From the sequence record MN850609.1: a stretch of DNA of 64,000 nt. One strand, written 5' to 3'. Made by a program: the position numbers and the translations under genes. The notes under the pieces were generated by a model. The model was not told where the DNA came from, did not search any database, and saw only the letters and a program-made list of their open reading frames with translations. Positions 1 to 64,000 of the stretch are shown here, piece by piece. The first letter of the stretch is position 1; every line of letters starts with the position of its first letter. This stretch comes from Escherichia phage dhaeg.

Positions 1-43
1 TCATAATCGCTGGATGGTGGTTCGATTCCACCCAGGGCCACCA
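1..43 (+). tRNA. 3' portion of a tRNA (anticodon loop reads U-CAU-AA; Ile2/Met-like), truncated by window edge
   Basis: T-arm GGTGGTTCGATTCCACC, acceptor 3' strand + CCA at 41-43; anticodon CAT at 3-5. Confidence 0.5.
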
Positions 44-47
44 ATTT

Positions 48-122
48 GGATGTGTAGCTCAGTGGTAGAGCAGTTGACTGTTAATCAATTGGTCCATGGT
101 TCGAATCCATGCATGTCCGCCA
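48..122 (+). tRNA. tRNA-Asn (anticodon GTT)
   Basis: Cloverleaf by hand: acceptor GGATGTG/CATGTCC, D-arm GCTC..GAGC, anticodon stem GTTGA/TCAAT loop CTGTTAA, T-loop TTCGAAT, CCA end. Confidence 0.65.
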
Positions 123-126
123 AATA

Positions 127-202
127 CGAGGCATAGCTCAGAAGGAAGAGCAAGGACCTTCTAAGTCCTGGGTCGTAGGTTCGATCCCTACTGTCTCGAC
201 CA
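127..202 (+). tRNA. tRNA-Arg (anticodon TCT)
   Basis: Cloverleaf: acceptor CGAGGCA/TGTCTCG, anticodon stem AGGAC/GTCCT loop CTTCTAA, T-arm GTAGG-TTCGATC-CCTAC, CCA; T4 encodes tRNA-Arg(UCU). Confidence 0.8.
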
Positions 203-371
203 AACAAGAAACCGGGTCGCTACCGGTAAGTCGTCGGACTGAAGTTCCCTGAATAAGACCCGACTTTAAGGCGTACATGAGTTCCTCTTAAAGTCCCTTA
301 TCTCACAGCTGAAACGGCGCACCGAACACTTGCCTAGCAGGTGGAACCCCGACAAGGTTACCCTAGGTTAA
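203..371 (+). ncRNA. Candidate small stable RNA co-transcribed downstream of the tRNAs
   Basis: No ORF, GC-richer than surroundings, lies between tRNA-Arg and an intrinsic terminator; T4 encodes stable RNAs of unknown function next to its tRNA cluster. Confidence 0.3.
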
Positions 372-400
372 AGGCCCTTCCGAAAGGTTGGGCCTTTTTT
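372..400 (+). terminator. Rho-independent terminator
   Basis: AGGCCC...GGGCCT hairpin followed by TTTTTT. Confidence 0.65.
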
Positions 401-401
401 G

Positions 402-409
402 TATAAATA
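402..409 (+). promoter_or_regulatory. T4-type late promoter box TATAAATA
   Basis: Exact TATAAATA about 29 nt upstream of the Ip-like gene start. Confidence 0.5.
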
Positions 410-437
410 GATAAGTTAATTAACACAGGAAACAATA

Positions 438-1061
438 ATGAAAACTTACAATGAATTTTTGAACGAAAGCGTTCTGACTGAAGCCAGCGTGCGCATGACT
501 AAAGATATGTGGCAAGCTGCTTATGATAAAATTTCCGGGACTAAAACCACTACCGAGTTCTTTAAAAACGTTTATGATATGTATGGTTTTGATACTAGTA
601 ACCAGAAAGAATATTACAAAGCTTCCAAAGCTTTTAAAGATATCGTAGCCGGTGGCGCTACTAAACCTGCTAAACCAGCTAAAGCTCCTGTTGCTAAACC
701 TGCAGCCCCAACCAAAGTTGCACCACCTAAACCTGCGGCAGCACCTAAAGCAGAGCCTGTAAAAGAAGCTCCTAAACCTAAAATCAAGTTCGACACCAGC
801 ACTATTGTTAAAAAATATAACCAACTGGCTTCTTTGGTTTCTGAAATAGAATCCGAAACTAAACACCTTGTTCGTGAATTCAATGTTCTTCGTAACGGTC
901 AACACATTAACAACCTGGACACACCAGACCTTTATCGTCTCTATCTGACGGTTGAAGGCCTTAAGTACACCCAGCCTATGCGCGAAGAAATTGACAACAA
1001 ACTTCGTCAAGCACGCCGACTGGCCGGTGACGCAGCTCAGTTCGAAAAGACTCGTAAATAA
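438..1061 (+). CDS. Internal head protein (IpIII-like) with capsid-targeting N-terminus and Lys/Ala/Pro-rich basic region
   Basis: N-term MKTYNEFLNE resembles T4 internal-protein CTS (MKTYQEF..E cleavage context); KPAKPAKAPVAKP repeats; late promoter upstream; SD AGGAAAC. Confidence 0.55.
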   Translation: MKTYNEFLNESVLTEASVRMTKDMWQAAYDKISGTKTTTEFFKNVYDMYGFDTSNQKEYYKASKAFKDIVAGGATKPAKPAKAPVAKPAAPTKVAPPKPAAAPKAEPVKEAPKPKIKFDTSTIVKKYNQLASLVSEIESETKHLVREFNVLRNGQHINNLDTPDLYRLYLTVEGLKYTQPMREEIDNKLRQARRLAGDAAQFEKTRK

Positions 1062-1063
1062 TG

Positions 1064-1086
1064 AAAGGAGACTTCGGTCTCCTTTT
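1064..1086 (+). terminator. Rho-independent terminator (UUCG tetraloop)
   Basis: GGAGAC-TTCG-GTCTCC followed by TTTT. Confidence 0.6.
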
Positions 1087-1120
1087 AGGGGGTTTAAACT
1101 AAAAATAATTTCACAAAGTT

Positions 1121-1164
1121 GTTTACACCTCCTTTAAACGTGATACTATAGACCTATCAAAACA
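1121..1164 (+). promoter_or_regulatory. Early promoter cassette (PeSL-like): -35 GTTTAC, N17, extended -10 TGaTACTAT, conserved AGACCTATCAA box
   Basis: GTTTAC 1121-1126, TACTAT 1144-1149; element repeated about 20 times in window. Confidence 0.6.
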
Positions 1165-1184
1165 ACAGAGTGAAGGAGAGTAAA

Positions 1185-1448
1185 ATGGATAATTATGGTG
1201 AATTGTTTAATTTCTTTATGAAATGCGTTCCTGAAGAATTTGGTGCTACTGTTAACGATATTAAGGTTATAGGTGATGACCATCCCATATTTGAAACCTA
1301 CGCAGTAATGGGTAATGACGATGGACAGTGGTATACCGTAAAGGTTGTGGTTAATATGTTTGCTGCCGAAGGGTACGTCAAATTGTCTACCAAAGTTTAT
1401 CACGATAACGATTTTGATGCGGAAGATTATTTCAATAATATGAAATAA
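1185..1448 (+). CDS. Hypothetical small protein
   Basis: ATG with SD GAAGGAGAG; track ORF 1170 starts at GTG inside the SD. Confidence 0.6.
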   Translation: MDNYGELFNFFMKCVPEEFGATVNDIKVIGDDHPIFETYAVMGNDDGQWYTVKVVVNMFAAEGYVKLSTKVYHDNDFDAEDYFNNMK

Positions 1449-1505
1449 TTGTTTACACGGGCTCATGATTGAGATATTATGAGCCCGTAATTTGAGGAGA
1501 GCATA

Positions 1506-1904
1506 ATGAATATCGAAGATAAAGAAATGCAAGAGTTGTATAATTCATTAACGCCTGAACAACAAAAAGCTGCCAAAGAATTAGAGAAAGCTCTTACTTT
1601 CAGCTTGGCAAAAACTGATTGGGCCGCCATGTATGAAGAAAAAAGGAGATCGGAAATTGAAGCTGTCGAGAGAAATGAATGGATTGTAGAAACCAAGATT
1701 TCTGATGGTGGTTGCTCTGTTGAGGTGTCAGCTGTGGTTAAAGGTACTCATGGTGAAAAATCACTAGGTTGGCATAATGAGGCAAACAAATATATTGTTC
1801 TCTCAACGTCAAAAACTTATGGTCAAAGGGTTCCTGTATCCAAAGCTATTATTAAGCAAGCTCAATGGGAAGCCAATGAAATTTGCCTAGCAAAAATGAA
1901 ATAA
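1506..1904 (+). CDS. Hypothetical protein
   Basis: ORF with SD GAGGAGAGCATAATG. Confidence 0.65.
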
Positions 1905-1906
1905 AA

Positions 1907-1937
1907 TGTTTACAACCCTCAGAGGACAGGGTATAAT
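1907..1937 (+). promoter_or_regulatory. Early promoter (GTTTAC -35, TATAAT -10 embedded in inverted repeat GAGGACA/TGTCCTC)
   Basis: GTTTAC 1907-1912, TATAAT 1932-1937 flanked by a 7-bp inverted repeat. Confidence 0.5.
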
Positions 1938-1980
1938 GTCCTCATGGATTACAAAATATCAACCGACTGAAGGAAATACT

Positions 1981-2574
1981 ATGAACACTTTAAAGAAAAT
2001 CGTTGAATTCATCCGTTCTAAACTGGGTACCGCAATGACTCAGAACCTGTCAATCGAAGACCAGTATACTAAAGCTGCTTCTACCCTGATTGATAAAATT
2101 ACTGAACTCCAGACTGCTCATGTTAAGTCTGTGAATGAAGAAAAACGTATTCGCGAGTTAGCGAATGAAAAAGACCAACTCGCCGCTTCAAAAGAGCGTG
2201 AAATTCGTAAACTGATTAAAGAAGGCGCCGATGTCCAGGTGCATGCTAAACTTGGCCTCCTTTATCGTCGTACAGCTAATCAACTTCGTAAGAAAGCAGA
2301 CGATTATATCGAAATGCGTAATGAAATTAAACTGAAGGTCAAGGAACTTGATGACTCTCGTCAAGAACTGGCTGTTAAGCTCGAGTACATCCGTGAAACT
2401 CGTAATATGGCTGCCCTTGGTATTGCTACTGCCGATGATGTGGTTGAAATCGCTGCACTGACTAAGATTGATATTGAAGATACCCTGCTGCGTGTAGAAA
2501 CGTTTAAAGGCCCACAAGTTGGAATGGATACGACTTCAGCCGATATCGAAGACTACATTAATTCACTTAAGTAA
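1981..2574 (+). CDS. Hypothetical coiled-coil protein
   Basis: ATG 1981 preceded by SD GAAGGAAAT; track start 1906 lies inside the promoter; heptad-rich, charged sequence. Confidence 0.6.
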
Positions 2575-2581
2575 TATTACC

Positions 2582-2604
2582 GGGAGACTTCGGTCTCCCT
2601 ATTT
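2582..2604 (+). terminator. Hairpin terminator (weak T-tract)
   Basis: GGGAGAC-TTCG-GTCTCCC then TATTT. Confidence 0.45.
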
Positions 2605-2622
2605 GGAGGAGAGGAGAATATT

Positions 2623-3177
2623 ATGAGTTTATATGATAACCTTATATCAAATATTGATTGGTTTAAAAATAGTGGTCTTTCCCATGAAACCAATTCAGTT
2701 CTTTATAGAATTCGCCAAGACCTAGGCTATTCAAACGATTTCTTAAGCAGAACATCTAGCCGTGGCGATACTACCAAATTACCTTTTATTTTTGCTTTAG
2801 CTGAAGACCTTTCTTTTGAAGATGCTTTGGAAATTATTGACGTAAATCTGGCTATTCAACGAGTGGAATTCGCTGGACTACGTTATTCAGTATATTCTTT
2901 AAATGAGAGCAATGATTGCGTGCTTCTTAATATGGCAGACGATGATTACCATTTAGTATGCTATGTGGCTTTAGAAAATGGTGATGTATTTGGAATGGTC
3001 GACCGCCGCCCAACTTATACTGATATTAAAAATTATGATAAAGATGAGCTTCTTGATTTGGCGGCTGAGTACACATTAGAGAGTCGTAAACGGAAACGTA
3101 AGCTTAATCGTTTTATTGCTGAATGTCGTGAATATGCTAAAGGGGTTCAAAATGCGAACGTTATATCTGCCAAGTAA
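2623..3177 (+). CDS. Hypothetical protein
   Basis: SD GGAGGAGAGGAGAATATTATG. Confidence 0.65.
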   Translation: MSLYDNLISNIDWFKNSGLSHETNSVLYRIRQDLGYSNDFLSRTSSRGDTTKLPFIFALAEDLSFEDALEIIDVNLAIQRVEFAGLRYSVYSLNESNDCVLLNMADDDYHLVCYVALENGDVFGMVDRRPTYTDIKNYDKDELLDLAAEYTLESRKRKRKLNRFIAECREYAKGVQNANVISAK

Positions 3178-3511
3178 ACCAGAAAAATTTGTATACGCAG
3201 ACAAGATTGATAAAGACCTTATGCCTCCATTTGGGGCTCTGTCCATGTGCATCGTTGGAATTATAATGATGGTTGTTTGTGGAGATATGAATATCATCAG
3301 TGTTGGAGTCGCCTGGACGCTAGTAATTACAGCTCCTTTTATTACAGTCCTGTGTATGGTATTGATAAATGTGTGGCATCAAAATCATATGAATAAAGGA
3401 TATCGTGGGCGAGTTAAAGAGTGGGAACAAAAATGTGTTTCCCTACAAGAAGAGCACAAAATTAAATGTGCCGAAGAATTTATTAAGGAGGTTCGTAATG
3501 GAACGGCCTAA
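3152..3511 (+). CDS. Hypothetical membrane protein
   Basis: ATG 3152 after SD AGGGG; two long hydrophobic segments. Confidence 0.5.
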   Translation: MRTLYLPSKPEKFVYADKIDKDLMPPFGALSMCIVGIIMMVVCGDMNIISVGVAWTLVITAPFITVLCMVLINVWHQNHMNKGYRGRVKEWEQKCVSLQEEHKIKCAEEFIKEVRNGTA

Positions 3512-3851
3512 TCTTGCATCACATGTTTATCAATTGGCTGAATATGATATTGGTGCCAATTTATTATTAGGGATTGCCACCGGTATGCTTGGCGGCTTGG
3601 TTGGTCTGGTAATGACCACGGTTATGGCTGCAATCGAGGGAGTCATGCCCATTGAGATGGGTTTCTATATGATAATCGCTCCGGCTGTCGTGGCTTATTT
3701 TATCCCTCTAGTGTATGATATTTGCCATACAAATGCTTTGAATGCTCCCATCCGTAAGAGATATGCTTTAGAGATGGCTAATTATAATGAGTATGTAAAA
3801 CAAACCAAACGTAATGACCTTGAAACCTTTATTAAGGAATGTAAATCATGA
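3498..3851 (+). CDS. Hypothetical membrane protein
   Basis: ATG 3498 after SD AAGGAGG; hydrophobic segments LLLGIATGMLGGLVGLVMTTV and YMIIAPAVVAYFIPLV. Confidence 0.55.
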   Translation: MERPNLASHVYQLAEYDIGANLLLGIATGMLGGLVGLVMTTVMAAIEGVMPIEMGFYMIIAPAVVAYFIPLVYDICHTNALNAPIRKRYALEMANYNEYVKQTKRNDLETFIKECKS

Positions 3852-4138
3852 ATAAAATTGAAATTGAAATCCCTGAATACAACGACGAGAAATCTGCAGA
3901 AAAAGCTATCTATGCTCTTCTGAATAAAGTAGATATCATCGAATCCAAATGTGAAGCTATTGCCGATAAGTACGGTATTCAATTCGGAACAGGTGATTAT
4001 GGCTCAGGACGTACATACTATCCGGTCGGTTATGAATGCTCCCAGTGGTTTAAAGATGAAATTGAAAACAATGGCGGTGAAGTTGAAAATGGCGTCGTTA
4101 CAGTTGGTGCCTGGGTCTCCTCTTCGGCAATGTGCTAA
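3848..4138 (+). CDS. Small protein, member 1 of tandem family with C-terminal W-x-SSS-x-x-C tail
   Basis: ends ...GAWVSSSAMC; SD+ATG; shares ADKY...GDY motif with member 2. Confidence 0.65.
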   Translation: MNKIEIEIPEYNDEKSAEKAIYALLNKVDIIESKCEAIADKYGIQFGTGDYGSGRTYYPVGYECSQWFKDEIENNGGEVENGVVTVGAWVSSSAMC

Positions 4139-4147
4139 GGAAAAGCT

Positions 4148-4429
4148 ATGATGAATGATAATCATAACCATCCAGAGCTTCTGGCCGCAGTAAAAGAAAT
4201 TCATGAAGCTATTCGTCGTGCCGAGGAAATTGCAGATAAATATGAGACTCATTTTAATATATACCCTGCTCGCGGTATGGGCGGTGACTATTATTCTCCT
4301 GGCGCCTTGAAAGCTGACCTTGCCCATTGGGAAGAAGATGGTCATCCTGAATGGGCTATTGTTAATACTCATGACTATACAACTGACCTCGCAACTGGCG
4401 GTTGGGTGTCCTCTTCTTCTGAATGTTAA
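4148..4429 (+). CDS. Small protein, member 2 of W-x-SSS-x-x-C family
   Basis: ends ...GGWVSSSSEC; SD TAAGGAAAAGCTATG. Confidence 0.65.
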   Translation: MMNDNHNHPELLAAVKEIHEAIRRAEEIADKYETHFNIYPARGMGGDYYSPGALKADLAHWEEDGHPEWAIVNTHDYTTDLATGGWVSSSSEC

Positions 4430-4438
4430 GGAAATATT

Positions 4439-4636
4439 ATGTCTCGTGAATTAGATTGTGCAATCCGAACTGCCGCGGCGGCAATTGAAAACGTTATTCA
4501 AATTTGTAAAGAAGAACGCGAAGAAGCTGATATCTATATTGATGGTGCTCGTGACTTAGAACGACATATAACGCTTTATAACGGTTGTATTACTATTAGT
4601 GGTACCTCTTGGGTGTCCTCTTCTTACGAATGCTAA
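4439..4636 (+). CDS. Small protein, member 3 of W-x-SSS-x-x-C family
   Basis: ends ...TSWVSSSYEC; SD TAAGGAAATATTATG. Confidence 0.65.
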   Translation: MSRELDCAIRTAAAAIENVIQICKEEREEADIYIDGARDLERHITLYNGCITISGTSWVSSSYEC

Positions 4637-4645
4637 GGTAATAAA

Positions 4646-4858
4646 ATGACTATTGATGAAATTGAAAAACAAATCCGTGAATTAGTACGTAAAGGCCAGT
4701 CCGTGGCTGATGAAACAGGTGAAGAATTTTATGTTTCTGGACGCGGTCAATACATTTCTCCAAAGAATCCAGAATATGATGATTACGAATGGGTCCGTGA
4801 TGACTACGGTATCCCAGAAGGTGAAGGTTTCTGGTTTAGCTCCTCTATGTCTTGCTAA
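4646..4858 (+). CDS. Small protein, member 4 of W-x-SSS-x-x-C family
   Basis: ends ...GFWFSSSMSC; SD TAAGGTAATAAAATG. Confidence 0.65.
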   Translation: MTIDEIEKQIRELVRKGQSVADETGEEFYVSGRGQYISPKNPEYDDYEWVRDDYGIPEGEGFWFSSSMSC

Positions 4859-4868
4859 GGAATAAAAA

Positions 4869-5093
4869 ATGTCTAATATTAATGAATTGGAAAAAGCAGC
4901 TCTTGAACTGGCTGCGCTGTATAAGAAAGTAAAAGATATGGCTTCTGCCCAGGATTTTGGTGTTGAGCTAGATGATTACGACGGTGAAGTTCGTCTTGAA
5001 GATTGGCTGAATAGCTCTTGTTATGGTGAAGAAGCTGGTCGTACCTTCGTTGCTCGCTCCGATGGTAAAATCTGGTACCCGAGCTCATGCTAA
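4869..5093 (+). CDS. Small protein, member 5 (diverged) of W-x-SSS-x-x-C family
   Basis: ends ...KIWYPSSC; SD TAAGGAATAAAAAATG. Confidence 0.6.
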   Translation: MSNINELEKAALELAALYKKVKDMASAQDFGVELDDYDGEVRLEDWLNSSCYGEEAGRTFVARSDGKIWYPSSC

Positions 5094-5314
5094 AATTAAA
5101 GAAAAGATACATTCGTAAAATAAATGGTCTTCGCGATTATGCCAAAGGTTGGCCGTTAAGTATTATTATGGCTGATAGACACCCACGTTATAATACCGAG
5201 TTGACCTATTATAAAAAGTATGATTCATATTGTCGGTCTAAAGCCGGTCGTTTAGATGGTTCTTATGAAGAATACTTTGGTAAAAAACCTACTCGTATTT
5301 CGTTAGGAAAATAA
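5087..5314 (+). CDS. Hypothetical basic protein (uncertain)
   Basis: ORF only; no clear SD. Confidence 0.3.
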   Translation: MLKLKKRYIRKINGLRDYAKGWPLSIIMADRHPRYNTELTYYKKYDSYCRSKAGRLDGSYEEYFGKKPTRISLGK

Positions 5315-5344
5315 TTTAGCCACACGGATGTGGTAGGAGGACTT

Positions 5345-5674
5345 ATGCACAAAGATTCAGTATTCAAATATCTTTTGAAAACAGATAAAGAATTCTATAT
5401 GAATGGGCAAGCTTTCTTGTTCGTCCGTGGTAAACGTGAGATGTTTTATAAATGCGACCTCTCAATGCACCATCATATGTATCATACCCACGGCGAGCCT
5501 ATACTAGGGTTCTCTGGTGACGAGACTAGACACATAGCTATGTACTATGACCATTTTAAGCTCAATGATTGTGGTGACAACGCTTTGGTCTGGAACCCAT
5601 CTTGGAGACGTTGGGATACAGTAGACAGCGATAAATTATTTTTAGAATATTGCAGAAGTGATGTACAACTCTAA
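5345..5674 (+). CDS. Hypothetical protein (His-rich segment)
   Basis: ATG 5345 after SD GGAGGA. Confidence 0.55.
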   Translation: MHKDSVFKYLLKTDKEFYMNGQAFLFVRGKREMFYKCDLSMHHHMYHTHGEPILGFSGDETRHIAMYYDHFKLNDCGDNALVWNPSWRRWDTVDSDKLFLEYCRSDVQL

Positions 5675-5718
5675 AAACTTGTGTTACTATTACCTTACAC
5701 AAACATGAGGGGAACATT

Positions 5719-5958
5719 ATGTGGTATTATTCTCCACTGTCTGATAAGTCTGATGAGCCGGTACGCATTAGTCGTGCCAAGTTTAAAAAGATTTATGGCT
5801 TTGCCTATAAGAAGTCTGATTACGGTGTTCGTTTTGAAGATGCCCACTGTATCAACGACCCTTATGCAGAAGAAATCTCTAATGAGATAATTCCTATCAT
5901 TAAGAATAATTCTGATGATATGTGGGAATTGCATAACGATTACGTTGCTGAAATTTAA
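5719..5958 (+). CDS. Hypothetical small protein
   Basis: SD GAGGGGAACATTATG. Confidence 0.6.
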   Translation: MWYYSPLSDKSDEPVRISRAKFKKIYGFAYKKSDYGVRFEDAHCINDPYAEEISNEIIPIIKNNSDDMWELHNDYVAEI

Positions 5959-5979
5959 GTTTACTCTGAGGAAAATATT

Positions 5980-6147
5980 ATGTATAATGTTCTTATTGTT
6001 TTTGTTACTCACCCACAAGGTGGCGTAAGGCAGAATACTTCCCAAGTGGTCCAATTTTCTTCACTAGAGGCTGCTAATCTAGCCGCAACGCGTATTGAAG
6101 CAAAAAAATCTGAACTGGGTAAATATGAAGTAACTCGTCTTTATTAA
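5980..6147 (+). CDS. Hypothetical small protein (55 aa), below ORF-track cutoff
   Basis: SD GAGGAAAATATTATG identical to neighbouring genes; fills gap before 6161. Confidence 0.45.
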   Translation: MYNVLIVFVTHPQGGVRQNTSQVVQFSSLEAANLAATRIEAKKSELGKYEVTRLY

Positions 6148-6160
6148 TGAGGAAAATATT

Positions 6161-7120
6161 ATGATGCTAGTTATTGGTTCTCGTGCACTGCACCACGCTG
6201 GTCTGATTGAAAGTAAGTATATCGAAAATTCTGATTGGGATTTTATTGCCGACCAGGGGTCATGGAATAATTTTAAAGCACAGATGTTTGGCGCCCATGT
6301 ACACGTAGACAACCCTGACGTCCAGGCTTTTAAATGCATGCACAACGGTAAAGAAACCTATTTTGAAGCTTATATCGTCCGCGCCTTGACTAACGTACGT
6401 GAAATTACCGGCGAACTCCAAGATGAGGATTTCACCTCAAGCTACCGCCTTCTGAATTATGCTAAAACACATATTAAGAAAGATCGGATGACGGGTTTCT
6501 ATTGGGCCACGCCTGATATCTGTCTGGCCATCAAAATGAGCCATCGTTATTTGAAGAACAACCCTTTCTTTTTGAAGACGATGTCCCACATCAAATACCT
6601 TCGTAATAAAGGTGTAACCTTGAATGAAGAGCTCCAAGAAATCATGCTGCAACGTCAGAAAGAAACGTTGAGCTATTCTCATCCTAAATTAGATGTAAAC
6701 AAATCATCGTTCTTTAATGATACCATCTATACATTAGACCACGACTCTATTCATGAAGCTGTGGCATTAGCCGGACGCCCAGCGTATACCTTTTATATGA
6801 AAGATGGTTCTGAAGTCATGACCTCTCGTGAGAAGTTTGAAGCTTTGCCTGAAGCTATTAAACTGGCAGGGGTTTATGAAGAAGCATGTGTACTTGCTCT
6901 AGAGCGTTCGCAGGTTCCTAATGACTTTAATATCCCAGCAGCCACAAGTTTCTATATGGCTCTTGAGAAAGTGTGCACCTCAATCACTTCAGGTTGGTTC
7001 CGTGAGTATGCCTGGGAAAACTACCAAGCTGTAGTGAATATGTATAGGACCCTAGGTGAAAGTGACTACATCAACCGGTTTAAGCGTAATCAACATTTAA
7101 TTCGTCCTTTCGAAAAATAA
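6161..7120 (+). CDS. Hypothetical protein (319 aa), accessory region
   Basis: Long ORF, SD GAGGAAAATATTATG; no motif confidently recognised. Confidence 0.7.
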   Translation: MMLVIGSRALHHAGLIESKYIENSDWDFIADQGSWNNFKAQMFGAHVHVDNPDVQAFKCMHNGKETYFEAYIVRALTNVREITGELQDEDFTSSYRLLNYAKTHIKKDRMTGFYWATPDICLAIKMSHRYLKNNPFFLKTMSHIKYLRNKGVTLNEELQEIMLQRQKETLSYSHPKLDVNKSSFFNDTIYTLDHDSIHEAVALAGRPAYTFYMKDGSEVMTSREKFEALPEAIKLAGVYEEACVLALERSQVPNDFNIPAATSFYMALEKVCTSITSGWFREYAWENYQAVVNMYRTLGESDYINRFKRNQHLIRPFEK

Positions 7121-7133
7121 TTGCATAAAACAG

Positions 7134-7172
7134 TGTACAAGGTCTATAGGTGTGATACTATAGACCTATCAA
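7134..7172 (+). promoter_or_regulatory. Early promoter cassette (variant -35 GTGTAC; TGaTACTATAGACCTATCAA)
   Basis: TACTAT 7156-7161, conserved box follows. Confidence 0.5.
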
Positions 7173-7198
7173 AACAACAGAGTGAAATGGAGAATAAA

Positions 7199-7411
7199 AT
7201 GAAACTTTCTAACCAAGCAATCAACATGTTAAACGAAGTTCGTGCAGCTGGTGCTAAATGTCTGATGGTTAACACTCGTGACGGTGACCTTCGTCAAGCA
7301 TTTGGTGAATTGAAATCTGCTGACCTGGTTAAATGTTCGGTTGGTATCGGTAATGCACTTCGTGTATCCTTATCCCCTAAAGGTAAAATGTACTTTTTCA
7401 ACAAAAAGTAA
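7199..7411 (+). CDS. Hypothetical small protein
   Basis: ATG 7199 after SD GGAGAA; track start overlaps promoter. Confidence 0.6.
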   Translation: MKLSNQAINMLNEVRAAGAKCLMVNTRDGDLRQAFGELKSADLVKCSVGIGNALRVSLSPKGKMYFFNKK

Positions 7412-7450
7412 TATACATTCTCGTAAGATATGTTATTATAGACCTATCAA
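7411..7450 (+). promoter_or_regulatory. Degenerate early promoter cassette (TGTTATTATAGACCTATCAA)
   Basis: -10 TATTAT 7434-7439 plus conserved AGACCTATCAA box. Confidence 0.4.
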
Positions 7451-7476
7451 AACAAATGAGTGAATTGGAGAATAAA

Positions 7477-7707
7477 ATGAAAGCCATCATGAGTGTTTTA
7501 GCCCTGAGCTTGGTTGCTTTAGCTGCAGTTCCTTTTATTGTTGATGTTGGAGACGAAACACAAGTTGAATCCTCAATCGTTGTCAGTAAAGATGGTACAT
7601 CGGTTAAGATCGGTAATAATCTCCATATGAATCCTAATGGTACTTTAGGTGTTCAGCTCGGTAACACATGTGTAAGCACAACTGGTAAAGTTAATACTTG
7701 CTTCTGA
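7477..7707 (+). CDS. Small secreted protein (signal peptide)
   Basis: ATG 7477 after SD GGAGAA; N-term MKAIMSVLALSLVALAAVP. Confidence 0.6.
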   Translation: MKAIMSVLALSLVALAAVPFIVDVGDETQVESSIVVSKDGTSVKIGNNLHMNPNGTLGVQLGNTCVSTTGKVNTCF

Positions 7708-7717
7708 GGAAAATATT

Positions 7718-8404
7718 ATGAACAGCCCAAAAACTTTTAATTCTCAAGCTCGTGCAGTAGGCGGTTTCGCTGGTAAAATTTCTAACGATAAAATCAAAAA
7801 CGAAACTATGTTCTTCAACAGCTCATTGGCTTTCGCTTTTGATAATGGTGGCCCTATTACTCGTAGCTTTATAATGAGTCTGCCGGATGATTGGAACACC
7901 GACCAGGTTGTATTTGATTCTCGGGTTCATATGCTGATGCCTGGTTGGTATCCTGCTATCCCAGGTTATCACCATGATGATGTACCACGCCCGGATATTC
8001 CGGTTGGTCAACACTTTATTACTGCAGGGCAACCTGATTATGATAACCCTCGATACCATTCTGAACATATTCTTGGTCTTGTTAACGCTGATGTGTGTCC
8101 TACTTATTTTGCAACCGGAACTGCACAATTTAGCCAGATTCCTGATGGCGAACTTATCTATCGCCAGTGGCATAAAGAAGTTCTGGAAAAAATTGAGTCT
8201 AATGAATTAACCAAGTGGGATGCTCCTGACCGTACATTGCTCCAGTTTGATTGGCAGACATGGCATACAGGTTCCCGTGCAGTAAGTAACGGATGGCGCT
8301 GGTTTGGTCGTGTGTCTCGTAATACCGACCGTGTTAAAAAGATTACAAATGAAATCCGCGTTAATGCTCAAGTATATCTGGAATTCCCTATGGAGGGCTG
8401 GTAA
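7718..8404 (+). CDS. Hypothetical protein (228 aa)
   Basis: SD GAGGAAAATATTATG. Confidence 0.7.
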   Translation: MNSPKTFNSQARAVGGFAGKISNDKIKNETMFFNSSLAFAFDNGGPITRSFIMSLPDDWNTDQVVFDSRVHMLMPGWYPAIPGYHHDDVPRPDIPVGQHFITAGQPDYDNPRYHSEHILGLVNADVCPTYFATGTAQFSQIPDGELIYRQWHKEVLEKIESNELTKWDAPDRTLLQFDWQTWHTGSRAVSNGWRWFGRVSRNTDRVKKITNEIRVNAQVYLEFPMEGW

Positions 8405-8991
8405 TGGCCCTTTATGAACCTGGTTGCATGGGTGTTGATGTAAACTTCATCCGTCGGTCTGAAAATGCCGGAATCATTATCCCAAATGGTGAGAATATGA
8501 TTATTAAAAAGTCCTGGCGAAATATTGATGATGCTGATGAAGGAATTTCAGCCAGTACAGTAGATTGGTCAGGATGTACTGCTGAAATGAAACAACTTTT
8601 AATTGAGGAATATAAAATGGGCTATATCGTAAATGGTTGGCAACCGGAACCCCATAAAGAACAGACGCCAGACCCATTGATTTGTTATAGCAAAAAATAC
8701 GGCTTCCGTACATGGAGTGATGAATACGACAAATTGGTGAGTTCTAGGTTCTATGTTTGGATGGGGATATTATTTTTCCCACTCCTAGGGTTTTTCCTGA
8801 CAACGGATAATGACCTGCCTATTACGCTATTTGCTTCAGCGATGTCTGCGGCTATCTTAGGACTTATCGCATCATTTTTATGGACTGCAGTTATTGAAGT
8901 ACCTTTTCGTATTTCTAAAGTTAAAAAGGTATATGACGATATCACTAAGAAAAATACATTAAACTCTTTTATTGAGGAATGCCGTAAATGA
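8404..8991 (+). CDS. Hypothetical protein with C-terminal transmembrane segments
   Basis: Start overlaps previous stop (TAATG); hydrophobic C-terminal half. Confidence 0.7.
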   Translation: MALYEPGCMGVDVNFIRRSENAGIIIPNGENMIIKKSWRNIDDADEGISASTVDWSGCTAEMKQLLIEEYKMGYIVNGWQPEPHKEQTPDPLICYSKKYGFRTWSDEYDKLVSSRFYVWMGILFFPLLGFFLTTDNDLPITLFASAMSAAILGLIASFLWTAVIEVPFRISKVKKVYDDITKKNTLNSFIEECRK

Positions 8992-9224
8992 GTATTGCGA
9001 TTTATATTAAATCTGAGTCATGCGATTCTTATCTGTATTCCTATGACACTGGAACATCAGAAGAGAAAATCAAAGAAGATTTAGAAAGCGACTTGGATAT
9101 GTTCCGACCTATTTCTGATTATATGGTCCAAATATCTGATAGTGAAAGTCCGTCATTAGAAAATAGACTTGAAATTTTAATGAGCGACATTTTTAACCAA
9201 TCATGGAAACGAGACGATGAGTAA
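8988..9224 (+). CDS. Small acidic protein
   Basis: ATGA overlap start; Asp/Glu/Ser-rich. Confidence 0.6.
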   Translation: MSIAIYIKSESCDSYLYSYDTGTSEEKIKEDLESDLDMFRPISDYMVQISDSESPSLENRLEILMSDIFNQSWKRDDE

Positions 9225-9666
9225 AAAAGTTAAAGAACTATCCGCCGGTATTTTGTTTATGACCGCCGATAAAGAATTGGTTATGGGTCGTGTAACAGGT
9301 TCTCGTAATCCAGAGAATATGCGTCATAAATGGGACATCCCTAAAGGTCATGTCGAACCGGGTGAAGAGCCTATTCAAGCAGCAATGCGTGAAACTGAAG
9401 AAGAGATTGGATTCACTGCATACGATCCTGCGTTCCTGAAAGACCTAGGTGAGTTCAAATATTCTAGCAATAAGAATCTACACCTGTTCTTATATACTGT
9501 GCCTGTCGAACACGAGCAGTTCAAGAATTGCAAATGTACAGCTTACCACACGTTCCCTGATGGTCGTACGATTCCTGAATTTGATGCCTTCGCCTTGATT
9601 AAACGCCCGCAATGGGAATACGTCATGGGCCCGTCGATGTTTAAGGTTTTAGATTCGCTCTTTTGA
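9217..9666 (+). CDS. nudE: Nudix hydrolase
   Basis: Nudix box GHVEPGEEPIQAAMRETEEEIGF; immediately upstream of e as in T4 (e.1/nudE). Confidence 0.8.
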   Translation: MSKKVKELSAGILFMTADKELVMGRVTGSRNPENMRHKWDIPKGHVEPGEEPIQAAMRETEEEIGFTAYDPAFLKDLGEFKYSSNKNLHLFLYTVPVEHEQFKNCKCTAYHTFPDGRTIPEFDAFALIKRPQWEYVMGPSMFKVLDSLF

Positions 9667-9674
9667 TATAAATA
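9667..9674 (+). promoter_or_regulatory. T4-type late promoter TATAAATA for lysozyme gene, inside SD-sequestering hairpin region
   Basis: Exact TATAAATA; followed by inverted repeat CCTCC-TATAATCA-GGAGG that contains the SD of e. Confidence 0.55.
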
Positions 9675-9696
9675 CCTCCTATAATCAGGAGGTATT

Positions 9697-10185
9697 ATGG
9701 ATATTTTTGATATGTTACGTCAAGACGAAGGTCTTGATTTAAATCTTTATAAAGACACCGAAGGTTATTGGACTATTGGTATAGGCCAATTGATTACTAA
9801 GAACCCATCTAAAGATGTTGCTCGCGCTGAACTTGATAAGCTTATGGGTCGAGTTTGTAATGGTCGTATTACTATGGCTGAAGCCGAACAACTCTTTAAT
9901 CGTTCAGTAGAAAATGCCCGTAGAGCTATAACGCGCAATCCTAAATTGAAACCGGTTTATGATGTGCTAGACGAAGTTCGTCGTTGCGCATTGATTAATA
10001 TGGTCTTCCAAATGGGTGAAGCTGGTGTAGCGGGATTTACCAACTCTCTGCGTATGCTCCAACAAAAACGTTGGGATGACGCCGCAGTTAACCTGGCGCA
10101 GTCTCGTTGGTACAAGCAAACCCCTAATCGTGCCAAGCGTGTTATCGCCACCTTTAAAACAGGTACTTGGGCCGCTTATAGATAA
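9697..10185 (+). CDS. e: Endolysin, T4 lysozyme (GH24)
   Basis: Near-colinear with T4 lysozyme ([13 protein letters not shown]...[13 protein letters not shown]...; catalytic E11/D20/T26 context conserved). Confidence 0.95.
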
Positions 10186-10190
10186 AAGCA

Positions 10191-10231
10191 GTTTACATCT
10201 CCGGTAGGCATGATACTATAGACCTATCAAC
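10191..10231 (+). promoter_or_regulatory. Early promoter cassette (GTTTAC-N17-TGaTACTATAGACCTATCAAC) with stem-loop arms ATCTCCGGTAG / CTACAGGAGAT
   Basis: GTTTAC 10191-10196, TACTAT 10214-10219; downstream arm includes SD of denV. Confidence 0.6.
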
Positions 10232-10245
10232 TACAGGAGATTAAA

Positions 10246-10662
10246 ATGACTCGTATCAACCTTACCTTAGTATCTGAATTGGCTGACCAACACTTAATGG
10301 CTGAATATCGTGAATTGCCACGTGTTTTCGGTGCAGTTCGAAAGCATGTTGCTAACGGTAAACGTGTTCGTGATTTTAAAATCAGCCCTACTTTTATCCT
10401 TGGTACAGGCCATGTCACATTCTTTTATGATAAGCTTGAATTTTTACGTAAGCGTCAAATCGAGCTTATAGCCGAATGTTTAAAACGTGGCTTTAATATC
10501 AAGGATACTACGGTCCAGGACATTAGTGATATTCCTCAGGAATTCCGTGGTGATTATGTTCTTCACGAAGCTTCTATCGCTATTTCACAAGCCCGTTTGG
10601 ATGAAAAAATTGCACAACGTCCTACCTGGTACAAACATTATGGTAAGGCGATTTATGCATAA
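10246..10662 (+). CDS. denV: Endonuclease V, pyrimidine-dimer DNA glycosylase
   Basis: Near-identical over full length to T4 endo V as I recall it ([35 protein letters not shown]...). Confidence 0.95.
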
Positions 10663-10800
10663 GGGAGCAACCTGGACCTCACAATTCTGTGAGGGACTCC
10701 CGCCAACCTGTAATAAGGTCGAGCCCAAGTGCGGTAATGGGTAAATGCAGAAAGGGACGAATTAATGTGCCAAGGAACGGCCCACAACTAAGAGACAACT

Positions 10801-11328
10801 ATGAAATTTTTAACCCCCATTTATCTAACCTTAATGCACGCCTTCGCTGAACGCGCCATTGAACGTTTAGACTCAGACCAATATACCTGGTATGAACCTA
10901 CTTCAAGAATGCAAGAGTTTGGTACTCTTCGACTTGACGGTGGGCGTCAAACAGGTAAAACAAGTGCCATTGCCCAGTTCGCAGCTGATTGGGTTTCCAA
11001 GGGTAATGATGTGATTGTTATGTCAAGTTCTTCGCACCGGTCACGCGAAATTTGTAATGTAATAAAAAGGGTTTCTAAGGCCCAACCACACCTTCAAGTA
11101 GAAGGTCCTGGGTTTGTTGTATATGATACCGTACGTTCATTTTTAGACGAAGATAACTTCCATAAGTATCGTGGTCTATCAGTTACTCGATTATTGATTA
11201 TTATCGAAGAGCCAATGCGCCTTCCAGCGATGGATAAGTTCTATGAAGCTTACCAGGTAATGATGAATAAATTTATGTGCCAGGGTTCTAAACCTCTGCC
11301 GCTGTTCTTTGTGATAGGAATGCAATGA
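10801..11328 (+). CDS. Hypothetical protein with Walker A-like motif
   Basis: GGRQTGKTS P-loop-like motif; ORF. Confidence 0.55.
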   Translation: MKFLTPIYLTLMHAFAERAIERLDSDQYTWYEPTSRMQEFGTLRLDGGRQTGKTSAIAQFAADWVSKGNDVIVMSSSSHRSREICNVIKRVSKAQPHLQVEGPGFVVYDTVRSFLDEDNFHKYRGLSVTRLLIIIEEPMRLPAMDKFYEAYQVMMNKFMCQGSKPLPLFFVIGMQ

Positions 11329-11621
11329 TGACTGATGAAGAGCTTTTTGAGTTCTGTTATTTCTCACGTAAGGTTCGAAGAGAGGACCTTACTACAAATT
11401 TCGAATATGCTTATTTCTATCCATTAGAATATGTATTCATGTCAGGGCCCTTTAAGGGCTCTCGTTTTAGATGTCATGCCCCAAGCATCCGATTAATGAA
11501 ACAGGTTCCTTACTTCACTCTCGAGTTCATCTCTGGGCCGTGTAAGGGTATTATTACTCGCAGTCTCTTGACGTATGACCAAGAGATTCATATGATTTCT
11601 GACTGGAAAAAATATGTCTAA
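11325..11621 (+). CDS. Hypothetical protein
   Basis: ATGATG overlap with upstream stop. Confidence 0.55.
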   Translation: MMTDEELFEFCYFSRKVRREDLTTNFEYAYFYPLEYVFMSGPFKGSRFRCHAPSIRLMKQVPYFTLEFISGPCKGIITRSLLTYDQEIHMISDWKKYV

Positions 11622-11832
11622 ATTGACAATTGAAGGCTCTGATGAAGCTCTGAAGAGATTTGTTGAATGGTTTAATGGGCCGGGTGAACAAGACTTTCTG
11701 GAAGTCTGGGACGGCGGCCAATGGAATGGTAAAGAAATTGTTTACCCAACTACTTATATCTCCGTGCAAGGTTGGACTGAAGGCCTTCGTTTGGTGGAAT
11801 ATGATATCGCAACTGGCGAGGAAGTGAAATGA
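11614..11832 (+). CDS. Hypothetical small protein
   Basis: ORF, overlapping start. Confidence 0.55.
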   Translation: MSKLTIEGSDEALKRFVEWFNGPGEQDFLEVWDGGQWNGKEIVYPTTYISVQGWTEGLRLVEYDIATGEEVK

Positions 11833-12107
11833 TTGAAGACATCAAAGGTTACAAGCCACATACCGACGATAAAATAGGTAAAGTGAATGCCATTAAAGAT
11901 GCTGAAGTTCGATTGGGCTTAATCTTTAAAGCATTAGAAGAAGAATATGTTGAAGCCTTTACATGCTCCGGTGTTGATAAAATGAGTGATGAAGAATTCG
12001 ACCTTACTCATGAACGCCTCGCCCAGATTCGTACGGCAATCGAACGCTTGAAAGAAGCATCCATGTGGGCCTGTCGTTCCGTTTTCCAACCGGAAGAGAA
12101 ATACTAA
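11829..12107 (+). CDS. Hypothetical small protein
   Basis: SD GAGGAAGTGAAATG. Confidence 0.55.
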   Translation: MIEDIKGYKPHTDDKIGKVNAIKDAEVRLGLIFKALEEEYVEAFTCSGVDKMSDEEFDLTHERLAQIRTAIERLKEASMWACRSVFQPEEKY

Positions 12108-12316
12108 TGAAAATCGAAAGTTTGCAAGAATTCCAACGTATCATCAGTGAAGCCTGTACTGGCTACCACAAATACTTGCTTGACGACCAAATGGCTTGTA
12201 TTGAAGAAGGTGAATTGCAGTACGCAGCCCAGCGCCTTGAACAGGTGAAAGAGTTTTATCCGGTGCTGGTAGAAATTTGTTCTGCTGTCGGAAAACTTAC
12301 CCCATTCCAAGAATAA
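12107..12316 (+). CDS. Hypothetical small protein
   Basis: TAATGA overlap start; SD GGAAGAGAAA. Confidence 0.5.
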   Translation: MKIESLQEFQRIISEACTGYHKYLLDDQMACIEEGELQYAAQRLEQVKEFYPVLVEICSAVGKLTPFQE

Positions 12317-12320
12317 AGCA

Positions 12321-12361
12321 GTTTACATCTCCTGTAGACGTGGTACTATAGACCTATCAAC
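12321..12361 (+). promoter_or_regulatory. Early promoter cassette with stem-loop (ATCTCCTGTAG / CTACAGGAGAT perfect 11-bp arms)
   Basis: GTTTAC 12321-12326, TACTAT 12344-12349, conserved AGACCTATCAAC. Confidence 0.6.
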
Positions 12362-12377
12362 TACAGGAGATTACAAA

Positions 12378-12836
12378 ATGTCAGAAATTAATTCAGAAGT
12401 ATTCATCCGCCGCAACAAATTACGTCGTCAGTTCGAAACCGAATTTCGTGAACTTAACGCGTCCATCAAAAAAGCCGCCATTAAGAGCGGTGTCCCAGCT
12501 TTCTTTATTAAGTACTCTAATCACTTGTTGGACCGTGCTATCCAACGTGAAATTGACGAAAAATATGTTTTCTCTTTGTTCAAGAAGCTCCATAATCATG
12601 TTAAAGAAATCCATGAATTTTTAATCCAGGAGCCTCTTCCTGACATAGAATCTGAAATTGTCCCAGGTAAAGTGTATCGTCCACTGCGTCTCGAGATTAC
12701 CGATAAAACCTTATGGTTGGGTATGACCGTAGATCGTAAACATCCTGATAAAGGATATTCATTAAAATGTCGTATGGCATTTGTTAATTCTAAACGTTTA
12801 GAAGGTAAAACCAGCACGAAAGTAATCTATCTTTAA
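12378..12836 (+). CDS. Hypothetical protein (152 aa)
   Basis: SD CTACAGGAGATTACAAAATG. Confidence 0.65.
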   Translation: MSEINSEVFIRRNKLRRQFETEFRELNASIKKAAIKSGVPAFFIKYSNHLLDRAIQREIDEKYVFSLFKKLHNHVKEIHEFLIQEPLPDIESEIVPGKVYRPLRLEITDKTLWLGMTVDRKHPDKGYSLKCRMAFVNSKRLEGKTSTKVIYL

Positions 12837-12848
12837 TAATGAGGTCTC

Positions 12849-13388
12849 ATGAAAAAAGTATTAGCCACTTTACTATTGACAGTTAGTATGTCTGCCTATA
12901 GCGTAGAGCCTACTTTCAGTAATGAACAACTCGATAATTTACATTATGCGTATGCTTTCGGTGAACAATACCAAAAGTCGGGAAAGTTCAAAGAAAACCC
13001 TAATCAAAAAGGATTAGGATATATAATGGCCGGATTATTATGGCAGGAATCATCTGCTGGAATTAATCAAGGTTTAAATAAAGATAAGCACCATGCTTAT
13101 GGCATGTTCCAAAATTACTTGCCTACGTTAAGAAGTCGTGTTCAACAGGTAGGTTGGAAGATGTCAGACAAAGAAATAATTCGCATGGTCCAAAAACGAC
13201 AGAACAGTGCCTCTTGGGCCTACATTGAGCTGTCTTATTGGATTGATGTTCACAAAGGTGACCTGAGAAAAGCGATTGCTTCTTATAATGCGGGCTGGAA
13301 TGTCAAAGCAGGCAGTAAATATGCTTCCGAAGTTCTAGAAAAGGCCAATTACCTAAAATCTAAAAAGATGTTTGAGGCGGTATATTAA
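12849..13388 (+). CDS. Secreted lytic transglycosylase (SLT-domain)-like protein
   Basis: Signal peptide MKKVLATLLLTVSMSAYS; motif WQESS...GMFQ resembles SLT catalytic E-S...G(L/M)(M/F)Q. Confidence 0.5.
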   Translation: MKKVLATLLLTVSMSAYSVEPTFSNEQLDNLHYAYAFGEQYQKSGKFKENPNQKGLGYIMAGLLWQESSAGINQGLNKDKHHAYGMFQNYLPTLRSRVQQVGWKMSDKEIIRMVQKRQNSASWAYIELSYWIDVHKGDLRKAIASYNAGWNVKAGSKYASEVLEKANYLKSKKMFEAVY

Positions 13389-13745
13389 ATGATTAAACAG
13401 ATGACTATAGCGCTTATGTTGATTGCTCCGGGAGTATTAGCATCACAGGTTGATGATACAAATAATTCAATTGTCGAGTATGCCACCCGTACAGCAAAAG
13501 ATTATTGTCATCCGAGTAATACTGAATGTGTTATTGAATTCAGTTCAAAAATAACAGCTGCTTTTAAAGATGGACAGAACGACGTCGAGCATCGCCGAAT
13601 GAAAGAGAAAACTCTTTCTAAAAGATACGAGCAACGTCTAAACGTTACTGAATGTGTTCCGTCTGATAAAAAGTACAAAGAAATGTGCGCGTCTATGGTA
13701 GACAGACTCGTTGACTCTTACAACCGAGGGCTAAACTCTAAATGA
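13389..13745 (+). CDS. Secreted Cys-containing hypothetical protein
   Basis: Signal peptide MIKQMTIALMLIAPGVLAS. Confidence 0.6.
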   Translation: MIKQMTIALMLIAPGVLASQVDDTNNSIVEYATRTAKDYCHPSNTECVIEFSSKITAAFKDGQNDVEHRRMKEKTLSKRYEQRLNVTECVPSDKKYKEMCASMVDRLVDSYNRGLNSK

Positions 13746-14221
13746 TTATTGATTATATTAAGGGCGATATCGTCGCCCTGTTTCTTCAAGGTAATATTAT
13801 TGCACACGGGTGCAACTGTTTTCATACTATGGGTTCAGGTGTGGCTGGTCAATTAGCAAAGGCCTATCCTAAAATATTAGAAATTGATAAGACCACTACT
13901 GAATATGGTTCTCGTGATAAATTGGGTGATATGTCTATTGTTTTTAAACATAAGCCTAATGGATTTGCAATGTGCTATAATTTATACACCCAATACGAAC
14001 CAGGCCCTAATCTTGATTACGGTGCTTTAGTAAACTGTATGATAGAATTAAATCTACAAGCAAATGACCTTTTGTTTAAACCAAGAATTTATATTCCTCG
14101 CATTGGTTGTGGTATTGCTGGTGGTGATTGGGACAAGGTTTCTAAATTAATCGACATGTTTACTCCTGATATTGATTTAATAGTGGTGGATTATGAAAGC
14201 ACATTACCCACATCCGTTTGA
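13742..14221 (+). CDS. Macro-domain protein (ADP-ribose binding/hydrolase-like)
   Basis: GDIV...IIAHGCNCFHTMGSGVAGQL and IGCGIAGGDWDKV resemble macro-domain motifs (NAAN...GGGVAGAI ; IGxGxxGG). Confidence 0.6.
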   Translation: MIIDYIKGDIVALFLQGNIIAHGCNCFHTMGSGVAGQLAKAYPKILEIDKTTTEYGSRDKLGDMSIVFKHKPNGFAMCYNLYTQYEPGPNLDYGALVNCMIELNLQANDLLFKPRIYIPRIGCGIAGGDWDKVSKLIDMFTPDIDLIVVDYESTLPTSV

Positions 14222-14405
14222 CCCTAAAAATAAAGCTGAAATTATTCGGCGCTGGACTGAAACTCGAGTAACCAAATGCCCTATAAAAAGTCAGCATAAC
14301 ACCGATAAATGGTATATTGGTGAATATGTTGAATATACTTTTATAGATAAAAATAAACGTAAACAGCATGTAGAAGAATATTGCTTAAAGGTACAATGGT
14401 TATGA
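14193..14405 (+). CDS. Hypothetical small protein
   Basis: ORF overlapping previous gene end by 29 nt. Confidence 0.4.
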   Translation: MKAHYPHPFDPKNKAEIIRRWTETRVTKCPIKSQHNTDKWYIGEYVEYTFIDKNKRKQHVEEYCLKVQWL

Positions 14406-14608
14406 GCCAAGCCCGAATTCTTAAAACAGCCAAATGTGAAAAATGCGAATGGCCGGTAATCGCAGCTTTATGCAACGATGAAATGAATTGCGAATATGAT
14501 TACTGGTGGTACTGTTCTAATAAAGGATGTTCTAATCATAAAGGTGAAGGTTTTCATTCTGGTTATTGCGAACATCCTAAATTTGTGCGATATGGTGAAC
14601 CTAAATGA
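14396..14608 (+). CDS. Small Cys-rich (zinc-binding?) protein
   Basis: CEKCEW...C...C...C pattern; track start 14381 is TTG, ATG at 14396. Confidence 0.5.
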   Translation: MVMSQARILKTAKCEKCEWPVIAALCNDEMNCEYDYWWYCSNKGCSNHKGEGFHSGYCEHPKFVRYGEPK

Positions 14609-14790
14609 GTTTGAGTAAAGAACAGAAAGACAAATTGTTTGAGCTTATCCATGAGCTTTTGGATGAACATGCCGAAGCAAACGCTTTTTACGATGAATAT
14701 GGCCCGATAGATGCCGACCATCAGGAAGAATTTGCTAATCGATTTGATGAGAAAGAAAACGAATTAATTGCTTATGTGAATAGTCTTTAA
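14605..14790 (+). CDS. Small acidic protein
   Basis: ATGA overlap start; Asp/Glu-rich. Confidence 0.5.
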   Translation: MSLSKEQKDKLFELIHELLDEHAEANAFYDEYGPIDADHQEEFANRFDEKENELIAYVNSL

Positions 14791-14799
14791 GAAGGTAAT

Positions 14800-15372
14800 A
14801 TGGCTCAACTTTATTTTCACTATGCGGCAATGAACTCAGGTAAGACAGCTTCATTGCTAACGGCGGCTCATAACTACAAAGAACGTGGTATGGGCGTGCT
14901 CCTTTTAAAGCCTGCGATAGACAATAGAGAATCAAGCCATACCATTTCGTCTCGTATAGGGATTAGTCAAGAGGCTAATGCAGTGACTCCGGATATGGAC
15001 CTATACGAGTTCTATCGTTGGGCTGAATCTCAAAAAGATATCCACTGTGTGTTTGTGGATGAAGCACAGTTCTTAGAACCTGCACAGATAAAACAACTGG
15101 CAAAGATAGTAGACAATTATAATGTTCCAGTTATGTGTTATGGACTAAGAACTGATTTTCAGGGTAAACTGTTTCCTGGTTCTGCCGAATTACTCGCTAC
15201 GGCAGATAAACTCGTTGAGTACAAAGGTGTGTGCCATTGTGGCCGTAAAGCTACTATGACTGCTAGGGTCCAAGATGGTATCGCAATTAAGGACGGAGCC
15301 CAAGTTTCTATAGGTGGCAACGATTCTTACGTGTCATTGTGCAGGAAGCACTGGATAGAAATAACGAGTTGA
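14800..15372 (+). CDS. tk: Thymidine kinase
   Basis: MAQLYFHYAAMNSGKTASLL P-loop, C-terminal zinc ribbon CHCG...C; matches T4 Tk. Confidence 0.9.
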   Translation: MAQLYFHYAAMNSGKTASLLTAAHNYKERGMGVLLLKPAIDNRESSHTISSRIGISQEANAVTPDMDLYEFYRWAESQKDIHCVFVDEAQFLEPAQIKQLAKIVDNYNVPVMCYGLRTDFQGKLFPGSAELLATADKLVEYKGVCHCGRKATMTARVQDGIAIKDGAQVSIGGNDSYVSLCRKHWIEITS

Positions 15373-15379
15373 GGGTACT

Positions 15380-15658
15380 ATGGACCTAAATTCAAAGATT
15401 TTAATTCTAGCGTTCGCTGTGGCCATCTCTTATATTGTTCTTTCGCCCATCATGGATGATGTGGCTTACAAAAGAGAGATAGAAGTTGTAGCAGCGACGT
15501 ATAATGCTAATAATAAAGAATGTCCTAATAAAAATGGAATGGATTTAATTAAAGCGCATTATATGCTTTCCATTACCTCGCCTATACAGAGGAATTGGGT
15601 TGAATATAATTTTAACGACGTGTTCTATTCTTATTGTCGTAAGCTTAAAAAGCTATAA
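15380..15658 (+). CDS. Hypothetical membrane protein
   Basis: N-terminal TM helix; SD GAGGGTACTATG. Confidence 0.55.
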   Translation: MDLNSKILILAFAVAISYIVLSPIMDDVAYKREIEVVAATYNANNKECPNKNGMDLIKAHYMLSITSPIQRNWVEYNFNDVFYSYCRKLKKL

Positions 15659-15661
15659 ATA
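15654..15661 (+). promoter_or_regulatory. Possible late promoter TATAAATA
   Basis: Exact octamer about 90 nt upstream of 15752. Confidence 0.3.
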
Positions 15662-15751
15662 GTAATACTAACCGTAGAGCTTTAGCTTTTGGTAATCGCT
15701 ATCGGTTAAGGCCGAAAGGCAAATTCGTATAAAATAACAAAGGACTTTTGT

Positions 15752-16045
15752 ATGGGTATTTTCCGTACAGTGGCTTGTATCCTTATGATTGGATGTTTAA
15801 GCCCGACATCTTCACTAGCAAACAAATCCGACCCTAAATTGATGGATGCCTTTGCTAGTAGTGCGATGCCAGTTTATGCGCAAATGAGTAAACCTAGTGT
15901 AAAGGCTTCCGAAGACTACTGGGCTTATGTAACTGCTTCTTGGAAAATTTCAAATTGCAATACAATAGAGTCTTGCTCGATTGAAGGTCGGGCTATCGGA
16001 GAACGATACGCTAAACTAATGAAGGTAGATGATGAAATTCAATGA
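15752..16045 (+). CDS. Putative lipoprotein/secreted protein
   Basis: Signal peptide with Cys (LMIGC). Confidence 0.6.
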   Translation: MGIFRTVACILMIGCLSPTSSLANKSDPKLMDAFASSAMPVYAQMSKPSVKASEDYWAYVTASWKISNCNTIESCSIEGRAIGERYAKLMKVDDEIQ

Positions 16046-16415
16046 TTTCGTACTTAGTCGAGGGACTGAAGTAGATTCTTATATTGGCTGGCTGTTGGTT
16101 TCTTTAGCCTATTTTAAGTCAGCCCATTTGGAAACCAAAAGCTATGCAAGACACAAAGCATATGACTTCTATTATACAGAAGTTCAAGGACCACTAGACC
16201 AGTTCAGTGAACAGTATTTAGGATTTAGTGGCAAAGAATATAAAGCATCACTACCGTCTGCTTCAGAACTGCCTAAAGACCCCATAGATTTTCTTGATGA
16301 ACTTATTAAAGCGTCTGATAAAATCTACAAAAATCTTCCTAAGGCCATCCAATCGACTTTGGACGACATCACTGGTGTCTTTTACCAGACTAAGTATTTG
16401 TTAACGTTAGAATAA
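16029..16415 (+). CDS. Hypothetical protein
   Basis: ORF, SD GAAGG. Confidence 0.6.
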   Translation: MMKFNDFVLSRGTEVDSYIGWLLVSLAYFKSAHLETKSYARHKAYDFYYTEVQGPLDQFSEQYLGFSGKEYKASLPSASELPKDPIDFLDELIKASDKIYKNLPKAIQSTLDDITGVFYQTKYLLTLE

Positions 16416-16420
16416 TCAAA

Positions 16421-16446
16421 GGTCTCACTTCGGTGGGACCTTTTTT
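16421..16446 (+). terminator. Rho-independent terminator
   Basis: GGTCTCAC-TTCG-GTGGGACC followed by TTTTTT. Confidence 0.6.
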
Positions 16447-16455
16447 CGTTTTAGT

Positions 16456-16496
16456 GTTTACATCCTCTAGGAACGTGATACTATAGACCTATCAAC
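16456..16496 (+). promoter_or_regulatory. Early promoter cassette (GTTTAC-N17-TGaTACTATAGACCTATCAAC)
   Basis: GTTTAC 16456-16461, TACTAT 16479-16484. Confidence 0.6.
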
Positions 16497-16512
16497 TAAT
16501 GAGGAGAATAAA

Positions 16513-16743
16513 ATGAAAACCATCACCAACCTGAAAGTTATCGATATCGCTAAAGCTTCTAAAGCACTTAAAGTTAAAGCTGAAGATTTTGAAAACGCTA
16601 CCTTTGCTATTATCGAACAAAACGGTAAAGTAACTGGTTTAGAAGTTTATGAAGCTACTAAGTTCCAATCACAGCCTAAAATGGTTATTGGTACTAAATC
16701 TGTAGCTATCGAAAAAGCTTTGGCATTATTCGAAAAAATTTAA
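16513..16743 (+). CDS. Hypothetical small protein
   Basis: SD CTAATGAGGAGAATAAAATG. Confidence 0.6.
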   Translation: MKTITNLKVIDIAKASKALKVKAEDFENATFAIIEQNGKVTGLEVYEATKFQSQPKMVIGTKSVAIEKALALFEKI

Positions 16744-16756
16744 TGAGGAAAATATT

Positions 16757-16939
16757 ATGTTAACTACCGAACAGATTGAGAAAATTATCAAACTCGCCCA
16801 GCACATTGAAAACGCATCCAATGACCTGGCTGTTGAATATTGTGAAGGTTATTCGTATTCCGGAATAGAGCAGTGTAAACGAGATTTGGCTAACTCTAAA
16901 GCAGCCTTGGTTGAGTATCTTAATGGGTTGAAAGCATAG
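16757..16939 (+). CDS. Hypothetical small protein
   Basis: SD TGAGGAAAATATTATG. Confidence 0.5.
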   Translation: MLTTEQIEKIIKLAQHIENASNDLAVEYCEGYSYSGIEQCKRDLANSKAALVEYLNGLKA

Positions 16940-17196
16940 TGGCCGTTGGATTTGCTAAGGACGGGGCCGAACAGCTCGAAATGGAAGCGGTCGTACAGGC
17001 CGCTATAGTACACGCCCGTAAGCAAGTAGCAGTTGAACGTGAATCGGCTAAATATTGTTTTGATTGTGATGAAGAGATTCCTGAAGCACGACGTCAAGCT
17101 ATTAAGGGTGTGATATACTGTGTAGGTTGTCAGTCAATGCATGATGAAATTTTTAAACGTGAGCCACGTAACTGTTGGCATAGGAGCATGAGATGA
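16939..17196 (+). CDS. DksA/TraR-type C4 zinc-finger protein
   Basis: CFDCDEEIPEARRQAIKGVIYCVGCQ motif; GTG start overlapping upstream stop. Confidence 0.5.
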   Translation: MAVGFAKDGAEQLEMEAVVQAAIVHARKQVAVERESAKYCFDCDEEIPEARRQAIKGVIYCVGCQSMHDEIFKREPRNCWHRSMR

Positions 17197-17287
17197 TTTA
17201 CTATCTTGAACCTTGGGCTTGGCTTACAATGCTTATTGGTCCAGTTTTAATAGGTTTATTCTTTTCACGGTTAGCGAGGAAACTGTA

Positions 17288-17497
17288 ATGTTATACGACC
17301 CGAGTGGTAATTCTGAAGATGGTGTTATTGTTTTGAAACCTGAAACATTAGCAGGTTCAGGTGATGATATGACTGTTGAAGTGGTAGAGTGGAATCTTAT
17401 TAAAGGCGGAATTGTCCTGGAACAAGATGACGAGGTCATTTATCTGGATGCAAGCCAAGTCGAAGAGCTTTATAGTATTTTAAAACATAACCGGTGA
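17288..17497 (+). CDS. Hypothetical small acidic protein
   Basis: ATG 17288 after SD GCGAGGAAA. Confidence 0.5.
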   Translation: MLYDPSGNSEDGVIVLKPETLAGSGDDMTVEVVEWNLIKGGIVLEQDDEVIYLDASQVEELYSILKHNR

Positions 17498-17500
17498 TTT

Positions 17501-17683
17501 ATGAAAACCAAAGAAAAGCACTTAAAGCTTGAAGAGCTTATCGAGGCCTATGCTGGTACAGTTGCCAGATTCGAAACAGCATTTTGTCACCATTACTCGG
17601 TTGATGATTGTACTAGGCTTTCTAAAGAAGAAGATAAAGCCCTTAAAGAATTGCTAAATTTTATTAAACAAAATGTGAAATGA
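17501..17683 (+). CDS. Hypothetical small protein
   Basis: ORF. Confidence 0.5.
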   Translation: MKTKEKHLKLEELIEAYAGTVARFETAFCHHYSVDDCTRLSKEEDKALKELLNFIKQNVK

Positions 17684-17693
17684 GGAACGGAAA

Positions 17694-18254
17694 ATGATTA
17701 TTGAAACATCTGGGCTGTTTGGTGACCTGACTGCTGAAGTAGTTGATAATGCAATTGTGCTTTCACAAGAAGACGATAAAATCGTACTGACTATCCAAGA
17801 TATCAAGCCGCTTTATGATTTAAAGGTTTTGGACAAACACGAATATCTTAATGGCAGATTTAGAGGTGTATTTGATATTAATGATGGTTTATGGGCCCAG
17901 ATTTATAACCATGACAAAGGGTTTAATTTGGAAACAGACGGAGAATGTCTGAGCATTAGCGATTCTAGTAATTTCTTTAAATGTATTTTTAAACTGTTCC
18001 AGGAAGAATGCAAGCCGGAAGTTGAATGGAAAGTCCCTGGTCAAGATGCCGTAATTCGTTCTAGTGAAACATTTGAAGGTGATGAAGAAGAAATGGATTA
18101 TGATACCGAACTAACCGTGTATCAACACCAGGGCCGTGATTTGCTATCCTTGGTCCAAAGACACGACGGTGAAAATGAAGTTGTATTTACGAAGGACGAG
18201 CTAAAAGTTTTAGTATCTTATCTGAACTCTGTTATCCCAACTATGAACTCTTAA
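17694..18254 (+). CDS. Acidic hypothetical protein (186 aa)
   Basis: SD TGAGGAACGGAAAATG; strongly acidic composition. Confidence 0.65.
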   Translation: MIIETSGLFGDLTAEVVDNAIVLSQEDDKIVLTIQDIKPLYDLKVLDKHEYLNGRFRGVFDINDGLWAQIYNHDKGFNLETDGECLSISDSSNFFKCIFKLFQEECKPEVEWKVPGQDAVIRSSETFEGDEEEMDYDTELTVYQHQGRDLLSLVQRHDGENEVVFTKDELKVLVSYLNSVIPTMNS

Positions 18255-18263
18255 GGAAATATT

Positions 18264-18716
18264 ATGATTATCAATGAAAACTCTTGGCATGTTAAATTAC
18301 ATGACCGCTTTTATGCCAGTTATTCGCGTCCGCGATCATTATGCGCATACTTCTGGAAAATGGTTTGGGTGTGCTTTATGTGTTCTGTGCTTGCAGGTAG
18401 TACTATTTTCGGCTTAACTGTTGCAGGTGCCGGTATATTGGAGCAGTTCTTTGTATTGAGTACTCCTGTTGGTTTAAGTTTAGGTTTTATTTTAGGACTG
18501 ATTATAATAGCCCTTATTCTAGCGGTAGCTTTTGGTTTGGTGTATGGTCTAATGAATTTATGGGCCCGGTACGATTTACGTAAAGAAGAAAAAGAATGGG
18601 AACGCATTAAAGCTAAACGTGAAGGAAAGGAAATTAAAGAAAATGTTTTCATTCAATATATTAAAGCTCGTAAATCTAAGATGTGTCCGGTAATCCATTT
18701 TGAGGCTAAGAAATGA
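18264..18716 (+). CDS. Membrane protein (two TM segments)
   Basis: SD TAAGGAAATATTATG; hydrophobic core, Lys/Glu-rich tail. Confidence 0.6.
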   Translation: MIINENSWHVKLHDRFYASYSRPRSLCAYFWKMVWVCFMCSVLAGSTIFGLTVAGAGILEQFFVLSTPVGLSLGFILGLIIIALILAVAFGLVYGLMNLWARYDLRKEEKEWERIKAKREGKEIKENVFIQYIKARKSKMCPVIHFEAKK

Positions 18717-19723
18717 GAACAGTTATGAAAGGCTACTTCGGTAGCCACCTTTATGGAACAAGTACTCCGGAATCTGATGTCGATTTTAAAGAAATCTTTG
18801 TTCCACATCCGCGTGATATTCTGTTAGGTACGGCAATGAACCATACCAACCTGAACACGAATAACACTGCTTCCAAAAACACTAAAGATGATGTTGACCA
18901 TGAGCTTTACAGTCTGAAATATTTCTTTAAACTAGCTGCTGAAGGCGAAACCGTTGCTCTGGATATGCTCCACACTCCGCCTGAAATGGTGGTTAAATCT
19001 GATTTACCTGATGTATGGAAATTTATCCAAGATAACCGTTCGCGTTTCTATACAACCAACATGAAAGCCTATTTAGGGTACGTCCGTAAGCAAGCTTCTA
19101 AATATGGTGTTAAGGGTTCTCGACTGGCTGCTTTACGTGGTGTACTGGCAATTGTTAACCAGATTCCTGAACAGTGGGTTGATTATCAAGAAGATGGTTC
19201 TACTAAGCAACGACGTACTAAGGTAGAAGATATTAAGCACCGGCTCCCTGAAAATGAGTTCTGTGAATGGGTATTTCATAACCACGAGAAAACAGGTCCT
19301 CAAACGTTCTATACCGTCCTCGGTCGTAAATACCAAACTACTTTGTCATTAATCGAGCTCAAGCAATCTCTGAATAAACTTGATGCCGAATATGGTGAAC
19401 GTGCTCGTAAGGCCGAAGCCAATGAAGGTATTGACTGGAAAGCTCTGAGCCACGCTTATCGTGCTGGATATCAGTTGAAGGAAATCTATCAAACAGGCGA
19501 TTTGGTTTATCCACTTAAAAATGCTTCTATTATTAAAGCAATAAAAGCAGGTGATATGCCTTTTAAAGTGGTCCAAGGGCTGCTAGAAAACATTGTTGAT
19601 GAAGTTGAAGTCCTGGCTGTACAAGCTCATAAGAACGGTATACCTGAGAAGGTGGACATGAAGTTCTGGGACAAGTTCGTCGAAGAGGTGTATCTTGACA
19701 ACCACAACTCTTATTACCGCTAA
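18713..19723 (+). CDS. Pol-beta-superfamily nucleotidyltransferase-like protein
   Basis: GS-x10-D-x-D signature (YFGSHLYGTSTPESDVDFKEIF). Confidence 0.65.
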   Translation: MRTVMKGYFGSHLYGTSTPESDVDFKEIFVPHPRDILLGTAMNHTNLNTNNTASKNTKDDVDHELYSLKYFFKLAAEGETVALDMLHTPPEMVVKSDLPDVWKFIQDNRSRFYTTNMKAYLGYVRKQASKYGVKGSRLAALRGVLAIVNQIPEQWVDYQEDGSTKQRRTKVEDIKHRLPENEFCEWVFHNHEKTGPQTFYTVLGRKYQTTLSLIELKQSLNKLDAEYGERARKAEANEGIDWKALSHAYRAGYQLKEIYQTGDLVYPLKNASIIKAIKAGDMPFKVVQGLLENIVDEVEVLAVQAHKNGIPEKVDMKFWDKFVEEVYLDNHNSYYR

Positions 19724-19919
19724 AGAAGAAATCAAGGTTTTCCTGTCATATGGAAGACCTCATAAAACCTGTCGTTGGTATCTTGAAGTAGTTTGTAGAG
19801 AAACCGGTAGACGAATCAATTTCAAGTACGTATGCAAGCCTACGTCTAAGCAGATAAGACGGTGTATTAACTGGGCTATCAATAATATCCGCTTCCATAA
19901 TTATTGGAGCGCAATTTAG
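19695..19919 (+). CDS. Possible small basic Cys-containing protein with TTG start
   Basis: Open frame without ATG; TTG preceded by GAAGAGG SD; uncertain. Confidence 0.3.
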   Translation: MTTTTLITAKEEIKVFLSYGRPHKTCRWYLEVVCRETGRRINFKYVCKPTSKQIRRCINWAINNIRFHNYWSAI

Positions 19920-19940
19920 GAACCTTCGGGTTCCTTTTTT
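19919..19940 (+). terminator. Rho-independent terminator
   Basis: GGAACC-TTCG-GGTTCC followed by TTTTTTT. Confidence 0.65.
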
Positions 19941-19960
19941 TGGGTTCAGCACAAAAAAGT

Positions 19961-20001
19961 GTTTACAACCTAGTAGAGCATGTTATTATGGACCTATCAA
20001 A
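19961..20001 (+). promoter_or_regulatory. Early promoter cassette (GTTTAC-N17-TGTTATTATGGACCTATCAA)
   Basis: GTTTAC 19961-19966, -10 TATTAT 19984-19989. Confidence 0.55.
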
Positions 20002-20026
20002 TCTACTGAGTGAAACGGAGAATATA

Positions 20027-21007
20027 ATGTTAACTATCAAAATCAACAAAGGTATCTATCGAGGTAATGAAATCTCTGGTACGTTCATGAGTTCAGGTAA
20101 AACCTGGTTCCCTAATAAAATTCATGAATCCGAAGCTCACCTCGGTGACGGCAAGGTATTTGTACAGATTGATGGTGTTGAACGTGGTGTGTGGGTGTTC
20201 AAATGTGACATCGAAATGGAAGGTGCTGAAGCTCCTGCAATGGTCACCGAATCCGCTGAAGAAATGAAACACCGCATCAACAAACGTTTTAAAGTAATGA
20301 ACATGATGACTAACGGAATCATCGATGGTAAAATTCGTTCCCTTATCATCTCTGGTGCCGCAGGTATTGGTAAAACATACTCTTTGGATAAAGCATTACA
20401 AAATGCCCATGAAAATGAAACTATCGAATATAAATCAATCAACGGAAAGATTAGTGGAATCGGTCTTTACGAGCAGCTTTGGAATAACCGCGGCCCTAAT
20501 AGTGTTCTTCTTATTGATGATGTTGATGTATTCTCTGACATGGATATCCTGAACCTTCTGAAAGCCGCATTGGATACTGGTGAAAAACGTAAGGTGTGTT
20601 GGAGCACTTCAAGTTCTTACCTCGACGATAAAAATATCGATAAAGAATTCGAATACGAAGGCACCATCGTGTTCATCACCAACGTTGATATTGACCGTGA
20701 ATTAGAGCGTGGAACTAAACTTGCTCCACACCTCCAGGCTTTAGTATCTCGTTCCGTTTATCTCGACTTGGGTGTTCACTCAAACGAAGAGATTATGGTT
20801 CGGGTTGAAGACGTTATCCTGTCCACTGATATGATGCAAAACCGAGGTCTGACCGATGCCGAGACTTATCAAGCTTTAGCATGGATGAAGGCTAATGTAT
20901 CTCGTCTTCGTAACGTATCATTACGTACAGCTCTTTATCTGGCGGACTTCATTGCCACCGATAAAAATGACTGGAGCGAAATCGCTGAAGTTACACTTCT
21001 GAAATAA
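20027..21007 (+). CDS. AAA+/P-loop ATPase-like protein
   Basis: Walker A GAAGIGKT, Walker B LLIDDVD; ATG 20027 after SD ACGGAGAA (track start lies in terminator/promoter). Confidence 0.65.
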   Translation: MLTIKINKGIYRGNEISGTFMSSGKTWFPNKIHESEAHLGDGKVFVQIDGVERGVWVFKCDIEMEGAEAPAMVTESAEEMKHRINKRFKVMNMMTNGIIDGKIRSLIISGAAGIGKTYSLDKALQNAHENETIEYKSINGKISGIGLYEQLWNNRGPNSVLLIDDVDVFSDMDILNLLKAALDTGEKRKVCWSTSSSYLDDKNIDKEFEYEGTIVFITNVDIDRELERGTKLAPHLQALVSRSVYLDLGVHSNEEIMVRVEDVILSTDMMQNRGLTDAETYQALAWMKANVSRLRNVSLRTALYLADFIATDKNDWSEIAEVTLLK

Positions 21008-21017
21008 AGGTGAAATT

Positions 21018-21359
21018 ATGTTCGAACAATTTAGTTATGACCTTATAAAAACAGAGTTGAAATACTCTAATGCCATGAAACAGTCTATTGAAGACTATGA
21101 TAATGAATTTAAACACCAATTCGCCGAGAAGGTTTACAAAACCGATTGTGAAGAAGGAGACTACAAGAGACTGGCCTTGGCCGCGAAGACCCAAGCCTTA
21201 ATAAATCTAGACCGTAAGCAGGTTAAGTTGGCAGGCGACTTCAGAGATGAACTCTGCGCCATCAGGAACGAATACCTTATTCGTATTAAACACCAACGGA
21301 AAGAGAACACCCAATCCGCATGGTTTAGTGGGCAAGCCGGTGAAAAAAGTTTTTATTAG
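21018..21359 (+). CDS. Hypothetical protein
   Basis: SD AAGGTGAAATTATG. Confidence 0.6.
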   Translation: MFEQFSYDLIKTELKYSNAMKQSIEDYDNEFKHQFAEKVYKTDCEEGDYKRLALAAKTQALINLDRKQVKLAGDFRDELCAIRNEYLIRIKHQRKENTQSAWFSGQAGEKSFY

Positions 21360-21361
21360 TT

Positions 21362-21402
21362 GTTTACATCTCCAGTAGAAATGATACTATAGACCTATCA
21401 AC
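21362..21402 (+). promoter_or_regulatory. Early promoter cassette with stem-loop (CTCCAGTAG / CTAATGGAG)
   Basis: GTTTAC 21362-21367, TACTAT 21385-21390. Confidence 0.6.
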
Positions 21403-21416
21403 TAATGGAGGTTATC

Positions 21417-21941
21417 ATGAACGCTAAAGATATTTTTTCACTGATTAATTTTAACAATGGTAATTTCAAATCTGAAAAACAAAGCAAGTTCTTTAACGAC
21501 GTTGCTTGTGGTAATGAGATTACCGTATCTGGAGGAGAGATTTACAAAAGCCGTTGGAACTGGATTGTTATCATCGATTCAGTTGGTATTGTAGAGCTCT
21601 ATAAAAACACTAACAAAAAACGTACTCTTCACTGGAGTCGTGAAACCAATCAAGCTTATCAAGCCGAGCGTAATAAACGTTTAATGCCTACTGAATCTGA
21701 CCTGGCAAACGTTAAATCAGATATCGCTTATTTTGATAACTTGATTGCCGAACAACAAGCGGTTATTGATAAGTTTGACGAAATCAAAGCTTGTAAAGAG
21801 ATTCCTGAATTTATGCGGGAATCAGTAAACGAACAGTATGCCCTCACTTCAGGTCGTATCGAGCAGTACAAATCACAACGAGCTGAACGCCAAGCTCTGC
21901 TTCAGAAATTTGAAGAGCGTTTAAAGACGGTTCTCGCATAA
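21417..21941 (+). CDS. Hypothetical protein
   Basis: ATG 21417 after SD GGAGG. Confidence 0.6.
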   Translation: MNAKDIFSLINFNNGNFKSEKQSKFFNDVACGNEITVSGGEIYKSRWNWIVIIDSVGIVELYKNTNKKRTLHWSRETNQAYQAERNKRLMPTESDLANVKSDIAYFDNLIAEQQAVIDKFDEIKACKEIPEFMRESVNEQYALTSGRIEQYKSQRAERQALLQKFEERLKTVLA

Positions 21942-22004
21942 ACGCTTTATACCAAGGATGGTATAATGGTTCTAGGTTCTTAATTACTTACTGAGGAAAT
22001 TATT

Positions 22005-22850
22005 ATGTCACAAGCAATTAATCAAATTCGTTCTGAAGTTAAAAAAGTTGTTAAATTTGGTCGTATTCCTAGTTCTAAAGAAGTGGTTGAAAAGGTCCTA
22101 TATATGATGTGGGACAAGTTCAATGTTTGTACTGTTAAAGATGACTTTATTAAAATCTTTGACAAGACTAAAGGTTCGTTTACGTTAGAAGACCGGGTCA
22201 TGAAAACTCTTCGTAAAACAGGTATGTTGTCTCGTGCTAATGCCAAAATTATTCTTAAAAATTATAACAAAGGCTACGACCTTTATGGTCGTTTAATCCC
22301 GGCGATGTCATTTGGTGAAGTTGTTCAAGACCTTCATGCCAACCAACGACGTTTACTGGCTCTTGGCGCTCGACTTGCAAAAGGTCTTGATAAACAAATG
22401 ACATTTAAGACTAACGGTTCAGGTGATTGGATTATCTTTAATATTGTTAACCACCCTGGAAATGAAAATGAGTATACCATTTCGACTTTTAGTGGTTGTC
22501 AATACGACAACTGGAAGTTCCATCTGCGCTTGGCCCTGTCTGAATTAGAACAACACGGTGTTCTTAGTTTTGGTGATGCTGAAACTGGAGTAGGTCAGCG
22601 TATTAAACTTTATAAAATTAAAGACCTGGCTGAAGAGCATTCAGAACAAGCTCCTAAAATGGAACCTGTACCAGTGCGCAGCAATGAGAAACATCAGGCC
22701 CAGATTGAGTATTTTAGCAATTTGCTTACTTGCTTGAATGTTACAATCCAACAACAAGATGATGAGATTTTCCGACTCTCTGGTCTTAATGCCAAAGCTA
22801 AGGCTGAACGCCAGAAATATATCGATATCCTAAATCTTCTTAAGGATTAA
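22005..22850 (+). CDS. Hypothetical protein (281 aa)
   Basis: SD CTGAGGAAATTATTATG. Confidence 0.7.
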   Translation: MSQAINQIRSEVKKVVKFGRIPSSKEVVEKVLYMMWDKFNVCTVKDDFIKIFDKTKGSFTLEDRVMKTLRKTGMLSRANAKIILKNYNKGYDLYGRLIPAMSFGEVVQDLHANQRRLLALGARLAKGLDKQMTFKTNGSGDWIIFNIVNHPGNENEYTISTFSGCQYDNWKFHLRLALSELEQHGVLSFGDAETGVGQRIKLYKIKDLAEEHSEQAPKMEPVPVRSNEKHQAQIEYFSNLLTCLNVTIQQQDDEIFRLSGLNAKAKAERQKYIDILNLLKD

Positions 22851-22852
22851 TT

Positions 22853-22933
22853 ATGGAATGGCTCGCTGTTCTTGGTTATGTAATCGTAGCCACGGGTGTT
22901 CTGTGGCTAATTTTCTCAAACATTATAGGTTAA
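22853..22933 (+). CDS. Possible 26-aa hydrophobic peptide
   Basis: SD AAGGA 7 nt upstream; MEWLAVLGYVIVATGVLWLIFSNIIG. Confidence 0.35.
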   Translation: MEWLAVLGYVIVATGVLWLIFSNIIG

Positions 22934-22934
22934 T

Positions 22935-23150
22935 ATGGAAATCTTAGGTTTTATTCTCCTTTACTTTGTGCTAGGATTTATGACGACCTTTATCATTCAT
23001 AAATCAGGTGATTGGAATCCGATCGAAATTGAATCAAGCTATGATGCAGTATTCATTACACTAGTATGGCCCCTACTTTGGGTTGTTTTGGTCATTATGA
23101 TGGTGTTTTGGCCTATCGCTAAATTCTATGAAAAATTATTTGGACTTTAA
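22935..23150 (+). CDS. Small membrane protein
   Basis: Two hydrophobic helices. Confidence 0.5.
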   Translation: MEILGFILLYFVLGFMTTFIIHKSGDWNPIEIESSYDAVFITLVWPLLWVVLVIMMVFWPIAKFYEKLFGL

Positions 23151-23151
23151 T

Positions 23152-24021
23152 ATGAACATTAAAACACGTAAAGAATACTCTATATACGACCATGACACAA
23201 CTCGTCGTATCGCTATTGACAGGTTAGCCGACTTTGGTCATATTTGTAATGGTAATTATACTTATGGCGTAGGTCGTAAAGGAACTTATATTTCTTCTTT
23301 GAACGATTATTGCCGTCGCCCAGCCCACCTGTTTGGTGCAACATTACGAGCTAATATCAAAGACCTCTTGGCTACTGCAGGACGTATTTCTACGGTTCCT
23401 GTTAATATCAAGAATATTAATTTTACGGCCCGTAACCTAGTCATTAATATTCTGTCTGACGGTATTCAAGTTCGTTTTCGCCCCACCTCAAAAGGTAATA
23501 AGGCCCTTCGTGAAGCATTCGAAACCTTATTCAGAGAAGCAATGACTCGTATTAAGGCCGTAGAATCATATAAAGTTACAACCGATGAATATGCTGATTG
23601 TTCCGGGCAAGCCGATGCAGTGTATATCAGAGTTAAACTAACTAGCGAATATCTTTTATCTTATGCCCCTTATCAACCCCAACAAAAGGACCCACAAATG
23701 GAACGTCGTATCTCTGCAGTATCATGTGACAGCGTAGGCCAGTATGCAGCCTATGACAAATTCAAAACCACCGCTGTGCCTAGTCCATTCAATTCCGAAC
23801 CGTATCATTGGAAAATTAAACCTGATAATTCTTTGGTTGTTACTAACCCTACGATGAAACCTATTGAGACCTATTATGCAGATAGCATTCAGGAATCAAT
23901 CCATCGTTTAAATGGTCAGATTGAAGATGAGAAAAAGAGCATTCAAGACGTTCTTAATCGCATCAAGAATATGGAAAACCAGCGTGACAAGCTTCGCGCG
24001 GCACTATTAGCTCTAAAATAA
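23152..24021 (+). CDS. Hypothetical protein
   Basis: ATG right after upstream stop (TAATATG); alternative start 23128. Confidence 0.6.
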   Translation: MNIKTRKEYSIYDHDTTRRIAIDRLADFGHICNGNYTYGVGRKGTYISSLNDYCRRPAHLFGATLRANIKDLLATAGRISTVPVNIKNINFTARNLVINILSDGIQVRFRPTSKGNKALREAFETLFREAMTRIKAVESYKVTTDEYADCSGQADAVYIRVKLTSEYLLSYAPYQPQQKDPQMERRISAVSCDSVGQYAAYDKFKTTAVPSPFNSEPYHWKIKPDNSLVVTNPTMKPIETYYADSIQESIHRLNGQIEDEKKSIQDVLNRIKNMENQRDKLRAALLALK

Positions 24022-24022
24022 T

Positions 24023-24052
24023 GTTTACATCCAAGGACGGATGGAGTATAAT
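24023..24052 (+). promoter_or_regulatory. Early promoter (GTTTAC -35, GAGTATAAT -10 within AAGGA/TCCTT inverted repeat)
   Basis: GTTTAC 24023-24028, TATAAT 24047-24052. Confidence 0.45.
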
Positions 24053-24080
24053 CCTTTTATCAACTACTGAGGAGAATATC

Positions 24081-25091
24081 ATGACCCGTACTGAATACAT
24101 CAATGCCTTTACTACGTATATCACTGACAATACCCCTCCATTAACCCCATATGAGGTGATAGTTTCCAATATCAATAAATGGGTAGACCAAATTGATGAA
24201 GATTTGTCGCTGTATTTTAAATCTGAAATAGAAAAGATTGCAGGGCGTTTGTTTATCCCTGATATCATAGATACATTTAAAGGTTCTCGACTTCTTTCGC
24301 GGCTGGTTAATAAGGATATCCTTTCAGAGTTTGGCAAAGAGAAACACCCAGGTTCCAGCCACGTTGTTAGCTACCAATGGTTTGGTGATGTTTTAAAAAG
24401 CTATATCAAAATGAAAGGTATGGATCCTAGTGGTCTATTTCCACAGCGTTGGACTAGTGAATTTAAGGCTAACTCTGCATTAATTCTCAAAGCGGCCTCT
24501 AAAACCATAGTTTCTGGTGATTCCCGTACTATTCACCCTATGGCTAATTGCATGATTAAAACAAATAGTTATAAAGGAAAAGCAATTATTTCTGTTATTT
24601 GGTCACCTAATAGGAAACCTAAAGATGACGCGGAAGTTGTAAAGTATCAAGATATTGCTTACGACACCTTGAATATTATCGAACAAGCCTTAGCTTTTAT
24701 GGATACAGTAGAGAAATATGAGACTCAAGAAGTAAAACATTTCTATGGCTGGAAAGGATACGAGGTCTTAGTAAAAGTTCGCGAAATCAAATGCCATGTT
24801 CCAAAAACTGACGCTGAAATTTACCAAGAAAAATGTGAGGAAATTGTGAACACTGATAAAGAGCCTGCTACATTAGAAGACTTGATTAACGACTTGAATA
24901 GCCCTATCATGGCTCCTACACCAATTACTAAATCCAAGTTACCGGAAATCGTTGCCTTAGAAAAAGCGTATAAAGATGCCCTTGCTATTAACAAAAAACT
25001 GACTGGCCAATATACCGCTGCCAAGAAACTTTGGGAAGAGTCTACCAATCGTTTAGACCGTCTTGAACAAGCTCTGGAGCTGTTGAAATGA
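24081..25091 (+). CDS. Hypothetical protein (336 aa)
   Basis: ATG 24081 after SD GAGGAGAATATC. Confidence 0.65.
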   Translation: MTRTEYINAFTTYITDNTPPLTPYEVIVSNINKWVDQIDEDLSLYFKSEIEKIAGRLFIPDIIDTFKGSRLLSRLVNKDILSEFGKEKHPGSSHVVSYQWFGDVLKSYIKMKGMDPSGLFPQRWTSEFKANSALILKAASKTIVSGDSRTIHPMANCMIKTNSYKGKAIISVIWSPNRKPKDDAEVVKYQDIAYDTLNIIEQALAFMDTVEKYETQEVKHFYGWKGYEVLVKVREIKCHVPKTDAEIYQEKCEEIVNTDKEPATLEDLINDLNSPIMAPTPITKSKLPEIVALEKAYKDALAINKKLTGQYTAAKKLWEESTNRLDRLEQALELLK

Positions 25092-25309
25092 AATATCAAT
25101 TAGCCGATGATATCGACCAAACTATTCCTGATTGGAATCAAATTATTAAAATTGTCGAACGTCGTGAAAAAGCTTCTAAGAACGTTCCTAACTGTCCTGA
25201 GTGCGGAACTGAACAAGTCCAGTTGACTCAATGGCGTCATAATCCGCTTCAGTATAAATGCCGTCATTGTAAACACCGATTTGAGCGAGATGAAAATGGC
25301 AAAGCGTAA
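25088..25309 (+). CDS. Small zinc-ribbon protein
   Basis: CPECG...CRHC motifs. Confidence 0.55.
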
Positions 25310-25532
25310 AGAATATGTAGAGGCCGCTGATAAGGCGGTCCGTGAACTTACTTTGGCTTATTATAAAGAGCACGGTAAATTTCCGGACAGTTATTCAGTA
25401 TTGAAATCTGCTTTAACTCGTTCGTATAATAATATACTATCTGATGTATATGATTTAAAATACGAACACCTCGAAAAATACGGAACAGAACTTGACCGTT
25501 CTGAAGCATTCAAACAAGTATTAGGAATTTAA
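25281..25532 (+). CDS. Hypothetical small protein (start uncertain, 25281/25296)
   Basis: ORF. Confidence 0.5.
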
Positions 25533-25533
25533 A

Positions 25534-25797
25534 ATGTTTAAAGTTTATGGTTACGATTCAAATATTCACCGTTGTGTTTTCTGTGATAATGCCAAACGTC
25601 TACTTGATGTTAAGAAACAACCTTACGAATTCATTAACGTGATGCCGGAAAAAGGTGTATTTGATGATAAGAAGATTGCTGAACTCTTGGCTGCTCTTGG
25701 TCGTGAATCTCAAGTAGGTTTGACCATGCCTCAGGTATTTGCTCCTGACGGAACTTCTATTGGTGGCTTTGACCAACTGCGAGCATATTTCAAATGA
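25534..25797 (+). CDS. nrdC: Thioredoxin/glutaredoxin (RNR reductant)
   Basis: CVFC redox motif in MFKVYGYDSNIHRCVFCDNAKRLL; 87 aa, matches T4 NrdC. Confidence 0.85.
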   Translation: MFKVYGYDSNIHRCVFCDNAKRLLDVKKQPYEFINVMPEKGVFDDKKIAELLAALGRESQVGLTMPQVFAPDGTSIGGFDQLRAYFK

Positions 25798-25961
25798 TTG
25801 AATTATTGTTGGGTATTTTGTATCTTATCATCGGTATTGGTTATGCTAAGACCCTAGCTAAATTAGATGATTTCGGTGCAGGTGACTTTTGTTGGTGGCT
25901 GACGTCTATGATTTGTTGGCCTTTATTTCTGGTTGGTGCTTCATTCTGGAACTTTAAATGA
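25794..25961 (+). CDS. Possible small membrane protein (55 aa)
   Basis: ATGA overlap with nrdC stop; hydrophobic. Confidence 0.4.
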   Translation: MIELLLGILYLIIGIGYAKTLAKLDDFGAGDFCWWLTSMICWPLFLVGASFWNFK

Positions 25962-26266
25962 TTGGATTAAATGAACAGACCATTTTTCTAGGTGATGGTA
26001 CTGAAGACGACCTAGAATATAAACTATACGAATATATGGTTTGGTTGGCTAAAGCAGAAGGTATTGATTTTGTTGTGGCTAACCCGTATGGCGAGAATAC
26101 TGTTGTAATCGGTGGCACTGCTTATGAAGTCCAATGGCAATACGTTGGGCTAGAATCTGAAGAATTTGAAGAAGATGAGCATGGTGATTGGCATCCGGTT
26201 GGCCCTTGGTATTGGGAAAACGGCGAGCCTGATTTTGAAGTAAGTAGTTGGTGGTGTGACCGTTAA
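25958..26266 (+). CDS. Acidic Trp-rich hypothetical protein
   Basis: ORF, ATGA overlap start. Confidence 0.55.
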   Translation: MIGLNEQTIFLGDGTEDDLEYKLYEYMVWLAKAEGIDFVVANPYGENTVVIGGTAYEVQWQYVGLESEEFEEDEHGDWHPVGPWYWENGEPDFEVSSWWCDR

Positions 26267-26382
26267 GCCATGGTATGTCGCTCGGTGGGAAACTACCGAG
26301 CCAGAGGAACCGGTTTACAACGATTCCGAAATAGAGTATAATGAACCTTCAAACAATGATTTAATCGATATGGAGTTTGGAT

Positions 26383-26556
26383 ATGAGTACCAAAATTGAA
26401 GTTGGCCGTCACAAAGGCCGTCTGATTGAGCATTCGCTTTACGAGTTGTCGGATTCGGGTTCTTTACCTGACCTAGAATCCGATTTGATTAAAGCTGCTG
26501 CTGACTATATCCATTGGCTTGAAGCTCAACTTCGCTTTGCTGATAAGGCGTTCTGA
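26383..26556 (+). CDS. Possible small protein (57 aa)
   Basis: SD GGAGTTTGG before ATG. Confidence 0.4.
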   Translation: MSTKIEVGRHKGRLIEHSLYELSDSGSLPDLESDLIKAAADYIHWLEAQLRFADKAF

Positions 26557-26632
26557 TGAAAACTTCTACTGTAATCTTGTGCTTATGGGGAATTTTTAAT
26601 TTGGGTATGCTTGTTTACTTGGTGGGTCAATT

Positions 26633-26809
26633 ATGAAAACTAAATTAGTCTATACTGAAAAGTTAAATGGTGACAAGGTCTGGAAACTTCTTATCAAAGG
26701 AAGTCCTACCGACCAGTTTATGGCCACCTGTATAGGGTTGTATACCCGTCCTACCAAAAAGATGATTCGTCAATTTAAACGGTTGCATCGCTCATTTTAT
26801 AATGTTTAA
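26633..26809 (+). CDS. Possible small basic protein (58 aa)
   Basis: ORF below track cutoff. Confidence 0.4.
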   Translation: MKTKLVYTEKLNGDKVWKLLIKGSPTDQFMATCIGLYTRPTKKMIRQFKRLHRSFYNV

Positions 26810-26815
26810 TAAATA
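26808..26815 (+). promoter_or_regulatory. Late-promoter-like box AATAAATA upstream of gene 49, followed by CCCTTA...TAAGGG hairpin
   Basis: 7/8 match to TATAAATA; inverted repeat around SD. Confidence 0.35.
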
Positions 26816-26844
26816 CCCTTATCTAATAATGGTAAGGGTTTATT

Positions 26845-27318
26845 ATGTTGCTGACTGGCAAATTATACAAAGAAGAAAAACAAAATCTTTATGATGCACA
26901 ACATGGTAAGTGTTTGATTTGTAAACGTGAATTAAACCCTGATGTTCAAAGTAACCACCTTGACCACGACCATGAATTGAATGGGCCAAAAGCCGGTAAG
27001 GTTCGTGGTTTACTATGTAATCTGTGCAATGCTGCAGAAGGACAAATGAAGCATAAGTTCAACCGTTCTGGTTTGAAAGGTCAAAACGTTGACTACCTCG
27101 AATGGTTAGAGAATTTGCTGGTCTATCTGAAAGCTGATTATACCGAAAATAATATCCATCCTAATTTCGTTCCTGATAAAACCAAAGAGTTCAGTAGATT
27201 AGGTAAGGAAGAAATGATTGCTGAAATGCTTTCACATGGAATGACTTATAATGAATCTGACACAAAGAAACAAATGGTCGATTCATTTAAAAAACAACTG
27301 AGGAAATCGCTTAAATGA
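26845..27318 (+). CDS. 49: Endonuclease VII (Holliday junction resolvase)
   Basis: Near-colinear with T4 gp49 (MLLTGKLYKEEKQ..., Zn-binding CLICKR...C..C, HDHELNGPKAGKVRGLLCNLCN). Confidence 0.9.
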   Translation: MLLTGKLYKEEKQNLYDAQHGKCLICKRELNPDVQSNHLDHDHELNGPKAGKVRGLLCNLCNAAEGQMKHKFNRSGLKGQNVDYLEWLENLLVYLKADYTENNIHPNFVPDKTKEFSRLGKEEMIAEMLSHGMTYNESDTKKQMVDSFKKQLRKSLK

Positions 27319-27439
27319 TTAATTTTTATGGCTACACATTCTATGCTTTAGCCGAATCAGTGAATGATGCTGTACGTCTTATGGGTGTTGAGTATCCTGC
27401 TCAATGGTTATTTGTTGTAACTAACATGTGGGTTCTTTA

Positions 27440-27655
27440 ATGAATAAATTTCGTAATGCAGTTTCTGATATCTTGGCCAATATTACATTTGTCTTGTTTA
27501 TTGTGTGCCTTTTAATCCTAGTCATCCCATTTGGATTGCTGTTCGTTATTATTGGTGCGCTGAGTACTGAAAAGGGTCTCGAAGAGTCTGAGTTCGAAAA
27601 ACGAATCCAGTCTGTCCATAGTGTTATTTCTAAAATGATGAAGGTGAAAGAATGA
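27440..27655 (+). CDS. Small membrane protein
   Basis: Hydrophobic helix ANITFVLFIVCLLILVIPFGLLFVIIGAL. Confidence 0.5.
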   Translation: MNKFRNAVSDILANITFVLFIVCLLILVIPFGLLFVIIGALSTEKGLEESEFEKRIQSVHSVISKMMKVKE

Positions 27656-27948
27656 AACGTTTTGAAGAATATGTAGCTACTGATTGGGGTGCCTGGGACA
27701 AGTTCGGTCAAGAATGGTATTTCCATGATTGCGACCTTAACCCGGAATTCTTTAAAGATAAGGAAGATGACCTCAAGGACATCTATGCTCTATCAGAGAT
27801 TCACGGTATTAAACCTACTGTCTACTTCTCTTTTGATGATATGGGATTCCTTATCCAGATTTACGTCCCGTATGGAACTAATGAAGACGAAGTTATCAAA
27901 ACTTGGGACTACCAAGGAGTTATTTCCTGTGGACCAAAAGTTAACTAA
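27652..27948 (+). CDS. Hypothetical acidic protein
   Basis: ATGA overlap start. Confidence 0.55.
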   Translation: MKRFEEYVATDWGAWDKFGQEWYFHDCDLNPEFFKDKEDDLKDIYALSEIHGIKPTVYFSFDDMGFLIQIYVPYGTNEDEVIKTWDYQGVISCGPKVN

Positions 27949-28246
27949 AATTGAGATTTACGGTATCCCTGAGACAGTCATGCGCTGTCCAGGGTGCATT
28001 GCAGTTCTATCGCTCCTAAATTCCCTTTCTATCCCACATACTTTCTATCCTGTGATTAACCAGACGCCGTCAGGCGCAGTATATGACAAGCCTCTTATAG
28101 TATCATTGGCCAAACGCGCCGGCTTCAAGAGCTTAGCTATACGCTATCCTGTCATCTTTGTTGATAATAAGAAAATAGAAAATATTCCTGCTTTTAAAGC
28201 ACTTTTGATTGAACTTGGTTATGACCGAGATTTAATTGAAGATTAG
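27929..28246 (+). CDS. Glutaredoxin/NrdH-like redoxin (GTG start)
   Basis: KIEIYGIP..CPGC..YPVIFVDNKKIENIPAF resembles Grx fold; GTG 27929 after SD AAGGAG; no ATG in frame. Confidence 0.45.
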   Translation: MDQKLTKIEIYGIPETVMRCPGCIAVLSLLNSLSIPHTFYPVINQTPSGAVYDKPLIVSLAKRAGFKSLAIRYPVIFVDNKKIENIPAFKALLIELGYDRDLIED

Positions 28247-28288
28247 TGTTTACTTCCTCTCCTCACGTGTTATAGTCTATCCTATCAA
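28247..28288 (+). promoter_or_regulatory. Early promoter cassette with stem-loop (CTCCTCACGTG / CACATGAGGAG)
   Basis: GTTTAC 28247-28252, -10 TATAGT 28271-28276. Confidence 0.55.
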
Positions 28289-28305
28289 CACATGAGGAGA
28301 ACATT

Positions 28306-28482
28306 ATGACTATCCAAGATAAAGAAATTAAAGTCCACCAGTATTATTCAATCAACGGCAAAGCTGTTCTAGTAACTGAAATATCTAGCCTGGACGTGTG
28401 GTATACCATAATTGACCTTAATATTAAAATGATTTGTGACCGTGGTGTATTTTGTTCGATAGCTAAGGAAATTAAATTATGA
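28306..28482 (+). CDS. Possible small protein (58 aa)
   Basis: SD GAGGAGAACATTATG. Confidence 0.45.
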   Translation: MTIQDKEIKVHQYYSINGKAVLVTEISSLDVWYTIIDLNIKMICDRGVFCSIAKEIKL

Positions 28483-28733
28483 GCCTGAAATTACATTCAA
28501 TGAAAAATGTCATCACCCTTAATCTGGATGATGAGCGCCTAATTTTTCTCACCGTCACTGATAAGAATATTGAAATTGCAAATGGTCCTAAGACTTATTG
28601 CTGCCCAGTGAAGAATTGGAAGCATGTAACCTTTTTGACCCTGGCCGACCGTCTGAAAGACCTTAAGTTGGATTTGGATATCAAAGATATCCAGTACATT
28701 AAAAATCTTATTGGATACAAACTGTTGAGGTAA
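28479..28733 (+). CDS. Hypothetical small protein
   Basis: ATGA overlap start. Confidence 0.55.
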   Translation: MSLKLHSMKNVITLNLDDERLIFLTVTDKNIEIANGPKTYCCPVKNWKHVTFLTLADRLKDLKLDLDIKDIQYIKNLIGYKLLR

Positions 28734-28735
28734 CT

Positions 28736-29029
28736 ATGGGTAAAACTATCCGTCGTAAAGAATTGCCTGTAAAAGATTTTTATTATTCCGGACGCCGTAA
28801 AGCACCATACGGCGTAAGTCAGGAAAGAGTTGAAGAAAATATCTTCCGTTCTGACAAGTGGAAACGTATGCGTGGCGTTGATTCTGAAGTTAAGAATGAA
28901 ATGAACCGCCAACTTCGTAAAGAAGTAAGAAAACTGAAAAAAGATGTTTACAGCGACGATGAACCTGATTACAATACTTCTCATCGAGTTGCAAAACGTA
29001 AATCAAACGAATGCTATCGTTACAGCTGA
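28736..29029 (+). CDS. Basic hypothetical protein
   Basis: SD TGAGGTAACTATG. Confidence 0.6.
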   Translation: MGKTIRRKELPVKDFYYSGRRKAPYGVSQERVEENIFRSDKWKRMRGVDSEVKNEMNRQLRKEVRKLKKDVYSDDEPDYNTSHRVAKRKSNECYRYS

Positions 29030-29036
29030 GGAAAAT

Positions 29037-29168
29037 ATGAATATCAAACGTATGCTTTTTAAACAAGGATTATACACTTTAAATGTTGCTCCAAAAGGCG
29101 ATACGACTAAGTGGTCAGTAAATGACTGGATTGAATTTATTGATGAAAACGGTAACTGGAAAATTTAA
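29037..29168 (+). CDS. Possible small protein (43 aa)
   Basis: SD GAGGAAAATATG. Confidence 0.35.
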   Translation: MNIKRMLFKQGLYTLNVAPKGDTTKWSVNDWIEFIDENGNWKI

Positions 29169-29369
29169 ATGAATCCTGAATCTAAATTATCACAACGAAT
29201 TGCTGAAGCCCGTCGTCAGTTCTTTGAAAATATGATAGCCCAAGGTATTGATGACGAAGTTTTTCTAAACTGGTTTTGGAATAACAAATATTCAAAATGC
29301 TCAGGAGCAATATTGATATCAGCCGCGATGATGTATGAAGGCTGGAAAGGCGCCAAAGCACAAAAATAG
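29169..29369 (+). CDS. Hypothetical small protein
   Basis: ORF. Confidence 0.5.
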   Translation: MNPESKLSQRIAEARRQFFENMIAQGIDDEVFLNWFWNNKYSKCSGAILISAAMMYEGWKGAKAQK

Positions 29370-29398
29370 TTTACAAACTCTTGGGACCAGAGTATAAT
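29369..29398 (+). promoter_or_regulatory. Early promoter (GTTTAC -35, TATAAT -10 inside GGGACCA/TGGTCCC inverted repeat)
   Basis: GTTTAC 29369-29374, TATAAT 29393-29398. Confidence 0.5.
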
Positions 29399-29437
29399 GG
29401 TCCCACGGATTATAAATTTTAAACTGAGGAAATTATT

Positions 29438-29767
29438 ATGTCACAAGCTATTAAAAACGTACTGAACTCTTTCGCTTTCGATAAAGTTAACGAACTGATG
29501 AAAACCGGCTTTGTAACTCCTCAGGTTCTTGACCAATGGGTTGCTGAACTGTTACCAATCATGCACTCTAAAGACCAAAAAATTGGTAAGAACGGTATTC
29601 GTGAAATCCTGGTTCAATATATTCTCGACGAGTTTGATGTGGCCGCCTTTGGTGTCGAATCTAAAGCTTGGCAGCCGGGTGAAATCACAGACAAAACCAT
29701 CCGTCGTATGAAGAATCAACGTAAGAAAAAATTCGTTGACCTGAAAATTGTTAAGGCTGCTAAATGA
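29438..29767 (+). CDS. Hypothetical protein
   Basis: SD CTGAGGAAATTATTATG. Confidence 0.6.
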   Translation: MSQAIKNVLNSFAFDKVNELMKTGFVTPQVLDQWVAELLPIMHSKDQKIGKNGIREILVQYILDEFDVAAFGVESKAWQPGEITDKTIRRMKNQRKKKFVDLKIVKAAK

Positions 29768-30012
29768 GTAATTTGCCTGAAGATGTATCGGTTATAATAG
29801 TCCTTAAAGCTTTAGCCGGTTTCCAACGTACCCCTATGATGAATAATAGCGAAACTATTATAAAAGCGGCTAATATGTTAAGTGGAAGTCATCGCGATTT
29901 CAGGATATTTCCTATAAGCTCTAAGACCACTTATATGAAAATGCCCGATCCTAAAATAGCTTGGGACGAAGGCATGACATTAAATGAATTTGAGGATTAT
30001 TTAAATGATTAA
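29764..30012 (+). CDS. Hypothetical small protein
   Basis: ATGA overlap start. Confidence 0.5.
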   Translation: MSNLPEDVSVIIVLKALAGFQRTPMMNNSETIIKAANMLSGSHRDFRIFPISSKTTYMKMPDPKIAWDEGMTLNEFEDYLND

Positions 30013-30271
30013 AATAAAACTCTCTAATTACGATAAAAACTTGGAAATGATTGCTATGAAAGAAGAACTCCTGAATGATGTCCGCTTTACTGGTTATGCA
30101 GTTCAATTTAATAGTGATGGGGTTCTCCAGATTGAGGGTGACCACTTTATTATTGAATATGAATTTAAACAGTACTGGCTATACGCTAAAGATGAGGTCG
30201 GCGGTATTGATTACGTTGATGAGTTTGATAATCTTGATGATGCACTAGAAGGAGCCCGATTCCTACAATGA
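30005..30271 (+). CDS. Hypothetical small protein
   Basis: ORF. Confidence 0.55.
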   Translation: MIKIKLSNYDKNLEMIAMKEELLNDVRFTGYAVQFNSDGVLQIEGDHFIIEYEFKQYWLYAKDEVGGIDYVDEFDNLDDALEGARFLQ

Positions 30272-30531
30272 CGCCTGTATCCATAACATTAGCTTATGAA
30301 GGCTTAGGATTTTTCTTAATAGATAACTATATGAATGTTGAGTTTATTTGCGGAGAGACTTCTGAAGTGTGGAAGTCTCATATTTCCAAATACAACCAAT
30401 CCGAATATTTAGTCCTTTACCAACAATTCTGCCTTTATATTCAAAGCCAAGGATTTGAAGGAGCCCCTTCCTTCGAAGAGTTCAAAAAAATTCTTGAAAC
30501 AGTATTTCAGGCTTATTGCTTACTCCGTTGA
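30268..30531 (+). CDS. Hypothetical small protein
   Basis: ORF. Confidence 0.55.
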   Translation: MTPVSITLAYEGLGFFLIDNYMNVEFICGETSEVWKSHISKYNQSEYLVLYQQFCLYIQSQGFEGAPSFEEFKKILETVFQAYCLLR

Positions 30532-30558
30532 TGCTTTAAACGGGTCTTCAAATACTAT
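30532..30558 (+). promoter_or_regulatory. Candidate MotA-dependent middle promoter (TGCTTTA box + TACTAT -10) upstream of gene 55
   Basis: TGCTTTA 30532-30538, 14-nt gap, TACTAT 30553-30558. Confidence 0.3.
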
Positions 30559-30597
30559 GATATAATAGACCTATGATTTGAGTTATCTGAGGTAACA

Positions 30598-31155
30598 ATG
30601 ACCGAAATTAAACTGACTAAAAATAACTATGTAAATAATAAGGAGCTTCTGAAAGCCATTACCCAGTGGAAAACAGAGCTCCGAGAAAATACCGATCCTA
30701 ATAAAATAGTTCGTCAGAACGATGTTATCGGCTTGGCTATTATGCTCATTGCTGAAGGCCTTTCTAAGCGTTTCAACTTCTCCGGGTATACCCAATCTTG
30801 GAAGCAAGAAATGATTGCTGATGGAATCGAAGCTTCTATTAAAGGCCTTCACAACTTCGACGAAACAAAATACGACAACCCACATGCATATATCACTATG
30901 GCTTGTTTTAATGCCTTTGTTCAGCGTATCAAGAAAGAACGTAAAGAAATGGCAAAGAAATACAGCTACTTCGTCCATAACGTTTATGACGCTAATGACG
31001 ACGACATGGTAGGTATCGCAGATGAAACTTTTATCCAGGATATTTACGACAAAATGACTCAGTATGAAACCTCTTTAGTTAAAGCGCCAGGGTCTGATAA
31101 GAGCGCCGAATCTAAAGTTGGTGAGCTGGATTTTTTATATGGAACTCAAGATTAA
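30598..31155 (+). CDS. 55: Late-transcription sigma factor gp55
   Basis: 185 aa, colinear with T4 gp55 as recalled; position upstream of 47/46. Confidence 0.8.
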
Positions 31156-31366
31156 CCTGGTAGGCCTTTTAGAAGAAGTAGATGGAGAGTATTCGGCAAT
31201 TCCTTATGTTCTTAAAATGTATCTTAAGGATATTGCCAAGCTTCCTATTGTAATAGACCCAAAACACCCTGATTCGGTAGAAATTAAAGCTGAAAAAGGA
31301 ACATTAACTTATAACTATCACGTTACCGACGAAGATTTTTATATAAAACTGAATTACAAGGATTAA
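31139..31366 (+). CDS. Hypothetical small protein
   Basis: ATG overlapping end of 55. Confidence 0.5.
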
Positions 31367-31367
31367 T

Positions 31368-31679
31368 ATGCAAAGCACCGACATTTCTCAATTGACCGAA
31401 GAGCAAATTGAAGAAGCCCAGAAGCGTTTAGAAGAGAATAATGCTAAAGAAGCCGCTTCTCAAGCTGCCAAAATTCTTAAAAAGAATGCCCGTGAAATTA
31501 AGCGTCTTAATACACATGCTCAGGGCGCTGTTCTCGAAAACAATTTCGAAGCTTACAAATATGCTATAATTAAATTACGTGGTATTTACCGTCAACCAAC
31601 TACTGACGAAATCGTTAGAGTTATGTGGGAAACTACGCGTAAACAGATTTGGGAAATTATCAATGGCGCTAGTAAATAA
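31368..31679 (+). CDS. Hypothetical coiled-coil small protein
   Basis: ORF. Confidence 0.6.
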   Translation: MQSTDISQLTEEQIEEAQKRLEENNAKEAASQAAKILKKNAREIKRLNTHAQGAVLENNFEAYKYAIIKLRGIYRQPTTDEIVRVMWETTRKQIWEIINGASK

Positions 31680-31866
31680 ACCCTTTAAACGGCTTCTTAT
31701 TGGAGCCGCCTTCAGACTTCGCTCATACGGTAATATTTGTATTAAGCAGACTGAAACCGAATATAAAATGGTTGGGCAATATTCCGATGAAATTTTTCGG
31801 ATTGAGCCTGTAGCCAAGGTTTGGGTGGATTCTCATCAACTTAAGAAATGGTGGAAACGATGGTAG
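31663..31866 (+). CDS. Possible small basic protein
   Basis: ATG 31663; overlaps previous gene by 17 nt. Confidence 0.4.
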   Translation: MALVNKPFKRLLIGAAFRLRSYGNICIKQTETEYKMVGQYSDEIFRIEPVAKVWVDSHQLKKWWKRW

Positions 31867-31956
31867 GATTTTATGAAAGCGGATGTAACGAAGACGAACA
31901 TCCGGATTTTTAAGCTTATGAATGACGAATACGAAAAAGTTTAAGAGGTCGTATGA

Positions 31957-32130
31957 ATGACGAATTCGATGGATTTTGATAAGATTAAATCTGACAAAAA
32001 TGAGATGATACTTAAATTTGAAGCTGCTCGTATTAAAGCGGAAAATGAAGGTACTATTACTTATAAGAAAATCAAGTTCAGGTCTTCTCATGAACCTCTG
32101 TATGGCGTATTAATTGGTAAAGGAGCTTAG
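31957..32130 (+). CDS. Possible small protein (57 aa)
   Basis: SD AAGAGG 8 nt upstream. Confidence 0.4.
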   Translation: MTNSMDFDKIKSDKNEMILKFEAARIKAENEGTITYKKIKFRSSHEPLYGVLIGKGA

Positions 32131-32142
32131 GCTCCTTTTTTG
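32122..32142 (+). terminator. Rho-independent terminator
   Basis: GGAGC-TTAG-GCTCC followed by TTTTTT. Confidence 0.55.
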
Positions 32143-32187
32143 CTTTCTGAATGGATGATAAAATAGATTTAATTAAGCGAGGATATT

Positions 32188-33210
32188 ATGAAAATATTAA
32201 ACACAGGTGACTGGCACCTTGGAGTTAAGAACGACGACCCTTGGGTCCAAAACATTCAATTGACCGGCATTAAAGATGCTATCAATTATTCTAAAGCAAA
32301 TGGTATTACTGTATGGATTCAATACGGTGATATTTTTGATGTCCGTAAAGCCATTACTCATAAGTGTATGGAATTTGCTAGACATATTTCAGATTTGCTT
32401 AAAGAAAACGGCATTACCATGTATACCGTTGTTGGTAACCATGATGCCCACTACAAAAATACCTTGACTCCTAATGCTGCTTCTGAAGTTCTCGGTAAAT
32501 ATGACCATATCAAGGTTATTGAAAAACCTACTACGGTTAACTTTGATGGCACCGAAATTGATTTGATTCCATGGATGTGTGAAGAAAACACGACTGATAT
32601 CATGGACCATATCAAAAATACCACAGCAGATTTCTGTGTTGGTCATTGGGAATTAAATGGTTTCTATTTCTATAAAGGAATGAAATCCCATGGTTTAGAA
32701 CCTGATTTCCTTAAAAAGTATAAGCAAGTTTGGTCTGGTCACTTCCACACTATTTCTGATGCAGCAAATGTTAAGTACATTGGTACTCCATGGACCCTGA
32801 CTGCAGGTGATGAGAACGACCCTCGTGGTTTCTGGATTTTCGATACCGAAACCCATAAAATGGATTTCATCATTAATGAAACCTGTTGGCATCGTAAGAT
32901 TCATTATCCTAATGCGACTATCGATTACAAAGATTTTACCAACATAGCAGTTCGTGTTATAGTCGATAAAATTGATGATGGCCTTACTAAGTTCGAATCA
33001 GAGCTTGAAAAGGTTGTTCACTCTTTACGTATTGTGTCTAAGGTAGATAATAGTGTTGATATCGATGATTCTGAAGAGGAAGATGAAGTTAAATCTCTCT
33101 TGGATATGATGTATGATTATATCGACGCCCTTCCTGATGGCCACACTGAAGCCGATGTTAAAGCCCTTAAGACTATGGCTGCACAACTTTATAATGAGGT
33201 TACACGATGA
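32188..33210 (+). CDS. 47: Recombination nuclease subunit gp47 (Mre11-like)
   Basis: Phosphoesterase motifs (GDWHLG, GNHD, GHWE...); 340 aa; adjacent to gp46. Confidence 0.9.
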   Translation: MKILNTGDWHLGVKNDDPWVQNIQLTGIKDAINYSKANGITVWIQYGDIFDVRKAITHKCMEFARHISDLLKENGITMYTVVGNHDAHYKNTLTPNAASEVLGKYDHIKVIEKPTTVNFDGTEIDLIPWMCEENTTDIMDHIKNTTADFCVGHWELNGFYFYKGMKSHGLEPDFLKKYKQVWSGHFHTISDAANVKYIGTPWTLTAGDENDPRGFWIFDTETHKMDFIINETCWHRKIHYPNATIDYKDFTNIAVRVIVDKIDDGLTKFESELEKVVHSLRIVSKVDNSVDIDDSEEEDEVKSLLDMMYDYIDALPDGHTEADVKALKTMAAQLYNEVTR

Positions 33211-33470
33211 CTTTAGATGAATTCAAAAAATCGGGACTTGAACTGGAACACGACTGTATAGTTATTGATGATGATGGTCAACCTAGTACAATTAAGTTCT
33301 GGTTTGAAGCCGTGAGCACTCGTGATACCGGCGAGCTTATTAAAGTTTATGTTGCTACCGATTGGGCTGTAGAATTTAGTTTTAATGTAATGGAAGATGA
33401 TACTCCAGAGGCATTAATTCATATGGCTGAATCATGCATCAAGGATGCTTATAACGATGAAGACTTTTAA
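33207..33470 (+). CDS. Hypothetical small acidic protein
   Basis: ORF between 47 and 46. Confidence 0.55.
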   Translation: MTLDEFKKSGLELEHDCIVIDDDGQPSTIKFWFEAVSTRDTGELIKVYVATDWAVEFSFNVMEDDTPEALIHMAESCIKDAYNDEDF

Positions 33471-35139
33471 GTTAAAGAAAGTAACGTATAAAAATATTAT
33501 GTCGGTAGGGCAGCAGCCTATTACAATCCAACTTGACAAGGTCCAAAAGACCTTAGTCACTGGTAAAAATGGTGCAGGGAAATCAACATTCCTTGAAGCT
33601 GTAACATTTGCTCTGTTCGGTAAGCCTTTTCGCGATGTTAAGAAAGGGCAGTTGATTAACTCAAGTAACAAGAAAGACCTTTTGGTCGAACTGTGGATGG
33701 AATATGATGGCAAAGAATACTATATCAAACGCGGGCAAAAACCCAACGTTTTTGAAATCTCTTGTGACGGTGAACGTCTTGATGAATCTGCCAGCAGTAA
33801 AGACTTCCAAGCGGAATTTGAACAGCTTATCGGAATGTCCTACGCAAGCTTTAAACAAATTGTCGTACTCGGCACAGCTGGATATACCCCTTTTATGGGC
33901 CTATCCACTCCTGCAAGAAGAAAACTCGTCGAAGACCTCTTAGAGGTTTCTGTATTAGCGGATATGGATAAGTTGAACAAATCTTTGATTCGTGAGACTA
34001 ATAGCCAAATCCAAGTAATAGACGTTAAGCAAGATTCTATTACCCAACAAATTAAAATTTATAACGACAACGAAGAACGTCAACGTAAATTATCCGGCGA
34101 GAACGCTGCCCGTCTACAATTAATGTATGATGAGCTCGTTAAAGAAGCCAGGACTGCGAAGGCGAGCATAGAATCCCTGACTGATGAATTACTCAATGTT
34201 ATCGTAGATGATGACCCTAGCAACTCCATGAGTGACCTGAGTAATAAAGGATTTGCAATCAAAAATGATATGGCAACCTTTACAAAGGTAATTAAGTTAT
34301 ACGAAACCGGTGGCCATTGTCCTACGTGTATGCAAGGGTTAGAAGAGCATGGTAATATCCTTACTAAAATTAAGGATAAAAACTTTGAGCTTCAAAAATC
34401 TTTGGATAAGATTAATGAGCAATACCAAGAACTCAAGCTCATTAAAGACCAAGTAACCGAACAACGCAATAAAGCTTTGGCTATTAAATCTCAGATAGCT
34501 ACTCATAAGCAGCAAGCCATTACTGCTGTAGAGAAAGCTAAAAAGGTTAAGGTATTAATTGACCAGGCAGCAGCTGAGTTCGTAAGTAATGCCGAAGAGA
34601 TTGCTGCGCTTCAAGCAGAGCTTGATAAAATCGTCTCTACCAAATCGTCCTTGGTAATGGAAAAATATCATCGTGGAATTCTGACAGAAATGTTGAAGGA
34701 TACTGGTATTAAAGGTTCCATTATTAAGAAATACATTCCTATCTTTAATAAGCAGATTAATTCTTATTTGAAGATTATGGAAGCGGACTACGTCTTTACC
34801 CTAGACGAAGAATTCAATGAGACGATTAAATCACGTGGACGTGAAGACTTTAGTTATGCTTCATTTTCACAGGGTGAGAAAGCACGTATTGATATCGCAC
34901 TACTTTTTACATGGCGTGATATTGCTTCTAGGGTATCAGGTGTTAATATATCCACACTGATTCTTGATGAGGTATTTGACAGTGCAACTGACGCTGAAGG
35001 CGTTAAGAGCATTGCAACCATCTTGAATAGCCTTGAGGATACGAACGTGTTCATTATCTCTCACCGAGACCATGACCCACAAGCTTATGGCCAACATCTT
35101 CAAATGAAGAAAGTTGGACGATTCACGGTGATGGAATGA
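33457..35139 (+). CDS. 46: Recombination ATPase gp46 (Rad50/SbcC-like)
   Basis: Walker A GKNGAGKST, coiled coil, CPTC zinc hook, signature/D-loop LILDEVFD; colinear with T4 gp46. Confidence 0.9.
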   Translation: MKTFKLKKVTYKNIMSVGQQPITIQLDKVQKTLVTGKNGAGKSTFLEAVTFALFGKPFRDVKKGQLINSSNKKDLLVELWMEYDGKEYYIKRGQKPNVFEISCDGERLDESASSKDFQAEFEQLIGMSYASFKQIVVLGTAGYTPFMGLSTPARRKLVEDLLEVSVLADMDKLNKSLIRETNSQIQVIDVKQDSITQQIKIYNDNEERQRKLSGENAARLQLMYDELVKEARTAKASIESLTDELLNVIVDDDPSNSMSDLSNKGFAIKNDMATFTKVIKLYETGGHCPTCMQGLEEHGNILTKIKDKNFELQKSLDKINEQYQELKLIKDQVTEQRNKALAIKSQIATHKQQAITAVEKAKKVKVLIDQAAAEFVSNAEEIAALQAELDKIVSTKSSLVMEKYHRGILTEMLKDTGIKGSIIKKYIPIFNKQINSYLKIMEADYVFTLDEEFNETIKSRGREDFSYASFSQGEKARIDIALLFTWRDIASRVSGVNISTLILDEVFDSATDAEGVKSIATILNSLEDTNVFIISHRDHDPQAYGQHLQMKKVGRFTVME

Positions 35140-35327
35140 GTGATTTTATAACAGGCCAGCATTTGTTGGCCGTTCCAGAAATAAAGAGATACGTTTTAGT
35201 TAACAACTTCTCTGGAGATGAACATCTTGTTACTGAAGAATATCTCCAAAATGCTTTTAAGTCAGAATATGATAAAATCATGTCAAATAGAAATCCAGCA
35301 TGGTTTGTCTACGAGTACTTTGATTAA
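35136..35327 (+). CDS. Hypothetical small protein
   Basis: ATGA overlap start. Confidence 0.5.
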   Translation: MSDFITGQHLLAVPEIKRYVLVNNFSGDEHLVTEEYLQNAFKSEYDKIMSNRNPAWFVYEYFD

Positions 35328-35383
35328 ATTGCTTTAAAATATTGATTTATAATACATTTACCAACCAAATGAGAGAAAATATT

Positions 35384-35803
35384 ATGTTTGCTACTTCTAA
35401 TGGCGTTACCGTTAAAGATATCCAAGTTAAAACCATCCGTACTGATTCCAACCCACATAATCAGAACCGTATTCGTAAATCATGGGTACTGAATATTGAT
35501 ACCAACTCTGCACGTCGATTGCAGTCTCTTCCACAAGAAACTAAGTTCATGCTCTACGGTATTATTGATAACGACGTATCTGATAAGTGGGTAGAAATCA
35601 TGCGTCGCCATTATAATGATTCACTGGCTGCAGGTGCTAAACTTGTTATCGACCGCGACGGTTCTGAACGTTTAGAAGATGATTATTGCGTCGACCCTGA
35701 TGAGCAGTTGCTTGAAGCCGGTGCTATTGTTGCTTCCCAGATTCCAGAGTATATTGAATCTCTGCCTGAATCCATTCGTAAACAAATGATCGTAATTGCT
35801 TAA
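35384..35803 (+). CDS. Hypothetical protein at the T4 rpbA position
   Basis: Position between 46 and 45; no motif recognised; ATG after SD GAGAGAAAATATTATG. Confidence 0.5.
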   Translation: MFATSNGVTVKDIQVKTIRTDSNPHNQNRIRKSWVLNIDTNSARRLQSLPQETKFMLYGIIDNDVSDKWVEIMRRHYNDSLAAGAKLVIDRDGSERLEDDYCVDPDEQLLEAGAIVASQIPEYIESLPESIRKQMIVIA

Positions 35804-35828
35804 TAATTTGACTTGATAAGGAAACATT

Positions 35829-36527
35829 ATGAAATTCTCTAAAGAAACCCTGAATATTCTTAAAAACTTCTCCGGTATTAACCCAGGCATTATGCTTAAA
35901 CCAGGTAACACCATTCTGACCCGATCTGTTACCGGTGCAAGTTATGGTGAAGCTACTGTAAGTGATACATTCGATATCGAAGCAGCCATCTATGATTTGA
36001 ACGGCTTCTTAAGTATTCTGTCTTTGGTATCGGAAAGTGCTGAAGTTTCAGTAAGTGAAGACCAAACCACATTAATTATTAAAGACCAACGTTCAACAAT
36101 TAAGTGGCCTATTGCTGACCCAAGCACAATCGCATTCCCAAGTAAAGCTATCCCGTTCCCTGTGGCTGAAGTTATTTTCGATTTGAAAGCCGAAGATTAT
36201 CAACAGTTGATGCGTGTGTCCTCTGGTCTGAGTATTGATACATTTGCAATCACTGTAGACGATGGTAAAATTGTTATCAACGGTTATAAACAAGTCGACG
36301 ATAAAGAATTAACTCGTCCATTGTATTCTCTGGTCGTGGCTGACCATGATGGTCCTGACTTTAAGTTCATCATTAACAAAACCAATATGAAAATGATGCC
36401 AGCCGATTATCATGTATTGCTATGGGCGCGCGGTGAAGGTCAGGATGCTCGATTTGCAGCTAAGTTTGAAGGTACACAAGCTTCTTATGTATTAGCTATG
36501 GAAGCAGGCTCAAGCCACTCGTTCTAA
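35829..36527 (+). CDS. 45: Sliding clamp gp45
   Basis: Colinear with T4 gp45 as recalled (MKFSKETLNILKNFSGINPGIMLK...). Confidence 0.9.
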   Translation: MKFSKETLNILKNFSGINPGIMLKPGNTILTRSVTGASYGEATVSDTFDIEAAIYDLNGFLSILSLVSESAEVSVSEDQTTLIIKDQRSTIKWPIADPSTIAFPSKAIPFPVAEVIFDLKAEDYQQLMRVSSGLSIDTFAITVDDGKIVINGYKQVDDKELTRPLYSLVVADHDGPDFKFIINKTNMKMMPADYHVLLWARGEGQDARFAAKFEGTQASYVLAMEAGSSHSF

Positions 36528-36588
36528 AGCATAGGGAGGAATTTCCTCCCTTGGAGTATAATGTAAAAACAAACCTGAGGAAATTAAT

Positions 36589-37548
36589 ATGCTTACAGTA
36601 AATAATAATGAATTCATGTTCGAACAGAAATATCGTCCAGGTACTTTATCTGAATGTATTCTGCCTGCTCATGATAAAGAAACTCTCCAAGCCATTGTTA
36701 ATAAGGGCCTAATCCCTAACATTATCCTAGTCTCTGCTTCACCAGGCACAGGTAAAACTACCGTGGCTAAAGCATTGTGTGCTGATACAAATTCAGACAT
36801 GTTGTTTGTTAACGGTTCCGACTGTCGTATTGATTTCGTTCGTAACGAACTTACTCGTTTTGCATCTTCTAAATCTATCGAAGGTAAACGTAAGGTAATT
36901 GTTATTGACGAATTCGACCGTGCTGGTGTAGCTGAAGCTCAACGCCACCTTCGTTCATTCTTAGAGGCCTATTCCTCAAACTGTTCTGTAATTATTACAG
37001 CAAACAATATTGATGGTATCATCGGTCCACTTCAATCTCGTTGTCGCGTAATTAAATTTGGTGAAGCCACTCCAGCTGACCAAACAGCCATGATGAAAGA
37101 AATGATTCATCGTGCTGTAGCAATTTGTAAAAACGAAAATATCGAAGTCGAAGACCTTAAAGTTATTGCTGCTTTAGTTAAACAAAACTTCCCTGACTTC
37201 CGTAAAACAGTTAACCAACTAGACCGTTATTCCTCAAGTGGTAAAATCGATGCAGGCATTTTGAGTATTGTAATGAATACCAATTCGCCTATTGATGAAG
37301 TAGTGGCTGCACTGAAAGATAAAAACTTTAAAGAACTCCGTGCATTAGCTCCTCGTCATGTCAATGATTACGCCAACTTTATTATGGCACTGGCTAACGA
37401 ACTCTATGGTAAATTGCCTGGACCGAGCATTGTTAGAATGTATGAAATCGTCGGTGAAAATAACCAATACCATGGTATTGCTGCTAACCCAGAAATTCAC
37501 CTGACTTATCTTTTTATCCAACTTGCTCTGGAGCTCCAATGGCTATAA
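36589..37548 (+). CDS. 44: Clamp loader large subunit gp44 (AAA+)
   Basis: Walker A SPGTGKTT, DEFD, SRC motif; colinear with T4 gp44. Confidence 0.9.
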   Translation: MLTVNNNEFMFEQKYRPGTLSECILPAHDKETLQAIVNKGLIPNIILVSASPGTGKTTVAKALCADTNSDMLFVNGSDCRIDFVRNELTRFASSKSIEGKRKVIVIDEFDRAGVAEAQRHLRSFLEAYSSNCSVIITANNIDGIIGPLQSRCRVIKFGEATPADQTAMMKEMIHRAVAICKNENIEVEDLKVIAALVKQNFPDFRKTVNQLDRYSSSGKIDAGILSIVMNTNSPIDEVVAALKDKNFKELRALAPRHVNDYANFIMALANELYGKLPGPSIVRMYEIVGENNQYHGIAANPEIHLTYLFIQLALELQWL

Positions 37549-38111
37549 GTCTTTTTGATGATGACGTTGAACTGAATGAACATGAAGTTGCTTGGAAACA
37601 ACGTAACGACGCTGCTATTCAAGCCTTAGCCGATTCATTTAAAGAAAAGGCTGAAAACGAATTGTTTGCCATTATGAACGATATCACATACGGTAAAAAA
37701 CAACGTAACTTAGCTCAATCAGAAAACTATAATCAATTTTGGCTAGATAATAGTTTGAGCCAACACGTAGATTGCATTATGCAAGCCGCGATGGTTAACT
37801 GTCTTAAACTTGACGACCAAAGCCACTTCAACTATCTTTTACATGCTGTTCCTAAGGGTAAGAGATTTGGTAAATGGGCTAAGGCCCATGATGATGAAGT
37901 TAGTGTAGTTTTTATTACTCGTTTATTAATGAAATACCATTCAATTAATAATGATGACGCTTATCGTTATCTCGAGACTTATAAAATTAAAGGCCATCTT
38001 CCGGCGATGCTTAAGAAGATGAAAGGGTTGGTTACGGACGAGTTCCTGAAATCCGTAACTAAAAATGTGAAAGAACAAAAAGACTTGAAAAAGAAAGCAT
38101 TGGAATGGTAA
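37539..38111 (+). CDS. 62: Clamp loader small subunit gp62
   Basis: Position after 44 with overlapping start; about 190 aa. Confidence 0.75.
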   Translation: MAISLFDDDVELNEHEVAWKQRNDAAIQALADSFKEKAENELFAIMNDITYGKKQRNLAQSENYNQFWLDNSLSQHVDCIMQAAMVNCLKLDDQSHFNYLLHAVPKGKRFGKWAKAHDDEVSVVFITRLLMKYHSINNDDAYRYLETYKIKGHLPAMLKKMKGLVTDEFLKSVTKNVKEQKDLKKKALEW

Positions 38112-38117
38112 ATTAAA

Positions 38118-38480
38118 ATGATTGAAATTACTCTGAAGCAACCTGAAGACTTCCTAAAAGTGAAAGAGACCCTGACTCGTATGGGTATCGCTAATAATAA
38201 AGAAAAGAAACTATATCAATCCTGCCACATTTTGCAAAAGCAAGGACGGTATTATATTGTCCACTTTAAAGAGATGTTGCGTATGGACGGTCGCCAGGTA
38301 GATATCGATGGTGAAGACTACCAACGCCGCGATTCTATCGCCCAGCTTCTTAAGGATTGGGGACTTATTGATATTGTAGACGATTCTGAATTGTTCGAAA
38401 TTACTAATAATTTCCGTGTCATTTCCTTTAAACAGAAAAATGACTGGGAACTATTGTCTAAGTATACCATTGGTAATTAA
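38118..38480 (+). CDS. regA: Translational repressor RegA
   Basis: Near-colinear with T4 RegA as recalled (MIEITLKQPEDFLKVKETLTRMGIANNKEK...). Confidence 0.85.
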   Translation: MIEITLKQPEDFLKVKETLTRMGIANNKEKKLYQSCHILQKQGRYYIVHFKEMLRMDGRQVDIDGEDYQRRDSIAQLLKDWGLIDIVDDSELFEITNNFRVISFKQKNDWELLSKYTIGN

Positions 38481-38481
38481 T

Positions 38482-38697
38482 ATGATTCTTGAAATTGAAA
38501 TGTGTGAACGTCTTAAAGAGGTGTACGGGCTTTCACCAACTCAAACTGTTTTTGACCTTTCCGAAGAGCTCCAAATAGAATTTCAAAAGGACCTCCATAA
38601 GTTACTACATCCAGGTCAGCAAGTCTTCCAGGCTATGATTAGAACTAAAGGCGAAGATGGCAATCCGACTATTAAACGTTTGACAATAGAAATTTAA
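38482..38697 (+). CDS. Hypothetical small protein
   Basis: TAATATG junction with regA. Confidence 0.5.
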   Translation: MILEIEMCERLKEVYGLSPTQTVFDLSEELQIEFQKDLHKLLHPGQQVFQAMIRTKGEDGNPTIKRLTIEI

Positions 38698-38700
38698 GCA

Positions 38701-38722
38701 AAGGGACTTCGGTCCCTTTTTT
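38701..38722 (+). terminator. Rho-independent terminator / structured element upstream of gene 43
   Basis: GGGAC-TTCG-GTCCC followed by TTTTTT. Confidence 0.55.
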
Positions 38723-38780
38723 GGAGTATAATGATTCATCAACAAACAAAAGACAATCACTCGTCTATAAAGGAAATGAA

Positions 38781-41492
38781 ATGCAAGAATTCTATTTGAC
38801 AGTCGAACAAATCGGTGATAATATTCTCGAACGTTACATCGATAAAAATGGTAACGAACGTAGTCGTGAAGTTCCTTACAAGCCTACAATGTTTATGCAT
38901 GCTAACCCAGAGCAAGCCGTAAAATATATTGACATCTACGGTAAGGGCTGTGTTAAGAAAGAATTCGATTCAATGCGCGATGCTTCTCAGTGGATGAAGC
39001 GCATGGACGATATGGGTCTCGAAGCCCTTGGTATGGATGACTATAAATTAGCCTATTTGTCTGATACCTATCGTAAAGAAATCAAGTATGATTCTTCTAA
39101 GATTCGTATTGCTAACTTCGACATCGAGGTAACATCTCCTGATGGATTCCCTGAACCTGCCCAGGCTAAACATCCTATCGATGCCATTACTCACTACGAC
39201 TCGATTGATGATAAATTCTATGTATTCGACCTTTTAGTTTCACCTTATGGTACGGTCGAAGAGTGGTCGATTAAAATCGCTGAGAAACTCCAAGACGAAG
39301 GTGGTGACGAAGTTCCACAGGAAATCATTGACAAAATCGTTTATCTTCCGTTTAATTCTGAAGAAGAAATGATGCTTGAGTATCTTAATTTCTGGCAACA
39401 AAAAACTCCTGTGATTTTGACTGGATGGAACGTTGAATCATTTGACGTGCCATACGTTTATAACCGTCTGAAAAATCTGTTTGGTGAGAACACTGCTAAG
39501 CGATTAAGCCCGCATCGTAAGACTCGTGTTAAAGTTATCGAGAACATGTACGGCGCTCGCGAAATTATTACACTGTTCGGTATCTCTGTTCTGGATTATA
39601 TCGACCTTTATAAAAAATTCAGCTTTACTAACCAGCCTTCTTATTCTCTGGATTACGTTTCTGAATATGAATTGAAAGTAGGTAAGTTGAAATATGATGG
39701 TCCTATCTCCAAGTTACGTGAGACGAACCACCAACGATATATTTCCTATAACATTATCGACGTATATCGTGTTGTGCAGATTGATATGAAACGCCAGTTC
39801 ATTCTTCTTAGTCTGGACATGGGTTACTATGCCAAGATGCAGATTCAGTCGGTGTTCAGTCCAATTAAGACTTGGGACGCTATTATCTTTAATAGCCTTA
39901 AAGAACAGGGTAAAGTTATTCCTCAGGCCAAATCGCATGCGGTTCAACCTTATCCAGGCGCTTTCGTTAAGGAACCTATTCCTAACGCGTACAAATATGT
40001 AATGAGTTTCGACCTTACATCTCTGTACCCGAGTATCATTCGACAAGTGAATATAAGCCCAGAGACCATCGCAGGGACATTCGCAAACGCGCCGATACAT
40101 GAATATATTGCCGGAACTGCTCCGCGTCCTAGCGACACCTACAGTTGCTCTCCTAACGGCATGATGTACTATAAAGACCGTGATGGTGTGATTCCTACAG
40201 AAATCACGAAGGTGTTCTTACAACGTAAAGAACATAAAGGTTATATGCTTGCAGCTCAACGTAATGGTGAGTTAATTAAAGAAGCATTAGAAAATCCTAA
40301 TCTGTCTGTTGATAGTCCATTGGATGTTGATTATCGTTTCGACTTCTCTGACGAAGTCAAAGCCCAGATTAAAAAATTGTCAGCCTCTTCTTTAAAAGAA
40401 ATGTTGTTCAAAGCCGAACGTACTGAAGTCGCAGGTATGACTGCTCAGATTAACCGTAAATTGCTTATCAACTCCCTTTATGGTGCACTTGGTAACGTAT
40501 GGTTCCGTTACTATGACCTCAGGAACGCAACTGCAATAACATTGTTTGGTCAAATGGCCCTCCAATGGATTGAACGTAAGGTTAACGAATATCTGAATGG
40601 TGTGTGCAAGACTGAAAACCAGAAGTTCGTGCTCTATGGTGATACCGACTCCATTTATGTTAAGGCCGATGCAATCATCAATAAAGTAGGCGAAGACAAA
40701 TTCCGTGATACCAACCACTGGGTCGACTTCTTAGATAAATTTGCACGTGAACGTATGGAACCAGCTATTGATGCAGGCTTCCGTGAGATGTGTGAATACA
40801 TGAACAATAAACAGCACTTGATGTTCATGGACCGAGAAGCTATCGCTGGTCCTCCACTTGGTTCTAAAGGTCTTGGTGGATTCTGGACAGGCAAGAAACG
40901 TTATGCACTGAACGTTTGGGACATGGAAGGTACTCGCTATGCCGAACCACACTTGAAAATCATGGGTCTCGAAACCCAGAAATCAAGTACACCTAAAGCG
41001 GTTCAGAAAGCTCTGAAAGAATGTATCCGACGTATGCTTCAAGAAGGCGAGGCCTCTTTGCAAGAATATTTCAAACAGTTTAATAAGGAATTTAACGAAC
41101 TAGACTATGTAAGCATTGCTGCAGTATCCAGTGCTAACAACATCGAGAAATATAATGAAGGCGGTTTCCCTGGTTCTAAATGTCCGTACCACATCAAAGG
41201 TTGCTTAGCTTACATGCGTGCTTCTGCCGGTGATTTGACTATGCCTCGTATCGTTGATGGTGAAAAGGTATATGTACTGCCACTTAAAGAAGGCAACCCG
41301 TTCGGTGAAGCTTGTATGGCATGGCCGTCAGGTATTGAACTTCCGATTCAGATTCGTGACCAAGTCCTCCGTTGGATGGACTACAATGTACTGTTCCAAA
41401 AGACCTTTATCAAACCTCTGACCGGTTTTACTGAGTCTGCTAAAATCGACTACGAGAAAAAAGCAACATTATTTGACATGTTTGACTTTTAA
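38781..41492 (+). CDS. 43: DNA polymerase gp43 (family B, 3'-5' exonuclease + polymerase)
   Basis: Colinear with T4 gp43 from MQEFY...; Exo motifs (FDIE, YNIIDV), pol motifs (DLTSLYPSI, YGDTDS); SD AAAGGAAATG. Confidence 0.95.
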   Translation: MQEFYLTVEQIGDNILERYIDKNGNERSREVPYKPTMFMHANPEQAVKYIDIYGKGCVKKEFDSMRDASQWMKRMDDMGLEALGMDDYKLAYLSDTYRKEIKYDSSKIRIANFDIEVTSPDGFPEPAQAKHPIDAITHYDSIDDKFYVFDLLVSPYGTVEEWSIKIAEKLQDEGGDEVPQEIIDKIVYLPFNSEEEMMLEYLNFWQQKTPVILTGWNVESFDVPYVYNRLKNLFGENTAKRLSPHRKTRVKVIENMYGAREIITLFGISVLDYIDLYKKFSFTNQPSYSLDYVSEYELKVGKLKYDGPISKLRETNHQRYISYNIIDVYRVVQIDMKRQFILLSLDMGYYAKMQIQSVFSPIKTWDAIIFNSLKEQGKVIPQAKSHAVQPYPGAFVKEPIPNAYKYVMSFDLTSLYPSIIRQVNISPETIAGTFANAPIHEYIAGTAPRPSDTYSCSPNGMMYYKDRDGVIPTEITKVFLQRKEHKGYMLAAQRNGELIKEALENPNLSVDSPLDVDYRFDFSDEVKAQIKKLSASSLKEMLFKAERTEVAGMTAQINRKLLINSLYGALGNVWFRYYDLRNATAITLFGQMALQWIERKVNEYLNGVCKTENQKFVLYGDTDSIYVKADAIINKVGEDKFRDTNHWVDFLDKFARERMEPAIDAGFREMCEYMNNKQHLMFMDREAIAGPPLGSKGLGGFWTGKKRYALNVWDMEGTRYAEPHLKIMGLETQKSSTPKAVQKALKECIRRMLQEGEASLQEYFKQFNKEFNELDYVSIAAVSSANNIEKYNEGGFPGSKCPYHIKGCLAYMRASAGDLTMPRIVDGEKVYVLPLKEGNPFGEACMAWPSGIELPIQIRDQVLRWMDYNVLFQKTFIKPLTGFTESAKIDYEKKATLFDMFDF

Positions 41493-41494
41493 GT

Positions 41495-41536
41495 GTTTAC
41501 ATACCACATGGAACGTGGTAGTATCCTTCCTATCAA
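41495..41536 (+). promoter_or_regulatory. Early promoter cassette (GTTTAC-N18-TGgTAGTATCCTTCCTATCAAC)
   Basis: GTTTAC 41495-41500, -10 TAGTAT 41519-41524. Confidence 0.5.
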
Positions 41537-41554
41537 CTACATGAGGAAATTATA

Positions 41555-41791
41555 ATGGAAGCTTTAATCGTTAGTGCTGGTGTTTTAGGATTCGGTTCTC
41601 TGGTTATTATGTTCATTGGTTACTTTTTACCATGGATTCTGGCTCTTCTGCGAGGCACTCGTAGCAATGTCGGAATCTTCTTCCTTAATCTCCTGTTAGG
41701 ATGGACGATGATTGGTTGGGTAGTGGCTTTAATCTGGGCTATCGTCGCTGAACGTAAATCAAACGCACAAATCATTATCGTTAAACAATGA
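41555..41791 (+). CDS. imm: Superinfection immunity protein (Imm family membrane protein)
   Basis: Two TM helices; motif LPWILALLRG...NLLLGWTMIGWVVALIWA typical of Imm superinfection-immunity family; position after gene 43. Confidence 0.7.
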   Translation: MEALIVSAGVLGFGSLVIMFIGYFLPWILALLRGTRSNVGIFFLNLLLGWTMIGWVVALIWAIVAERKSNAQIIIVKQ

Positions 41792-41922
41792 AGATAATTA
41801 TTTTATTTCTTATAATGGTTGCCTTTACCATTTATTGGGCAGTGGCAATTCCTCCAATGATTCCAACATTAATCATGGGATGGATTATTCTTATAGCACA
41901 AATTAAGTATAACTGTTTTAAT
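41788..41922 (+). CDS. Possible small hydrophobic peptide (44 aa)
   Basis: ATGA overlap with imm stop. Confidence 0.3.
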
Positions 41923-41932
41923 TGAGGATATT

Positions 41933-42433
41933 ATGAAAAAGTTAATTATCGCAATGAGTATGCTCCTATCAGGTTGCGCGGTCCAATACGGCGATGCAGT
42001 TTCGGCTGATGAAGTTGGTAAAGCTCGTATTGCAGCTGAACAGAAACAATTCGACGGCGAAATGAAATTCCGTGCTGGTTCTGGACTTGTGTATACCCGA
42101 GCTAATAATCAATGTGGTAATAACTGTGCAAAATATGCTCAAAGGGAAATCGAATTCCAACGTGAACAAGAGTCTAAGCGTGAAGCGGTACTAGCCAAAC
42201 ACCAGGCAGAAATGAAGCGCCAAGATGATTTGTACAAAAAGCAGAAACTGTACGCGATGTGTGTAAACCATATCAATCTACAGATTTCCGTCCACGAGGC
42301 CCGTTATTACGAAATGCTCGAAACCGAGAGCTTCGATAAGGCGCGCGATTATAAGAAACAAATCAACAAGCTTAAGACCAAAGTGCCTGCTGCAGTAGAA
42401 CAGTGCATGGAATACGGTAAAGATAAGATTTAA
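41933..42433 (+). CDS. Lipoprotein
   Basis: Lipobox LLSGC; SD GAGGATATTATG. Confidence 0.6.
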   Translation: MKKLIIAMSMLLSGCAVQYGDAVSADEVGKARIAAEQKQFDGEMKFRAGSGLVYTRANNQCGNNCAKYAQREIEFQREQESKREAVLAKHQAEMKRQDDLYKKQKLYAMCVNHINLQISVHEARYYEMLETESFDKARDYKKQINKLKTKVPAAVEQCMEYGKDKI

Positions 42434-42493
42434 GCAATAGAAATTTATTAAAAATAGTGTATAATGTATCTACATTCACTTGAGGAACAGATA

Positions 42494-44167
42494 ATGAAAA
42501 AGGTTGTTATTTTAGGCGCAGGTCTTGGCTCACGGTTGTATCCAATTACTAACGAAATCCCGAAGGTATTGGTTAACTACAAACAACATACTGTATTAAA
42601 ACATTTGTATGATTTGTATAGTAACCAATCAGATGAAATTATTCTGGTTATCCACAGCAAATTTAACGACCTCGTTAAAGGCTATATTAAATCCATTAAC
42701 ATGATTACTGGCGATAAGCCTAAATTCACTATTCGTAACGTTGATGTTGCTAATGGTTCGGCCCATGCTATCGATTGCATTGCCGAAGATATCATTGGCC
42801 ATAATGTCTTGTTTAACTGGTGTGACATCATTCCTATCGGTCATAAAGTTGAATGGGGTAACGACTACTGTTATACCTATGGAACCGACTGTCGTTTTAC
42901 ATTCGAAGAACCATATTTACGTGAAATTGGTACTGGTGGTGGCGTAGTTGGTTTGTATCAGGTGGCTAACTGGACAGGTTTCGACCGTTCTAATTATGGT
43001 GAAGACCTTGCTGATAACCTGGATTCAATGGTCTATTTGACCGAACGTAAACTAGACTTTGTAGTTGATGTCGGTGACAAATTGAAACTGGCTAAGGCCC
43101 ATGAAGAATCTGAAATCAATCGTGAATTTAATAAATTAGAATTCACTGAGAATCTGGCCATTAAAGTACCAACTAACGAATTAGGTAAAGAAATTCAATC
43201 TAAAGAAATCAATTGGTATAATTCTATTGATTCTGAATTTGTTCCTAGTATTGTGGACTTTTCTCCAGGCGAATTCATTAAAATGGAACGTATCTTTGGT
43301 CGTACCATGGCAGATGCCTACCGCTTTATGTCCAAAGAAACTAAAGTCCTCATGGTTTATAAGGTCATTAGTGCATTACGTTCATTTGGTGGAACTATCG
43401 ATAATCCGTCCGATGAACAATGGTATTCTGATGTTAAGAAAGAAGTATTGGACAAGGTCCTTATTCGTAATGCTTCTATTGCTGGATTGATTGAAGGCTT
43501 TGCTCCACAAGGCATTACCCACGTTAACGATTTCAAAGTAGGCGACCCTGAAAAACTTCTCCGCCATGCACTAGAAATTCTGTCTGAACATAAAGAACCA
43601 TACCAACTTATTCATGGCGACCCGCACTACAGTAATATTATGCTGTCGGACGAAGGTGATATTAAAATCATCGACCCACGCGGTTATTTCGGTAATAGTT
43701 CTAAAGGCCCTGCGATTTATGATGAAGCTAAGGTGCTTTATTCTATCGATGGCTATGATAAATTTAACTCAGACCCTCTATGGGGTGGATTAACTCGTAA
43801 CGGAACTCGTGTATTCGTTGATATCGAAAAGGTTATGCCTTTAGACGATATCCCTATGTGCACATTTAAGCACAAGCTCTGGATTGCCGTTATTTGGATG
43901 GCTCTGGCAGGTTACTTTAAGAATAACCCTCTGAAAGCTCTGGGTGCTTATTATAATGGTTTGTATCAACTGAGTGTGCTGCTGAAGCGGCATCCTCGTA
44001 AGCGTAAGCTTATTACGGGTGAATTTGTCGATGAAGTTCGTGACCCTATTACGGCTCAAATTATTACTCGTTGTCCTGATAAGTGGGTTTTGCTTGACCA
44101 GGAAACTGGTGTAAAATATAAACCTACAGGTTCTACTGAACTCCACAAACAATGGAAGAAAATTTAA
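42494..44167 (+). CDS. Bifunctional sugar-1-phosphate nucleotidyltransferase / APH-fold (anomeric sugar or choline-type) kinase
   Basis: N-term MKKVVILGAGLGSRLYPITNEIPKVL (GxGxR..PxT..PK NTase signature); C-term HGDPHYSNIM ... IIDPRGYFG kinase catalytic/ Mg loops; ATG after SD GAGGAA. Confidence 0.65.
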   Translation: MKKVVILGAGLGSRLYPITNEIPKVLVNYKQHTVLKHLYDLYSNQSDEIILVIHSKFNDLVKGYIKSINMITGDKPKFTIRNVDVANGSAHAIDCIAEDIIGHNVLFNWCDIIPIGHKVEWGNDYCYTYGTDCRFTFEEPYLREIGTGGGVVGLYQVANWTGFDRSNYGEDLADNLDSMVYLTERKLDFVVDVGDKLKLAKAHEESEINREFNKLEFTENLAIKVPTNELGKEIQSKEINWYNSIDSEFVPSIVDFSPGEFIKMERIFGRTMADAYRFMSKETKVLMVYKVISALRSFGGTIDNPSDEQWYSDVKKEVLDKVLIRNASIAGLIEGFAPQGITHVNDFKVGDPEKLLRHALEILSEHKEPYQLIHGDPHYSNIMLSDEGDIKIIDPRGYFGNSSKGPAIYDEAKVLYSIDGYDKFNSDPLWGGLTRNGTRVFVDIEKVMPLDDIPMCTFKHKLWIAVIWMALAGYFKNNPLKALGAYYNGLYQLSVLLKRHPRKRKLITGEFVDEVRDPITAQIITRCPDKWVLLDQETGVKYKPTGSTELHKQWKKI

Positions 44168-44550
44168 TGTCGCATCGAGTAGAAAATAAGCCACATTTAT
44201 GTTTTGATATCGATAACACAATCACGATTTGGAACCATGACCGTGATTATGAGAACTTTAAACCGGACACCGAAATGGTGTCCATGATTAATAAGCTTTA
44301 TGATGAAGGGTACGAGATTACATTGTTCACTGCCCGTGGCATGACTTCATGTGGCCCAGGTCGAATCTTGGTTGAAGTAGTTCCTGCATTGGTTAAGAAT
44401 CTTGAAAAAATTGGATTGAAATATCACAATTTGCTTACACACAAGCCGAGTTATACTTTTATCATCGATGACCGAGCAATCCGTCCTGACCACTTTAAAG
44501 AATTGGTTCGTGAAGGAACTCTTGATAGTTATAAGGCCTATCATCCATGA
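44167..44550 (+). CDS. HAD-superfamily phosphatase-like protein
   Basis: Motif I CFDIDNTIT (DxDxT); 127 aa. Confidence 0.55.
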   Translation: MSHRVENKPHLCFDIDNTITIWNHDRDYENFKPDTEMVSMINKLYDEGYEITLFTARGMTSCGPGRILVEVVPALVKNLEKIGLKYHNLLTHKPSYTFIIDDRAIRPDHFKELVREGTLDSYKAYHP

Positions 44551-45083
44551 ATCCAAAAATCATTGTTATAGACGGCCCGGATAATTCCGGGAAGTCCACT
44601 TTAATTAAAAATCTGTTATCCAATAAGAAATACCGCCTTATTGATTTTCCTAAAAAGATTAATGGCAAGTGTATTTCATTAGGAACTGATAACGATAAGG
44701 CTTTAGTTGAAACTCTGTATAAGTTTTTAGACCCTAATTTCGTTTATATCCTTGACCGTGGTTATCCAAGTAATATTGTTTACTCAGGATTCCTTCGTGG
44801 TGAAATGGACCCTTATGTAGAACTGGAAGATTGGAAAGGGTTTAAATCTGAATTTAACGTTATCGAGGTTATTTTAACTCGCAACCCATTAGACGAAGAC
44901 TTCGAAGATGACCTTATTAAATTAACCAAAGATGAGTTCAACCTAACTATCCAGCAATACGAAACATGTTTTGAAAACGTGTTTAAAATCTTAAATCATG
45001 ACGGTCATAATAATTTGCTTAATGTTGATATGGTAGAATTAAAACGTCTGAACGAATATATTGAAAATAAGGTGAATAAATGA
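44547..45083 (+). CDS. P-loop nucleotide kinase (thymidylate/dNMP kinase-like)
   Basis: IVIDGPDNSGKSTL Walker A and LDRGYPS; 178 aa. Confidence 0.55.
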   Translation: MNPKIIVIDGPDNSGKSTLIKNLLSNKKYRLIDFPKKINGKCISLGTDNDKALVETLYKFLDPNFVYILDRGYPSNIVYSGFLRGEMDPYVELEDWKGFKSEFNVIEVILTRNPLDEDFEDDLIKLTKDEFNLTIQQYETCFENVFKILNHDGHNNLLNVDMVELKRLNEYIENKVNK

Positions 45084-45778
45084 AACACATTACCGCTGTT
45101 AGTTTTGAAAACGCATTTAAACAAATGAACGAAGAAATCCTGGAAGCTCCACAGTTTGCAGTTGATTCTCGTATCGGACGCTGTTATGAAATTGGTTCTG
45201 CTTCAGTAGAAGTACTGGATGCCAGCACCTATAAATTCACCGACCCACGTATCAATCGTATCAGTTATGAATATGCCGAATCCTTTTGGAAATTTATGAT
45301 TTCTGGTGGTACTGACGCTGCCGAAGCATTTAAGGAATACCCTAATGTTGCTAAGTTCATTGATAAGCCGAAAAGTGACGTATTGCCTGCAAACTTCAAC
45401 ACTTTCTATGGACCTCGAATTGTGGCCCAGCTCCCAGCCCTACTTAAAGAGCTTAAAGAAAAGGCTAACTCGCGAAGAGTTGTGTTCCAGATTCTCCAAG
45501 AACAAGACCAAGCCCTCCTTGATTCTGACGAATCCTTAGAATACCCGTGCACCGATTCAGTAACGTATTATATTCGTGATGGTCGTTTGTATGCACATAC
45601 CCATATGCGTTCACAAAACTGCGCTGTTGTTATGCAGCTGGATTTCTATCTGCAGGGTAAACTGATGGCATTTATTGCCGAACAGTGTGGTGTCGGTTTA
45701 GGTACGTATTCCCACACCATGGTAAGTGCACACGTGTTTGAACGTGATTTTGACTACGTCCGAGGTTTCCTGAAATGA
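45080..45778 (+). CDS. Thymidylate-synthase-family pyrimidine hydroxymethylase (diverged gp42-like)
   Basis: YPCTDSVTYYIRDGRLYAHTHMRSQN vs T4 gp42 FMCTNTVQYLIRDKKINAVVNMRSND (catalytic Cys context), position of gene 42. Confidence 0.6.
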   Translation: MKHITAVSFENAFKQMNEEILEAPQFAVDSRIGRCYEIGSASVEVLDASTYKFTDPRINRISYEYAESFWKFMISGGTDAAEAFKEYPNVAKFIDKPKSDVLPANFNTFYGPRIVAQLPALLKELKEKANSRRVVFQILQEQDQALLDSDESLEYPCTDSVTYYIRDGRLYAHTHMRSQNCAVVMQLDFYLQGKLMAFIAEQCGVGLGTYSHTMVSAHVFERDFDYVRGFLK

Positions 45779-46668
45779 GTTTGTTTATCGTTCCTATTTT
45801 CAGTATGCGTAGTTACGAAACAGGTGAATATGCCGTCCTTAAGGACGGTAATTTTCAACTCCATTTAAATCGTGCTCGTCCAGGTGATTATCTGGCTTAT
45901 CCTAGAAATTCGAGCGATATCAAAGAATGCATTGAATTATTCCCAGAACTGAATTTCGTACCACTTTGGTATAAAGAAAATGCTTATGAAACCCGTAAAC
46001 ATTTCTGGTCCGAAAATGAGTTTGTAGTCGATTCACTAATCGAATACTATGATTGCTCAGGACTGGTAACCGATATCACCGGTTATGATGGTGCTCATAC
46101 TGTACAATTCAACTTTAATATCACAATGGACCCTGAAGTTCCTCGTTATTATATCGACGAGTTCATTGATATTGATGTGGCTTCAGTTGAACGTTCACTT
46201 TATACTACAGTCCTGAATCAATGCCAGAAAGACGTCCTGGTGTCACGAGGTGCATCCTCTGATAAGATTTTTGTAGACCAAAAGGTAATTAATCCTGCAG
46301 TAATTGAGCGTTACTCTGATGGTCTAGCGCCTATTAAAATTGATGGTATTTTCCATCCATTCCGTATTTCGGATAAGTGCTATCAATTCGAAAGAGTTGT
46401 AGACCAAGCTGCCGCTGAAGGTGCTCGTCTTTATATCACCGACCCGAATGATTCATTTAAGCGTGAAGACTATCGTCCTGATGTAGAGATTGTTAAATTC
46501 AAACCGAGTAAGGTTGAATATTATCAGATTCTGAAATCAAGACCACATATCATTTATCATGAGAACCCAGGTTTAGTATTCCATCCTGGTCTGGCTGAAT
46601 TCATTTATTTCGGTGCCCATATTCATTCTGAGTACGAAATGCCACGTTATGAGGACGTAGTATGCTAG
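45775..46668 (+). CDS. Unknown 297-aa protein in the beta-gt slot; candidate DNA sugar transferase
   Basis: Position only (between hydroxymethylase and uvsX where T4 has beta-gt); no similarity to T4 beta-gt seen. Confidence 0.35.
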   Translation: MSLFIVPIFSMRSYETGEYAVLKDGNFQLHLNRARPGDYLAYPRNSSDIKECIELFPELNFVPLWYKENAYETRKHFWSENEFVVDSLIEYYDCSGLVTDITGYDGAHTVQFNFNITMDPEVPRYYIDEFIDIDVASVERSLYTTVLNQCQKDVLVSRGASSDKIFVDQKVINPAVIERYSDGLAPIKIDGIFHPFRISDKCYQFERVVDQAAAEGARLYITDPNDSFKREDYRPDVEIVKFKPSKVEYYQILKSRPHIIYHENPGLVFHPGLAEFIYFGAHIHSEYEMPRYEDVVC

Positions 46669-46793
46669 GTCCTCTATTGCTTTTTATAGGTTTGTTATTA
46701 TTCTCTTTCGGAGCCCTTCTAGTATTATGCTGGCTCGAGAAACGAGAAGTTCGGAAGATAGTCGATAAGGCTATCAACCGAGGAATTAAGTAA
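46662..46793 (+). CDS. Possible small membrane peptide (43 aa)
   Basis: ATG overlapping upstream stop; hydrophobic. Confidence 0.3.
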   Translation: MLGPLLLFIGLLLFSFGALLVLCWLEKREVRKIVDKAINRGIK

Positions 46794-46818
46794 TGCTATA
46801 GCTGTGAAGTGATATAAT
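46794..46818 (+). promoter_or_regulatory. Candidate middle promoter upstream of uvsX (TGCTA box + TGaTATAAT)
   Basis: ATGCTAT 46793-46799, TATAAT 46813-46818. Confidence 0.3.
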
Positions 46819-46871
46819 TACCCTATCTTAAAAACGTGAGAAAAATATAATGGTGCCTATGGAAAAATATA

Positions 46872-48044
46872 ATGTCCGATTTAAAATCCCGTTTGATTAA
46901 AGCTTCTACTTCTAAAATGACTGCCGATCTGACCAAATCTAAATTGTTTAATGGTCGTGACGAAGTTCCTACTCGTATTCCTATGCTTAATATTGCATTG
47001 GGTGGTGCGTTGAATGCAGGCTTACAATCAGGTTTGACAATCTTTGCTGCACCGTCTAAACACTTTAAAACGTTGTTTGGATTAACTATGGTTGCGGCAT
47101 ATATGAAGAAATATCCAGACGCAATTTGCTTGTTCTATGACTCTGAGTTCGGTGCTTCAGAATCTTATTTCCGTTCAATGGGTGTTGACCTGGAACGTGT
47201 GGTTCATACGCCAATCCAGTCAGTCGAACAACTGAAGGTTGACATGACCAACCAATTAGAAGAAATTACTCGTGGCGAAAAGGTTATTATCTTTATCGAC
47301 TCCATCGGTAATACTGCTTCTAAGAAAGAAACCGAAGATGCTTTGAACGAGAAAGTTGTAGGTGATATGACTCGTGCTAAGTCTCTGAAATCTCTGTTCC
47401 GTATCGTAACACCTTATTTGACTATCAAGGATATTCCTTGCGTAGCAATTAACCATACGGCTATGGAAATTGGTGGAATGTATCCTAAAGAGATTATGGG
47501 TGGTGGTACTGGTATTCTGTACTCTGCTTCTACCGTATTCTTTATCTCTAAACGTCAGGTTAAAGATGGTACCGAGCTCACTGGTTATGACTTCACCCTT
47601 AAGGCCGAAAAATCTCGTACTGTTAAAGAGAAATCAACGTTCCCAATTACTGTGAACTTTGAAGGTGGTATCGACCCGTTTAGTGGTCTGCTCGAAATGG
47701 CTACTGATATTGGCTTTGTCGTGAAACCTAAAGCTGGTTGGTATAATCGTGCATTCCTTGACGAAACTACAGGTGAAATGGTTCAAGAAGAAAAATCATG
47801 GCGTGCTAAAGCTACCGATTGTGTCGAGTTCTGGGGACCGCTGTTTAAACATGCCCCGTTCCGTGAAGCAATCGAGAATAAGTATAAGCTTGGTGCAATT
47901 AATTCTATTAAAGAAGTCGATGATGCCGTGAACGACCTTATTAACTCTCGTGTCTCTAAGAACGTTGCAGTTAAATTGAGTGGTGACGCTCAAAGTGCTG
48001 CTGATATCGAAAACGATTTAGAAGAGATGGATTTAGATGACTGA
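46872..48044 (+). CDS. uvsX: Recombinase UvsX (RecA-like)
   Basis: Colinear with T4 UvsX as recalled (MSDLKSRLIKASTSK...IPMLNIALGG..., Walker A GPSKHFKT). Confidence 0.9.
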   Translation: MSDLKSRLIKASTSKMTADLTKSKLFNGRDEVPTRIPMLNIALGGALNAGLQSGLTIFAAPSKHFKTLFGLTMVAAYMKKYPDAICLFYDSEFGASESYFRSMGVDLERVVHTPIQSVEQLKVDMTNQLEEITRGEKVIIFIDSIGNTASKKETEDALNEKVVGDMTRAKSLKSLFRIVTPYLTIKDIPCVAINHTAMEIGGMYPKEIMGGGTGILYSASTVFFISKRQVKDGTELTGYDFTLKAEKSRTVKEKSTFPITVNFEGGIDPFSGLLEMATDIGFVVKPKAGWYNRAFLDETTGEMVQEEKSWRAKATDCVEFWGPLFKHAPFREAIENKYKLGAINSIKEVDDAVNDLINSRVSKNVAVKLSGDAQSAADIENDLEEMDLDD

Positions 48045-48366
48045 TTTATCTGATTTAGATAATTTTGTTAAAGATACTGAAGAGGGTCCTAGTGACCCTC
48101 GTTATTATGAGAAATCGTTAGATATAATCCGTAAGTCAATGGGTTCTGTTAAGCAGGAAATTATGCTTACATTACCCGATGGCACTGCTCACATCATTTA
48201 TGTGATGAATATTGTTATTGAGAAAGATGGAAAAGTGTCGGTTGATTTCGGAACTCCTTCCGAAGACCGAAAAGAAGAGCTAGCGCTTCATGTAGAAAAA
48301 TGTGTTACAATGCAAATACAAGAAGAACTGGATAAAATTAAATCTAAGAGGTGGTGGAAGTGGTAG
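48037..48366 (+). CDS. 40: gp40-like small protein (head vertex assembly chaperone position)
   Basis: Position between uvsX and 41; 109 aa. Confidence 0.5.
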   Translation: MTDLSDLDNFVKDTEEGPSDPRYYEKSLDIIRKSMGSVKQEIMLTLPDGTAHIIYVMNIVIEKDGKVSVDFGTPSEDRKEELALHVEKCVTMQIQEELDKIKSKRWWKW

Positions 48367-49790
48367 AAACTATTTTGGCTCAACTGCTAGGCAATAGTGA
48401 TTATTTCACTAAGGTCTGGCCTTATATGAATGATTCTTATTTTGACCAGGGTCCGGCAAAGACCCTTTTCAAAGAAATAAAAAAACATGTCAATGAATAT
48501 AATGCGGTGCCTTCTAAAAATGCTTTGAGTATTGCATTAGATAACAGCACCCTTTCAGAAGTTGAACACCAAGGAGCTAAAGAGCTTTTAAATTCTCTGA
48601 ATGCAGGCCCTGAAGACCAAGAATGGTTGGTTAAAGAGACAGAGAAATATGTTCAGAAGGCAGCGATGTATAATGCCACTTCAAAAATTATTGAAATTCA
48701 AACTAATGCCGACCTTCCGGTTGAGCAACAAAATAGAAAACTCCCAGGTATTGGTGCCATTCCGGATATCATGCGCGATGCATTATCGATTTGTTTCGAT
48801 TCTGAATTAGGCCATGACTGGATGGATGACTATGAAGAACGTTTTAAAAGTTATTCTGATAAAGCCCGTAAGGTTCCATTCCGTCTTAATATTCTGAATA
48901 AGATTACCAAGGGTGGCGCTGAGTTTGGTACTGAAAACGTATTGTTGGCAGGAACAAACGTAGGTAAGTCTCTTGGACTATGTTCATTGGCTGCTGATTA
49001 CCTTCAATCCGGTTATGATGTTCTTTATATCTCCATGGAGATGGCAGAGGAAGTATGTGCTAAGCGTATCGATGCCAACCTTCTGGATGTATCACTGGAT
49101 GATATTGATGATGGTCACGTCTCATGGCCTGAATATAAAGCTAAGATGGATAAGTGGCGTTCAACTGCTACTTTAGGTCGTTTAAAGATTAAACAGTACC
49201 CTACTGGTGGTGCTAATGCCGATACATTCCGTGCATTATTAAACGAATACAAGCTCAAACAAAACTTTGTCCCACAGGTCGTTATCGTCGACTACTTGGC
49301 TATCTGTGCTTCATCTCGTACGAAAGTTTTCTCTGAAAACAGTTACGGATTGATTAAGATGGTTGCCGAAGAACTACGTGGCCTTGCAGTAGAGAAGAAA
49401 TTATTGCTGTGGACTGCAGCCCAGACTACTCGTGGTGCGAATGTTGCGGCCGAAATCGATATGGCCGATATTGCTGAATCCTTTGGTATTGCACATACGG
49501 CAGACTTCATGTTAGGTGTGGTCGAGACAGAAGAGTTTGCTCAGATGGGTATGCAGATGGTTAAGCAGCTTAAATCTCGTTATGGCGATAAGAGCTACTA
49601 CAACAAATTTAAGATTGGTGTTAAGAAAGGAAACCAGCGTTGGTATGAAGTTGAAGACGATTCTAACCCAGGTCCAGTGAACACCGTTCGTGAGGCTACA
49701 GGTGAAATGAACCGCCAAGCAGAGGTCAATCGCCAGTCGCGTGTTAATAGAAGCGATTTAGACGATTTAGCAGCATCTATCAAATTTTAA
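48360..49790 (+). CDS. 41: Replicative DNA helicase gp41 (DnaB-like)
   Basis: Colinear with T4 gp41 (VETILAQL...KVWPYM..., Walker A GTNVGKS); GTG start after SD AAGAGG. Confidence 0.9.
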   Translation: MVETILAQLLGNSDYFTKVWPYMNDSYFDQGPAKTLFKEIKKHVNEYNAVPSKNALSIALDNSTLSEVEHQGAKELLNSLNAGPEDQEWLVKETEKYVQKAAMYNATSKIIEIQTNADLPVEQQNRKLPGIGAIPDIMRDALSICFDSELGHDWMDDYEERFKSYSDKARKVPFRLNILNKITKGGAEFGTENVLLAGTNVGKSLGLCSLAADYLQSGYDVLYISMEMAEEVCAKRIDANLLDVSLDDIDDGHVSWPEYKAKMDKWRSTATLGRLKIKQYPTGGANADTFRALLNEYKLKQNFVPQVVIVDYLAICASSRTKVFSENSYGLIKMVAEELRGLAVEKKLLLWTAAQTTRGANVAAEIDMADIAESFGIAHTADFMLGVVETEEFAQMGMQMVKQLKSRYGDKSYYNKFKIGVKKGNQRWYEVEDDSNPGPVNTVREATGEMNRQAEVNRQSRVNRSDLDDLAASIKF

Positions 49791-49810
49791 GGAGCTTCGG
49801 CTCCTTTTTT
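49791..49810 (+). terminator. Rho-independent terminator
   Basis: GGAGC-TTCG-GCTCC followed by TTTTTT. Confidence 0.65.
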
Positions 49811-49819
49811 GTTTTAAGG

Positions 49820-49860
49820 GTTTACTTCTCCTGTAGGCATGATACTATAGACCTATCAAC
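49820..49860 (+). promoter_or_regulatory. Early promoter cassette (GTTTAC-N17-TGaTACTATAGACCTATCAAC)
   Basis: GTTTAC 49820-49825, TACTAT 49843-49848; arms TTCTCC / GGAGAA. Confidence 0.6.
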
Positions 49861-50190
49861 TTGGAGAACAAAATGAAAACCATCGACTGTAAAGCAGAAT
49901 ATAAAGTGTATTATCATGGAAGTTGTAGTGTTGCTAATATTGGTAATATGCTTTGTCCTCCTGAGGAAACAGGAGTTCTGTCTGAAACTGGTCGTAAGAA
50001 AAACCTAAATCGTGTGTTCTTTACTGAGGACATTGGTTTGGCTAAGATTTATGCTGGACGAGCTGCTCGTTCGGTGGGAGGAGAACCTCGTCTTTATCGT
50101 GTAATTGCTCCGGTAGATGTGGTTTGTTTAAATGATACCAAAGGCGCTACGGTTTATCACGCTGAATGGGCCTTCTGTGAGGAAATCTAA
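49861..50190 (+). CDS. Hypothetical protein
   Basis: SD TTGGAGAACAAAATG. Confidence 0.6.
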   Translation: MENKMKTIDCKAEYKVYYHGSCSVANIGNMLCPPEETGVLSETGRKKNLNRVFFTEDIGLAKIYAGRAARSVGGEPRLYRVIAPVDVVCLNDTKGATVYHAEWAFCEEI

Positions 50191-50394
50191 ATGTATAAAT
50201 TAGAGAACGTAGTGTTTATTGGTTGGTTTGAAAACGGTAATATGTTTACCAAAGAAACTGCGCTGGATGTTAGTGACCAAAAAATGATTGAATGGGTTAC
50301 AGTGCAGTATGCAGAAGTGAATAATGCACTGGTGAAAGCCTTTGTTAATGACAATAAAGTTTTTGAATATGATGCCCGCATTGAGGAAATCTAA
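50191..50394 (+). CDS. Hypothetical small protein
   Basis: SD GAGGAAATCTAAATG. Confidence 0.55.
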   Translation: MYKLENVVFIGWFENGNMFTKETALDVSDQKMIEWVTVQYAEVNNALVKAFVNDNKVFEYDARIEEI

Positions 50395-50535
50395 ATGGAA
50401 GAGGTTGAATGTGTAGTATGTGGTTGTTCGGTATGTGAAGACCAGGCGGTATTTGATGCTTGGGACAACGCAACTTGTTTAGACTGCGATAGCGAATACG
50501 AAGAAATTGCTCATAAACATGAAGACGAGGAATAA
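50395..50535 (+). CDS. Possible small Cys-rich protein (46 aa)
   Basis: Same SD GAGGAAATCTAAATG as upstream gene; CVVCGCSVC...CLDC. Confidence 0.4.
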   Translation: MEEVECVVCGCSVCEDQAVFDAWDNATCLDCDSEYEEIAHKHEDEE

Positions 50536-50775
50536 ATGAATATCGTACTAATGAAGCCAACCCCTAGCTCTTTTTGGAATAAATCTTTTGGTAAGCATAA
50601 TATGTTTATCCAACGCACCGTAAGCAGCTGGGAACTAGTTCTTTCAGTCGGTCACAACGATTATGAACAAGAATATGTAGAGTTCTTCGAATTTCCTGTG
50701 AAGCCTACTAAGCGTCAGATTCGTCAGACCAAACGTAAATTCCGTAAAATTTATTTGGAAGATTCGTTAAAATAA
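50536..50775 (+). CDS. Hypothetical small basic protein
   Basis: SD GAGGAATAAATG. Confidence 0.55.
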   Translation: MNIVLMKPTPSSFWNKSFGKHNMFIQRTVSSWELVLSVGHNDYEQEYVEFFEFPVKPTKRQIRQTKRKFRKIYLEDSLK

Positions 50776-50776
50776 A

Positions 50777-50818
50777 GTTTACATCGGTCTATGGTAGTGA
50801 TACTATAGACCTATCAAC
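50777..50818 (+). promoter_or_regulatory. Early promoter cassette (GTTTAC-N18-TGaTACTATAGACCTATCAAC)
   Basis: GTTTAC 50777-50782, TACTAT 50801-50806. Confidence 0.6.
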
Positions 50819-50834
50819 TAATGAGGAGTTAAAA

Positions 50835-51128
50835 ATGAAAAAGTTATTAATCGCAGCAATCCTTACAGTAGCATCATGTGGCACGGCTCCGGTAACTGCC
50901 GGATTGGATAAAGACCTTTGTGAATGGTCTATGACTGCAGACCAAGAGTCAGTTGAACATCAGATTTACGCTGATATCATGAACATCACTAAACGCGACC
51001 GTCCTGATATGGTTAAAGAAGTATCTGACCAATTGGCTTCTAGTGGTGTTATGCAGTATAACTATGTTCTGTACTGTGATGCTAATTTCGATAACAAAAA
51101 TATTGTTAAAGAGGTGACAGGTGAATAA
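50835..51128 (+). CDS. sp: Spackle periplasmic protein
   Basis: 97 aa, signal peptide, colinear with T4 Sp as recalled (..DKDLCEWSMTADQ..VMQYNYVLYCD..). Confidence 0.75.
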   Translation: MKKLLIAAILTVASCGTAPVTAGLDKDLCEWSMTADQESVEHQIYADIMNITKRDRPDMVKEVSDQLASSGVMQYNYVLYCDANFDNKNIVKEVTGE

Positions 51129-51561
51129 GATTAACAGAAATTTAGTTATCAAAAAGCTTCGTTGTAAAAATCCAAATGCACAAGCATACAGGATGTTTTG
51201 GAGCGACGACCACCAGTACCTAGGTTATTTTCTTGTTGATAGTGATGATAGGATTATATTTGCCCATAAACTTCTTAATAGAGAATTAAACCACTGGGAA
51301 GAACTTATTGCAGTGAAGTCTAAATTATTTTCATGTAATACAATGCACCAATTGGTTTATTTTTTCTCTGATGGTATTCCTGACAAGGTTGAGTTTGAAG
51401 GGTTTGAATTTAAAGATATCCTCCGGGACAACGAATTGAATGATGCCGTTAATATGGATATCCCTAGCAAGTATATCAAAAACAGTCTGTTGAAAATTCT
51501 GGAAGCTCCGGTTTATTCAATCGACGACCAGATTTTTAATGCCTTTATGAACCGAGGTTAA
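51121..51561 (+). CDS. Hypothetical protein (GTG start)
   Basis: GTG preceded by SD AAAGAGG; first in-frame ATG is 72 nt downstream. Confidence 0.5.
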   Translation: MNKINRNLVIKKLRCKNPNAQAYRMFWSDDHQYLGYFLVDSDDRIIFAHKLLNRELNHWEELIAVKSKLFSCNTMHQLVYFFSDGIPDKVEFEGFEFKDILRDNELNDAVNMDIPSKYIKNSLLKILEAPVYSIDDQIFNAFMNRG

Positions 51562-51562
51562 T

Positions 51563-51754
51563 ATGACTGCAATGTGTACAGGCTCTAAGATTTCTGTATT
51601 CGAACTGTTCGAAGAATATGAAATCGTATCAAAAGACCAAGAAGCTATCCATATTATTGCAGGTGATGGCTTAACTTGGATTATTCCACTTTACCACGAA
51701 GATACGTATGAAGTCACTGATGCAAATGGTGATAAAGCTATTTTCGTAATATAA
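51563..51754 (+). CDS. Hypothetical small protein
   Basis: ORF. Confidence 0.5.
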   Translation: MTAMCTGSKISVFELFEEYEIVSKDQEAIHIIAGDGLTWIIPLYHEDTYEVTDANGDKAIFVI

Positions 51755-51757
51755 ATA
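51750..51757 (+). promoter_or_regulatory. Possible late promoter TATAAATA
   Basis: Exact octamer 14 nt upstream of SD of 51771 ORF. Confidence 0.3.
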
Positions 51758-51770
51758 AGGCCAGGAGCCT

Positions 51771-51932
51771 ATGAAATCTTTTAAAGAAGTTATGAACGAA
51801 GATATGGTCGCAGGCGATGCTGATGGAAATCCATCTAATATTGCCTCCGGAACTACCTCAGGCGCAGTCGTCAACAAAGGGCCTGAACAAATCCCATCTA
51901 AAAAGCGTAAAGAAAAATCCGAAAACGAATGA
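51771..51932 (+). CDS. Possible small protein (53 aa)
   Basis: SD AGGAGCCTATG. Confidence 0.4.
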   Translation: MKSFKEVMNEDMVAGDADGNPSNIASGTTSGAVVNKGPEQIPSKKRKEKSENE

Positions 51933-51970
51933 TATAATGGCTCTATTAATTTAGAGCCCAAGGAAAAATA

Positions 51971-52999
51971 ATGTCATATGTCGATAGAGAATTTGCTGTA
52001 CGTGCCTTGAATTACCAACCTAAATTCAGACAAGTAACTGGTAGTGATTTTAAATTAAACTGTCGTTGCCGTGTATGTGGTGACTCCCAAAAAGATGAAA
52101 ACAAAGCTCGATTCTGGGCCTATCCGGCCAATGACGGCTCTGTAATGCTACACTGTTTTAACTGTGATTATTCGGCAGGAATTAAGAAGTACCTATACGA
52201 ATACGAACCTGATTTATATCGGGAATATATTCTTGAGAAACATAAAGAGCAATCGTTCGGGAGACAAGCTGCACCTAAGGTGGAGATATCTGAAAAAATT
52301 AAAGCTAAGATGCCTGTAATCGAAAAGCTTAATTTCTGTGAACGATTAGATAGAATGCCGAAGGACCATCCTATTATCAAATATGTGACGTTACGTTGCA
52401 TTCCTGAAAATAAATGGAATCGTCTATGGTTTACTAAAGAATGGCCTGCATTGGTTAACTCAGTTAATCCAGGAACCTATTCTAAAGAAATGCCTGAGCC
52501 CCGTTTGGTTATTCCTATTTTCAATAAGGATAAACAAATAGAAAGTTTCCAGGGTCGAGCCTTGCGTAAAGATGCCCCACAAAAATATATTACAATAAAA
52601 GCTCATGACCAAGCTACAAAAATATATGGAATGGATACGGTTGACGAACGTCAATTGGTATGGGTTATGGAAGGGCCTATTGATTCTTTATTTGTCCCTA
52701 ATGCCATAGCAATTACTGGTGGGTCATTAGACTTATCAGTAGTTCCATGTAAAGAAACAAGAGCGTGGGTAATGGACAATGAACCCCGTCATCCTGACAC
52801 AATTAAGCGTATGCAACGCCTAGTTGATGCTGGCGAAAGGGTTCTATTCTGGGACAAGGCTCCGTGGCCTTCTAAAGATATAAATGATATGGTTATGAAA
52901 GATAAAGCTGATATAAATGATGTATTGGCATATATGAAAGCTAATATAGCCCAAGGGTTAATGGCAAAAATGAGGCTTTCAAAATATTCTAAAATTTAG
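51971..52999 (+). CDS. 61: DNA primase gp61
   Basis: 342 aa; N-terminal zinc ribbon CRCRVCGD...C..C; TOPRIM-like region; position after 41. Confidence 0.9.
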   Translation: MSYVDREFAVRALNYQPKFRQVTGSDFKLNCRCRVCGDSQKDENKARFWAYPANDGSVMLHCFNCDYSAGIKKYLYEYEPDLYREYILEKHKEQSFGRQAAPKVEISEKIKAKMPVIEKLNFCERLDRMPKDHPIIKYVTLRCIPENKWNRLWFTKEWPALVNSVNPGTYSKEMPEPRLVIPIFNKDKQIESFQGRALRKDAPQKYITIKAHDQATKIYGMDTVDERQLVWVMEGPIDSLFVPNAIAITGGSLDLSVVPCKETRAWVMDNEPRHPDTIKRMQRLVDAGERVLFWDKAPWPSKDINDMVMKDKADINDVLAYMKANIAQGLMAKMRLSKYSKI

Positions 53000-53196
53000 A
53001 CAGGAACTCCGCTAAAGAATCCAATTATGCTTAACACGTGTTCCATTGTAACCGCTGGTAAAATTACCCCTTGGCTAGCGGCTACAGGGACTACTAGAAG
53101 ATTCCAAAGGAATACGTCTAGCGCAAGAAAACCTAACATCATTTTCTTGTCTTTCTTTTCTGCCAATTTCCAGATTTGGTAAAAAATACTGCCCAT
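52996..53196 (-). CDS. Small membrane protein encoded on the opposite strand, convergent with gene 61
   Basis: Only non-overlapping minus-strand ORF; strong SD (AGGAGG 5 nt upstream of ATG on minus strand); two hydrophobic helices. Confidence 0.5.
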   Translation of the reverse strand: MGSIFYQIWKLAEKKDKKMMLGFLALDVFLWNLLVVPVAASQGVILPAVTMEHVLSIIGFFSGVPV

Positions 53197-53287
53197 GTTA
53201 TCCTCCTGTTAAATTAATATTTATTCGCTTTAGTCTAACAGTTTATAATTATCTAACTTATTAATGAATTGAAAAAGGAAAAATATA

Positions 53288-53809
53288 ATGGCTCATTTTA
53301 ATGAATGTTCTCAACTTATTGCTGGTGCTGATAAAGCTGAAGAAGCTTATTTTAATGCTCTGATTCACGAAGATAAAGACCCTCTGCAAGTTATGCTTGA
53401 TATGCAGAAATCATTACAGGTTCGTCTGGCCACTGAAAAATCGGAATTCAACACCAATCCTGATGAACTAGCTACAGCAGGTCAAGTTGTTGATTGGCTT
53501 CGCAACCAGAAAGATTATATTGATGATGAATTCCGTGAACTGCTGACTTCTCTTGGCGGTATGAGTAATGGCGAAAAAGCTGCCTCTAGTGTGTGGAAGC
53601 CTTGGAAAGCCCAACATGCTGAATTCCGTAATCGTCGTATTGACGAGTTGTCTCCTGAAGACCAGCTCGAAATCAAATTCGAGATGATTGATATTCTGCA
53701 CTTTGTTCTTAATATGTTCCAGGGTCTTGGACTGACCGCTGAAGAAATCTTTAAACTGTATTATCTGAAAAATGCCGAGAACTTTGCTCGTCAAGACCGA
53801 GGTTATTAA
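53288..53809 (+). CDS. 56: dCTPase/dUTPase gp56 (MazG-like dNTP pyrophosphatase)
   Basis: 173 aa; similarity to T4 gp56 as recalled (MAHFNEC..., C-terminal YYLKN.ENFARQDRGY). Confidence 0.75.
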   Translation: MAHFNECSQLIAGADKAEEAYFNALIHEDKDPLQVMLDMQKSLQVRLATEKSEFNTNPDELATAGQVVDWLRNQKDYIDDEFRELLTSLGGMSNGEKAASSVWKPWKAQHAEFRNRRIDELSPEDQLEIKFEMIDILHFVLNMFQGLGLTAEEIFKLYYLKNAENFARQDRGY

Positions 53810-53938
53810 TGCCTCGTTTAAATAAACGTCAACTCAAAAAGTTGAATAAGAAAAGGGCTTCGGCCGCTATTTTATTACGTAACGAAATAACTAAAGAAAT
53901 AGACAGAGAAATCATTGAAGCTTTGGCGAATTCAAAGT

Positions 53939-53946
53939 AATAAATA
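53939..53946 (+). promoter_or_regulatory. Late-promoter-like box AATAAATA upstream of soc
   Basis: 7/8 match to TATAAATA about 30 nt upstream of soc start. Confidence 0.35.
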
Positions 53947-53977
53947 CGCCTGTAATTAAACAACAAAGGAGTTAATT

Positions 53978-54211
53978 ATGGGTGGTTTCGTTAATATAAA
54001 AACCTTTACGCATCCAGCTGGTGAAGGTAAAGAAGTTAAAGGTACTGAGGTTTCGGTTCCGTTTGAAATCTATTCTAATGAGCATCGTATCGCTAATTCT
54101 CATTATCAGACTTTCCCTTCTGCAGTTGCGGCCTACTCAACCGTAGTTACTGATGCTGCTGATTGGCGAACTAAGAACGCGGCGATGTTTACGCCAACTG
54201 ATATTGTTTAA
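53978..54211 (+). CDS. soc: Small outer capsid protein Soc
   Basis: 77 aa; GFVNIKTF...HYQTFPS..AAYSTV similar to T4 Soc. Confidence 0.75.
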   Translation: MGGFVNIKTFTHPAGEGKEVKGTEVSVPFEIYSNEHRIANSHYQTFPSAVAAYSTVVTDAADWRTKNAAMFTPTDIV

Positions 54212-54217
54212 TTATAA

Positions 54218-54239
54218 GGAACCTTCGGGTTCCTTTTTT
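54218..54239 (+). terminator. Rho-independent terminator
   Basis: GGAACC-TTCG-GGTTCC followed by TTTTTT (same hairpin as 19919). Confidence 0.65.
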
Positions 54240-54250
54240 CGTTTTTAATG

Positions 54251-54292
54251 GTTTACTTTCTTATTGGACCGAGTTAAGATAGACCTATCTTA
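54251..54292 (+). promoter_or_regulatory. Early promoter cassette, degenerate (GTTTAC ... AGATAGACCTATC)
   Basis: GTTTAC 54251-54256; conserved AGACCTATC box. Confidence 0.4.
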
Positions 54293-54306
54293 TAGAGGAG
54301 AACACT

Positions 54307-54516
54307 ATGTTAAATCGTTGGATTAAACCAAATAAAACTTTGGATGAAATTATCGCTAATCACGTATTGAAAAAGTACTTCTATACTCCTTGGTATACCG
54401 AAGTTATTGTCCATTCATTTATGATGCATGAAGACGGTTCTGTCGAATTTAATGCCGAAATCCGTCACGAGACTGATGATATTGATAAAGTTGAATTTAA
54501 ACGAGGTTTCCTATGA
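54307..54516 (+). CDS. Hypothetical small protein
   Basis: SD AGAGGAGAACACTATG. Confidence 0.55.
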   Translation: MLNRWIKPNKTLDEIIANHVLKKYFYTPWYTEVIVHSFMMHEDGSVEFNAEIRHETDDIDKVEFKRGFL

Positions 54517-54830
54517 TTCGTTGGCTTAAGAATTTTTTCAAGACCAAACCTGGTGAAGGGATGGTTCCTATCTCGGGCCCAAAGGAATACGTTTACATGG
54601 GTGATGGTATGATGGAAGAAGTTATCCGTCAGCCTGAAAAAGCAGGTAATGTTGGTGTTGGTGCGTTACCACTGAATTCTAAAAAGTTAAAAGAACACCT
54701 AGAAACTCGTCGTACAAACCATATTGATACCACTCCTATTATGGTTGCGGCTGCCGTTAGTTCTTGGACCGGCGATTCGTCTTATTCTGACTCAGGAAGC
54801 TGTGACTCTTCGTCAAGCTCGTGTGATTAA
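54513..54830 (+). CDS. Hypothetical protein with Ser/Cys-rich tail
   Basis: ORF. Confidence 0.55.
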   Translation: MIRWLKNFFKTKPGEGMVPISGPKEYVYMGDGMMEEVIRQPEKAGNVGVGALPLNSKKLKEHLETRRTNHIDTTPIMVAAAVSSWTGDSSYSDSGSCDSSSSSCD

Positions 54831-55030
54831 TGAAACCTTTATCATGGCTTAAAGATTGGCTAGACCGTCCTGGTGATTATCTTGATGACGGTTGGTTAGA
54901 CCAAGCTAACGCAGAAATGAAACATGAATCTGAGGAATGGATTCTTAAAGGTATCCGTGAAGAACGCGAAAAGAAATTAGAACGCGAGGCCCTTAGGATT
55001 ATGCGTGATATCTATGGGGATAAATCATGA
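54830..55030 (+). CDS. Hypothetical small protein
   Basis: ORF. Confidence 0.5.
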
Positions 55031-55194
55031 CTATTGAAGAAGCTGAAGCACGTACTAAAGAGGCAATGGATTTGCTTCTTAAAATTGGTAGTAAAATGAT
55101 GGAAGAAAACGAGAAATACATCCAGGAAAATAAAATTCCGGATGGCCCTTTAGTAGGTAAACTAAAAAGAGGAAAACATAATGAAAGTTTATGA
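55027..55194 (+). CDS. Possible small protein (55 aa)
   Basis: ATGA overlap start. Confidence 0.35.
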
Positions 55195-55672
55195 ACTAGA
55201 ATTCCATGTGCGTGATTCATCCGGTCAAACGCGGCCTTATGATGCCACGGCTGCCCTTATCCTTGTTGACAACGGCATGAATTCTATCACCCAATTAGAA
55301 ACACGATTAAAAGATATTAAGCTGCCAGAAAATATTCTAATGAAGGCATATCATAATAAAAATGTTGATGTTGCTGAGGGGTGTCCTTTTAGCCTGGCTG
55401 AAGCATTACATATCAAGGGTTATCGTTATCCGGCGGACCCATATGCCGAAGGAACAATGGATATTTTCTATAAAGATACTGATAGAATGTCCAACGAACG
55501 TCTTAAAGGTCGTACATATTTGATTTCCACCACCGAAGACCTTACTGAAGTCGAACGACAGATTTGGAAACACTTTGATATTGGCTTACGTTTTACTATG
55601 ACTGAAGAAGCTATTCGTGATGCTAAGTTACGAGCTCGTATGTATGGTTATGGTCCTATCGGTGGTTACTAA
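55181..55672 (+). CDS. Hypothetical protein (163 aa; at the T4 mrh position)
   Basis: SD AAGAGGAAAACATAATG; position only. Confidence 0.6.
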
Positions 55673-55860
55673 TGGACTTATTTGATATGTTCGTCATTCC
55701 GGACCCTGAGCCTGAAACAACTCAGGAGCCGCCTATTGACCTTGTCAATGAACTTGATATGATTATACAGAAGCACGGCTTTAAGTTGCCTAAAGATGCC
55801 CTGGCCGACCTAGCTTCTTACTATCAAGACCCTCCACCATGGGCACCTTGGGTAAAATAA
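55672..55860 (+). CDS. Hypothetical small acidic protein
   Basis: ORF. Confidence 0.5.
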   Translation: MDLFDMFVIPDPEPETTQEPPIDLVNELDMIIQKHGFKLPKDALADLASYYQDPPPWAPWVK

Positions 55861-56093
55861 TGAATTGGCTAACAAATATACCTACATCGGCATTAGATAT
55901 AGACCGTAAACAAGCTCGTAAGGAAATCGAGCAAAAAAATATTCAGGCAAAAGCTCCTAAGATTATGACCAAGGCGCCGGAAATAAAAAGCTCTTATCAA
56001 CCAAAAAGCTCTTATACTTCATATACCCAATCCTTAACAGGCCAAGCTGCTGACATTGCAGTGTTTGGCGTCCCACTTGGTGTGTTTAAGTAG
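55860..56093 (+). CDS. Hypothetical small protein
   Basis: TAATGA junction; alternative start 55839. Confidence 0.45.
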   Translation: MNWLTNIPTSALDIDRKQARKEIEQKNIQAKAPKIMTKAPEIKSSYQPKSSYTSYTQSLTGQAADIAVFGVPLGVFK

Positions 56094-56120
56094 TTTACAC
56101 CTCCTCCCTTCATGTTATAA
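56094..56120 (+). promoter_or_regulatory. Early promoter (GTTTAC -35, TGTTATAAT -10), followed by SD-containing hairpin ATGACCTC...GAGGTCAT
   Basis: GTTTAC 56094-56099, TATAAT 56115-56120. Confidence 0.5.
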
Positions 56121-56145
56121 TGACCTCTAAATCACTGGAGGTCAT

Positions 56146-56715
56146 ATGAACATCGAACAAAAATGTCTTTATCAAGACCGAATCAATTCTAAATTTTCAA
56201 AATCTGAACAAGCGTTGTTAGAGAAATGTCTGGATGCCAAAAAAGACCCTAACTTCCATTATGACCTAGACAAACTAGTTCGTAAGCATGTTACTTCGGT
56301 CGTTCCGGTAGAGCTTTATCGTGGGATTACTCCAAGAGAACTTGAGCAACTTGAAGTTCTTTCTGTCGGATGCCAGTGGTCTCCCGGCCGTGTTACTTCT
56401 TTTAGTACACAATACTCTCAGGCTCGTCAGTTCGCAGGGGCGTGGGAATATGGAACTAAAACCATCTTAAGTCTCAGGAATGCACCGTTCATTTTCGACT
56501 ACTACAATCATGCTATCGACCTTGTTCTTGCAGGGAATGTGGACGAACTTGAAATAGATGAAACCCGGATAGACCTCTATGATATGGTCGAAACTGAATG
56601 TGAGTTCATGGTCTCTAGTCTATCACGGTTCGAGATTGTGGAAATCGAAACTATCAAAAGAGACCCATACGAAATCGAGTACAAAATAATTCATTTAAAA
56701 ATGTTAGATTTTTAG
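56146..56715 (+). CDS. ADP-ribosyltransferase (ModA/ModB-like)
   Basis: R-S-E type motifs: LYRGI, SFSTQ, E-x-E (ECEF); paralog of next gene. Confidence 0.65.
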   Translation: MNIEQKCLYQDRINSKFSKSEQALLEKCLDAKKDPNFHYDLDKLVRKHVTSVVPVELYRGITPRELEQLEVLSVGCQWSPGRVTSFSTQYSQARQFAGAWEYGTKTILSLRNAPFIFDYYNHAIDLVLAGNVDELEIDETRIDLYDMVETECEFMVSSLSRFEIVEIETIKRDPYEIEYKIIHLKMLDF

Positions 56716-56756
56716 TTTACAGGCAAGGATGCTTGTGGTACTATCTTTCTATCAAC
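56715..56756 (+). promoter_or_regulatory. Early promoter cassette (GTTTAC-N18-TGgTACTATCTTTCTATCAAC)
   Basis: GTTTAC 56715-56720, TACTAT 56739-56744. Confidence 0.5.
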
Positions 56757-56769
56757 TGAGGAGAATAAT

Positions 56770-57384
56770 ATGTTATATCCAAATCATAAATTATCAGAGT
56801 TCTATGACAATGTTAAATGTGATGATTTCCGTGAAAACATTCAGGGTGAAATAGACGGGCAGTACTCTGATTTAGAACAGAGTGTCCTCTGGCAGTGCAT
56901 GGAAAATAAACCTGATTCTATCCAAGAAACTTTGAACAAAATCATTCGTAAGAATCTAACTTCTGTAGTGCCTGACAAACTGTACCGTGGAATTTCTAAG
57001 AAAACTTTGAAATACCTCGAATCGGTAGGATGTGTTGGTGCCACAATTGAATTTGACAGAGTAATGAGCTTCTCTAAAGATTTTAAGGTGGCCCGTAACT
57101 TTGCTTCATATAATTTTTACGGAACCAAAAATATTTTCTGTATTAATGATGCACCTTTTGCATTTGATTACCAGGAAGCAATCTTTAAAATGATTTGTGG
57201 CGCTCCTCCCGAAGAGTTCAACGGGCCATATCCAGAAATAACTCGTACTTCAAACTTGCAATTAGTAAACGATGAAGATGAGATGATGTTCCCTGCGGGA
57301 ACTACGCTACGCGTAGACTCTATTGAGAGAGTTTGTGGATGGCAAGATTATACATTATGGAATCTTTCCGTTCTTTCTTACTGA
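56770..57384 (+). CDS. ADP-ribosyltransferase (ModA/ModB-like)
   Basis: LYRGIS, MSFSKD, acidic catalytic region; paralog of previous gene. Confidence 0.65.
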   Translation: MLYPNHKLSEFYDNVKCDDFRENIQGEIDGQYSDLEQSVLWQCMENKPDSIQETLNKIIRKNLTSVVPDKLYRGISKKTLKYLESVGCVGATIEFDRVMSFSKDFKVARNFASYNFYGTKNIFCINDAPFAFDYQEAIFKMICGAPPEEFNGPYPEITRTSNLQLVNDEDEMMFPAGTTLRVDSIERVCGWQDYTLWNLSVLSY

Positions 57385-57453
57385 ACCACCCGGTTTAATT
57401 GAAAGGCAAAGTCCTTGATTCATTATACCGTCGAAAATTTAAAGCAAAAAAGT

Positions 57454-57494
57454 GTTTACTTTATTAAGCAACATGATACTATAGACCTATCAAC
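57454..57494 (+). promoter_or_regulatory. Early promoter cassette (GTTTAC-N17-TGaTACTATAGACCTATCAAC)
   Basis: GTTTAC 57454-57459, TACTAT 57477-57482. Confidence 0.6.
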
Positions 57495-57522
57495 TAATCG
57501 TCCGTAAGATGAGAAAAATATC

Positions 57523-58272
57523 ATGCCTACTATTAAAACTAACGATGAATTTGAGTTAAAGGTTTACAACCGCCGCAAACACACCAAAGCTTCTGCTTGT
57601 AAACGCGGTAAGGACTTCAATCTGTCTAGTAAGTATGTTCGTAGACTTCTCGAACAAAAAGTGTGCGCTTATTCGGGCGAGTACTTTGATGAAAATTCAG
57701 TTAATGACAAGATTTCATTTGAACGTTTTAACAACGATATCGGCTATATTGAGGGTAATGTAATCCCAGTTAAAGTTAAGTATAACAGCTTACGTGCCGA
57801 TTTGTCCCTTGATGAACTGAAACGTGCTCAGACTCGTTTAGCAGTTCGTATTTCAGGTAGTTCTAAAATGCCTAATAGTTTTAAAGTTACTCCTGATAAC
57901 TATTATAAAATCCGTAAAATCGTTAAAAATATAAAAGATACCCAAAGAGGTCTTAAAAAACGTGAAAAACGTCTTAAAGACCTTATTAAATCAGGAGCTA
58001 CTGATAAGACTCCTTCTGTTATCGCAGTTAAGGCCCGTATCCACGGTTCTAACGCTTCAATCGGTACTATGGAAAAAGGTCTTAAATCTTTAATTGGTGG
58101 GCCTGATTGGCGTGTCAAGTTTAAATTGTCTGAAGCAGAAACGCGTTACGATATGTATGATAAAATTATTCAAGGTCTGGAGCGTTTAGAACACCTTTCT
58201 TTTATTGACAAATTGAAGTTGAAAAAAGGTCTTCCATTGAATGCTTCAATTTTTTCACTGATTAGAGGTTAA
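57523..58272 (+). CDS. Hypothetical basic protein (249 aa; at the T4 srd position)
   Basis: Position upstream of dda; no motif confirmed. Confidence 0.6.
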   Translation: MPTIKTNDEFELKVYNRRKHTKASACKRGKDFNLSSKYVRRLLEQKVCAYSGEYFDENSVNDKISFERFNNDIGYIEGNVIPVKVKYNSLRADLSLDELKRAQTRLAVRISGSSKMPNSFKVTPDNYYKIRKIVKNIKDTQRGLKKREKRLKDLIKSGATDKTPSVIAVKARIHGSNASIGTMEKGLKSLIGGPDWRVKFKLSEAETRYDMYDKIIQGLERLEHLSFIDKLKLKKGLPLNASIFSLIRG

Positions 58273-58276
58273 CGTG

Positions 58277-58573
58277 ATGTACTATGCATACGTATTAGTT
58301 CACAAAGACAAAGATGGGTACGAACATCCGCTAGAATATGACGGAAAGGTGACCTTATACACCACAAAAGCGGGCGCAGAATATGAACTTGCCAACTATT
58401 CATATACTACAAACCGATATTTACGCATGGGACGTATTGAAACAGTATGCACACCTAGAAAATGGTGGTTTGATAAGTGGGAAACAAAAACTGTTTTTCC
58501 GACTGAAGAACATGCACGAGAATTGAAATTAGTTTTAGACACTTTATATGTTAAGCGAGTAAAATTGGCATGA
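58277..58573 (+). CDS. Hypothetical small protein
   Basis: ATG after SD AGAGG. Confidence 0.55.
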   Translation: MYYAYVLVHKDKDGYEHPLEYDGKVTLYTTKAGAEYELANYSYTTNRYLRMGRIETVCTPRKWWFDKWETKTVFPTEEHARELKLVLDTLYVKRVKLA

Positions 58574-59901
58574 TTACATTTGAAGACTTGAACATCGGCC
58601 AGAGGACGGCCTTTAAAGAAATCATTGAAGCTATTAAACGACGTAAGGGCGAATGGATTACATTGAATGGTCCTGCCGGTACAGGTAAAACGACCCTTAC
58701 TAAATTTATTCTTGACCACTTAGTCAAGAATGGCGAACTCGGAGTTATTTTGACCGCACCCACACACGCGGCCAAGAAGGTATTGTCGAAACTCGCAGGC
58801 CAAGAAGCATCGACAATCCACCGAATCTTAAAGATTAACCCGACTACATACGAAGACCAGGATATTTTTGAACAGCGTGAAGCTCCTGACTTGAGCAAAT
58901 GTAATGTTCTTGTGGTCGACGAAGGCTCAATGATTGACGGTAAGTTGTTTAAGATTATCGAAGCATCGGTTCCACCATGGTGCACTGTACTAGGGATTGG
59001 CGACCGAGCTCAGTTACAGCCAGTAGAACCTGGAAGTGATGGTAGTCCTCAGTTGTCTCCATTCTTTACCCACCCTAAAATTAAACAGCTACACCTTACT
59101 GAAGTAATGCGTAGTAATGCTCCTATCATTGAGGTTGCTACTGAAATCCGTAATGGTGGATGGTTCCGAGATTGTATATTCGAAGGCCATGGTGTCCATG
59201 GTTTCAAATCTCAAACAGCCTTAAAAGATTTTATGATGAATTATTTTTCCATCGTAAAAGATGCCGATGCCTTGTTTGAGAACCGGATGTTTGCTTATAC
59301 GAATAAATCGGTTGAAAAGCTGAATAGCATTATTCGTAAAAAGCTTTATGAAACCGATGCGCCTTATATCAAGGGTGAAATCCTCGTGATGCAAGAGCCT
59401 TTTATGAAGGAGCTTGAATACGACGGTAAGAAATTCTCTGAAACCATTTTTAATAACGGGCAAATGGTTCGTATTTTAGATGTGAACCATACCTCATTGT
59501 TCTTGTCTGCCAAGGATGTAGGCACTCGCCAGATGATTAATTACTGGGACCTCCAGGTTGAATCTATCGATGAAGATGACGAGTACTACGTAGAACACTT
59601 GAAAGTTATTGATGAGGCTTCAGTTGAGAAGTTCCATTATTTCTTGGCTAAGGTGGCTACTGAGTACAAGGCTATGCGTGGAACCGGTAAGAAACCTAAG
59701 TGGGCTGATTTCTGGAAAGCCAAGAGAATGTTCACTAAGGTTAGAGCTCTTCCGGTGAGCACTGTTCATAAATCACAAGGCCTTACTGTCCAAAACAGTT
59801 TCATCTATACTCCGTGCATGCACATGGCTGATGCGAATTTAGCTTCACAGCTGGCTTATGTTAGTATTACCCGTGCTCGTACTGATGCCTATTATGTTTG
59901 A
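58570..59901 (+). CDS. dda: Dda 5'-3' DNA helicase (SF1B)
   Basis: Colinear with T4 Dda as recalled; Walker A GPAGTGKTT, DE..SM, ... Confidence 0.9.
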   Translation: MITFEDLNIGQRTAFKEIIEAIKRRKGEWITLNGPAGTGKTTLTKFILDHLVKNGELGVILTAPTHAAKKVLSKLAGQEASTIHRILKINPTTYEDQDIFEQREAPDLSKCNVLVVDEGSMIDGKLFKIIEASVPPWCTVLGIGDRAQLQPVEPGSDGSPQLSPFFTHPKIKQLHLTEVMRSNAPIIEVATEIRNGGWFRDCIFEGHGVHGFKSQTALKDFMMNYFSIVKDADALFENRMFAYTNKSVEKLNSIIRKKLYETDAPYIKGEILVMQEPFMKELEYDGKKFSETIFNNGQMVRILDVNHTSLFLSAKDVGTRQMINYWDLQVESIDEDDEYYVEHLKVIDEASVEKFHYFLAKVATEYKAMRGTGKKPKWADFWKAKRMFTKVRALPVSTVHKSQGLTVQNSFIYTPCMHMADANLASQLAYVSITRARTDAYYV

Positions 59902-59908
59902 GGAAAAT

Positions 59909-60148
59909 ATGATTAAAGTAACTAAAGACCAGTTTTATAAGTTGAAATTTGAGACGGAATATATTATTAAGGTCAATCAAGACAATACCAATATCCGTGG
60001 CAAGGCTCATAAGGTCTTGCATTCACTTAAAGAGATTGAAAGTGATTTTATTGCAGTGCAAAAACTGATGGACGACAATATCTCTTCGGTTTATATTGAA
60101 GACTATACGGTCGGCCAAATCCGAGACCTTATGAGGTATGTTAAATGA
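59909..60148 (+). CDS. Hypothetical small protein
   Basis: SD TGAGGAAAATATG. Confidence 0.55.
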   Translation: MIKVTKDQFYKLKFETEYIIKVNQDNTNIRGKAHKVLHSLKEIESDFIAVQKLMDDNISSVYIEDYTVGQIRDLMRYVK

Positions 60149-60819
60149 AAGATATAATTATTGACTTCGAAACCTTTGCTACTACTCAAAATGCGGCGGT
60201 TATTGACCTCGCCGTAATTGCTTATGACCCCAATCCAGAGGTAGTAGAATCTTTTGAAGAGCTTACACAACGCGGCCTTCGTATTAAATTCGATTTGGCT
60301 TCTCAACGTGATAAACGTCTGTTCTCTAAAAGCACATTGCAGTGGTGGAAAGAACAAGGACCTGAAGCACGTAAAAACCTGGCTCCGTCTGAAATTGATG
60401 TGAGTACTTCTATCGGCCTTGGTAATTTCTTGGAATACTGCCGTAAAAACGAAGTGGACCAATGGAAATCCCAGATGTGGTGCCGTGGAATGTCCTTTGA
60501 CTTTCCGATCTTAGTGGACCTTATTCGCGATGCTTATCGTTCTGAAGGTGTTCCTGAGAACGAAATCGATACAACTAAGTTGGAACCGGTTAAATTCTGG
60601 AACCAACGTGATATCCGTACAGCTATTGAAGCGTATTCACTGACACGCGGATTGAGCATGTGCCCTCTGCCTAACGGAACCTTGAATGGCTTTGTTGCTC
60701 ACGACTCTATCCATGACTGTGCTAAGGATATCTTGATGCTGAAATATGCCCAACGATATGCTTTAAACCTGGAAGATGTTCCTGAGTATCCAGACCCATT
60801 AAGTATAAAAAATCGGTAA
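60145..60819 (+). CDS. dexA: Exonuclease A (DnaQ-like 3'-5' exonuclease)
   Basis: N-term IIIDFETFA (Exo I DxE), 224 aa; position after dda as in T4. Confidence 0.85.
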   Translation: MKDIIIDFETFATTQNAAVIDLAVIAYDPNPEVVESFEELTQRGLRIKFDLASQRDKRLFSKSTLQWWKEQGPEARKNLAPSEIDVSTSIGLGNFLEYCRKNEVDQWKSQMWCRGMSFDFPILVDLIRDAYRSEGVPENEIDTTKLEPVKFWNQRDIRTAIEAYSLTRGLSMCPLPNGTLNGFVAHDSIHDCAKDILMLKYAQRYALNLEDVPEYPDPLSIKNR

Positions 60820-60823
60820 AAGT

Positions 60824-60864
60824 GTTTACTTCTCCTCATGACATGATACTATAACCCTATCAAC
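60824..60864 (+). promoter_or_regulatory. Early promoter cassette with perfect 11-bp stem arms TTCTCCTCATG / CATGAGGAGAA flanking the -10
   Basis: GTTTAC 60824-60829, TACTAT 60847-60852. Confidence 0.6.
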
Positions 60865-60878
60865 ATGAGGAGAACAAA

Positions 60879-61382
60879 ATGAAAATTTATCGAGTCGAGT
60901 CATCGTTCAGTATCTTAGATAATAGTGATGCTATCGCAATTACTCGCCAGCAATGCCGCCAATTAACACCTTATAGAGGCTCATTTGATGAATGGAGCGA
61001 AGGCTGGTTATTGGAAGTAGGTTTTGACAGGCCTAATTTTAGACACCATCATACTAATAATAAAAGCATCCCACTACCAAGTCAAGATGAATTGTTGGTT
61101 AAAAATTCTAATGCAGTAATTAAAACCAAATTCGAACATGAAGATTATAAAGGTGTAGATAACTATATCCCTGGTTGGTTTGTTAACCTCTACCATTTTG
61201 CTTTTGCCAGCGAGTATGATATGATGCGCTGGTTCACTCGTGAAGAGCGTGCGGAATTATCTTCTAAAGGATTCTACCTTGCTGTTTACGAAATCCCTGA
61301 AGATGAGGTTGTCATTGGTGACCGCCAAGTAATGTTCCGCAAATCCCATGCTGAACTCGTAGATTTTATTGAAATGAGATAA
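60879..61382 (+). CDS. Hypothetical protein
   Basis: SD CATGAGGAGAACAAAATG. Confidence 0.6.
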   Translation: MKIYRVESSFSILDNSDAIAITRQQCRQLTPYRGSFDEWSEGWLLEVGFDRPNFRHHHTNNKSIPLPSQDELLVKNSNAVIKTKFEHEDYKGVDNYIPGWFVNLYHFAFASEYDMMRWFTREERAELSSKGFYLAVYEIPEDEVVIGDRQVMFRKSHAELVDFIEMR

Positions 61383-61384
61383 TT

Positions 61385-61936
61385 ATGAAATTTAATTATA
61401 ATCCTAAATACACACCGAACCCAGCAGCCAAATTGATTGATTTTGATGTTTTAAGCACTTATGTGGCCCCTATTGAACCATTAGAAATTAAGGAAACCAC
61501 TATGACTACTCAGACTATCGAAATCGGCAAAACCTACAAACTGGTTGAACCTGAAATTAAAACTAAGGCCTTGATTTCTGGTTATAAAACTCTGACTGAT
61601 GTTTTTGGCGAAGGCGAATTTATTGTTGAAGAATTCGCCAAAAGTGACTGGTTTACTAAATCTTACGTAATCCACGGCCGCCGGTTAGATAATAATAGAA
61701 TAGAGAAAACCCTAGTCTATGAAGCTGAATTTGGGCTTTTCCGTGAAGTCAGAGTCGAACAAGACCCTACCGACCTGTTGTGTGCTGCTGTGGCTATCCG
61801 TCGTCCTTTTGATAATCCTATCTGTGGTTGGGTAACAGACCAATGGATTGAAGATGGTGTTGAACTGCTGAACGTTGTACATGCTGGTGATTTTAGCATA
61901 GTACCTCGTAGTGCAGTGGTTAATGTATTGAATTAA
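61385..61936 (+). CDS. Hypothetical protein, paralog A (C-terminal GWVTDQWIEDGVEL domain)
   Basis: Shares C-terminal motif with 62010-62576. Confidence 0.6.
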   Translation: MKFNYNPKYTPNPAAKLIDFDVLSTYVAPIEPLEIKETTMTTQTIEIGKTYKLVEPEIKTKALISGYKTLTDVFGEGEFIVEEFAKSDWFTKSYVIHGRRLDNNRIEKTLVYEAEFGLFREVRVEQDPTDLLCAAVAIRRPFDNPICGWVTDQWIEDGVELLNVVHAGDFSIVPRSAVVNVLN

Positions 61937-61938
61937 TA

Positions 61939-61967
61939 GTTTACTTTATCGAGAGCCATGTTATAAT
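61939..61967 (+). promoter_or_regulatory. Early promoter (GTTTAC-N17-TATAAT) with -10 inside inverted repeat GAGAGCCAT/ATGGCTCTC
   Basis: GTTTAC 61939-61944, TATAAT 61962-61967. Confidence 0.5.
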
Positions 61968-62009
61968 GGCTCTCATGGATTATAAACCTTTAACCAAGAG
62001 AGAAAAATT

Positions 62010-62576
62010 ATGATTACTATTTCCGATATCGGCAGTATCGTTCGTGTATCCAAAAAGTCTCGTTCAAAAGCTGCGGGCAGTTTAGTTGAAGTTGTTAGCA
62101 TCCAACTTAAAGAAGGTGTCAGTGAAGAAAATTATGAAGTAAAAGTTCGTATCATTCCTAAAAATCGCCAGACTGAAACTCAATTCGGTTATGTGCGTGC
62201 TAAATTCTTGGAATCGACTGAATTTACCGGATACATCGCTCCTGTAGTTGAAGAAGTTGAATCCCATGATGGGTATGTATGTGAAAGCAATGATATCCGT
62301 GGCGTAGTAGCTCAAGACATTGAAACTATTGACCAATCTCATGTCGGCGTTGATTTCAAATGGAAATTAGGTCGAGGAGTGTGTTTTAATACTCCTAAAC
62401 CGTTCAAATATGTTGACGAACCTTTTGGTACTTACGAAACCAGTAGCATGTCTGGTTACATCACAGACCAGTGGGTTGAAGGTGGCGTTAAGCTCTATAA
62501 CATCGTGTTCCTTGGAACCTTTAAAGTGGTTCCTGAAAGCTTTATTGTTGAATATGCTAATATTCATCGTGCATAA
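62010..62576 (+). CDS. Hypothetical protein, paralog B (C-terminal GYITDQWVEGGVKL domain)
   Basis: SD AGAGAGAAAAATTATG; shares C-terminal motif with 61385-61936. Confidence 0.6.
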   Translation: MITISDIGSIVRVSKKSRSKAAGSLVEVVSIQLKEGVSEENYEVKVRIIPKNRQTETQFGYVRAKFLESTEFTGYIAPVVEEVESHDGYVCESNDIRGVVAQDIETIDQSHVGVDFKWKLGRGVCFNTPKPFKYVDEPFGTYETSSMSGYITDQWVEGGVKLYNIVFLGTFKVVPESFIVEYANIHRA

Positions 62577-62588
62577 AGTTTAAAAACA

Positions 62589-62630
62589 GTATACAATACG
62601 GTAGGGTAGTGATACTATTACCCTATCAAC
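62589..62630 (+). promoter_or_regulatory. Early promoter cassette variant (GTATAC ... TGaTACTATTACCCTATCAAC)
   Basis: TACTAT 62613-62618; conserved CCTATCAAC. Confidence 0.5.
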
Positions 62631-62648
62631 AAATGAGAGGAAAATAAA

Positions 62649-62867
62649 ATGGCTAAAGTTACTGTGAACTCGACTCGTGAAGAATTTGAAGATGTTCTGT
62701 TCAACCCTGATTTAATCGTGGTTCAAAAGGAACATTCTGATACGTTTTCTCATTTATCGTCGGTTTATGTATACGAAAATCAAGGTGATAAAAACCCTAT
62801 ATATGCAGTGTTCCGTGAAATCACTGCTGAAGGCACCGACTTCTGGAAGGAAACTTACAATGCTTAA
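62649..62867 (+). CDS. Hypothetical small protein
   Basis: SD GAGAGGAAAATAAAATG. Confidence 0.55.
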   Translation: MAKVTVNSTREEFEDVLFNPDLIVVQKEHSDTFSHLSSVYVYENQGDKNPIYAVFREITAEGTDFWKETYNA

Positions 62868-63297
62868 TCAAGAACTCGAATTTGAAAAAGGTAAATGGTA
62901 CTATTTTAAAGATGATGCTGCAGAAGCTGAATTCCGTAAGCTGAATTCCCATAATATTAGGACTCCTAATAATTCTTCTATAGCAGATATTATTGTCAAT
63001 TCTGAAGGTTTTTGCCCTGTTAGATTAGCGGCAGGATATGTGATGAACGTAGACTTGGCTTATGGCGATAACATTGATATGGTTTTATATCCAAGCGAGC
63101 GTAAATTCTTTACGGAAATGGTTGTAGTTGACAGTGAAGACGAATGGGCCGAAGATGGTTTCTCTGAAGACGAAGACCAGTCTGAAGATGCGGCTCCATT
63201 TGAACCGAGTGATTTCCCTTTGACTAAAATCACTATCTCTAATAATTCTGAAGCCTGGACTGTTTACCAGATGCTAAAAGCTCACTTTAAGGAATAA
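62860..63297 (+). CDS. Hypothetical acidic protein
   Basis: ATG 62860 after SD GGAAGGAAA. Confidence 0.55.
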   Translation: MLNQELEFEKGKWYYFKDDAAEAEFRKLNSHNIRTPNNSSIADIIVNSEGFCPVRLAAGYVMNVDLAYGDNIDMVLYPSERKFFTEMVVVDSEDEWAEDGFSEDEDQSEDAAPFEPSDFPLTKITISNNSEAWTVYQMLKAHFKE

Positions 63298-63298
63298 T

Positions 63299-63475
63299 AT
63301 GCCACTTTATGATTACAAATGCCAATCCGAAGACTGTGCAAAAGAATACGAAAAAATCAAGAAAATCTCTGAAAGAGATAATGATATTTGTCCTGATTGC
63401 CATAGGCTGGCTGTTCGGTTAGTCTCGGCCCCTAAACATGTTAATGGCGGTTTTTACGACCTGCTGACTAAGTGA
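63299..63475 (+). CDS. Small zinc-ribbon protein (FmdB-like CxxC...CxxC)
   Basis: YKCQSEDCAKEYE...DICPDCH; 58 aa. Confidence 0.4.
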   Translation: MPLYDYKCQSEDCAKEYEKIKKISERDNDICPDCHRLAVRLVSAPKHVNGGFYDLLTK

Positions 63476-63481
63476 GAAATT

Positions 63482-63742
63482 ATGAAATACGTTAATCGTT
63501 CTATTGCAGCTCTGGTACTAGCAGTTTCGTTGGTTGGTTGTACTGATGCCGATAATGCCGCCCGTGTATTGGATGCAAATGGCTACAAACAAATCCAAAT
63601 CACAGGATACAACCTATTTGGCTGTTCTGAAGATGATTTCCAACGTACAGGCTTTATTGCTGTAGGTCCGACAGGTAAAAGGGTTGAAGGAACAGTTTGT
63701 TCTGGGTTATTCTTTAAAAAGTCGACCATCCGATTTGATTAA
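63482..63742 (+). CDS. Small lipoprotein
   Basis: Lipobox LVGC; SD AGTGAGAAATTATG. Confidence 0.55.
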   Translation: MKYVNRSIAALVLAVSLVGCTDADNAARVLDANGYKQIQITGYNLFGCSEDDFQRTGFIAVGPTGKRVEGTVCSGLFFKKSTIRFD

Positions 63743-63760
63743 GGGCTTCGGCCCTTTTAT
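63743..63760 (+). terminator. Hairpin terminator (weak T-tract)
   Basis: GGGC-TTCG-GCCC followed by TTTTAT. Confidence 0.45.
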
Positions 63761-63808
63761 GCTTTAAGTGAAATGGGATAATATTCTCCTACTACATGAG
63801 GAAATAAC

Positions 63809-64000
63809 ATGATTAAGAATGAAATTAAAGTACTGTCCGACATTGAACATATCAAAAAACGTAGTGGGATGTATATTGGCTCTAGTGCTAATGAAGCCCA
63901 TGGTCGATTCCTGTTCGGTAATTTTACACAGGTGAACTATGTTCCAGGGCTAGTTAAATTAATTGATGAAATCATTGATAACTCTGTCGATGAAGCTATT
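63809..64000 (+). CDS. 39: DNA topoisomerase II large subunit gp39, N-terminal fragment (continues beyond window)
   Basis: MIKNEIKVLSDIEHIKKRSGMYIGSS... matches T4 gp39 N-terminus (GyrB-like ATPase). Confidence 0.85.
   Translation, partial: MIKNEIKVLSDIEHIKKRSGMYIGSSANEAHGRFLFGNFTQVNYVPGLVKLIDEIIDNSVDEAI

Follow-up and report, generated by a model that had tools for sequence, protein, structure and literature searches.

A probable ortholog of the T4 stable RNA rnaD and a separate trailer and terminator cassette behind the tRNA genes of a T4-like Escherichia phage

What kind of sequence separates the last tRNA gene of a T4-like phage operon from the operon terminator? The question is raised by the beginning of a 64-kb stretch of phage DNA (the whole of which is called the window here), whose sequence is 100% identical to that of Escherichia phage dhabil (Dhakavirus, Tevenvirinae, T4-like) and is read on the minus strand of the dhabil record. 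The window opens with the 3' part of tRNA-Met (1-40, from Rfam and the dhabil map), followed on the plus strand by tRNA-Asn (48-122, ARAGORN and Rfam) and by tRNA-Arg (127-202, anticodon UCU, CCA encoded; ARAGORN, and 63.8 bits in the Rfam tRNA model). An earlier note on this DNA had described about 170 nt of non-coding, relatively GC-rich sequence between tRNA-Arg and an intrinsic terminator, possibly equivalent to the stable RNAs found beside the tRNA genes of T4. The description proved accurate: the stretch from 203 to about 370 (168 nt) contains stop codons in all six frames, its longest ORFs being shorter than 50 aa and overlapping the tRNA, and GC content, calculated in 100-nt windows, is 0.48-0.54 across 151-400 as compared with 0.31-0.42 over the next 300 nt (roughly 50% for the ORF-free stretch of about 168 nt from tRNA-Arg to the terminator). 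The region 203-400 is made up of two modules: 204-323 is an RNA gene of 120 nt, and 324-400 is a trailer and terminator cassette. In the dhabil record the locus is placed between trna.2 and e.8, the same position as in T4 when the maps of both phages are compared, and a promoter-like site is found about 80 nt upstream of tRNA-Met. Cotranscription of the RNA gene with the tRNAs is plausible because a simple consensus scan of the plus strand from the tRNAs to position 370 detected no terminator-like site, and tRNA-Arg is presumably its upstream neighbour on the same transcript.

The first module is, with a probability of roughly 0.85, the ortholog of T4 rnaD (the species 2 stable RNA) and would, by analogy with T4, give a stable RNA product, which this probability covers too. 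In the T4 annotation (NC_000866), tRNA-Arg is followed by rnaD (119 nt) and rnaC (139 nt), with e.8 about 280 nt beyond, and the record describes rnaD as "small, stable RNA; species 2 RNA" and rnaC as "species 1 RNA", in line with what the earlier note had said of T4. When compared with the stable RNAs of the T4 tRNA cluster, positions 204-323 (plus strand) align with rnaD from the first to the last base, with the same 5' and 3' boundaries; in both phages the gene starts 2 nt past the CCA of tRNA-Arg and finishes with the common 3' terminus GGCGCACC. The cores of the two RNAs are near-identical, with 91.5% identity over the 5' core of about 46 nt (204-249) and 94.4% over the 3' core of 18 nt (306-323), whereas the centre (250-305), which holds a distal arm of another sequence type, is only 64% identical. 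As a comparison, the adjacent tRNA-Arg gene (127-202), a different allele from that of T4, shows 70% identity, and the e.8 CDS 83%. Covariance model R1, for which 12 homologs were used, scores 125.5 bits in the window (E about 8e-30), as its sole match in the 64 kb, and 121.2 bits in T4 rnaD; 25 homologs were recovered with this model. The likeness to T4 comprises the position after tRNA-Arg, the length (119 vs 120 nt), the predicted fold, and the trailer with its terminator. On the other hand, T4 rnaD precedes rnaC and the rnaD of the window does not, rnaC being absent anywhere in the 64 kb. The proposed equivalence with a T4 stable RNA accordingly stands for 204-323 and falls for the rest of the roughly 170-198 nt, which is trailer and terminator, and the T4 set is represented by rnaD without rnaC. 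The element is of a known kind, decades old in T4, and the copy described here is unannotated.

Accumulation as a discrete stable RNA has been reported for T4 only, in the GenBank note and in a study that classes RNAC and RNAD as late RNAs and in which northern riboprobes were directed to RNAC and ssrA, not to RNAD (PMC9697503). The roles of RNAC and RNAD have been stated to be unknown (PMC3014915, PMC9697503), and none of the papers found in the literature from 2010 to 2025 assigns a function to rnaD, the classical T4 papers being outside the reach of this search. The only functional hint for rnaD is a single convergent SNP, mapped by its authors to this gene, in three lines of the T4-like phage BW1 adapted to host ECOR34, an adaptation that came with an increase of the virulence index from 0.17 to 0.98 (PMC12685909). 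The position of this SNP is ambiguous, given that the order of rnaC and rnaD is reversed in the same paper; judging by the coordinates given, it probably falls in the distal arm of rnaD (PMC12685909).

The secondary structure was derived from three sources, namely RNAalifold (8 sequences), pair counts (22 distinct sequences) and the window's own MFE structure, and all of them agree. The predicted fold is a 5' hairpin, P1, followed by an irregular rod, P2-P5, that is closed by the 3' end of the RNA; all coordinates are on the plus strand. P1 (211-227; RNAalifold, MFE) pairs ACCGG at 211-215 with CCGGU at 223-227 around the loop GUCGCUA, and is invariant across the 22 distinct homologs save for an A-U to G-U change at its base in three of them. 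P2 (RNAalifold, pair counts, MFE) joins the 5' strand GUCGUCG (230-236) to the 3' strand CGGCG(C)AC (315-322), in which C320 is bulged; its seven pairs are all invariant, and it is predicted by energy, not by covariation. Above P2 lies an invariant internal loop, GACUGA/GAAA (237-242/311-314; RNAalifold, MFE and column conservation), which by eye fits neither the K-turn nor the sarcin-ricin consensus. The rod continues with P3 (243-246/307-310), P4 (250-257/297-305) and P5, the distal variable arm (262-271/286-295). The terminal base of the 3' segment 311-323, C323, is C or A among the homologs. Changes on both sides of a pair were observed in nine pairs, all of them within P3 (one), P4 (four) and P5 (four), and 93.4% of the cells in the consensus pairs are paired, vs 32-47% when the 3' partners are slid. 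In T4-type sequences P3 has a second register, and its covarying pair is broken in 3 of all 22 distinct sequences. Covariation cannot be used to test P1 and P2 because they never vary and no distant homologs were found; both helices are predicted from energy together with conservation. The MFE structure of the window coincides with the consensus, the folding energy of this single sequence being unremarkable (z = -1.06); as the homologs are closely related and mosaic, shuffle-based significance is inflated. In the MFE structure of the 198-nt region, the 5' region of rnaD also pairs over a long distance with the trailer, at the small hairpin H2 described below; this pairing was discarded, as it is not consistently kept in other phages.

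The distribution of variation along this fold is very uneven. Columns 5-40 of the alignment (36 consecutive positions) are invariant in 22 of 22 distinct sequences. For the distal arm, at least three sequence types that are unrelated to one another can be distinguished (T4-like, JS98/dhabil-like and IME341/ZN18-like), each of which folds into the same rod when folded separately, and arm types and flanks are combined mosaically. What is new in the present analysis is the covariation-supported fold, the division of rnaD into about 65 nt of invariant core and a distal arm that can be replaced, and the dissection of the locus into rnaD, rnaC and trailer/terminator modules.

The second module has its own conservation pattern. 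A consensus fold of nine trailers places, within the trailer as a whole (324-370, plus strand), an invariant 7-bp hairpin, H1 (CACUUGC/GCAGGUG, 327-343, also seen in the alignment), an invariant single strand, GAACCCCGACAAGG (344-357), and an optional small hairpin, H2 (360-368). The intrinsic terminator announced in the earlier note is found directly afterward (371-400, plus strand; sequence and folds): GGCCCUUCC-GAAA-GGUUGGGCC at 373-394 forms the stem (373-381/386-394) and its GAAA loop, and U6 follows at 395-400. Two U-U mismatches in the stem explain why the simple consensus scan did not pick up this terminator; stem changes among homologs preserve the pairing. The whole cassette, 324-400, aligns with the T4 sequence downstream of rnaC, and the trailer is present in 706 phage records. 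Its upstream neighbour is rnaC in T4 and an ORF in VR26 and pEC-M719, and in Erwinia phage Cronus it stands ahead of an rnaC-like RNA; VR26 and Cronus carry it without rnaD. Copies are located at 2018-2083 of the VR26 locus (L005), at 2497-2567 of the Cronus locus (L004) and at 1619-1684 of a further locus (L006). These varied contexts in T4, VR26, pEC-M719 and Cronus show that trailer and terminator are a separate cassette, which is probably a processing and termination module. In T4, RNase III is reported to cut just 3' of species 1. Three extra loci with the trailer motif in IMG/VR were rejected as chance matches in GC-rich coding DNA.

Together with rnaC, the two parts of the region make up three independent modules: rnaD, rnaC and the trailer/terminator. 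In the window the 3' end of rnaD is joined to the sequence that comes after rnaC in T4 (AACACUUGCC...), with 2 nt between rnaD and the trailer, and rnaC therefore behaves as a clean insertion or deletion of 146 nt. Other phages have separated rnaD from its neighbours: a 345-nt ORF stands between tRNA-Arg and rnaD in RB69, and in pEC-M719 there are ORFs on both sides of rnaD, that between rnaD and the terminator being 384 nt long (the ORFs that part rnaD from tRNA-Arg in these two phages measure 240-345 nt). In VR26, an ORF for a T5orf172/MUG113 (GIY-YIG-like) nuclease-like protein (L005, 1397-2056) takes the place of rnaD, of which the last 10 nt, ACGGCGCACC, are left at the 3' end of the ORF, and in T4 segB adjoins tRNA-Arg. 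The rnaD locus is a hotspot for mobile nuclease genes, as the VR26 ORF and segB illustrate, and the near-identity of the cores could come partly from recombination or co-conversion at a homing-endonuclease locus. In IME341, the intact rnaD is separated from tRNA-Arg by another copy of the gene that is decayed and has an internal deletion (L003, 1438-1503), which suggests a past tandem duplication.

The second stable RNA of this T4 sub-cluster, rnaC, is a tRNA-like molecule that carries a canonical T arm, and no significant sequence similarity connects it with rnaD; the possibility that rnaD is a decayed rnaC copy was discarded, since their local alignment is not above that of shuffles (171/1000). 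The two genes also differ in distribution: Kosakonia phage Kc304 carries a homolog of T4 rnaC (L024, 1299-1438; 82% identity) in a genome without rnaD in the fetched region, and therefore rnaC is more widely distributed than rnaD. Just before this homolog there is an unannotated tRNA-like sequence (L024, 1219-1290), with 36 bits in the Rfam tRNA model and nothing by ARAGORN. In Cronus, a stretch of about 220 nt between two tRNA-Met genes (L004, 2570-2790) looks structured, is unannotated and has no Rfam match; it ends in a canonical T arm (GGGUUCGAGUCCC) and may be an rnaC-like stable RNA.

The rnaD 5' core was found once per genome in 734 GenBank phage records, with at least 90% identity in 730 of them. 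All carriers are coliphages of the T-even type or their relatives from Shigella, Yersinia, Salmonella, Citrobacter and Serratia, and the phages fetched for covariance-model matches belong to Tequatrovirus, Mosigvirus, Dhakavirus and Gaprivervirus. A scan of IMG/VR with the core returned 12 loci, all T-even-like; another, of metagenomes and anchored on P1, gave 26 loci, nine of which are true close homologs and the others chance matches. The fetched tRNA regions of Salmonella phage S16, Kosakonia phage Kc304 and Erwinia phage Cronus yielded no rnaD with the covariance model, even with its filters off. From these absences and the loss in VR26 it follows that rnaD is dispensable. Annotation of the gene is uneven: rnaC and rnaD are annotated in some records (RB27, RB9), and the dhabil record has no annotation at all at the locus. 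Many records of T-even-type phages have CDSs labelled "hypothetical protein" drawn across the rnaD sequence, probably spurious ORF calls on an RNA gene. An annotation fix is therefore at hand for dhabil and the many T-even-type records in which rnaD is either missing or given as a hypothetical protein.

Several other identities were considered for the region and rejected. A coding gene at rnaD is contradicted by the stops in six frames and by the lengths among homologs (116, 117, 119, 120, 121 and 123 nt), which are not all multiples of three. ARAGORN predicts no tRNA or tmRNA in 203-400, and Rfam, run over the window in both gathering and E-value modes, reports tRNAs alone, with no match in 203-400 at E ≤10; neither T4 rnaD nor T4 rnaC has an Rfam family. 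A tRNA or tRNA-like identity for 203-400 was discarded, no cloverleaf being recognised by ARAGORN or by the Rfam tRNA model, and the reading of rnaD as a degenerate copy of a T4 tRNA fell as well, with no significant similarity to T4 tRNAs and a marginal one to the tRNA-Ser region (12/300 shuffles). P1, with its 5-bp stem and 7-nt loop, weakly resembles the T arms of tRNAs, the rnaD model with filters off giving 14 bits on those of tRNA-Met. The 7-mers shared with 16S rRNA are within chance expectation. Mimicry of a host sequence was likewise rejected, as blastn found nothing at E ≤1 among 5,426 complete E. coli genomes, and no exact match to the rnaD core was present in 185,579 bacterial and archaeal genomes.

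The biogenesis of the RNA can be proposed from T4 and from tRNA processing in E. coli. A single transcript would carry tRNA-Met, tRNA-Asn, tRNA-Arg and rnaD and stop at the terminator (373-400). Endonucleolytic maturation of the tRNA-Arg 3' end would also free the 5' end of rnaD, whose 3' end would result from a cut in or before the trailer and subsequent 3' trimming back to P2. By protecting the 3' end, P2 would allow rnaD to accumulate as a stable RNA of about 120 nt. As for its function, the best fit for an invariant hairpin-helix-loop core with an exchangeable arm is a protein-binding RNA, and we tentatively infer that the core may be a sequence-specific platform for a host or phage protein, rnaD being a decoy, a sponge or a component of an RNP, and the swappable distal arm would then tune it. 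Rod-shaped, protein-binding small RNAs such as 6S RNA and Y RNA/YrlA serve purely as functional analogies: their 5' and 3' regions also form a long stem, the internal loop is conserved and the distal part varies; they differ in that rnaD has no Rfam match, the sole YrlA match being on the tRNAs at 8-78. Such an RNA would be dispensable in the laboratory and yet modulate the efficiency of infection on particular hosts. A more specific version, which we consider doubtful, is that rnaD is a decoy or sponge setting infection efficiency by host, with the core (P1, P2 and GACUGA/GAAA) binding a host factor or an RNA-directed defence protein and the recombining arm serving as a specificity module in an arms race; it would explain both the three swappable arm types and the convergent ECOR34 SNP. 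Natural variants are available for testing the function, among them this phage without rnaC, VR26 without rnaD and several phages with swapped distal arms.

Spacers of tRNA operons can survive processing, and a somewhat doubtful alternative to the protein-platform reading is that rnaD acts in cis, as a processing or stability element of the tRNA operon that guards the precursor against 3' exonucleases or positions RNases for the maturation of tRNA-Arg (in T4, of rnaC), the stable fragment being a by-product with no function in trans. The adjacency of rnaD to the 3' side of tRNA-Arg, common to T4 and the window, agrees with such a role, as does the closing of its 3' end by P2. It is harder to reconcile with the ORFs that part rnaD from tRNA-Arg in RB69 and pEC-M719, and from the terminator in the latter, or with VR26, which manages without rnaD; moreover, 36 invariant bases are not needed for mere protection.

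In E. coli, the tRNA-operon spacer 3'ETS-leuZ acts as an sRNA sponge. The region studied here is also non-coding, located 3' of the last tRNA of an operon, ended by the operon terminator and, as proposed above, freed by tRNA processing; there is no sequence relation, and rnaD is much larger and highly structured. It seems unlikely that rnaD, the trailer (344-357 plus the U-tail) or both pair in the same manner with host or phage RNAs, possibly via Hfq. The invariant single strand preceding an intrinsic terminator and the independent travelling of the trailer as a cassette speak for base pairing, whereas most of what is conserved in rnaD is helix or short loop, E. coli genomes offer neither similarity nor extended complementarity at the blastn level, and the T4 trailer is probably removed in processing. 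Sequence and folds show a terminator with a U-tail and a conserved single strand in 324-400, a candidate for a 3'-end-derived sRNA of the Hfq type, and the cassette might, as a separate and rather doubtful possibility, be an independent 3'-derived regulatory RNA.

That rnaD is an inert 3' external transcribed spacer, degraded after processing and conserved merely through recent ancestry and recombination, is quite improbable. The weak folding z-score and the narrow taxonomic range of the family would fit an inert spacer; against it, rnaD of T4 bears the annotation of a small, stable RNA and is classified as a late RNA in infection, compensatory changes keep P4 and P5, and neither the adjacent tRNA gene nor the e.8 CDS comes close to the conservation of the core.

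The mobile nuclease genes of the locus suggest an explanation at the DNA level, in which the invariant blocks would not be RNA features but would serve, within a hotspot of mobile elements, as target or co-conversion sequences of homing endonucleases or as joints of recombination. It draws on segB beside tRNA-Arg in T4, on the VR26 T5orf172/MUG113 ORF that replaced rnaD down to its last 10 nt and on the mosaic flanks and distal arms; it is nevertheless very unlikely, leaving unexplained the compensatory changes in P4 and P5, the stable RNA of T4 and the strand-specific organisation of hairpin and terminator. Least probable is a riboswitch-like leader or attenuator controlling read-through into the ORF at 438-1061, since the order of a structured conserved RNA, an intrinsic terminator and an ORF is offset by the lack of an Rfam match, by a late-promoter-like TATAAATA between terminator and ORF, and by T4, in which the 139-nt rnaC stands between rnaD and the terminator, no such ORF follows and the RNA accumulates as a discrete species.

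This TATAAATA (402-409, plus strand), read from the sequence directly past the terminator and 29 nt upstream of the ORF, is a putative late promoter element that matches the -10 consensus of T4 late promoters. The ORF itself (438-1061) encodes 207 aa, belongs to phrog_2280, contains a linker rich in Pro, Ala and Lys, and has no counterpart in T4; other phages, RB69 and pEC-M719 among them, have ORFs with its N-terminus, MKTYxEFLNE, beside rnaD or the trailer. The hairpin that follows the ORF (1064-1085) is terminator-like on the minus strand only. Finally, sigma-70-like promoter matches are found at 1122-1149 (TTTACA...TACTAT) and 1452-1480 (TTTACA...TATTAT), before e.8 and the next ORF, respectively.

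Follow-up and report, generated by a model that had tools for sequence, protein, structure and literature searches.

The repeat is confirmed, and it is an early promoter cassette belonging to a T4-like coliphage of the JS98 type. We propose, with a probability of about 0.65, that it is a self-contained early cassette whose promoter, in most copies, carries the 5' arm of an RNA hairpin, and that this hairpin masks or attenuates read-through RNA. The window (the whole analysed stretch of 64,000 nt from Escherichia phage dhaeg, MN850609.1) is the early-gene arc of a Dhakavirus (JS98-like). It has 98.5% identity to phage dhabil. The cassettes belong to the T4 type of early sigma-70 promoter, in the composite form known from the literature as PeSLs.

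Cassettes in the window

A broad scan retrieved 22 cassettes, so the count of about 20 in a preliminary description of this DNA was correct, and all 12 coordinates that it named are genuine copies. They are intergenic, adjoin an SD and ATG, and lie only on the + strand, which is the early-gene strand. The motif search that the description had suggested gave matches far above expectation. GTTTAC-N15-19-TACTAT had 10 exact matches in the window (0.05 expected), and TACTATAGACCTATCAAC with at most 3 mismatches had 13 (0.06 expected), all on the + strand. The genome of CLBP2, a 97% relative, contained 40 stringent matches, and all 40 were on a single strand. The cassettes are upstream of T4 early-gene orthologues. 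They do not flank most of the unknown small genes, as had been claimed: 22 cassettes compare with about 134 annotated genes in the homologous dhabil stretch, and about 1 gene in 6 is preceded by one.

Each cassette contains, in order, A/T-rich DNA, GTTTAC, 17 to 18 nt, TGn-TACTAT or TGn-TATAAT, usually AGACCTATCAA(C/A), the SD, and ATG. In this phage group, a conserved block, AGACCTATCAAC, follows the -10. We infer promoter activity from consensus and orthology. The A/T-rich part would be the UP region, GTTTAC the -35, and the TGn motif part of an extended -10, which host sigma-70 RNA polymerase would read immediately after infection. AGACCT|ATCAAC appears to be the conserved discriminator and first transcribed bases; the +1 position is predicted, as are the effects on translation, termination, and RegB cleavage. 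A GGAG-type SD that fits the RegB cleavage consensus comes next, and then the start codon. The spacer between -35 and -10 is free in sequence and would encode the 5' arm of the hairpin.

T4 early promoters (Hinton 2010, PMC2988021) have the GTTTAC -35, the TGn-extended -10, and the A/T-rich upstream region in common with the cassettes. They also share a number of about 40 per genome, the restriction to the early strand, and orthologous positions. The descriptions examined regard them solely as sites that RNA polymerase recognizes, with "additional regions of consensus," and make no mention of a spacer that serves as a hairpin arm.

The cassettes fit the PeSL definition (Arbiol et al. 2010, PMC2839356), as the preliminary description had proposed. 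It had called PeSLs an RB49-type feature; they were also described in T4/PST and KVP40/nt-1 (Comeau et al. 2014, PMC4122927). Cassettes and PeSLs alike combine A/T-rich DNA with a strong early promoter of the sigma-70 type, a stem-loop that overlaps or adjoins this promoter, and the SD/ATG of the gene that follows. Two of the classes, one with the -10 in the stem and the other with the stem between -35 and +1, correspond to subclasses already described. In JS98, PeSL-like sequences were noted near gene 43 (PMC2839356), the same locus as cassette 41495. The stems here are not the GN-loop-CN type of RB49 and phi1, and the block AGACCTATCAAC is an addition of this phage group. Published stems are at or before the transcription start and were read as terminators or attenuators, whereas about one-third of the copies here put the 3' arm on the SD, 25 to 30 nt beyond the -10, which implies translational masking.

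Stems and terminators

The spacer or discriminator pairs with the cassette's own SD in 6 (strict rule) to 9 (weaker pairings included) of 21 to 22 copies. The following cassettes have such pairing. Probabilities are those of an unpaired SD in the cassette's own transcript and in read-through RNA.

1121..1187, + strand: upstream of e.8; SD-masking stem CTCCTTTA/TGAAGGAG; 0.87 to 0.01
10191..10248, + strand: upstream of denV; SD masked by stem ATCTCCGGTAG/CTACAGGAGAT, which has one mismatch; -14.7 kcal/mol
12321..12380, + strand: upstream of regB; perfect 11-bp SD-masking stem ATCTCCTGTAG (12327-12337)/CTACAGGAGAT (12361-12371); 0.56 to 0.00; -18.3 kcal/mol, z -3.3
21362..21419, + strand: upstream of nrdC.8; SD masked by a stem that has one mismatch in the window and a perfect core in six relatives (CTCCAGTAG/CTACTGGAG); 0.32 to 0.02
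24023..24083, + strand: upstream of nrdC.4; weak discriminator-SD pairing
28248..28308, + strand: upstream of 55.6; 14-position SD-masking stem TCTCCTCACGTGTT/AACACATGAGGAGA containing a C.A mismatch (a wobble solely on the opposite strand); 0.59 to 0.00; -21.6 kcal/mol, z -5.7
56093..56148, + strand: upstream of modB; -10/discriminator arm masks SD and AUG, ATGACCTCT/TGGAGGTCAT; 0.24 to 0.02
60824..60881, + strand: upstream of motB.2; perfect 11-bp SD-masking stem TTCTCCTCATG (60830-60840)/CATGAGGAGAA (60864-60874); 0.58 to 0.00; -19.4 kcal/mol, z -7.0

The copies at 10191 and 21362 are two window copies with a mismatch in the stem. The stems previously quoted for regB and motB.2 are exact 11-bp complements, and their 5' arms were placed correctly at 12327 and 60830. 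Their 3' arms begin at 12361 and 60864, not at 12358 and 60866 (2 to 3 nt off). Complementarity to the SD had been called frequent, which overstates 6 to 9 copies. Since only 6 to 9 of 22 copies mask the SD, masking cannot be the function that all copies share.

The preliminary description had also asked for folding of read-through and promoter-proximal RNA. In six copies, the predicted probability of an unpaired SD fell from 0.24 to 0.87 in the own transcript to 0.00 to 0.02 in read-through. Its claim that read-through sequesters the SD holds for this subset, about one-third of the copies; another third have hairpins wholly before +1. Median SD accessibility in the read-through context was 0.18 for cassette genes versus 0.42 for 71 other genes (P = 0.0015). 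The SD-masking stems range from -12 to about -22 kcal/mol, with loops of 23 to 29 nt in SD-type stems. Their stability matches that of the gene e and gene 49 hairpins of the window, an established precedent that the accessibility screen also recovered.

9667..9699, + strand: gene e positive control; late promoter TATAAATA; RBS-masking hairpin CCTCCT/AGGAGG; -14.1 kcal/mol (PMC3014915)
26807..26847, + strand: gene 49 positive control; RBS-masking hairpin; -14.2 kcal/mol (PMC3014915)

Eight of the 22 copies contain a hairpin inside the promoter.

1451..1508, + strand: upstream of an orf133-like gene; promoter-internal hairpin of 13 bp that encloses the -10, ACGGGCTCATGAT/ATTATGAGCCCGT; z -5.1
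1908..1983, + strand: class-B cassette upstream of e.6; TATAAT enclosed by stem GAGGACA/TGTCCTC, followed by GGATTACAA
7133..7201, + strand: 10-bp promoter-internal hairpin AGGTCTATAG/CTATAGACCT; -15.4 kcal/mol, z -4.0
29369..29440, + strand: class-B cassette upstream of 55.2; TATAAT enclosed by stem GGGACC/GGTCCC, followed by GGATTATAA
50777..50837, + strand: upstream of sp; 11-bp promoter-internal hairpin GGTCTATGGTA/TACTATAGACC; z -2.8
56715..56772, + strand: upstream of modA; hairpin overlaps -35 and spacer
61939..62012, + strand: class-B cassette upstream of motB; stem GAGAGCCAT/ATGGCTCTC around TATAAT, then GGATTATAA; -17.5 kcal/mol, z -5.9
62589..62651, + strand: upstream of cef; 12-position promoter-internal hairpin GGTAGGGTAGTG/TATTACCCTATC; z -3.7

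The variant with the -10 inside an inverted repeat was seen at 1908, 29369, and 61939, as described before, and also at 1451. A third variant had been missed: the spacer pairs with the -10/discriminator, CTATAGACC (7133, 50777, and 62589). Hairpins wholly upstream of +1 make RBS masking impossible. No U-tract follows the promoter-internal stems. The terminator scan of stems flagged 56717 alone, marginally; true UUCG-loop terminators with T-runs occur elsewhere. The attenuator role proposed for promoter-internal stems would thus rest on the published phi1 reporter assay.

The remaining cassettes have weak stems, no strong stem, or a degenerate -35. Three of them are behind canonical terminators.

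7411..7479, + strand: degenerate cassette; the -35 is ATATAC
16456..16515, + strand: weak CCTC/GAGG complement only; terminator in front
19961..20029, + strand: upstream of nrdC.10; without a strong stem
41495..41557, + strand: upstream of imm, directly after gene 43; without a strong spacer stem
49820..49875, + strand: upstream of orf34/dmd; sole complement TTCTCC/GGAGAA (6 bp)
57454..57525, + strand: upstream of srd; without a promoter stem, like T4
16418..16443, + strand: canonical UUCG-loop intrinsic terminator adjoining cassette 16456 upstream
19918..19935, + strand: canonical UUCG-loop terminator adjoining cassette 19961 upstream
49789..49806, + strand: canonical UUCG-loop terminator adjoining cassette 49820 upstream

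The three copies behind terminators have weak stems or none. Genome-wide, a stem and a canonical terminator directly in front of the cassette are mutually exclusive (1/28/5/7; Fisher P = 0.005), and the pattern is also present within the window.

Stem covariation, RegB sites, and indels

The mean MFE z-score across the 22 cassettes was -2.5, with 11 below -2. Strict stems were found in 13 of 21 cassettes in the window and in 25 of 41 in CLBP2, where spacer shuffling gave expectations of 3.0 and 6.6. The preliminary description had let the stems stand or fall with covariation, and compensatory changes were seen. In eight hand-picked SD-masking cassettes, 98.9% of cells pair and both-sided changes occur at 5 of 11 pairs; none of 500 shuffles reached that. 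Among 61 cassettes selected by the conserved core alone and not for structure, the distribution was bimodal: 16 had at least 10 of 11 pairs, none had 8 or 9, and the remainder had 7 or fewer. The upstream part with its own leader outpaired mismatched combinations in all but 12 of 20,000 permutations. Non-Watson-Crick positions within stems were G.T/T.G in 23 cases and A.C/C.A in 6. This points to stems that act as RNA rather than DNA.

The two arms of a stem change together, both among paralogues and among orthologues from other genera; T4 is one of these (regB, denV, motB.2, and modB). T4 has like cassettes at motB.2, modB, motB, srd, regB, and denV. The regB arms differ by lineage: ATCTCCTGTAG/CTACAGGAGAT in the window, TTCTCCTCTAG/CTAGAGGAGAA in L148, TTTCTCCTCTTTATG/CATAAAGAGGAGAAA in L221, and TTCCTCTTGACTG/CAGTTAAGAGGAG in T4. 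motB.2 has four different stem solutions in four lineages. The modB design is common to T4, with other sequence, and the stem of the 29369 class-B cassette is also at T4 motB. At T4 denV, the cassette is almost the same, with both TACTATAGACCTATCAAC and the stem present.

Five of the six exact GGAGRAYARAA matches are cassette SDs (0.52 expected; consensus from PMC3014915). The SDs at 7133 and 60824 are exact matches to the strong RegB site, and that at 49820 is an exact RegB site. Cassette SDs match the strong-site consensus of the RegB/S1 sites of early T4 mRNAs (GG*AGRAYARAA) exactly or nearly. The likeness is confined to the 3' module of the cassette. regB itself is a cassette gene, and the SD of regB is masked both in the window and in T4. 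We infer that the stem protects against RegB.

As in published PeSLs, some of the ORFs that have been inserted, deleted, or replaced between close relatives lie between direct copies of the cassette. A relative's deletion of 1457-1893 joins cassette 1451 to 1908 and ends about 15 nt upstream of 1908; its junction homology is A/T-rich upstream DNA plus GTTTAC. Degenerate cassette 7411 and ORF 7456-7707 are a cassette-plus-ORF insertion relative to JS98. In JS98, ipIII and orf114 lie between two cassettes, and the denV cassette (10191) is a hybrid of these two; six distinct indel events are at or within about 20 nt of it. The ORF after 16456 is replaced in JS98, with the change starting right behind the cassette. 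At the 19961 site, JS98 has an extra ORF between two near-identical cassette copies, and its ipIII block is likewise between two copies. The spacer of 49820 is at denV in JS98, so it has been shuffled; one and the same spacer occurs with different leaders. A deletion is also bounded by a stemless 15-nt RBS repeat. Cassettes were not enriched at indels beyond any gene boundary (13 of 60 events), a difference from published PeSLs. The proposal that they are recombination modules is supported in that direct repeats flank some indels, and is not supported for enrichment.

Alternatives and proposed mechanism

All stems, including those that reach the SD, might be attenuators or terminators of incoming polymerase, as in the original PeSL reading, with any translation effect incidental. 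A phi1 PeSL stem-loop between promoter and lacZ cut expression about as much as rrnB T1 (PMC2839356), about one-third of the stems finish upstream of +1, where RBS masking is impossible, and the exclusion of stems and terminators is predicted equally well. We consider this rather unlikely. No stem is followed by a U-tract, and the one scan hit was marginal. The lacZ assay measured enzyme activity and did not separate termination, translation, and stability effects. The 3' arm of SD-type stems is always on the SD, though orthologues alter the arm or shift the 5' arm to the discriminator, and termination would need no 3' arm fixed there. It is less probable still that SD-covering stems mainly shield the GGAG of long transcripts from RegB, so that polycistronic middle RNA survives and the translation block is secondary. 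Cassette SDs fit the strong consensus, the masked regB SD recurs in T4, RNA secondary structure protects from RegB, and most GGAG-bearing middle transcripts are resistant (PMC3014915). RegB is dispensable in T4 growth (PMC3014915), and stems are nonetheless kept in many lineages. The AUG, or bases outside the GGAG, are also covered by the modB and 55.6-type stems. Ribosomes are bound to be excluded from a paired SD, so shielding would be an added consequence, not an alternative.

The PeSL authors raised the possibility that the inverted repeats work as DNA (cruciform or single-strand hairpin) for a recombination or replication protein and create hot spots (PMC2839356). Repeat-flanked indels at cassettes fit this, and plain homology explains them equally well, as the stemless 15-nt repeat illustrates. 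The idea is very improbable: arm sequences differ among cassettes, so there is no common protein site; a two-strand cruciform would not tolerate the excess of G.T over A.C; and the exclusion with transcription terminators points to RNA. We give least credence to complementarity as a functionless by-product of cassette duplication and chance CTCC opposite GGAG. Many copies are recent paralogues, recombination within the conserved core shuffles spacers and leaders, and some cassettes are stemless. Against this, complementarity extends over 9 to 15 bp, well past CTCC/GGAG, shuffled spacers yield 4 to 5 times fewer stems, and the same genes keep stems in T4 with different sequences. The compensatory double changes and the bimodal distribution also speak against it.

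We therefore return to the cassette with a hairpin arm in its promoter. The 5' arm is upstream of +1, so the hairpin is possible solely on RNA from an upstream promoter. In about one-third of the cassettes (e.8, denV, regB, nrdC.8, 55.6, modB, and motB.2), the 3' arm is the cassette's own SD. Read-through RNA would be untranslatable at the masked gene and probably RegB-shielded; promoter-proximal RNA would expose the SD. In another third, the 3' arm is the -10/discriminator, and the hairpin just before +1 most likely serves to attenuate incoming transcripts or to stabilise their 3' ends, in line with reports on PeSL stem-loops. In a few cassettes, a canonical terminator is used instead. A ribosome terminating at the upstream stop codon, which lies 9 to 12 nt ahead of the 5' arm, might unfold part of the stem, giving translational coupling instead of masking. 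As a by-product, 45 to 60 bp of near-identical sequence would act as portable homology for ORF gain, loss, and swap.

In T4, hairpins sequester the RBS of genes e, soc, 49, and I-TevI, and the internal promoter that goes with them is late (Uzan and Miller 2010, PMC3014915). There, too, SD/AUG is paired in transcripts from distant promoters, and a start inside or past the 5' arm gives translatable RNA. The e and 49 versions in the window score like cassette stems. In the cassettes, the 5' arm is inside the promoter itself (spacer or discriminator), and the arrangement appears to be an early-promoter mirror image of the T4 one. The late internal promoter delays expression, whereas an early one, with read-through masked and the promoter-proximal SD open, would confine protein synthesis to a brief immediate-early pulse.

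Early-promoter cassettes of dhaeg and their relatives

The first 12 kb of the window was 98.5% identical to Escherichia phage dhabil, 97% to CLB_P2 (CLBP2), and 94% to JS98. All three are members of Dhakavirus, which are T4-like myoviruses. The gene order (e.8/e.6, e, denV, regB, tk, nrdC, 49, 55, 47-43, imm, uvsX, 41, 61, soc, modB/A, srd, dda, dexA, motB, cef, and 39.1) is syntenic with JS98 and dhabil, and the early genes are on the plus strand. The window covers the hyperplastic, early-gene arc of a genome of the T4 type. Two tRNA genes at its left edge (48-119 and 127-199) were the sole Rfam matches in the window, with none at any cassette. The homologous stretch of dhabil is annotated with tRNA-Arg, Asn, and Met.

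The preliminary description reported about 20 copies of an early-promoter repeat. Motif scans and inspection raised this to 22 intergenic cassettes, named here by their starting coordinates. All are on the plus strand, with a Shine-Dalgarno sequence (SD) and start codon within 10 to 37 nt. In the window, GTTTAC-N15-19-TACTAT had 10 matches (0.05 expected) and TACTATAGACCTATCAAC with up to 3 mismatches had 13 (0.06 expected), all on the plus strand. A covariance model from eight copies recovered 16 of the window's cassettes, also on the plus strand. The coordinates first reported were right, save for slips of 2 to 3 nt in two 3' arms. Cassettes do not flank the majority of small ORFs, there being 22 of them for about 134 genes. 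The complete CLBP2 genome (a 97% relative) contained 40 stringent matches, all 40 on one strand. Roughly 40 early promoters are known in T4, close to the number of cassettes per genome (40 in CLBP2).

The -35 element is exactly GTTTAC in 18 of 22 copies, and the spacer is 17 to 18 nt. Most copies contain TG one base before the -10 element (TACTAT or TATAAT; TAnnnT type). Upstream of -35 is A/T-rich, UP-like DNA over 20 to 25 nt (e.g., aaaaataatttcacaaagtt and tataaaaaatcggtaaaagt). The -10 is followed by a conserved block, AGACCT-ATCAA(C/A), around the predicted start, and then by a GGAG-type SD and ATG. Scanning with the generic sigma-70 consensus returned 63 sites versus 59 in shuffles and failed to separate the cassettes from background; only the phage-specific motif did so. 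Genes behind the cassettes include denV, regB, imm, sp, modA/B, srd, motB, and cef. Copy 29369 has ACG in place of the ATG of CATGGATTA, so a possible leaderless mini-ORF starting there was dropped.

This anatomy is the same as the UP/-35/TGn/-10 design of T4 early promoters (PMC2988021), and the cassettes likewise lie on the early-gene strand upstream of early genes. T4 encodes orthologous cassettes at motB.2, modB, motB, srd, regB, and denV. Its denV cassette is almost identical to that of the window, TACTATAGACCTATCAAC included. From its map position, the T4 motB.2 promoter is probably the studied P8.1. By orthology to the T4 promoters, the cassettes are predicted to initiate right after infection, without phage protein synthesis.

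Arbiol et al. named the composite of promoter, stem-loop, and SD/ATG a promoter-early stem-loop (PeSL) and mentioned PeSL-like sequences in JS98 near gene 43 (PMC2839356). Cassette 41495 sits at the window's counterpart of that site. The repeat is the early-promoter cassette of dhaeg's phage group and a member of the published PeSL kind: it is a strong early promoter with an SD and start codon at its 3' end, and ORFs between two copies are gained or lost among relatives. The repeat itself is already known, T4 early promoters and PeSLs being textbook or published. Five PeSL stem-loop positions have been described: upstream of -35, overlapping -35, between -35 and -10, overlapping -10, and between -10 and +1 (PMC2839356). 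Eight of the 22 copies match these (1451, 1908, 7133, 29369, 50777, 56715, 61939, and 62589). A further three, with a terminator hairpin upstream, also fit. The 6 to 9 stems that reach the SD are outside the five described positions.

Stem classes and masking of the SD

When the cassettes were folded from -35 to ATG, z-scores against dinucleotide shuffles averaged -2.5 and fell below -2 for 11 of the 22. The stems have three arrangements.

1121, 10191, 12321, 21362, 28248, 56093, and 60824, plus strand: arrangement 1, spacer or discriminator pairing with the cassette's own SD
16456, 24023, and 49820, plus strand: weaker versions of arrangement 1
1451, 1908, 7133, 29369, 50777, 61939, and 62589, plus strand: arrangement 2, spacer pairing with the -10/discriminator, or an inverted repeat around the -10
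56715, plus strand: arrangement 2, stem overlapping the -35
19961, 41495, 57454, and 7411, plus strand: arrangement 3, strong stem absent

A strict automatic rule was used to count stem classes in 21 window cassettes and 41 CLBP2 cassettes, the CLBP2 scan requiring at least 12 of 20 A/T upstream.

Stem classes under the strict rule, observed and with the spacer shuffled
Set; SD-masking; promoter-internal; 5' UTR; none
Window, 21 cassettes; 6; 7; 1; 7
Window, spacer shuffled; 1.5; 1.5; 2.5; 15.6
CLBP2 genome, 41 cassettes; 10; 15; 3; 13
CLBP2 genome, spacer shuffled; 2.9; 3.7; 5.4; 29

The spacer had been proposed to mask the SD on read-through RNA. As a prediction from structure, covariation, and conservation, this is well supported for about a third of the copies; as a general property of the repeat it did not stand. 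In six cassettes, the predicted probability of an unpaired SD was 0.24 to 0.87 in the promoter-proximal transcript versus 0.00 to 0.02 in read-through RNA. It went from 0.38 to 0.17 in the denV cassette, whose window copy is mismatched at a recombination junction, which accounts for this value. Across the window, median SD accessibility in the read-through context was 0.18 for cassette genes versus 0.42 for 71 others (Mann-Whitney p=0.0015). Outside the cassettes, few genes had a buried SD in this screen; e and 49 were two of them and served as positive controls.

9667-9699: RBS-masking hairpin of gene e, with late promoter TATAAATA and then CCTCCT...AGGAGG
26807-26847: RBS-masking hairpin of gene 49

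The cassette stems (-12.1 to -21.6 kcal/mol) are as stable as those of gene e (-14.1) and gene 49 (-14.2), or more so. For T4 e and 49, masking is experimentally established, and translation is enabled by a late promoter located within the hairpin (PMC3014915). In the reviews consulted, RBS-masking hairpins with an internal promoter are given for e, soc, 49, and I-TevI only, and all of these promoters are late (PMC3014915). In these four, the SD and/or AUG is paired on RNA from upstream promoters, as is predicted for the cassettes. The proximal start is inside or downstream of the 5' arm, and the cassettes agree in geometry, their 5' arm being upstream of the predicted +1. The internal promoter of the four is late (gp55) and expression is delayed, whereas the cassettes' own promoter is early sigma-70. 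The cassettes are therefore a mirror-image variant and not members of that set. Literature searches did not find an early-promoter version of RBS masking; single stems (e.g., those at T4 regB or denV) may have been mentioned earlier.

Several comparisons argue that the stems are selected. Upstream parts pair better with their own leaders than with other leaders, and the observed mean was reached in 12 of 20,000 permutations. We gathered 61 distinct cassettes from related phages solely by the conserved core. Among these, a fixed-register 11-bp stem was bimodal, with at least 10 pairs in 16, 8 or 9 pairs in none, and 7 or fewer in the rest. In eight hand-picked SD-masking cassettes, pairing holds in 98.9% of cells, and 5 of the 11 pairs have changed on both sides. 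Pairing in this hand-picked set was reached by 0 of 500 shuffles, and slid registers gave 37 to 59%. Orthologues of regB, motB.2, and modB were compared without hand-picking. The arms of the regB cassette were as follows.

Window: ATCTCCTGTAG/CTACAGGAGAT
L148, a compared locus: TTCTCCTCTAG/CTAGAGGAGAA
L221, a compared locus: TTTCTCCTCTTTATG/CATAAAGAGGAGAAA, 15-bp
T4: TTCCTCTTGACTG/CAGTTAAGAGGAG

The motB.2 SD is masked in four different ways in four lineages, with the discriminator replacing the spacer once. The modB SD is masked in T4 and in the window by different sequences. The class-B stems (inverted repeats around the -10; 1908, 29369, and 61939) have four complementary versions, each followed by the same GGATTAYAA. 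In close orthologues, spacer arm positions are nearly invariant and the three adjoining bases are variable. A Dda-based locus search gave almost only close relatives, so sampling across genera came from the loci of regB and motB.2, from pattern scans, and from two stretches of T4. The predicted SD-masking design extends to T4 itself. Non-Watson-Crick positions in stems were G.T/T.G in 23 cases versus A.C/C.A in 6. This points to pairing on the sense strand, as RNA rather than a symmetric DNA cruciform.

The stems might instead be intrinsic terminators. The window contains five canonical ones, with a CTTCGG (UUCG) tetraloop and a T-run.

16418-16443, 19918-19935, 49789-49806, 54216-54235, and 63741-63756: canonical intrinsic terminators

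Three of the five abut cassettes as terminator-promoter composites. No U-tract was found after the cassette stems in the window, so the stems are not ordinary intrinsic terminators and this reading was rejected. The only window cassettes directly behind a UUCG terminator with a T-run are 16456, 19961, and 49820, and their stems are weak or absent. In the CLBP2 genome, 1 cassette had both stem and terminator, 28 a stem alone, 5 a terminator alone, and 7 neither (Fisher p=0.005). From both patterns, the terminator, the promoter-internal hairpin, and the SD-masking hairpin look like alternative insulators against upstream RNA. A terminator/attenuator function of PeSL stem-loops has its functional support in a phi1 reporter assay only (PMC2839356). 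Attenuation, as claimed for phi1, and 3'-end protection are candidate roles for the promoter-internal stems.

Leader elements and exchange of cassettes

The strong consensus for RegB/S1 cleavage is GG*AGRAYARAA (PMC3014915). Five of the six exact GGAGRAYARAA matches in the window are cassette SDs, versus 0.52 expected.

7189, 7467, 16503, 49863, and 60869: exact matches at cassette SDs
22949-22959, minus strand: sixth match
1946-1954, 29407-29415, and 61977-61985: GGATTAYAA block of class-B cassettes, at about +3 to +11

By these matches, the 3' module is a predicted RegB-sensitive RBS, in line with what is expected of early messages in T4. The GGATTAYAA block follows every class-B cassette, relatives included, and an altered form is present in T4 motB (GGAGTATAAAA). 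Reading GGATTAYAAA after the class-B stems as a TATAAAT-like late promoter was dropped, since it fits 1 of 3 window copies. The srd 5' leader (57494-57522; CGTCCGTAAGATGAGAAAAATAT) is almost base-for-base as in T4, although its cassette is stemless. It may be a separate regulatory element.

The window was compared with dhabil, JS98, CLBP2, and fragments of five other relatives for indels. There were 60 distinct indel or replacement events, of which 13 touch a cassette. About 3 are expected at random positions (about a fourfold enrichment) and about 30% at random gene boundaries. The enrichment holds against random positions only, and not against gene boundaries. The count roughly matches that for any gene boundaries because 22 of about 134 carry a cassette.

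Individual events do involve cassettes, and the pattern diagnostic of PeSLs is among them. Indels cluster clearly at the internal-protein (IP) locus at 10191, the strongest hot spot for them in the window's relatives. In JS98, ipIII and orf114 lie between two cassette copies, in place of which the window carries a single hybrid, joined within GTTTACATCTCC. At 19961, two near-identical copies enclose an extra ORF in JS98 and in a second relative (L091). A deletion in one relative removes 1457-1893, starting in cassette 1451 and stopping a little short of cassette 1908. A cassette together with its ORF has been cleanly inserted at window 7413-7704. The same spacer is joined to different leaders, showing that exchange takes place within the conserved core.

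An RBS repeat that lacks a promoter, GAGGAAAATATTATG, occurs in 7 copies in the window versus 0.02 expected.

2611, 5968, 6149, 7706, 16745, 21993, and 29426, plus strand: copies of GAGGAAAATATTATG

Several indels have this repeat as their right-hand junction. In four relatives, a deletion between copies 5968 and 6149 has removed precisely the ORF that separates them. Any conserved intergenic motif serves as homology, not promoter cassettes alone. The denV cassette stem (10197-10207) has a single mismatch, G at 10203, beside the point at which the two copies seen in JS98 recombined into the hybrid. Its location suggests that stems can be damaged transiently when cassettes recombine.

Window segments 3161-3483, 12108-12314, 14197-14399, 29772-30002, and 53810-53934 are missing from dhabil, CLBP2, JS98, or more than one of these. 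The majority are lone small ORFs set exactly between neighboring genes, and 12108-12314 adjoins the regB cassette. In T4 (L249; 65.7 kb, upstream of ipII), a 14-bp hairpin (CTCCTAGAATTGTGA/TCACAATTCTAGGA) spans the -10 of the ipII early promoter.

Implications for early gene expression

What is new is a selected RNA stem, with its 5' arm inside the promoter, in most early promoters of this phage group and in T4 orthologues. For a defined gene set, this promoter-borne stem is predicted to bury the RBS on read-through RNA. T4-like phages may follow a general design rule, in which the early-promoter spacer (free in sequence) or discriminator doubles as an anti-SD arm and only RNA started at a cassette's own promoter allows translation of its first gene. 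We hold this rule tentatively, at a little over one chance in three. No description of it was found in the literature searched, though the same stems occur in T4. Under it, RegB, ModB, MotB.2, and DenV would be confined to the immediate-early pulse. It would also be a possible reason that RegB cuts GGAG sites in early RNA while the same sites resist it in longer middle-period RNA. Cassettes of promoter and ORF would be context-independent and so could be shuffled between genomes without misexpression.

The idea is directly testable in the model phage with standard reporters, because the same stems are present at T4 regB, denV, motB.2, and modB. If true in vivo, it would be a simple tie between translation and promoter choice and a mechanism for immediate-early-only expression. 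It would provide a concrete hypothesis for RegB cutting early but not middle transcripts, and promoter-ORF modules would keep correct regulation wherever recombination places them.

What the first reader, a model, noticed from the sequence alone, without database searches (positions are those of the whole stretch)
3848..5093. Tandem array of five small paralogous proteins with a conserved C-terminal W-x-S-S-S-x-x-C tail
Five consecutive ORFs (96, 93, 65, 70, 74 aa) each end in ...W(V/F)SSSxxC-stop (AWVSSSAMC, GWVSSSSEC, SWVSSSYEC, FWFSSSMSC, and a diverged IWYPSSC). Each is immediately followed by TAAGG-A/T-rich-ATG of the next member. N-terminal parts are divergent but helical; members 1 and 2 share an (A/E)IADKY...GDY motif. 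The strictly C-terminal Cys after a Ser-rich stretch suggests a shared interaction or modification tag rather than a fold-stabilising residue. This looks like a fast-evolving accessory family expanded by unequal recombination, with variable heads on a constant tail.
Basis: seen in the sequence. Interest (0 to 1): 0.6.

Follow-up and report, generated by a model that had tools for sequence, protein, structure and literature searches.

The report
Cys-tailed small proteins partnering phage nucleotidyltransferase
Five neighbouring small genes of a T4-like coliphage encode old, conserved acidic proteins that share a Trp-Ser-Ser-Cys C-terminal tail, and across very different large phages such proteins almost always sit next to one uncharacterised nucleotidyltransferase gene, pointing to an unstudied two-part phage system.

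Summary
Five back-to-back ORFs (3848-5093, + strand) end in W-x-S-S-S-x-x-C (the fifth in W-Y-P-S-S-C plus an internal W-L-N-S-S-C). No other ORF in the 64 kb has this tail. The window is a Dhakavirus (JS98-like T4-type phage).

All five genes are under purifying selection (dN/dS 0-0.57). Serine codons from both codon boxes exclude a nucleotide-level explanation.

The "fast-evolving, recently expanded" reading is wrong. Each paralogue has its own orthologue in other genera, at 40-68% identity against 20-40% between paralogues.

The tail belongs to about 190 protein clusters, strongly acidic, usually with a single terminal Cys, and with no Pfam, NCBIfam or PDB relative.

New finding: tail-bearing ORFs (1-6 per locus) lie directly beside a 300-330 aa protein (here 6161-7120, DUF7277+DUF7275). 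This held in 74 of 81 unbiased viral loci (odds ratio 113, p 6e-129), across T4-like, rV5-like, Otagovirus, jumbo and marine phages. That protein is predicted to be a Pol-beta-type nucleotidyltransferase, closest to MenT1, ANT(2'') and TglT. Short-form homologues lacking Cys272 have no tail proteins nearby.

Best reading: the tail is the handle or acceptor through which this enzyme engages a set of small proteins. Whether they are substrates or regulators is unresolved.

The parts
3848..4138 (+). Member 1 (96 aa, pI 4.3). It has a long N-terminal helix, the YGSGRTYYP core and the tail AWVSSSAMC (tail codons 4112-4135).
   Evidence: phrog_899 E 3e-23. dN/dS 0.07-0.12. AF2 pLDDT 88.9, pTM 0.74. 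Orthologues in Klebsiella phage (53%) and Aeromonas phiAS4 (41%).
4148..4429 (+). Member 2 (93 aa, pI 4.8). Core RGMGGDYYSP, tail GWVSSSSEC (tail codons 4403-4426).
   Evidence: phrog_899 E 1e-18. dN/dS 0-0.35. Orthologues RB69ORF137c (52%) and Klebsiella phage (56%).
4439..4636 (+). Member 3 (65 aa, pI 4.5). The head lacks the YGMGG core. Tail SWVSSSYEC (tail codons 4610-4633).
   Evidence: phrog_4882 E 2e-36. Family HMM E 2e-13. dN/dS 0-0.08. Orthologue RB69ORF136c (57%).
4646..4858 (+). Member 4 (70 aa, pI 4.2). Tail FWFSSSMSC (tail codons 4832-4855). This is the least constrained member.
   Evidence: phrog_899 E 1e-14. dN/dS 0.06-0.57. Orthologue in Klebsiella phage (40%).
4869..5093 (+). 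Member 5 (74 aa, pI 4.3), the 'double-motif' type. It has an internal WLNSSC (5004-5021) and a terminal WYPSSC (5073-5090).
   Evidence: phrog_899 E 4e-10. dN/dS 0-0.06. The same double-motif type occurs in Klebsiella (68%), Aeromonas CC2 (49%) and phiAS4, and rV5-like ESCO13 (42%).
6161..7120 (+). Partner gene: a 319-aa DUF7277+DUF7275 protein, predicted to be a bi-lobed Pol-beta-type nucleotidyltransferase. Invariant residues include G6, S7, D25, D27, E69, K125, H128, K139, D193, H194, D195, H198, R249, K270 and C272.

Best explanation
The five ORFs are genuine early-region genes for small, strongly acidic proteins of an old, phage-restricted superfamily. Its hallmark is a strictly C-terminal G-x-W-x-S-S-(x-x)-C tail. 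They are one half of a conserved two-gene-type module. The other half is the Pol-beta-type (MenT/ANT-like) nucleotidyltransferase encoded about 1 kb downstream (6161-7120). The tail is the common element through which this enzyme engages a repertoire of different small proteins. My committed mechanism is that the enzyme uses the tail as an acceptor, transferring a nucleotide (NMP) onto a tail Ser hydroxyl or the terminal Cys, so that one enzyme tags 1-6 distinct acidic 'head' proteins per phage. Shown here: the genes are real, the tail is conserved at protein level, the paralogues are ancient, linkage to the enzyme gene is near-obligate, and the enzyme has a nucleotidyltransferase fold and signature. 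Inferred: physical interaction through the tail (about 0.5-0.6) and covalent nucleotidylylation (about 0.35). What the tagged proteins do afterwards is unknown. Their acidity suggests mimicry of nucleic acid (possibly tRNA) or of a host factor during takeover or counter-defence.
Against: There is no direct evidence of interaction or modification, and no complex model could be run. AF2 puts the Trp strand and the Ser-capped helix of member 1 into the fold rather than leaving them as a free peptide. The closest structural relative, MenT1, acts on tRNA 3' ends, not proteins, and is controlled non-covalently by a small upstream-encoded protein (PMC10435456, PMC11375011). In this window four unrelated small ORFs separate the array from the enzyme. 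Seven of 81 loci lacked a regex or HMM hit, though at least three of these have variant tails. T4-like genomes are broadly syntenic, so part of the linkage within Straboviridae is inherited rather than independently maintained. The Cys272 co-variation rests on only four short-form loci.
Confidence: 0.4

Rival explanations
1. The small proteins are antitoxin-like regulators or specificity adaptors. They bind the nucleotidyltransferase non-covalently, with the tail docking in or near the active-site cleft and perhaps pairing its Cys with enzyme Cys272 or a metal. In this way they switch the enzyme off, trigger its auto-phosphorylation on Ser7, or direct it to different RNA or protein targets, much as MenA1 controls MenT1.
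Confidence: 0.3
2. The small proteins are independent acidic host-takeover or anti-defence proteins, such as nucleic-acid mimics. The tail is simply the fold-closing C-terminal element of an old domain. The neighbourhood with the nucleotidyltransferase reflects co-inheritance or co-expression in an accessory early region rather than direct partnership.
For: AF2 integrates the tail into the fold. The proteins are acidic like known phage mimic proteins. In this window unrelated ORFs separate the array from the enzyme. T4-like genomes are strongly syntenic.
Against: The linkage holds across unrelated phage groups (Straboviridae subfamilies, Stephanstirmvirinae, Otagovirus, jumbo phages, marine contigs) while all other neighbours change. 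The tail persists on heads that the family HMM no longer recognises. Tail proteins are absent next to short-form enzymes, and both genes are absent together from T4.
Confidence: 0.12
3. The small proteins bind or carry a nucleotide product of the enzyme, or sequester a host signalling nucleotide. The binding pocket would be formed by the conserved aromatic residues, Gly-rich loop, Ser and Cys (Y51, G52, G54, Y57, W89, S92, S93, C96).
For: The invariant residues are aromatic, Gly, Ser and Cys, as in small-ligand pockets. Small oligomeric phage 'sponge' proteins are a known class (own knowledge). The genes are adjacent to a nucleotidyltransferase.
Against: Members without the YGMGG core (type 3 and the 140-170 aa forms) keep only the tail. 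There is no structural match to known sponges. The spatial clustering of these residues could not be inspected because no coordinates were available.
Confidence: 0.08
4. The ORFs are RiPP-like precursors, in which tail Ser residues are dehydrated and cross-linked to the terminal Cys (lanthionine-type), or the tail is otherwise processed into a small peptide.
For: A tandem array of small paralogous genes lies next to a single enzyme gene, and the S-S-S-x-x-C spacing resembles lanthionine ring motifs.
Against: No LanB/C/M, YcaO, radical-SAM, protease or exporter was found among neighbours by Pfam. The conserved part is the putative 'core' and the variable part the 'leader', the reverse of RiPP logic. 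The proteins are predicted to be folded. The partner is a Pol-beta nucleotidyltransferase.
Confidence: 0.03
5. The repeat is a nucleotide-level feature (an RNA structure, or a ribosome-binding or termination signal), or the ORFs are not expressed.
For: The stop codon plus AAGGA Shine-Dalgarno context recurs after each member. One weak terminator-like hit lies at 4601-4617, although the number of such hits equals that in shuffled controls.
Against: dN/dS is well below 1. Ser positions use both codon boxes, Cys uses both codons and the stop codon varies. The motif is conserved in phages with unrelated DNA sequence.
Confidence: 0.01

Closest known systems
MenA1-MenT1 (MenAT1) nucleotidyltransferase toxin-antitoxin system of M. 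tuberculosis (PMC10435456, PMC11375011)
   Different: There is no sequence relationship: the enzyme hits DUF7277/DUF7275, not DUF1814, and the small proteins have no solved relative. Here there are 1-6 acidic partners sharing a C-terminal W-S-S-C tail. The system is encoded by virulent phages, and essentially absent from bacterial genomes (5 MAG contigs only). Toxicity and tRNA activity are untested.
HepT-MntA type VII toxin-antitoxin system (PMC7641770)
   Same: A minimal Pol-beta nucleotidyltransferase covalently (poly)adenylylates an adjacent small partner protein on a hydroxyl side chain. This is a precedent for the proposed chemistry.
   Different: In that system the partner is a HEPN RNase modified on Tyr. 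No HEPN motif or domain is present here. Here there are many partners per enzyme, and the enzyme carries a large helical C-lobe.
ANT(2'')-Ia and LnuA antibiotic nucleotidyltransferases
   Different: They act on small-molecule substrates, are about 160-180 aa, and have no partner proteins. One phage homologue is annotated 'putative antibiotic resistance protein', probably for this reason.
RiPP precursor arrays (for example prochlorosin ProcA genes with one ProcM); own knowledge
   Same: Several small paralogous genes lie in tandem beside a single enzyme gene, with a Ser/Cys-containing motif.
   Different: Here the constant element is the C-terminal motif and the variable part is a folded head. 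No RiPP maturase, protease or exporter is present.
PHROG 899 / PHROG 4882, RB69ORF136c-139c, JS98 gp125-129 (catalogued hypothetical proteins)
   Same: This is the same family.
   Different: They are catalogued only as 'unknown function'. No paper in the searchable library mentions them, DUF7275/7277 or phrog_899. The tail motif and the linkage to the enzyme appear undescribed.

Membership tests
PHROG 899 / 4882 (phage proteins of unknown function) | Significant match to the family profile | tested here: met
   Members 1, 2, 4 and 5 match phrog_899 at E 3e-23, 1e-18, 1e-14 and 4e-10. Member 3 matches phrog_4882 at E 2e-36.
W-S-S-C tail superfamily (defined here) | Strictly C-terminal G-x-W-x-[SAPN]-S-S-(x-x)-C, small size and acidic composition | tested here: met
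   All five ORFs carry the tail. 135/148 relatives end in Cys. Median pI is 4.46. Tail logo.
W-S-S-C tail superfamily (defined here) | Encoded next to a long-form DUF7277+DUF7275 nucleotidyltransferase on the same strand | tested here: met
   The enzyme gene lies at 6161-7120, 1.07 kb downstream. 74/81 unbiased loci show the linkage.
MenT/AbiEii (DUF1814) nucleotidyltransferase toxins (for the partner enzyme) | Bi-lobed Pol-beta nucleotidyltransferase fold | tested here: met
MenT/AbiEii (DUF1814) nucleotidyltransferase toxins (for the partner enzyme) | Sequence membership in Pfam DUF1814 or PADLOC AbiE models | tested here: not met
   Pfam returns only DUF7275 and DUF7277. PADLOC gives no hit at E<=1. 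A PDB profile search gives no hit.
MenT/AbiEii (DUF1814) nucleotidyltransferase toxins (for the partner enzyme) | Catalytic hG[ST] and DxD motifs with a third carboxylate | tested here: met
   G6, S7, D25, D27 and E69 are invariant in 39 homologues and in all 29 locus copies, except E69 in a few.
MenT/AbiEii (DUF1814) nucleotidyltransferase toxins (for the partner enzyme) | Growth toxicity and nucleotide addition to tRNA 3' ends | not testable with these tools
   This needs expression and tRNA-seq experiments.
MenA1-type small antitoxin (for the five ORFs) | Small ORF directly upstream of, and co-directional with, the nucleotidyltransferase gene | tested here: met
   The median gap is 30 nt in IMG/VR loci. 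In this window the last member ends 1.07 kb upstream.
MenA1-type small antitoxin (for the five ORFs) | Sequence or fold similarity to a solved antitoxin | tested here: not met
MenA1-type small antitoxin (for the five ORFs) | Neutralises the cognate enzyme | not testable with these tools
   This needs co-expression or in vitro assays.
RiPP precursor peptides | Adjacent recognised RiPP maturase (LanB/C/M, YcaO, rSAM), protease or exporter | tested here: not met
   Pfam scans of neighbours and precomputed Pfam families in related loci show none.
RiPP precursor peptides | Conserved leader with a hypervariable core | tested here: not met
   The pattern is reversed: the C-terminal motif is constant and the N-terminal part varies.
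HEPN/MNT (HepT-MntA) pair | The partner carries a HEPN domain with an Rx4-6H motif | tested here: not met
   No Pfam hit in any of 60 members. No such motif appears in the alignments.

The most novel reading that the evidence does not exclude
Large virulent phages carry a dedicated protein-tagging system. One MenT/ANT-like Pol-beta nucleotidyltransferase recognises a short C-terminal W-x-S-S-(x-x)-Cys tag and covalently nucleotidylylates it on a whole repertoire (1-6 per phage) of small acidic effector proteins. The products could be protein-nucleotide conjugates that imitate a tRNA acceptor end or another nucleic-acid ligand and so disarm host translation-targeting defences. This would be a new type of enzyme-plus-tag system on folded proteins, with RiPP-like gene logic.
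Probability: 0.3. Interest if true: 0.85.

Novelty: new variant of a known kind. Interest (0 to 1): 0.62.

Why it matters
The module is present in hundreds of sequenced phages. By tblastn, the enzyme is in 734 of 50,697 phage records and member 1 in 370. These include well-used model and therapy phages (RB69, JS98, rV5-like and Klebsiella, Acinetobacter, Aeromonas and Pseudomonas myoviruses), as well as marine viromes. It is absent from T4, which probably explains why it was never studied. It joins an enzyme class now known from bacterial toxin-antitoxin and abortive-infection systems (MenT/AbiEii) to a previously unrecognised partner family with an unusual, chemically suggestive terminal motif. 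Resolving it could show how phages use or regulate nucleotidyltransferases during takeover or counter-defence. It might also define a new short tag for enzyme-directed protein modification. More practically, the work corrects misleading database annotations and supplies a simple rule (tail regex plus enzyme adjacency) for annotating hundreds of 'hypothetical' genes.

Tried and rejected
- **Foldseek against BFVD** returned only uncharacterised members of the same family. The afdb50 library was unavailable.
- **The search for related loci with the 60-sequence alignment** failed because no stretch was conserved enough. I replaced it with back-translated DNA patterns.
- **Nucleotide-level explanation** was rejected on codon evidence. 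Promoter and terminator scans gave no more hits than shuffled controls, and no T4 late-promoter box lies near the array.
- **Recent duplication or fast evolution** was rejected on orthology and dN/dS.
- **A T4 homologue** was sought over the whole T4 genome in five overlapping loci. There is no enzyme hit at E<=1 and no family member. A marginal hit to gp24.2 (E 0.012) lacks the tail.
- **A third conserved component** was sought among the neighbours. None is shared by more than 15/114 loci.
- **P0241**, an apparent fusion of a lipoprotein-like N-terminus to the C-lobe, comes from a single 3-kb contig and was not pursued.
- **Literature searches** for DUF7275/7277, phrog_899, the RB69 ORF names, and phage nucleotidyltransferase with C-terminal cysteine found nothing on this module. 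The QatB/QueC lead was irrelevant.
Full report
**Source and observation.** The window is a Dhakavirus, a JS98-like T4-type coliphage. It is 96% identical to phages dhabil and CLB_P2 over 3400-5400. The region lies in the accessory early region between the tRNA genes and e/nudE.

The five ORFs exist exactly as described: 3848-4138, 4148-4429, 4439-4636, 4646-4858 and 4869-5093, all on the + strand. Their tails are AWVSSSAMC, GWVSSSSEC, SWVSSSYEC, FWFSSSMSC and IWYPSSC. Member 5 also has an internal WLNSSC. The genes are 9-10 nt apart, with the TAA stop overlapping an AAGGA ribosome-binding site. A six-frame scan finds this tail nowhere else in the 64 kb.

**Real genes, selected as proteins, and old.**
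- Against six related phages, Nei-Gojobori dN/dS is 0.07-0.12 for member 1, 0-0.35 for member 2, 0-0.08 for member 3, 0.06-0.57 for member 4 and 0-0.06 for member 5.
- In 35 distinct family genes the Trp codon is fixed, but the Ser positions use both TCN and AGY codons, Cys uses TGC or TGT, and the stop is TAA, TGA or TAG. The conservation is therefore at protein level.
- Paralogues within the window are 20-40% identical. Each nevertheless has a clear counterpart elsewhere: m1 with Klebsiella phage at 53%; m2 with RB69ORF137c at 52%; m3 with RB69ORF136c at 57%; m4 with Klebsiella at 40%; m5 with Klebsiella at 68%, Aeromonas CC2 at 49% and rV5-like ESCO13 at 42%.

The array is thus an ancient set of specialised paralogues, not a recent or fast-evolving expansion.

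**The family.** An exhaustive profile search found 190 cluster representatives (50% identity level) at E<=1e-3, nearly all 65-120 aa, with the match running to the last residue. Of the 148 examined, 135 end exactly in Cys and most of the rest have one extra residue.

The consensus is an N-terminal helix (..EAExIADexG.xFxF), a YGMGGTYYP (or YGSGRTYYP) hairpin, an acidic Trp-rich linker, and then G-x-W-x-S-S-S-x-x-C. The linker often holds extra W-x-S-S-x-C copies. Invariant residues are Ala39, Gly54, Trp89, Ser92 and Cys96 in member 1 numbering.

The proteins are strongly acidic (median pI 4.46, net charge -8.4), and 83/148 have the terminal Cys as their only Cys. This excludes an intramolecular disulfide or metal cluster.

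AF2 on member 1 (pLDDT 88.9) predicts a long helix packed on a small sheet, with the tail as the last strand plus a one-turn Ser-capped helix.

**The key new finding: a partner enzyme.** While comparing distant phages I noticed that family members are always followed by a homologue of window ORF 6161-7120 (319 aa, Pfam DUF7277+DUF7275). I then tested this in both directions.

*From the small-protein side.* A DNA pattern for YGMGGTYYP pulled 13 IMG/VR loci, including contigs of 119-389 kb. All 10 with enough downstream DNA have the 319-aa homologue on the same strand, mostly within 100 bp.

*From the enzyme side.* Tail proteins lie next to the homologue in each of these:
- Klebsiella phi1_175008, with five tail proteins
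- a Tara marine contig
- Pseudomonas Otagovirus phiPsa347
- rV5-like ESCO13
- Acinetobacter phage Apostate
- the 350-kb Salmonella phage Munch
- Stenotrophomonas Ps15, where they lie just downstream
- five MAG contigs

.

*In an unbiased sample.* The sample was 114 IMG/VR loci retrieved by the enzyme motif CTSITSGWFRE. Of the 81 with at least 1 kb of upstream DNA, 74 have 1-6 tail or family ORFs. The nearest lies a median of 30 nt from the enzyme ORF. Tail-pattern ORFs number 188 of 2,529 in the neighbourhood against 8 of 11,301 elsewhere (odds ratio 113, p 6e-129). At least three of the seven 'negatives' carry variant tails.

No other gene around the window's array is shared by more than 15 of the 114 loci. 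Of the adjacent tail-bearing ORFs, 73 of 188 are not recognised by the family HMM, and their heads range from 35 to 172 aa. The tail, not the head, is therefore what travels with the enzyme. T4 itself has neither gene anywhere in its genome.

**What the enzyme is.** Thirty-nine homologues share invariant G6, S7, D25, D27 and E69, the Pol-beta nucleotidyltransferase signature. They also share a conserved C-lobe set: K125, H128, K139, H174, D193, H194, D195, H198, R249, K270 and C272.

The family is large: 2,277 clusters at 90% identity and 734 phage records. It is essentially confined to phages; a scan of 185,579 bacterial species genomes gave five hits, all MAG contigs.

Four short-form homologues of 251-263 aa (Streptomyces, Gordonia and two Vibrio phages) keep the catalytic motifs. 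They have Ile in place of Cys272, lack R129, R165, H174 and R281, and have no tail ORF within 3 kb. The sample is small, but the co-variation suggests these long-form residues serve the tail proteins.

**Mechanism.**
- *Shown:* a conserved two-component gene module consisting of a nucleotidyltransferase and 1-6 small acidic proteins with a common C-terminal W-S-S-C tail.
- *Inferred:* the tail is the element the enzyme recognises.

I favour the acceptor model, in which an NMP is transferred to a tail Ser or Cys (about 0.35). Four observations point that way:
- Apart from Trp, the universally conserved tail residues are nucleophiles.
- One enzyme serves many anciently diverged partners.
- Some partners carry repeated motif copies.
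- Fold neighbours ANT(2'') and Lnu nucleotidylylate hydroxyl groups, and MntA adenylylates its partner protein (PMC7641770).

The main rival (about 0.3) is a MenA1-like regulator or adaptor. MenT1, the best structural match, is controlled by a small, helical, upstream-encoded protein that blocks the active sites and induces auto-phosphorylation of the G[ST]-motif residue (PMC10435456, PMC11375011). The phage enzyme has an invariant Ser7 at that position, and the partners are acidic. Against this rival stand the number of conserved paralogues and the fact that a C-terminal peptide, not a helix, is the constant element.

Less likely readings are independent acidic effectors linked only by synteny, nucleotide carriers or sponges, RiPP-like precursors, and a nucleotide-level signal.

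**Limits.**
- No complex prediction or experiment was possible.
- Only member 1 and the enzyme were modelled, and model coordinates could not be inspected.
- ORF boundaries in the bulk analyses run from the preceding stop codon, so the distances are approximate.
- The IMG/VR sample required Cys272 by construction.
- Linkage within Straboviridae is partly inherited.

**Novelty.** The ORFs are catalogued (PHROG 899 and 4882, RB69ORF136c-139c) but have no assigned function. I found no publication on them, on DUF7275/7277, or on the linkage. I rate this as a new variant of a known kind: a nucleotidyltransferase with small partner proteins, here with a distinctive partner superfamily and tag.

Noticed in passing
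window 2623-3177, 3116-3511, 3498-3851, 8404-8991 (+): A second family with a C-terminal motif lies in the same accessory region. Four ORFs (homologues of e.5-like, e.4, e.3 and e.2, mostly predicted membrane proteins) each carry F-I-x-E-[CV]-[RK] within their last 25 or so residues. They are the only four ORFs in the 64 kb with this motif. RB69 e.2-e.5 and ORF133c show it too.
   Followed up: partly
L004 3989-4295 (RB69 69734-70040): RB69ORF139c and RB69ORF138c are the two halves of a single member-1 orthologue split by a frameshift. The second half ends in AWVSSPALC. This is either a pseudogene or a sequencing error in AY303349.
   Followed up: partly
window 5087-5314 (+): A 75-aa, very basic ORF (pI 10.0) starts inside member 5's last codons (ATGCTAA overlap). 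It is highly constrained (dN/dS 0-0.18) and matches phrog_7065, of unknown function. Its charge is opposite to that of the acidic array, and it is restricted to this lineage (1 of 114 loci).
   Followed up: partly
window 4004-4372 (-), and GenBank records MK234886, MW250787 and others: A 122-aa antisense ORF overlaps members 1 and 2. Phage AnYang's record annotates that antisense ORF instead of the real genes. UPEC07 labels family members 'tail completion protein' and 'major capsid protein'. The enzyme is variously annotated 'prohead assembly scaffold protein', 'putative antibiotic resistance protein', 'HNS-dependent protein' and 'putative nucleotidyltransferase'.
   Followed up: no
L032 (Streptomyces phage Beuffert), L039 (Gordonia phage Abscondus), L040, L041: Short-form homologues of the nucleotidyltransferase (251-263 aa, with KTITSLTKGW instead of KVCTSITSGW) have no tail proteins nearby. 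In the actinophages they lie next to an RNA ligase gene or just upstream of a tRNA gene cluster, which hints at an RNA or tRNA-related ancestral role.
   Followed up: partly
window 48-202 (+): tRNA-Asn(GTT) and tRNA-Arg(TCT) genes lie at the start of the window, about 3.6 kb upstream of the array on the same strand.
   Followed up: no
L026 3202-3384; L029 1170-1682; L030 1700-1876; L025 2681-3115: Some array members in other phages have lost or altered the terminal Cys. Examples are ..EWTSSSQN..LWQSSDQ..NWSNSES and ..GWISSSICW. Cys is therefore near-universal but not absolutely required.
   Followed up: no
L157 6436-7446 (T4 nrdC.11): T4 lacks the module but carries a different gene annotated as a nucleotidyltransferase, nrdC.11. 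It gives no hit to the enzyme profile at E<=1.
   Followed up: partly
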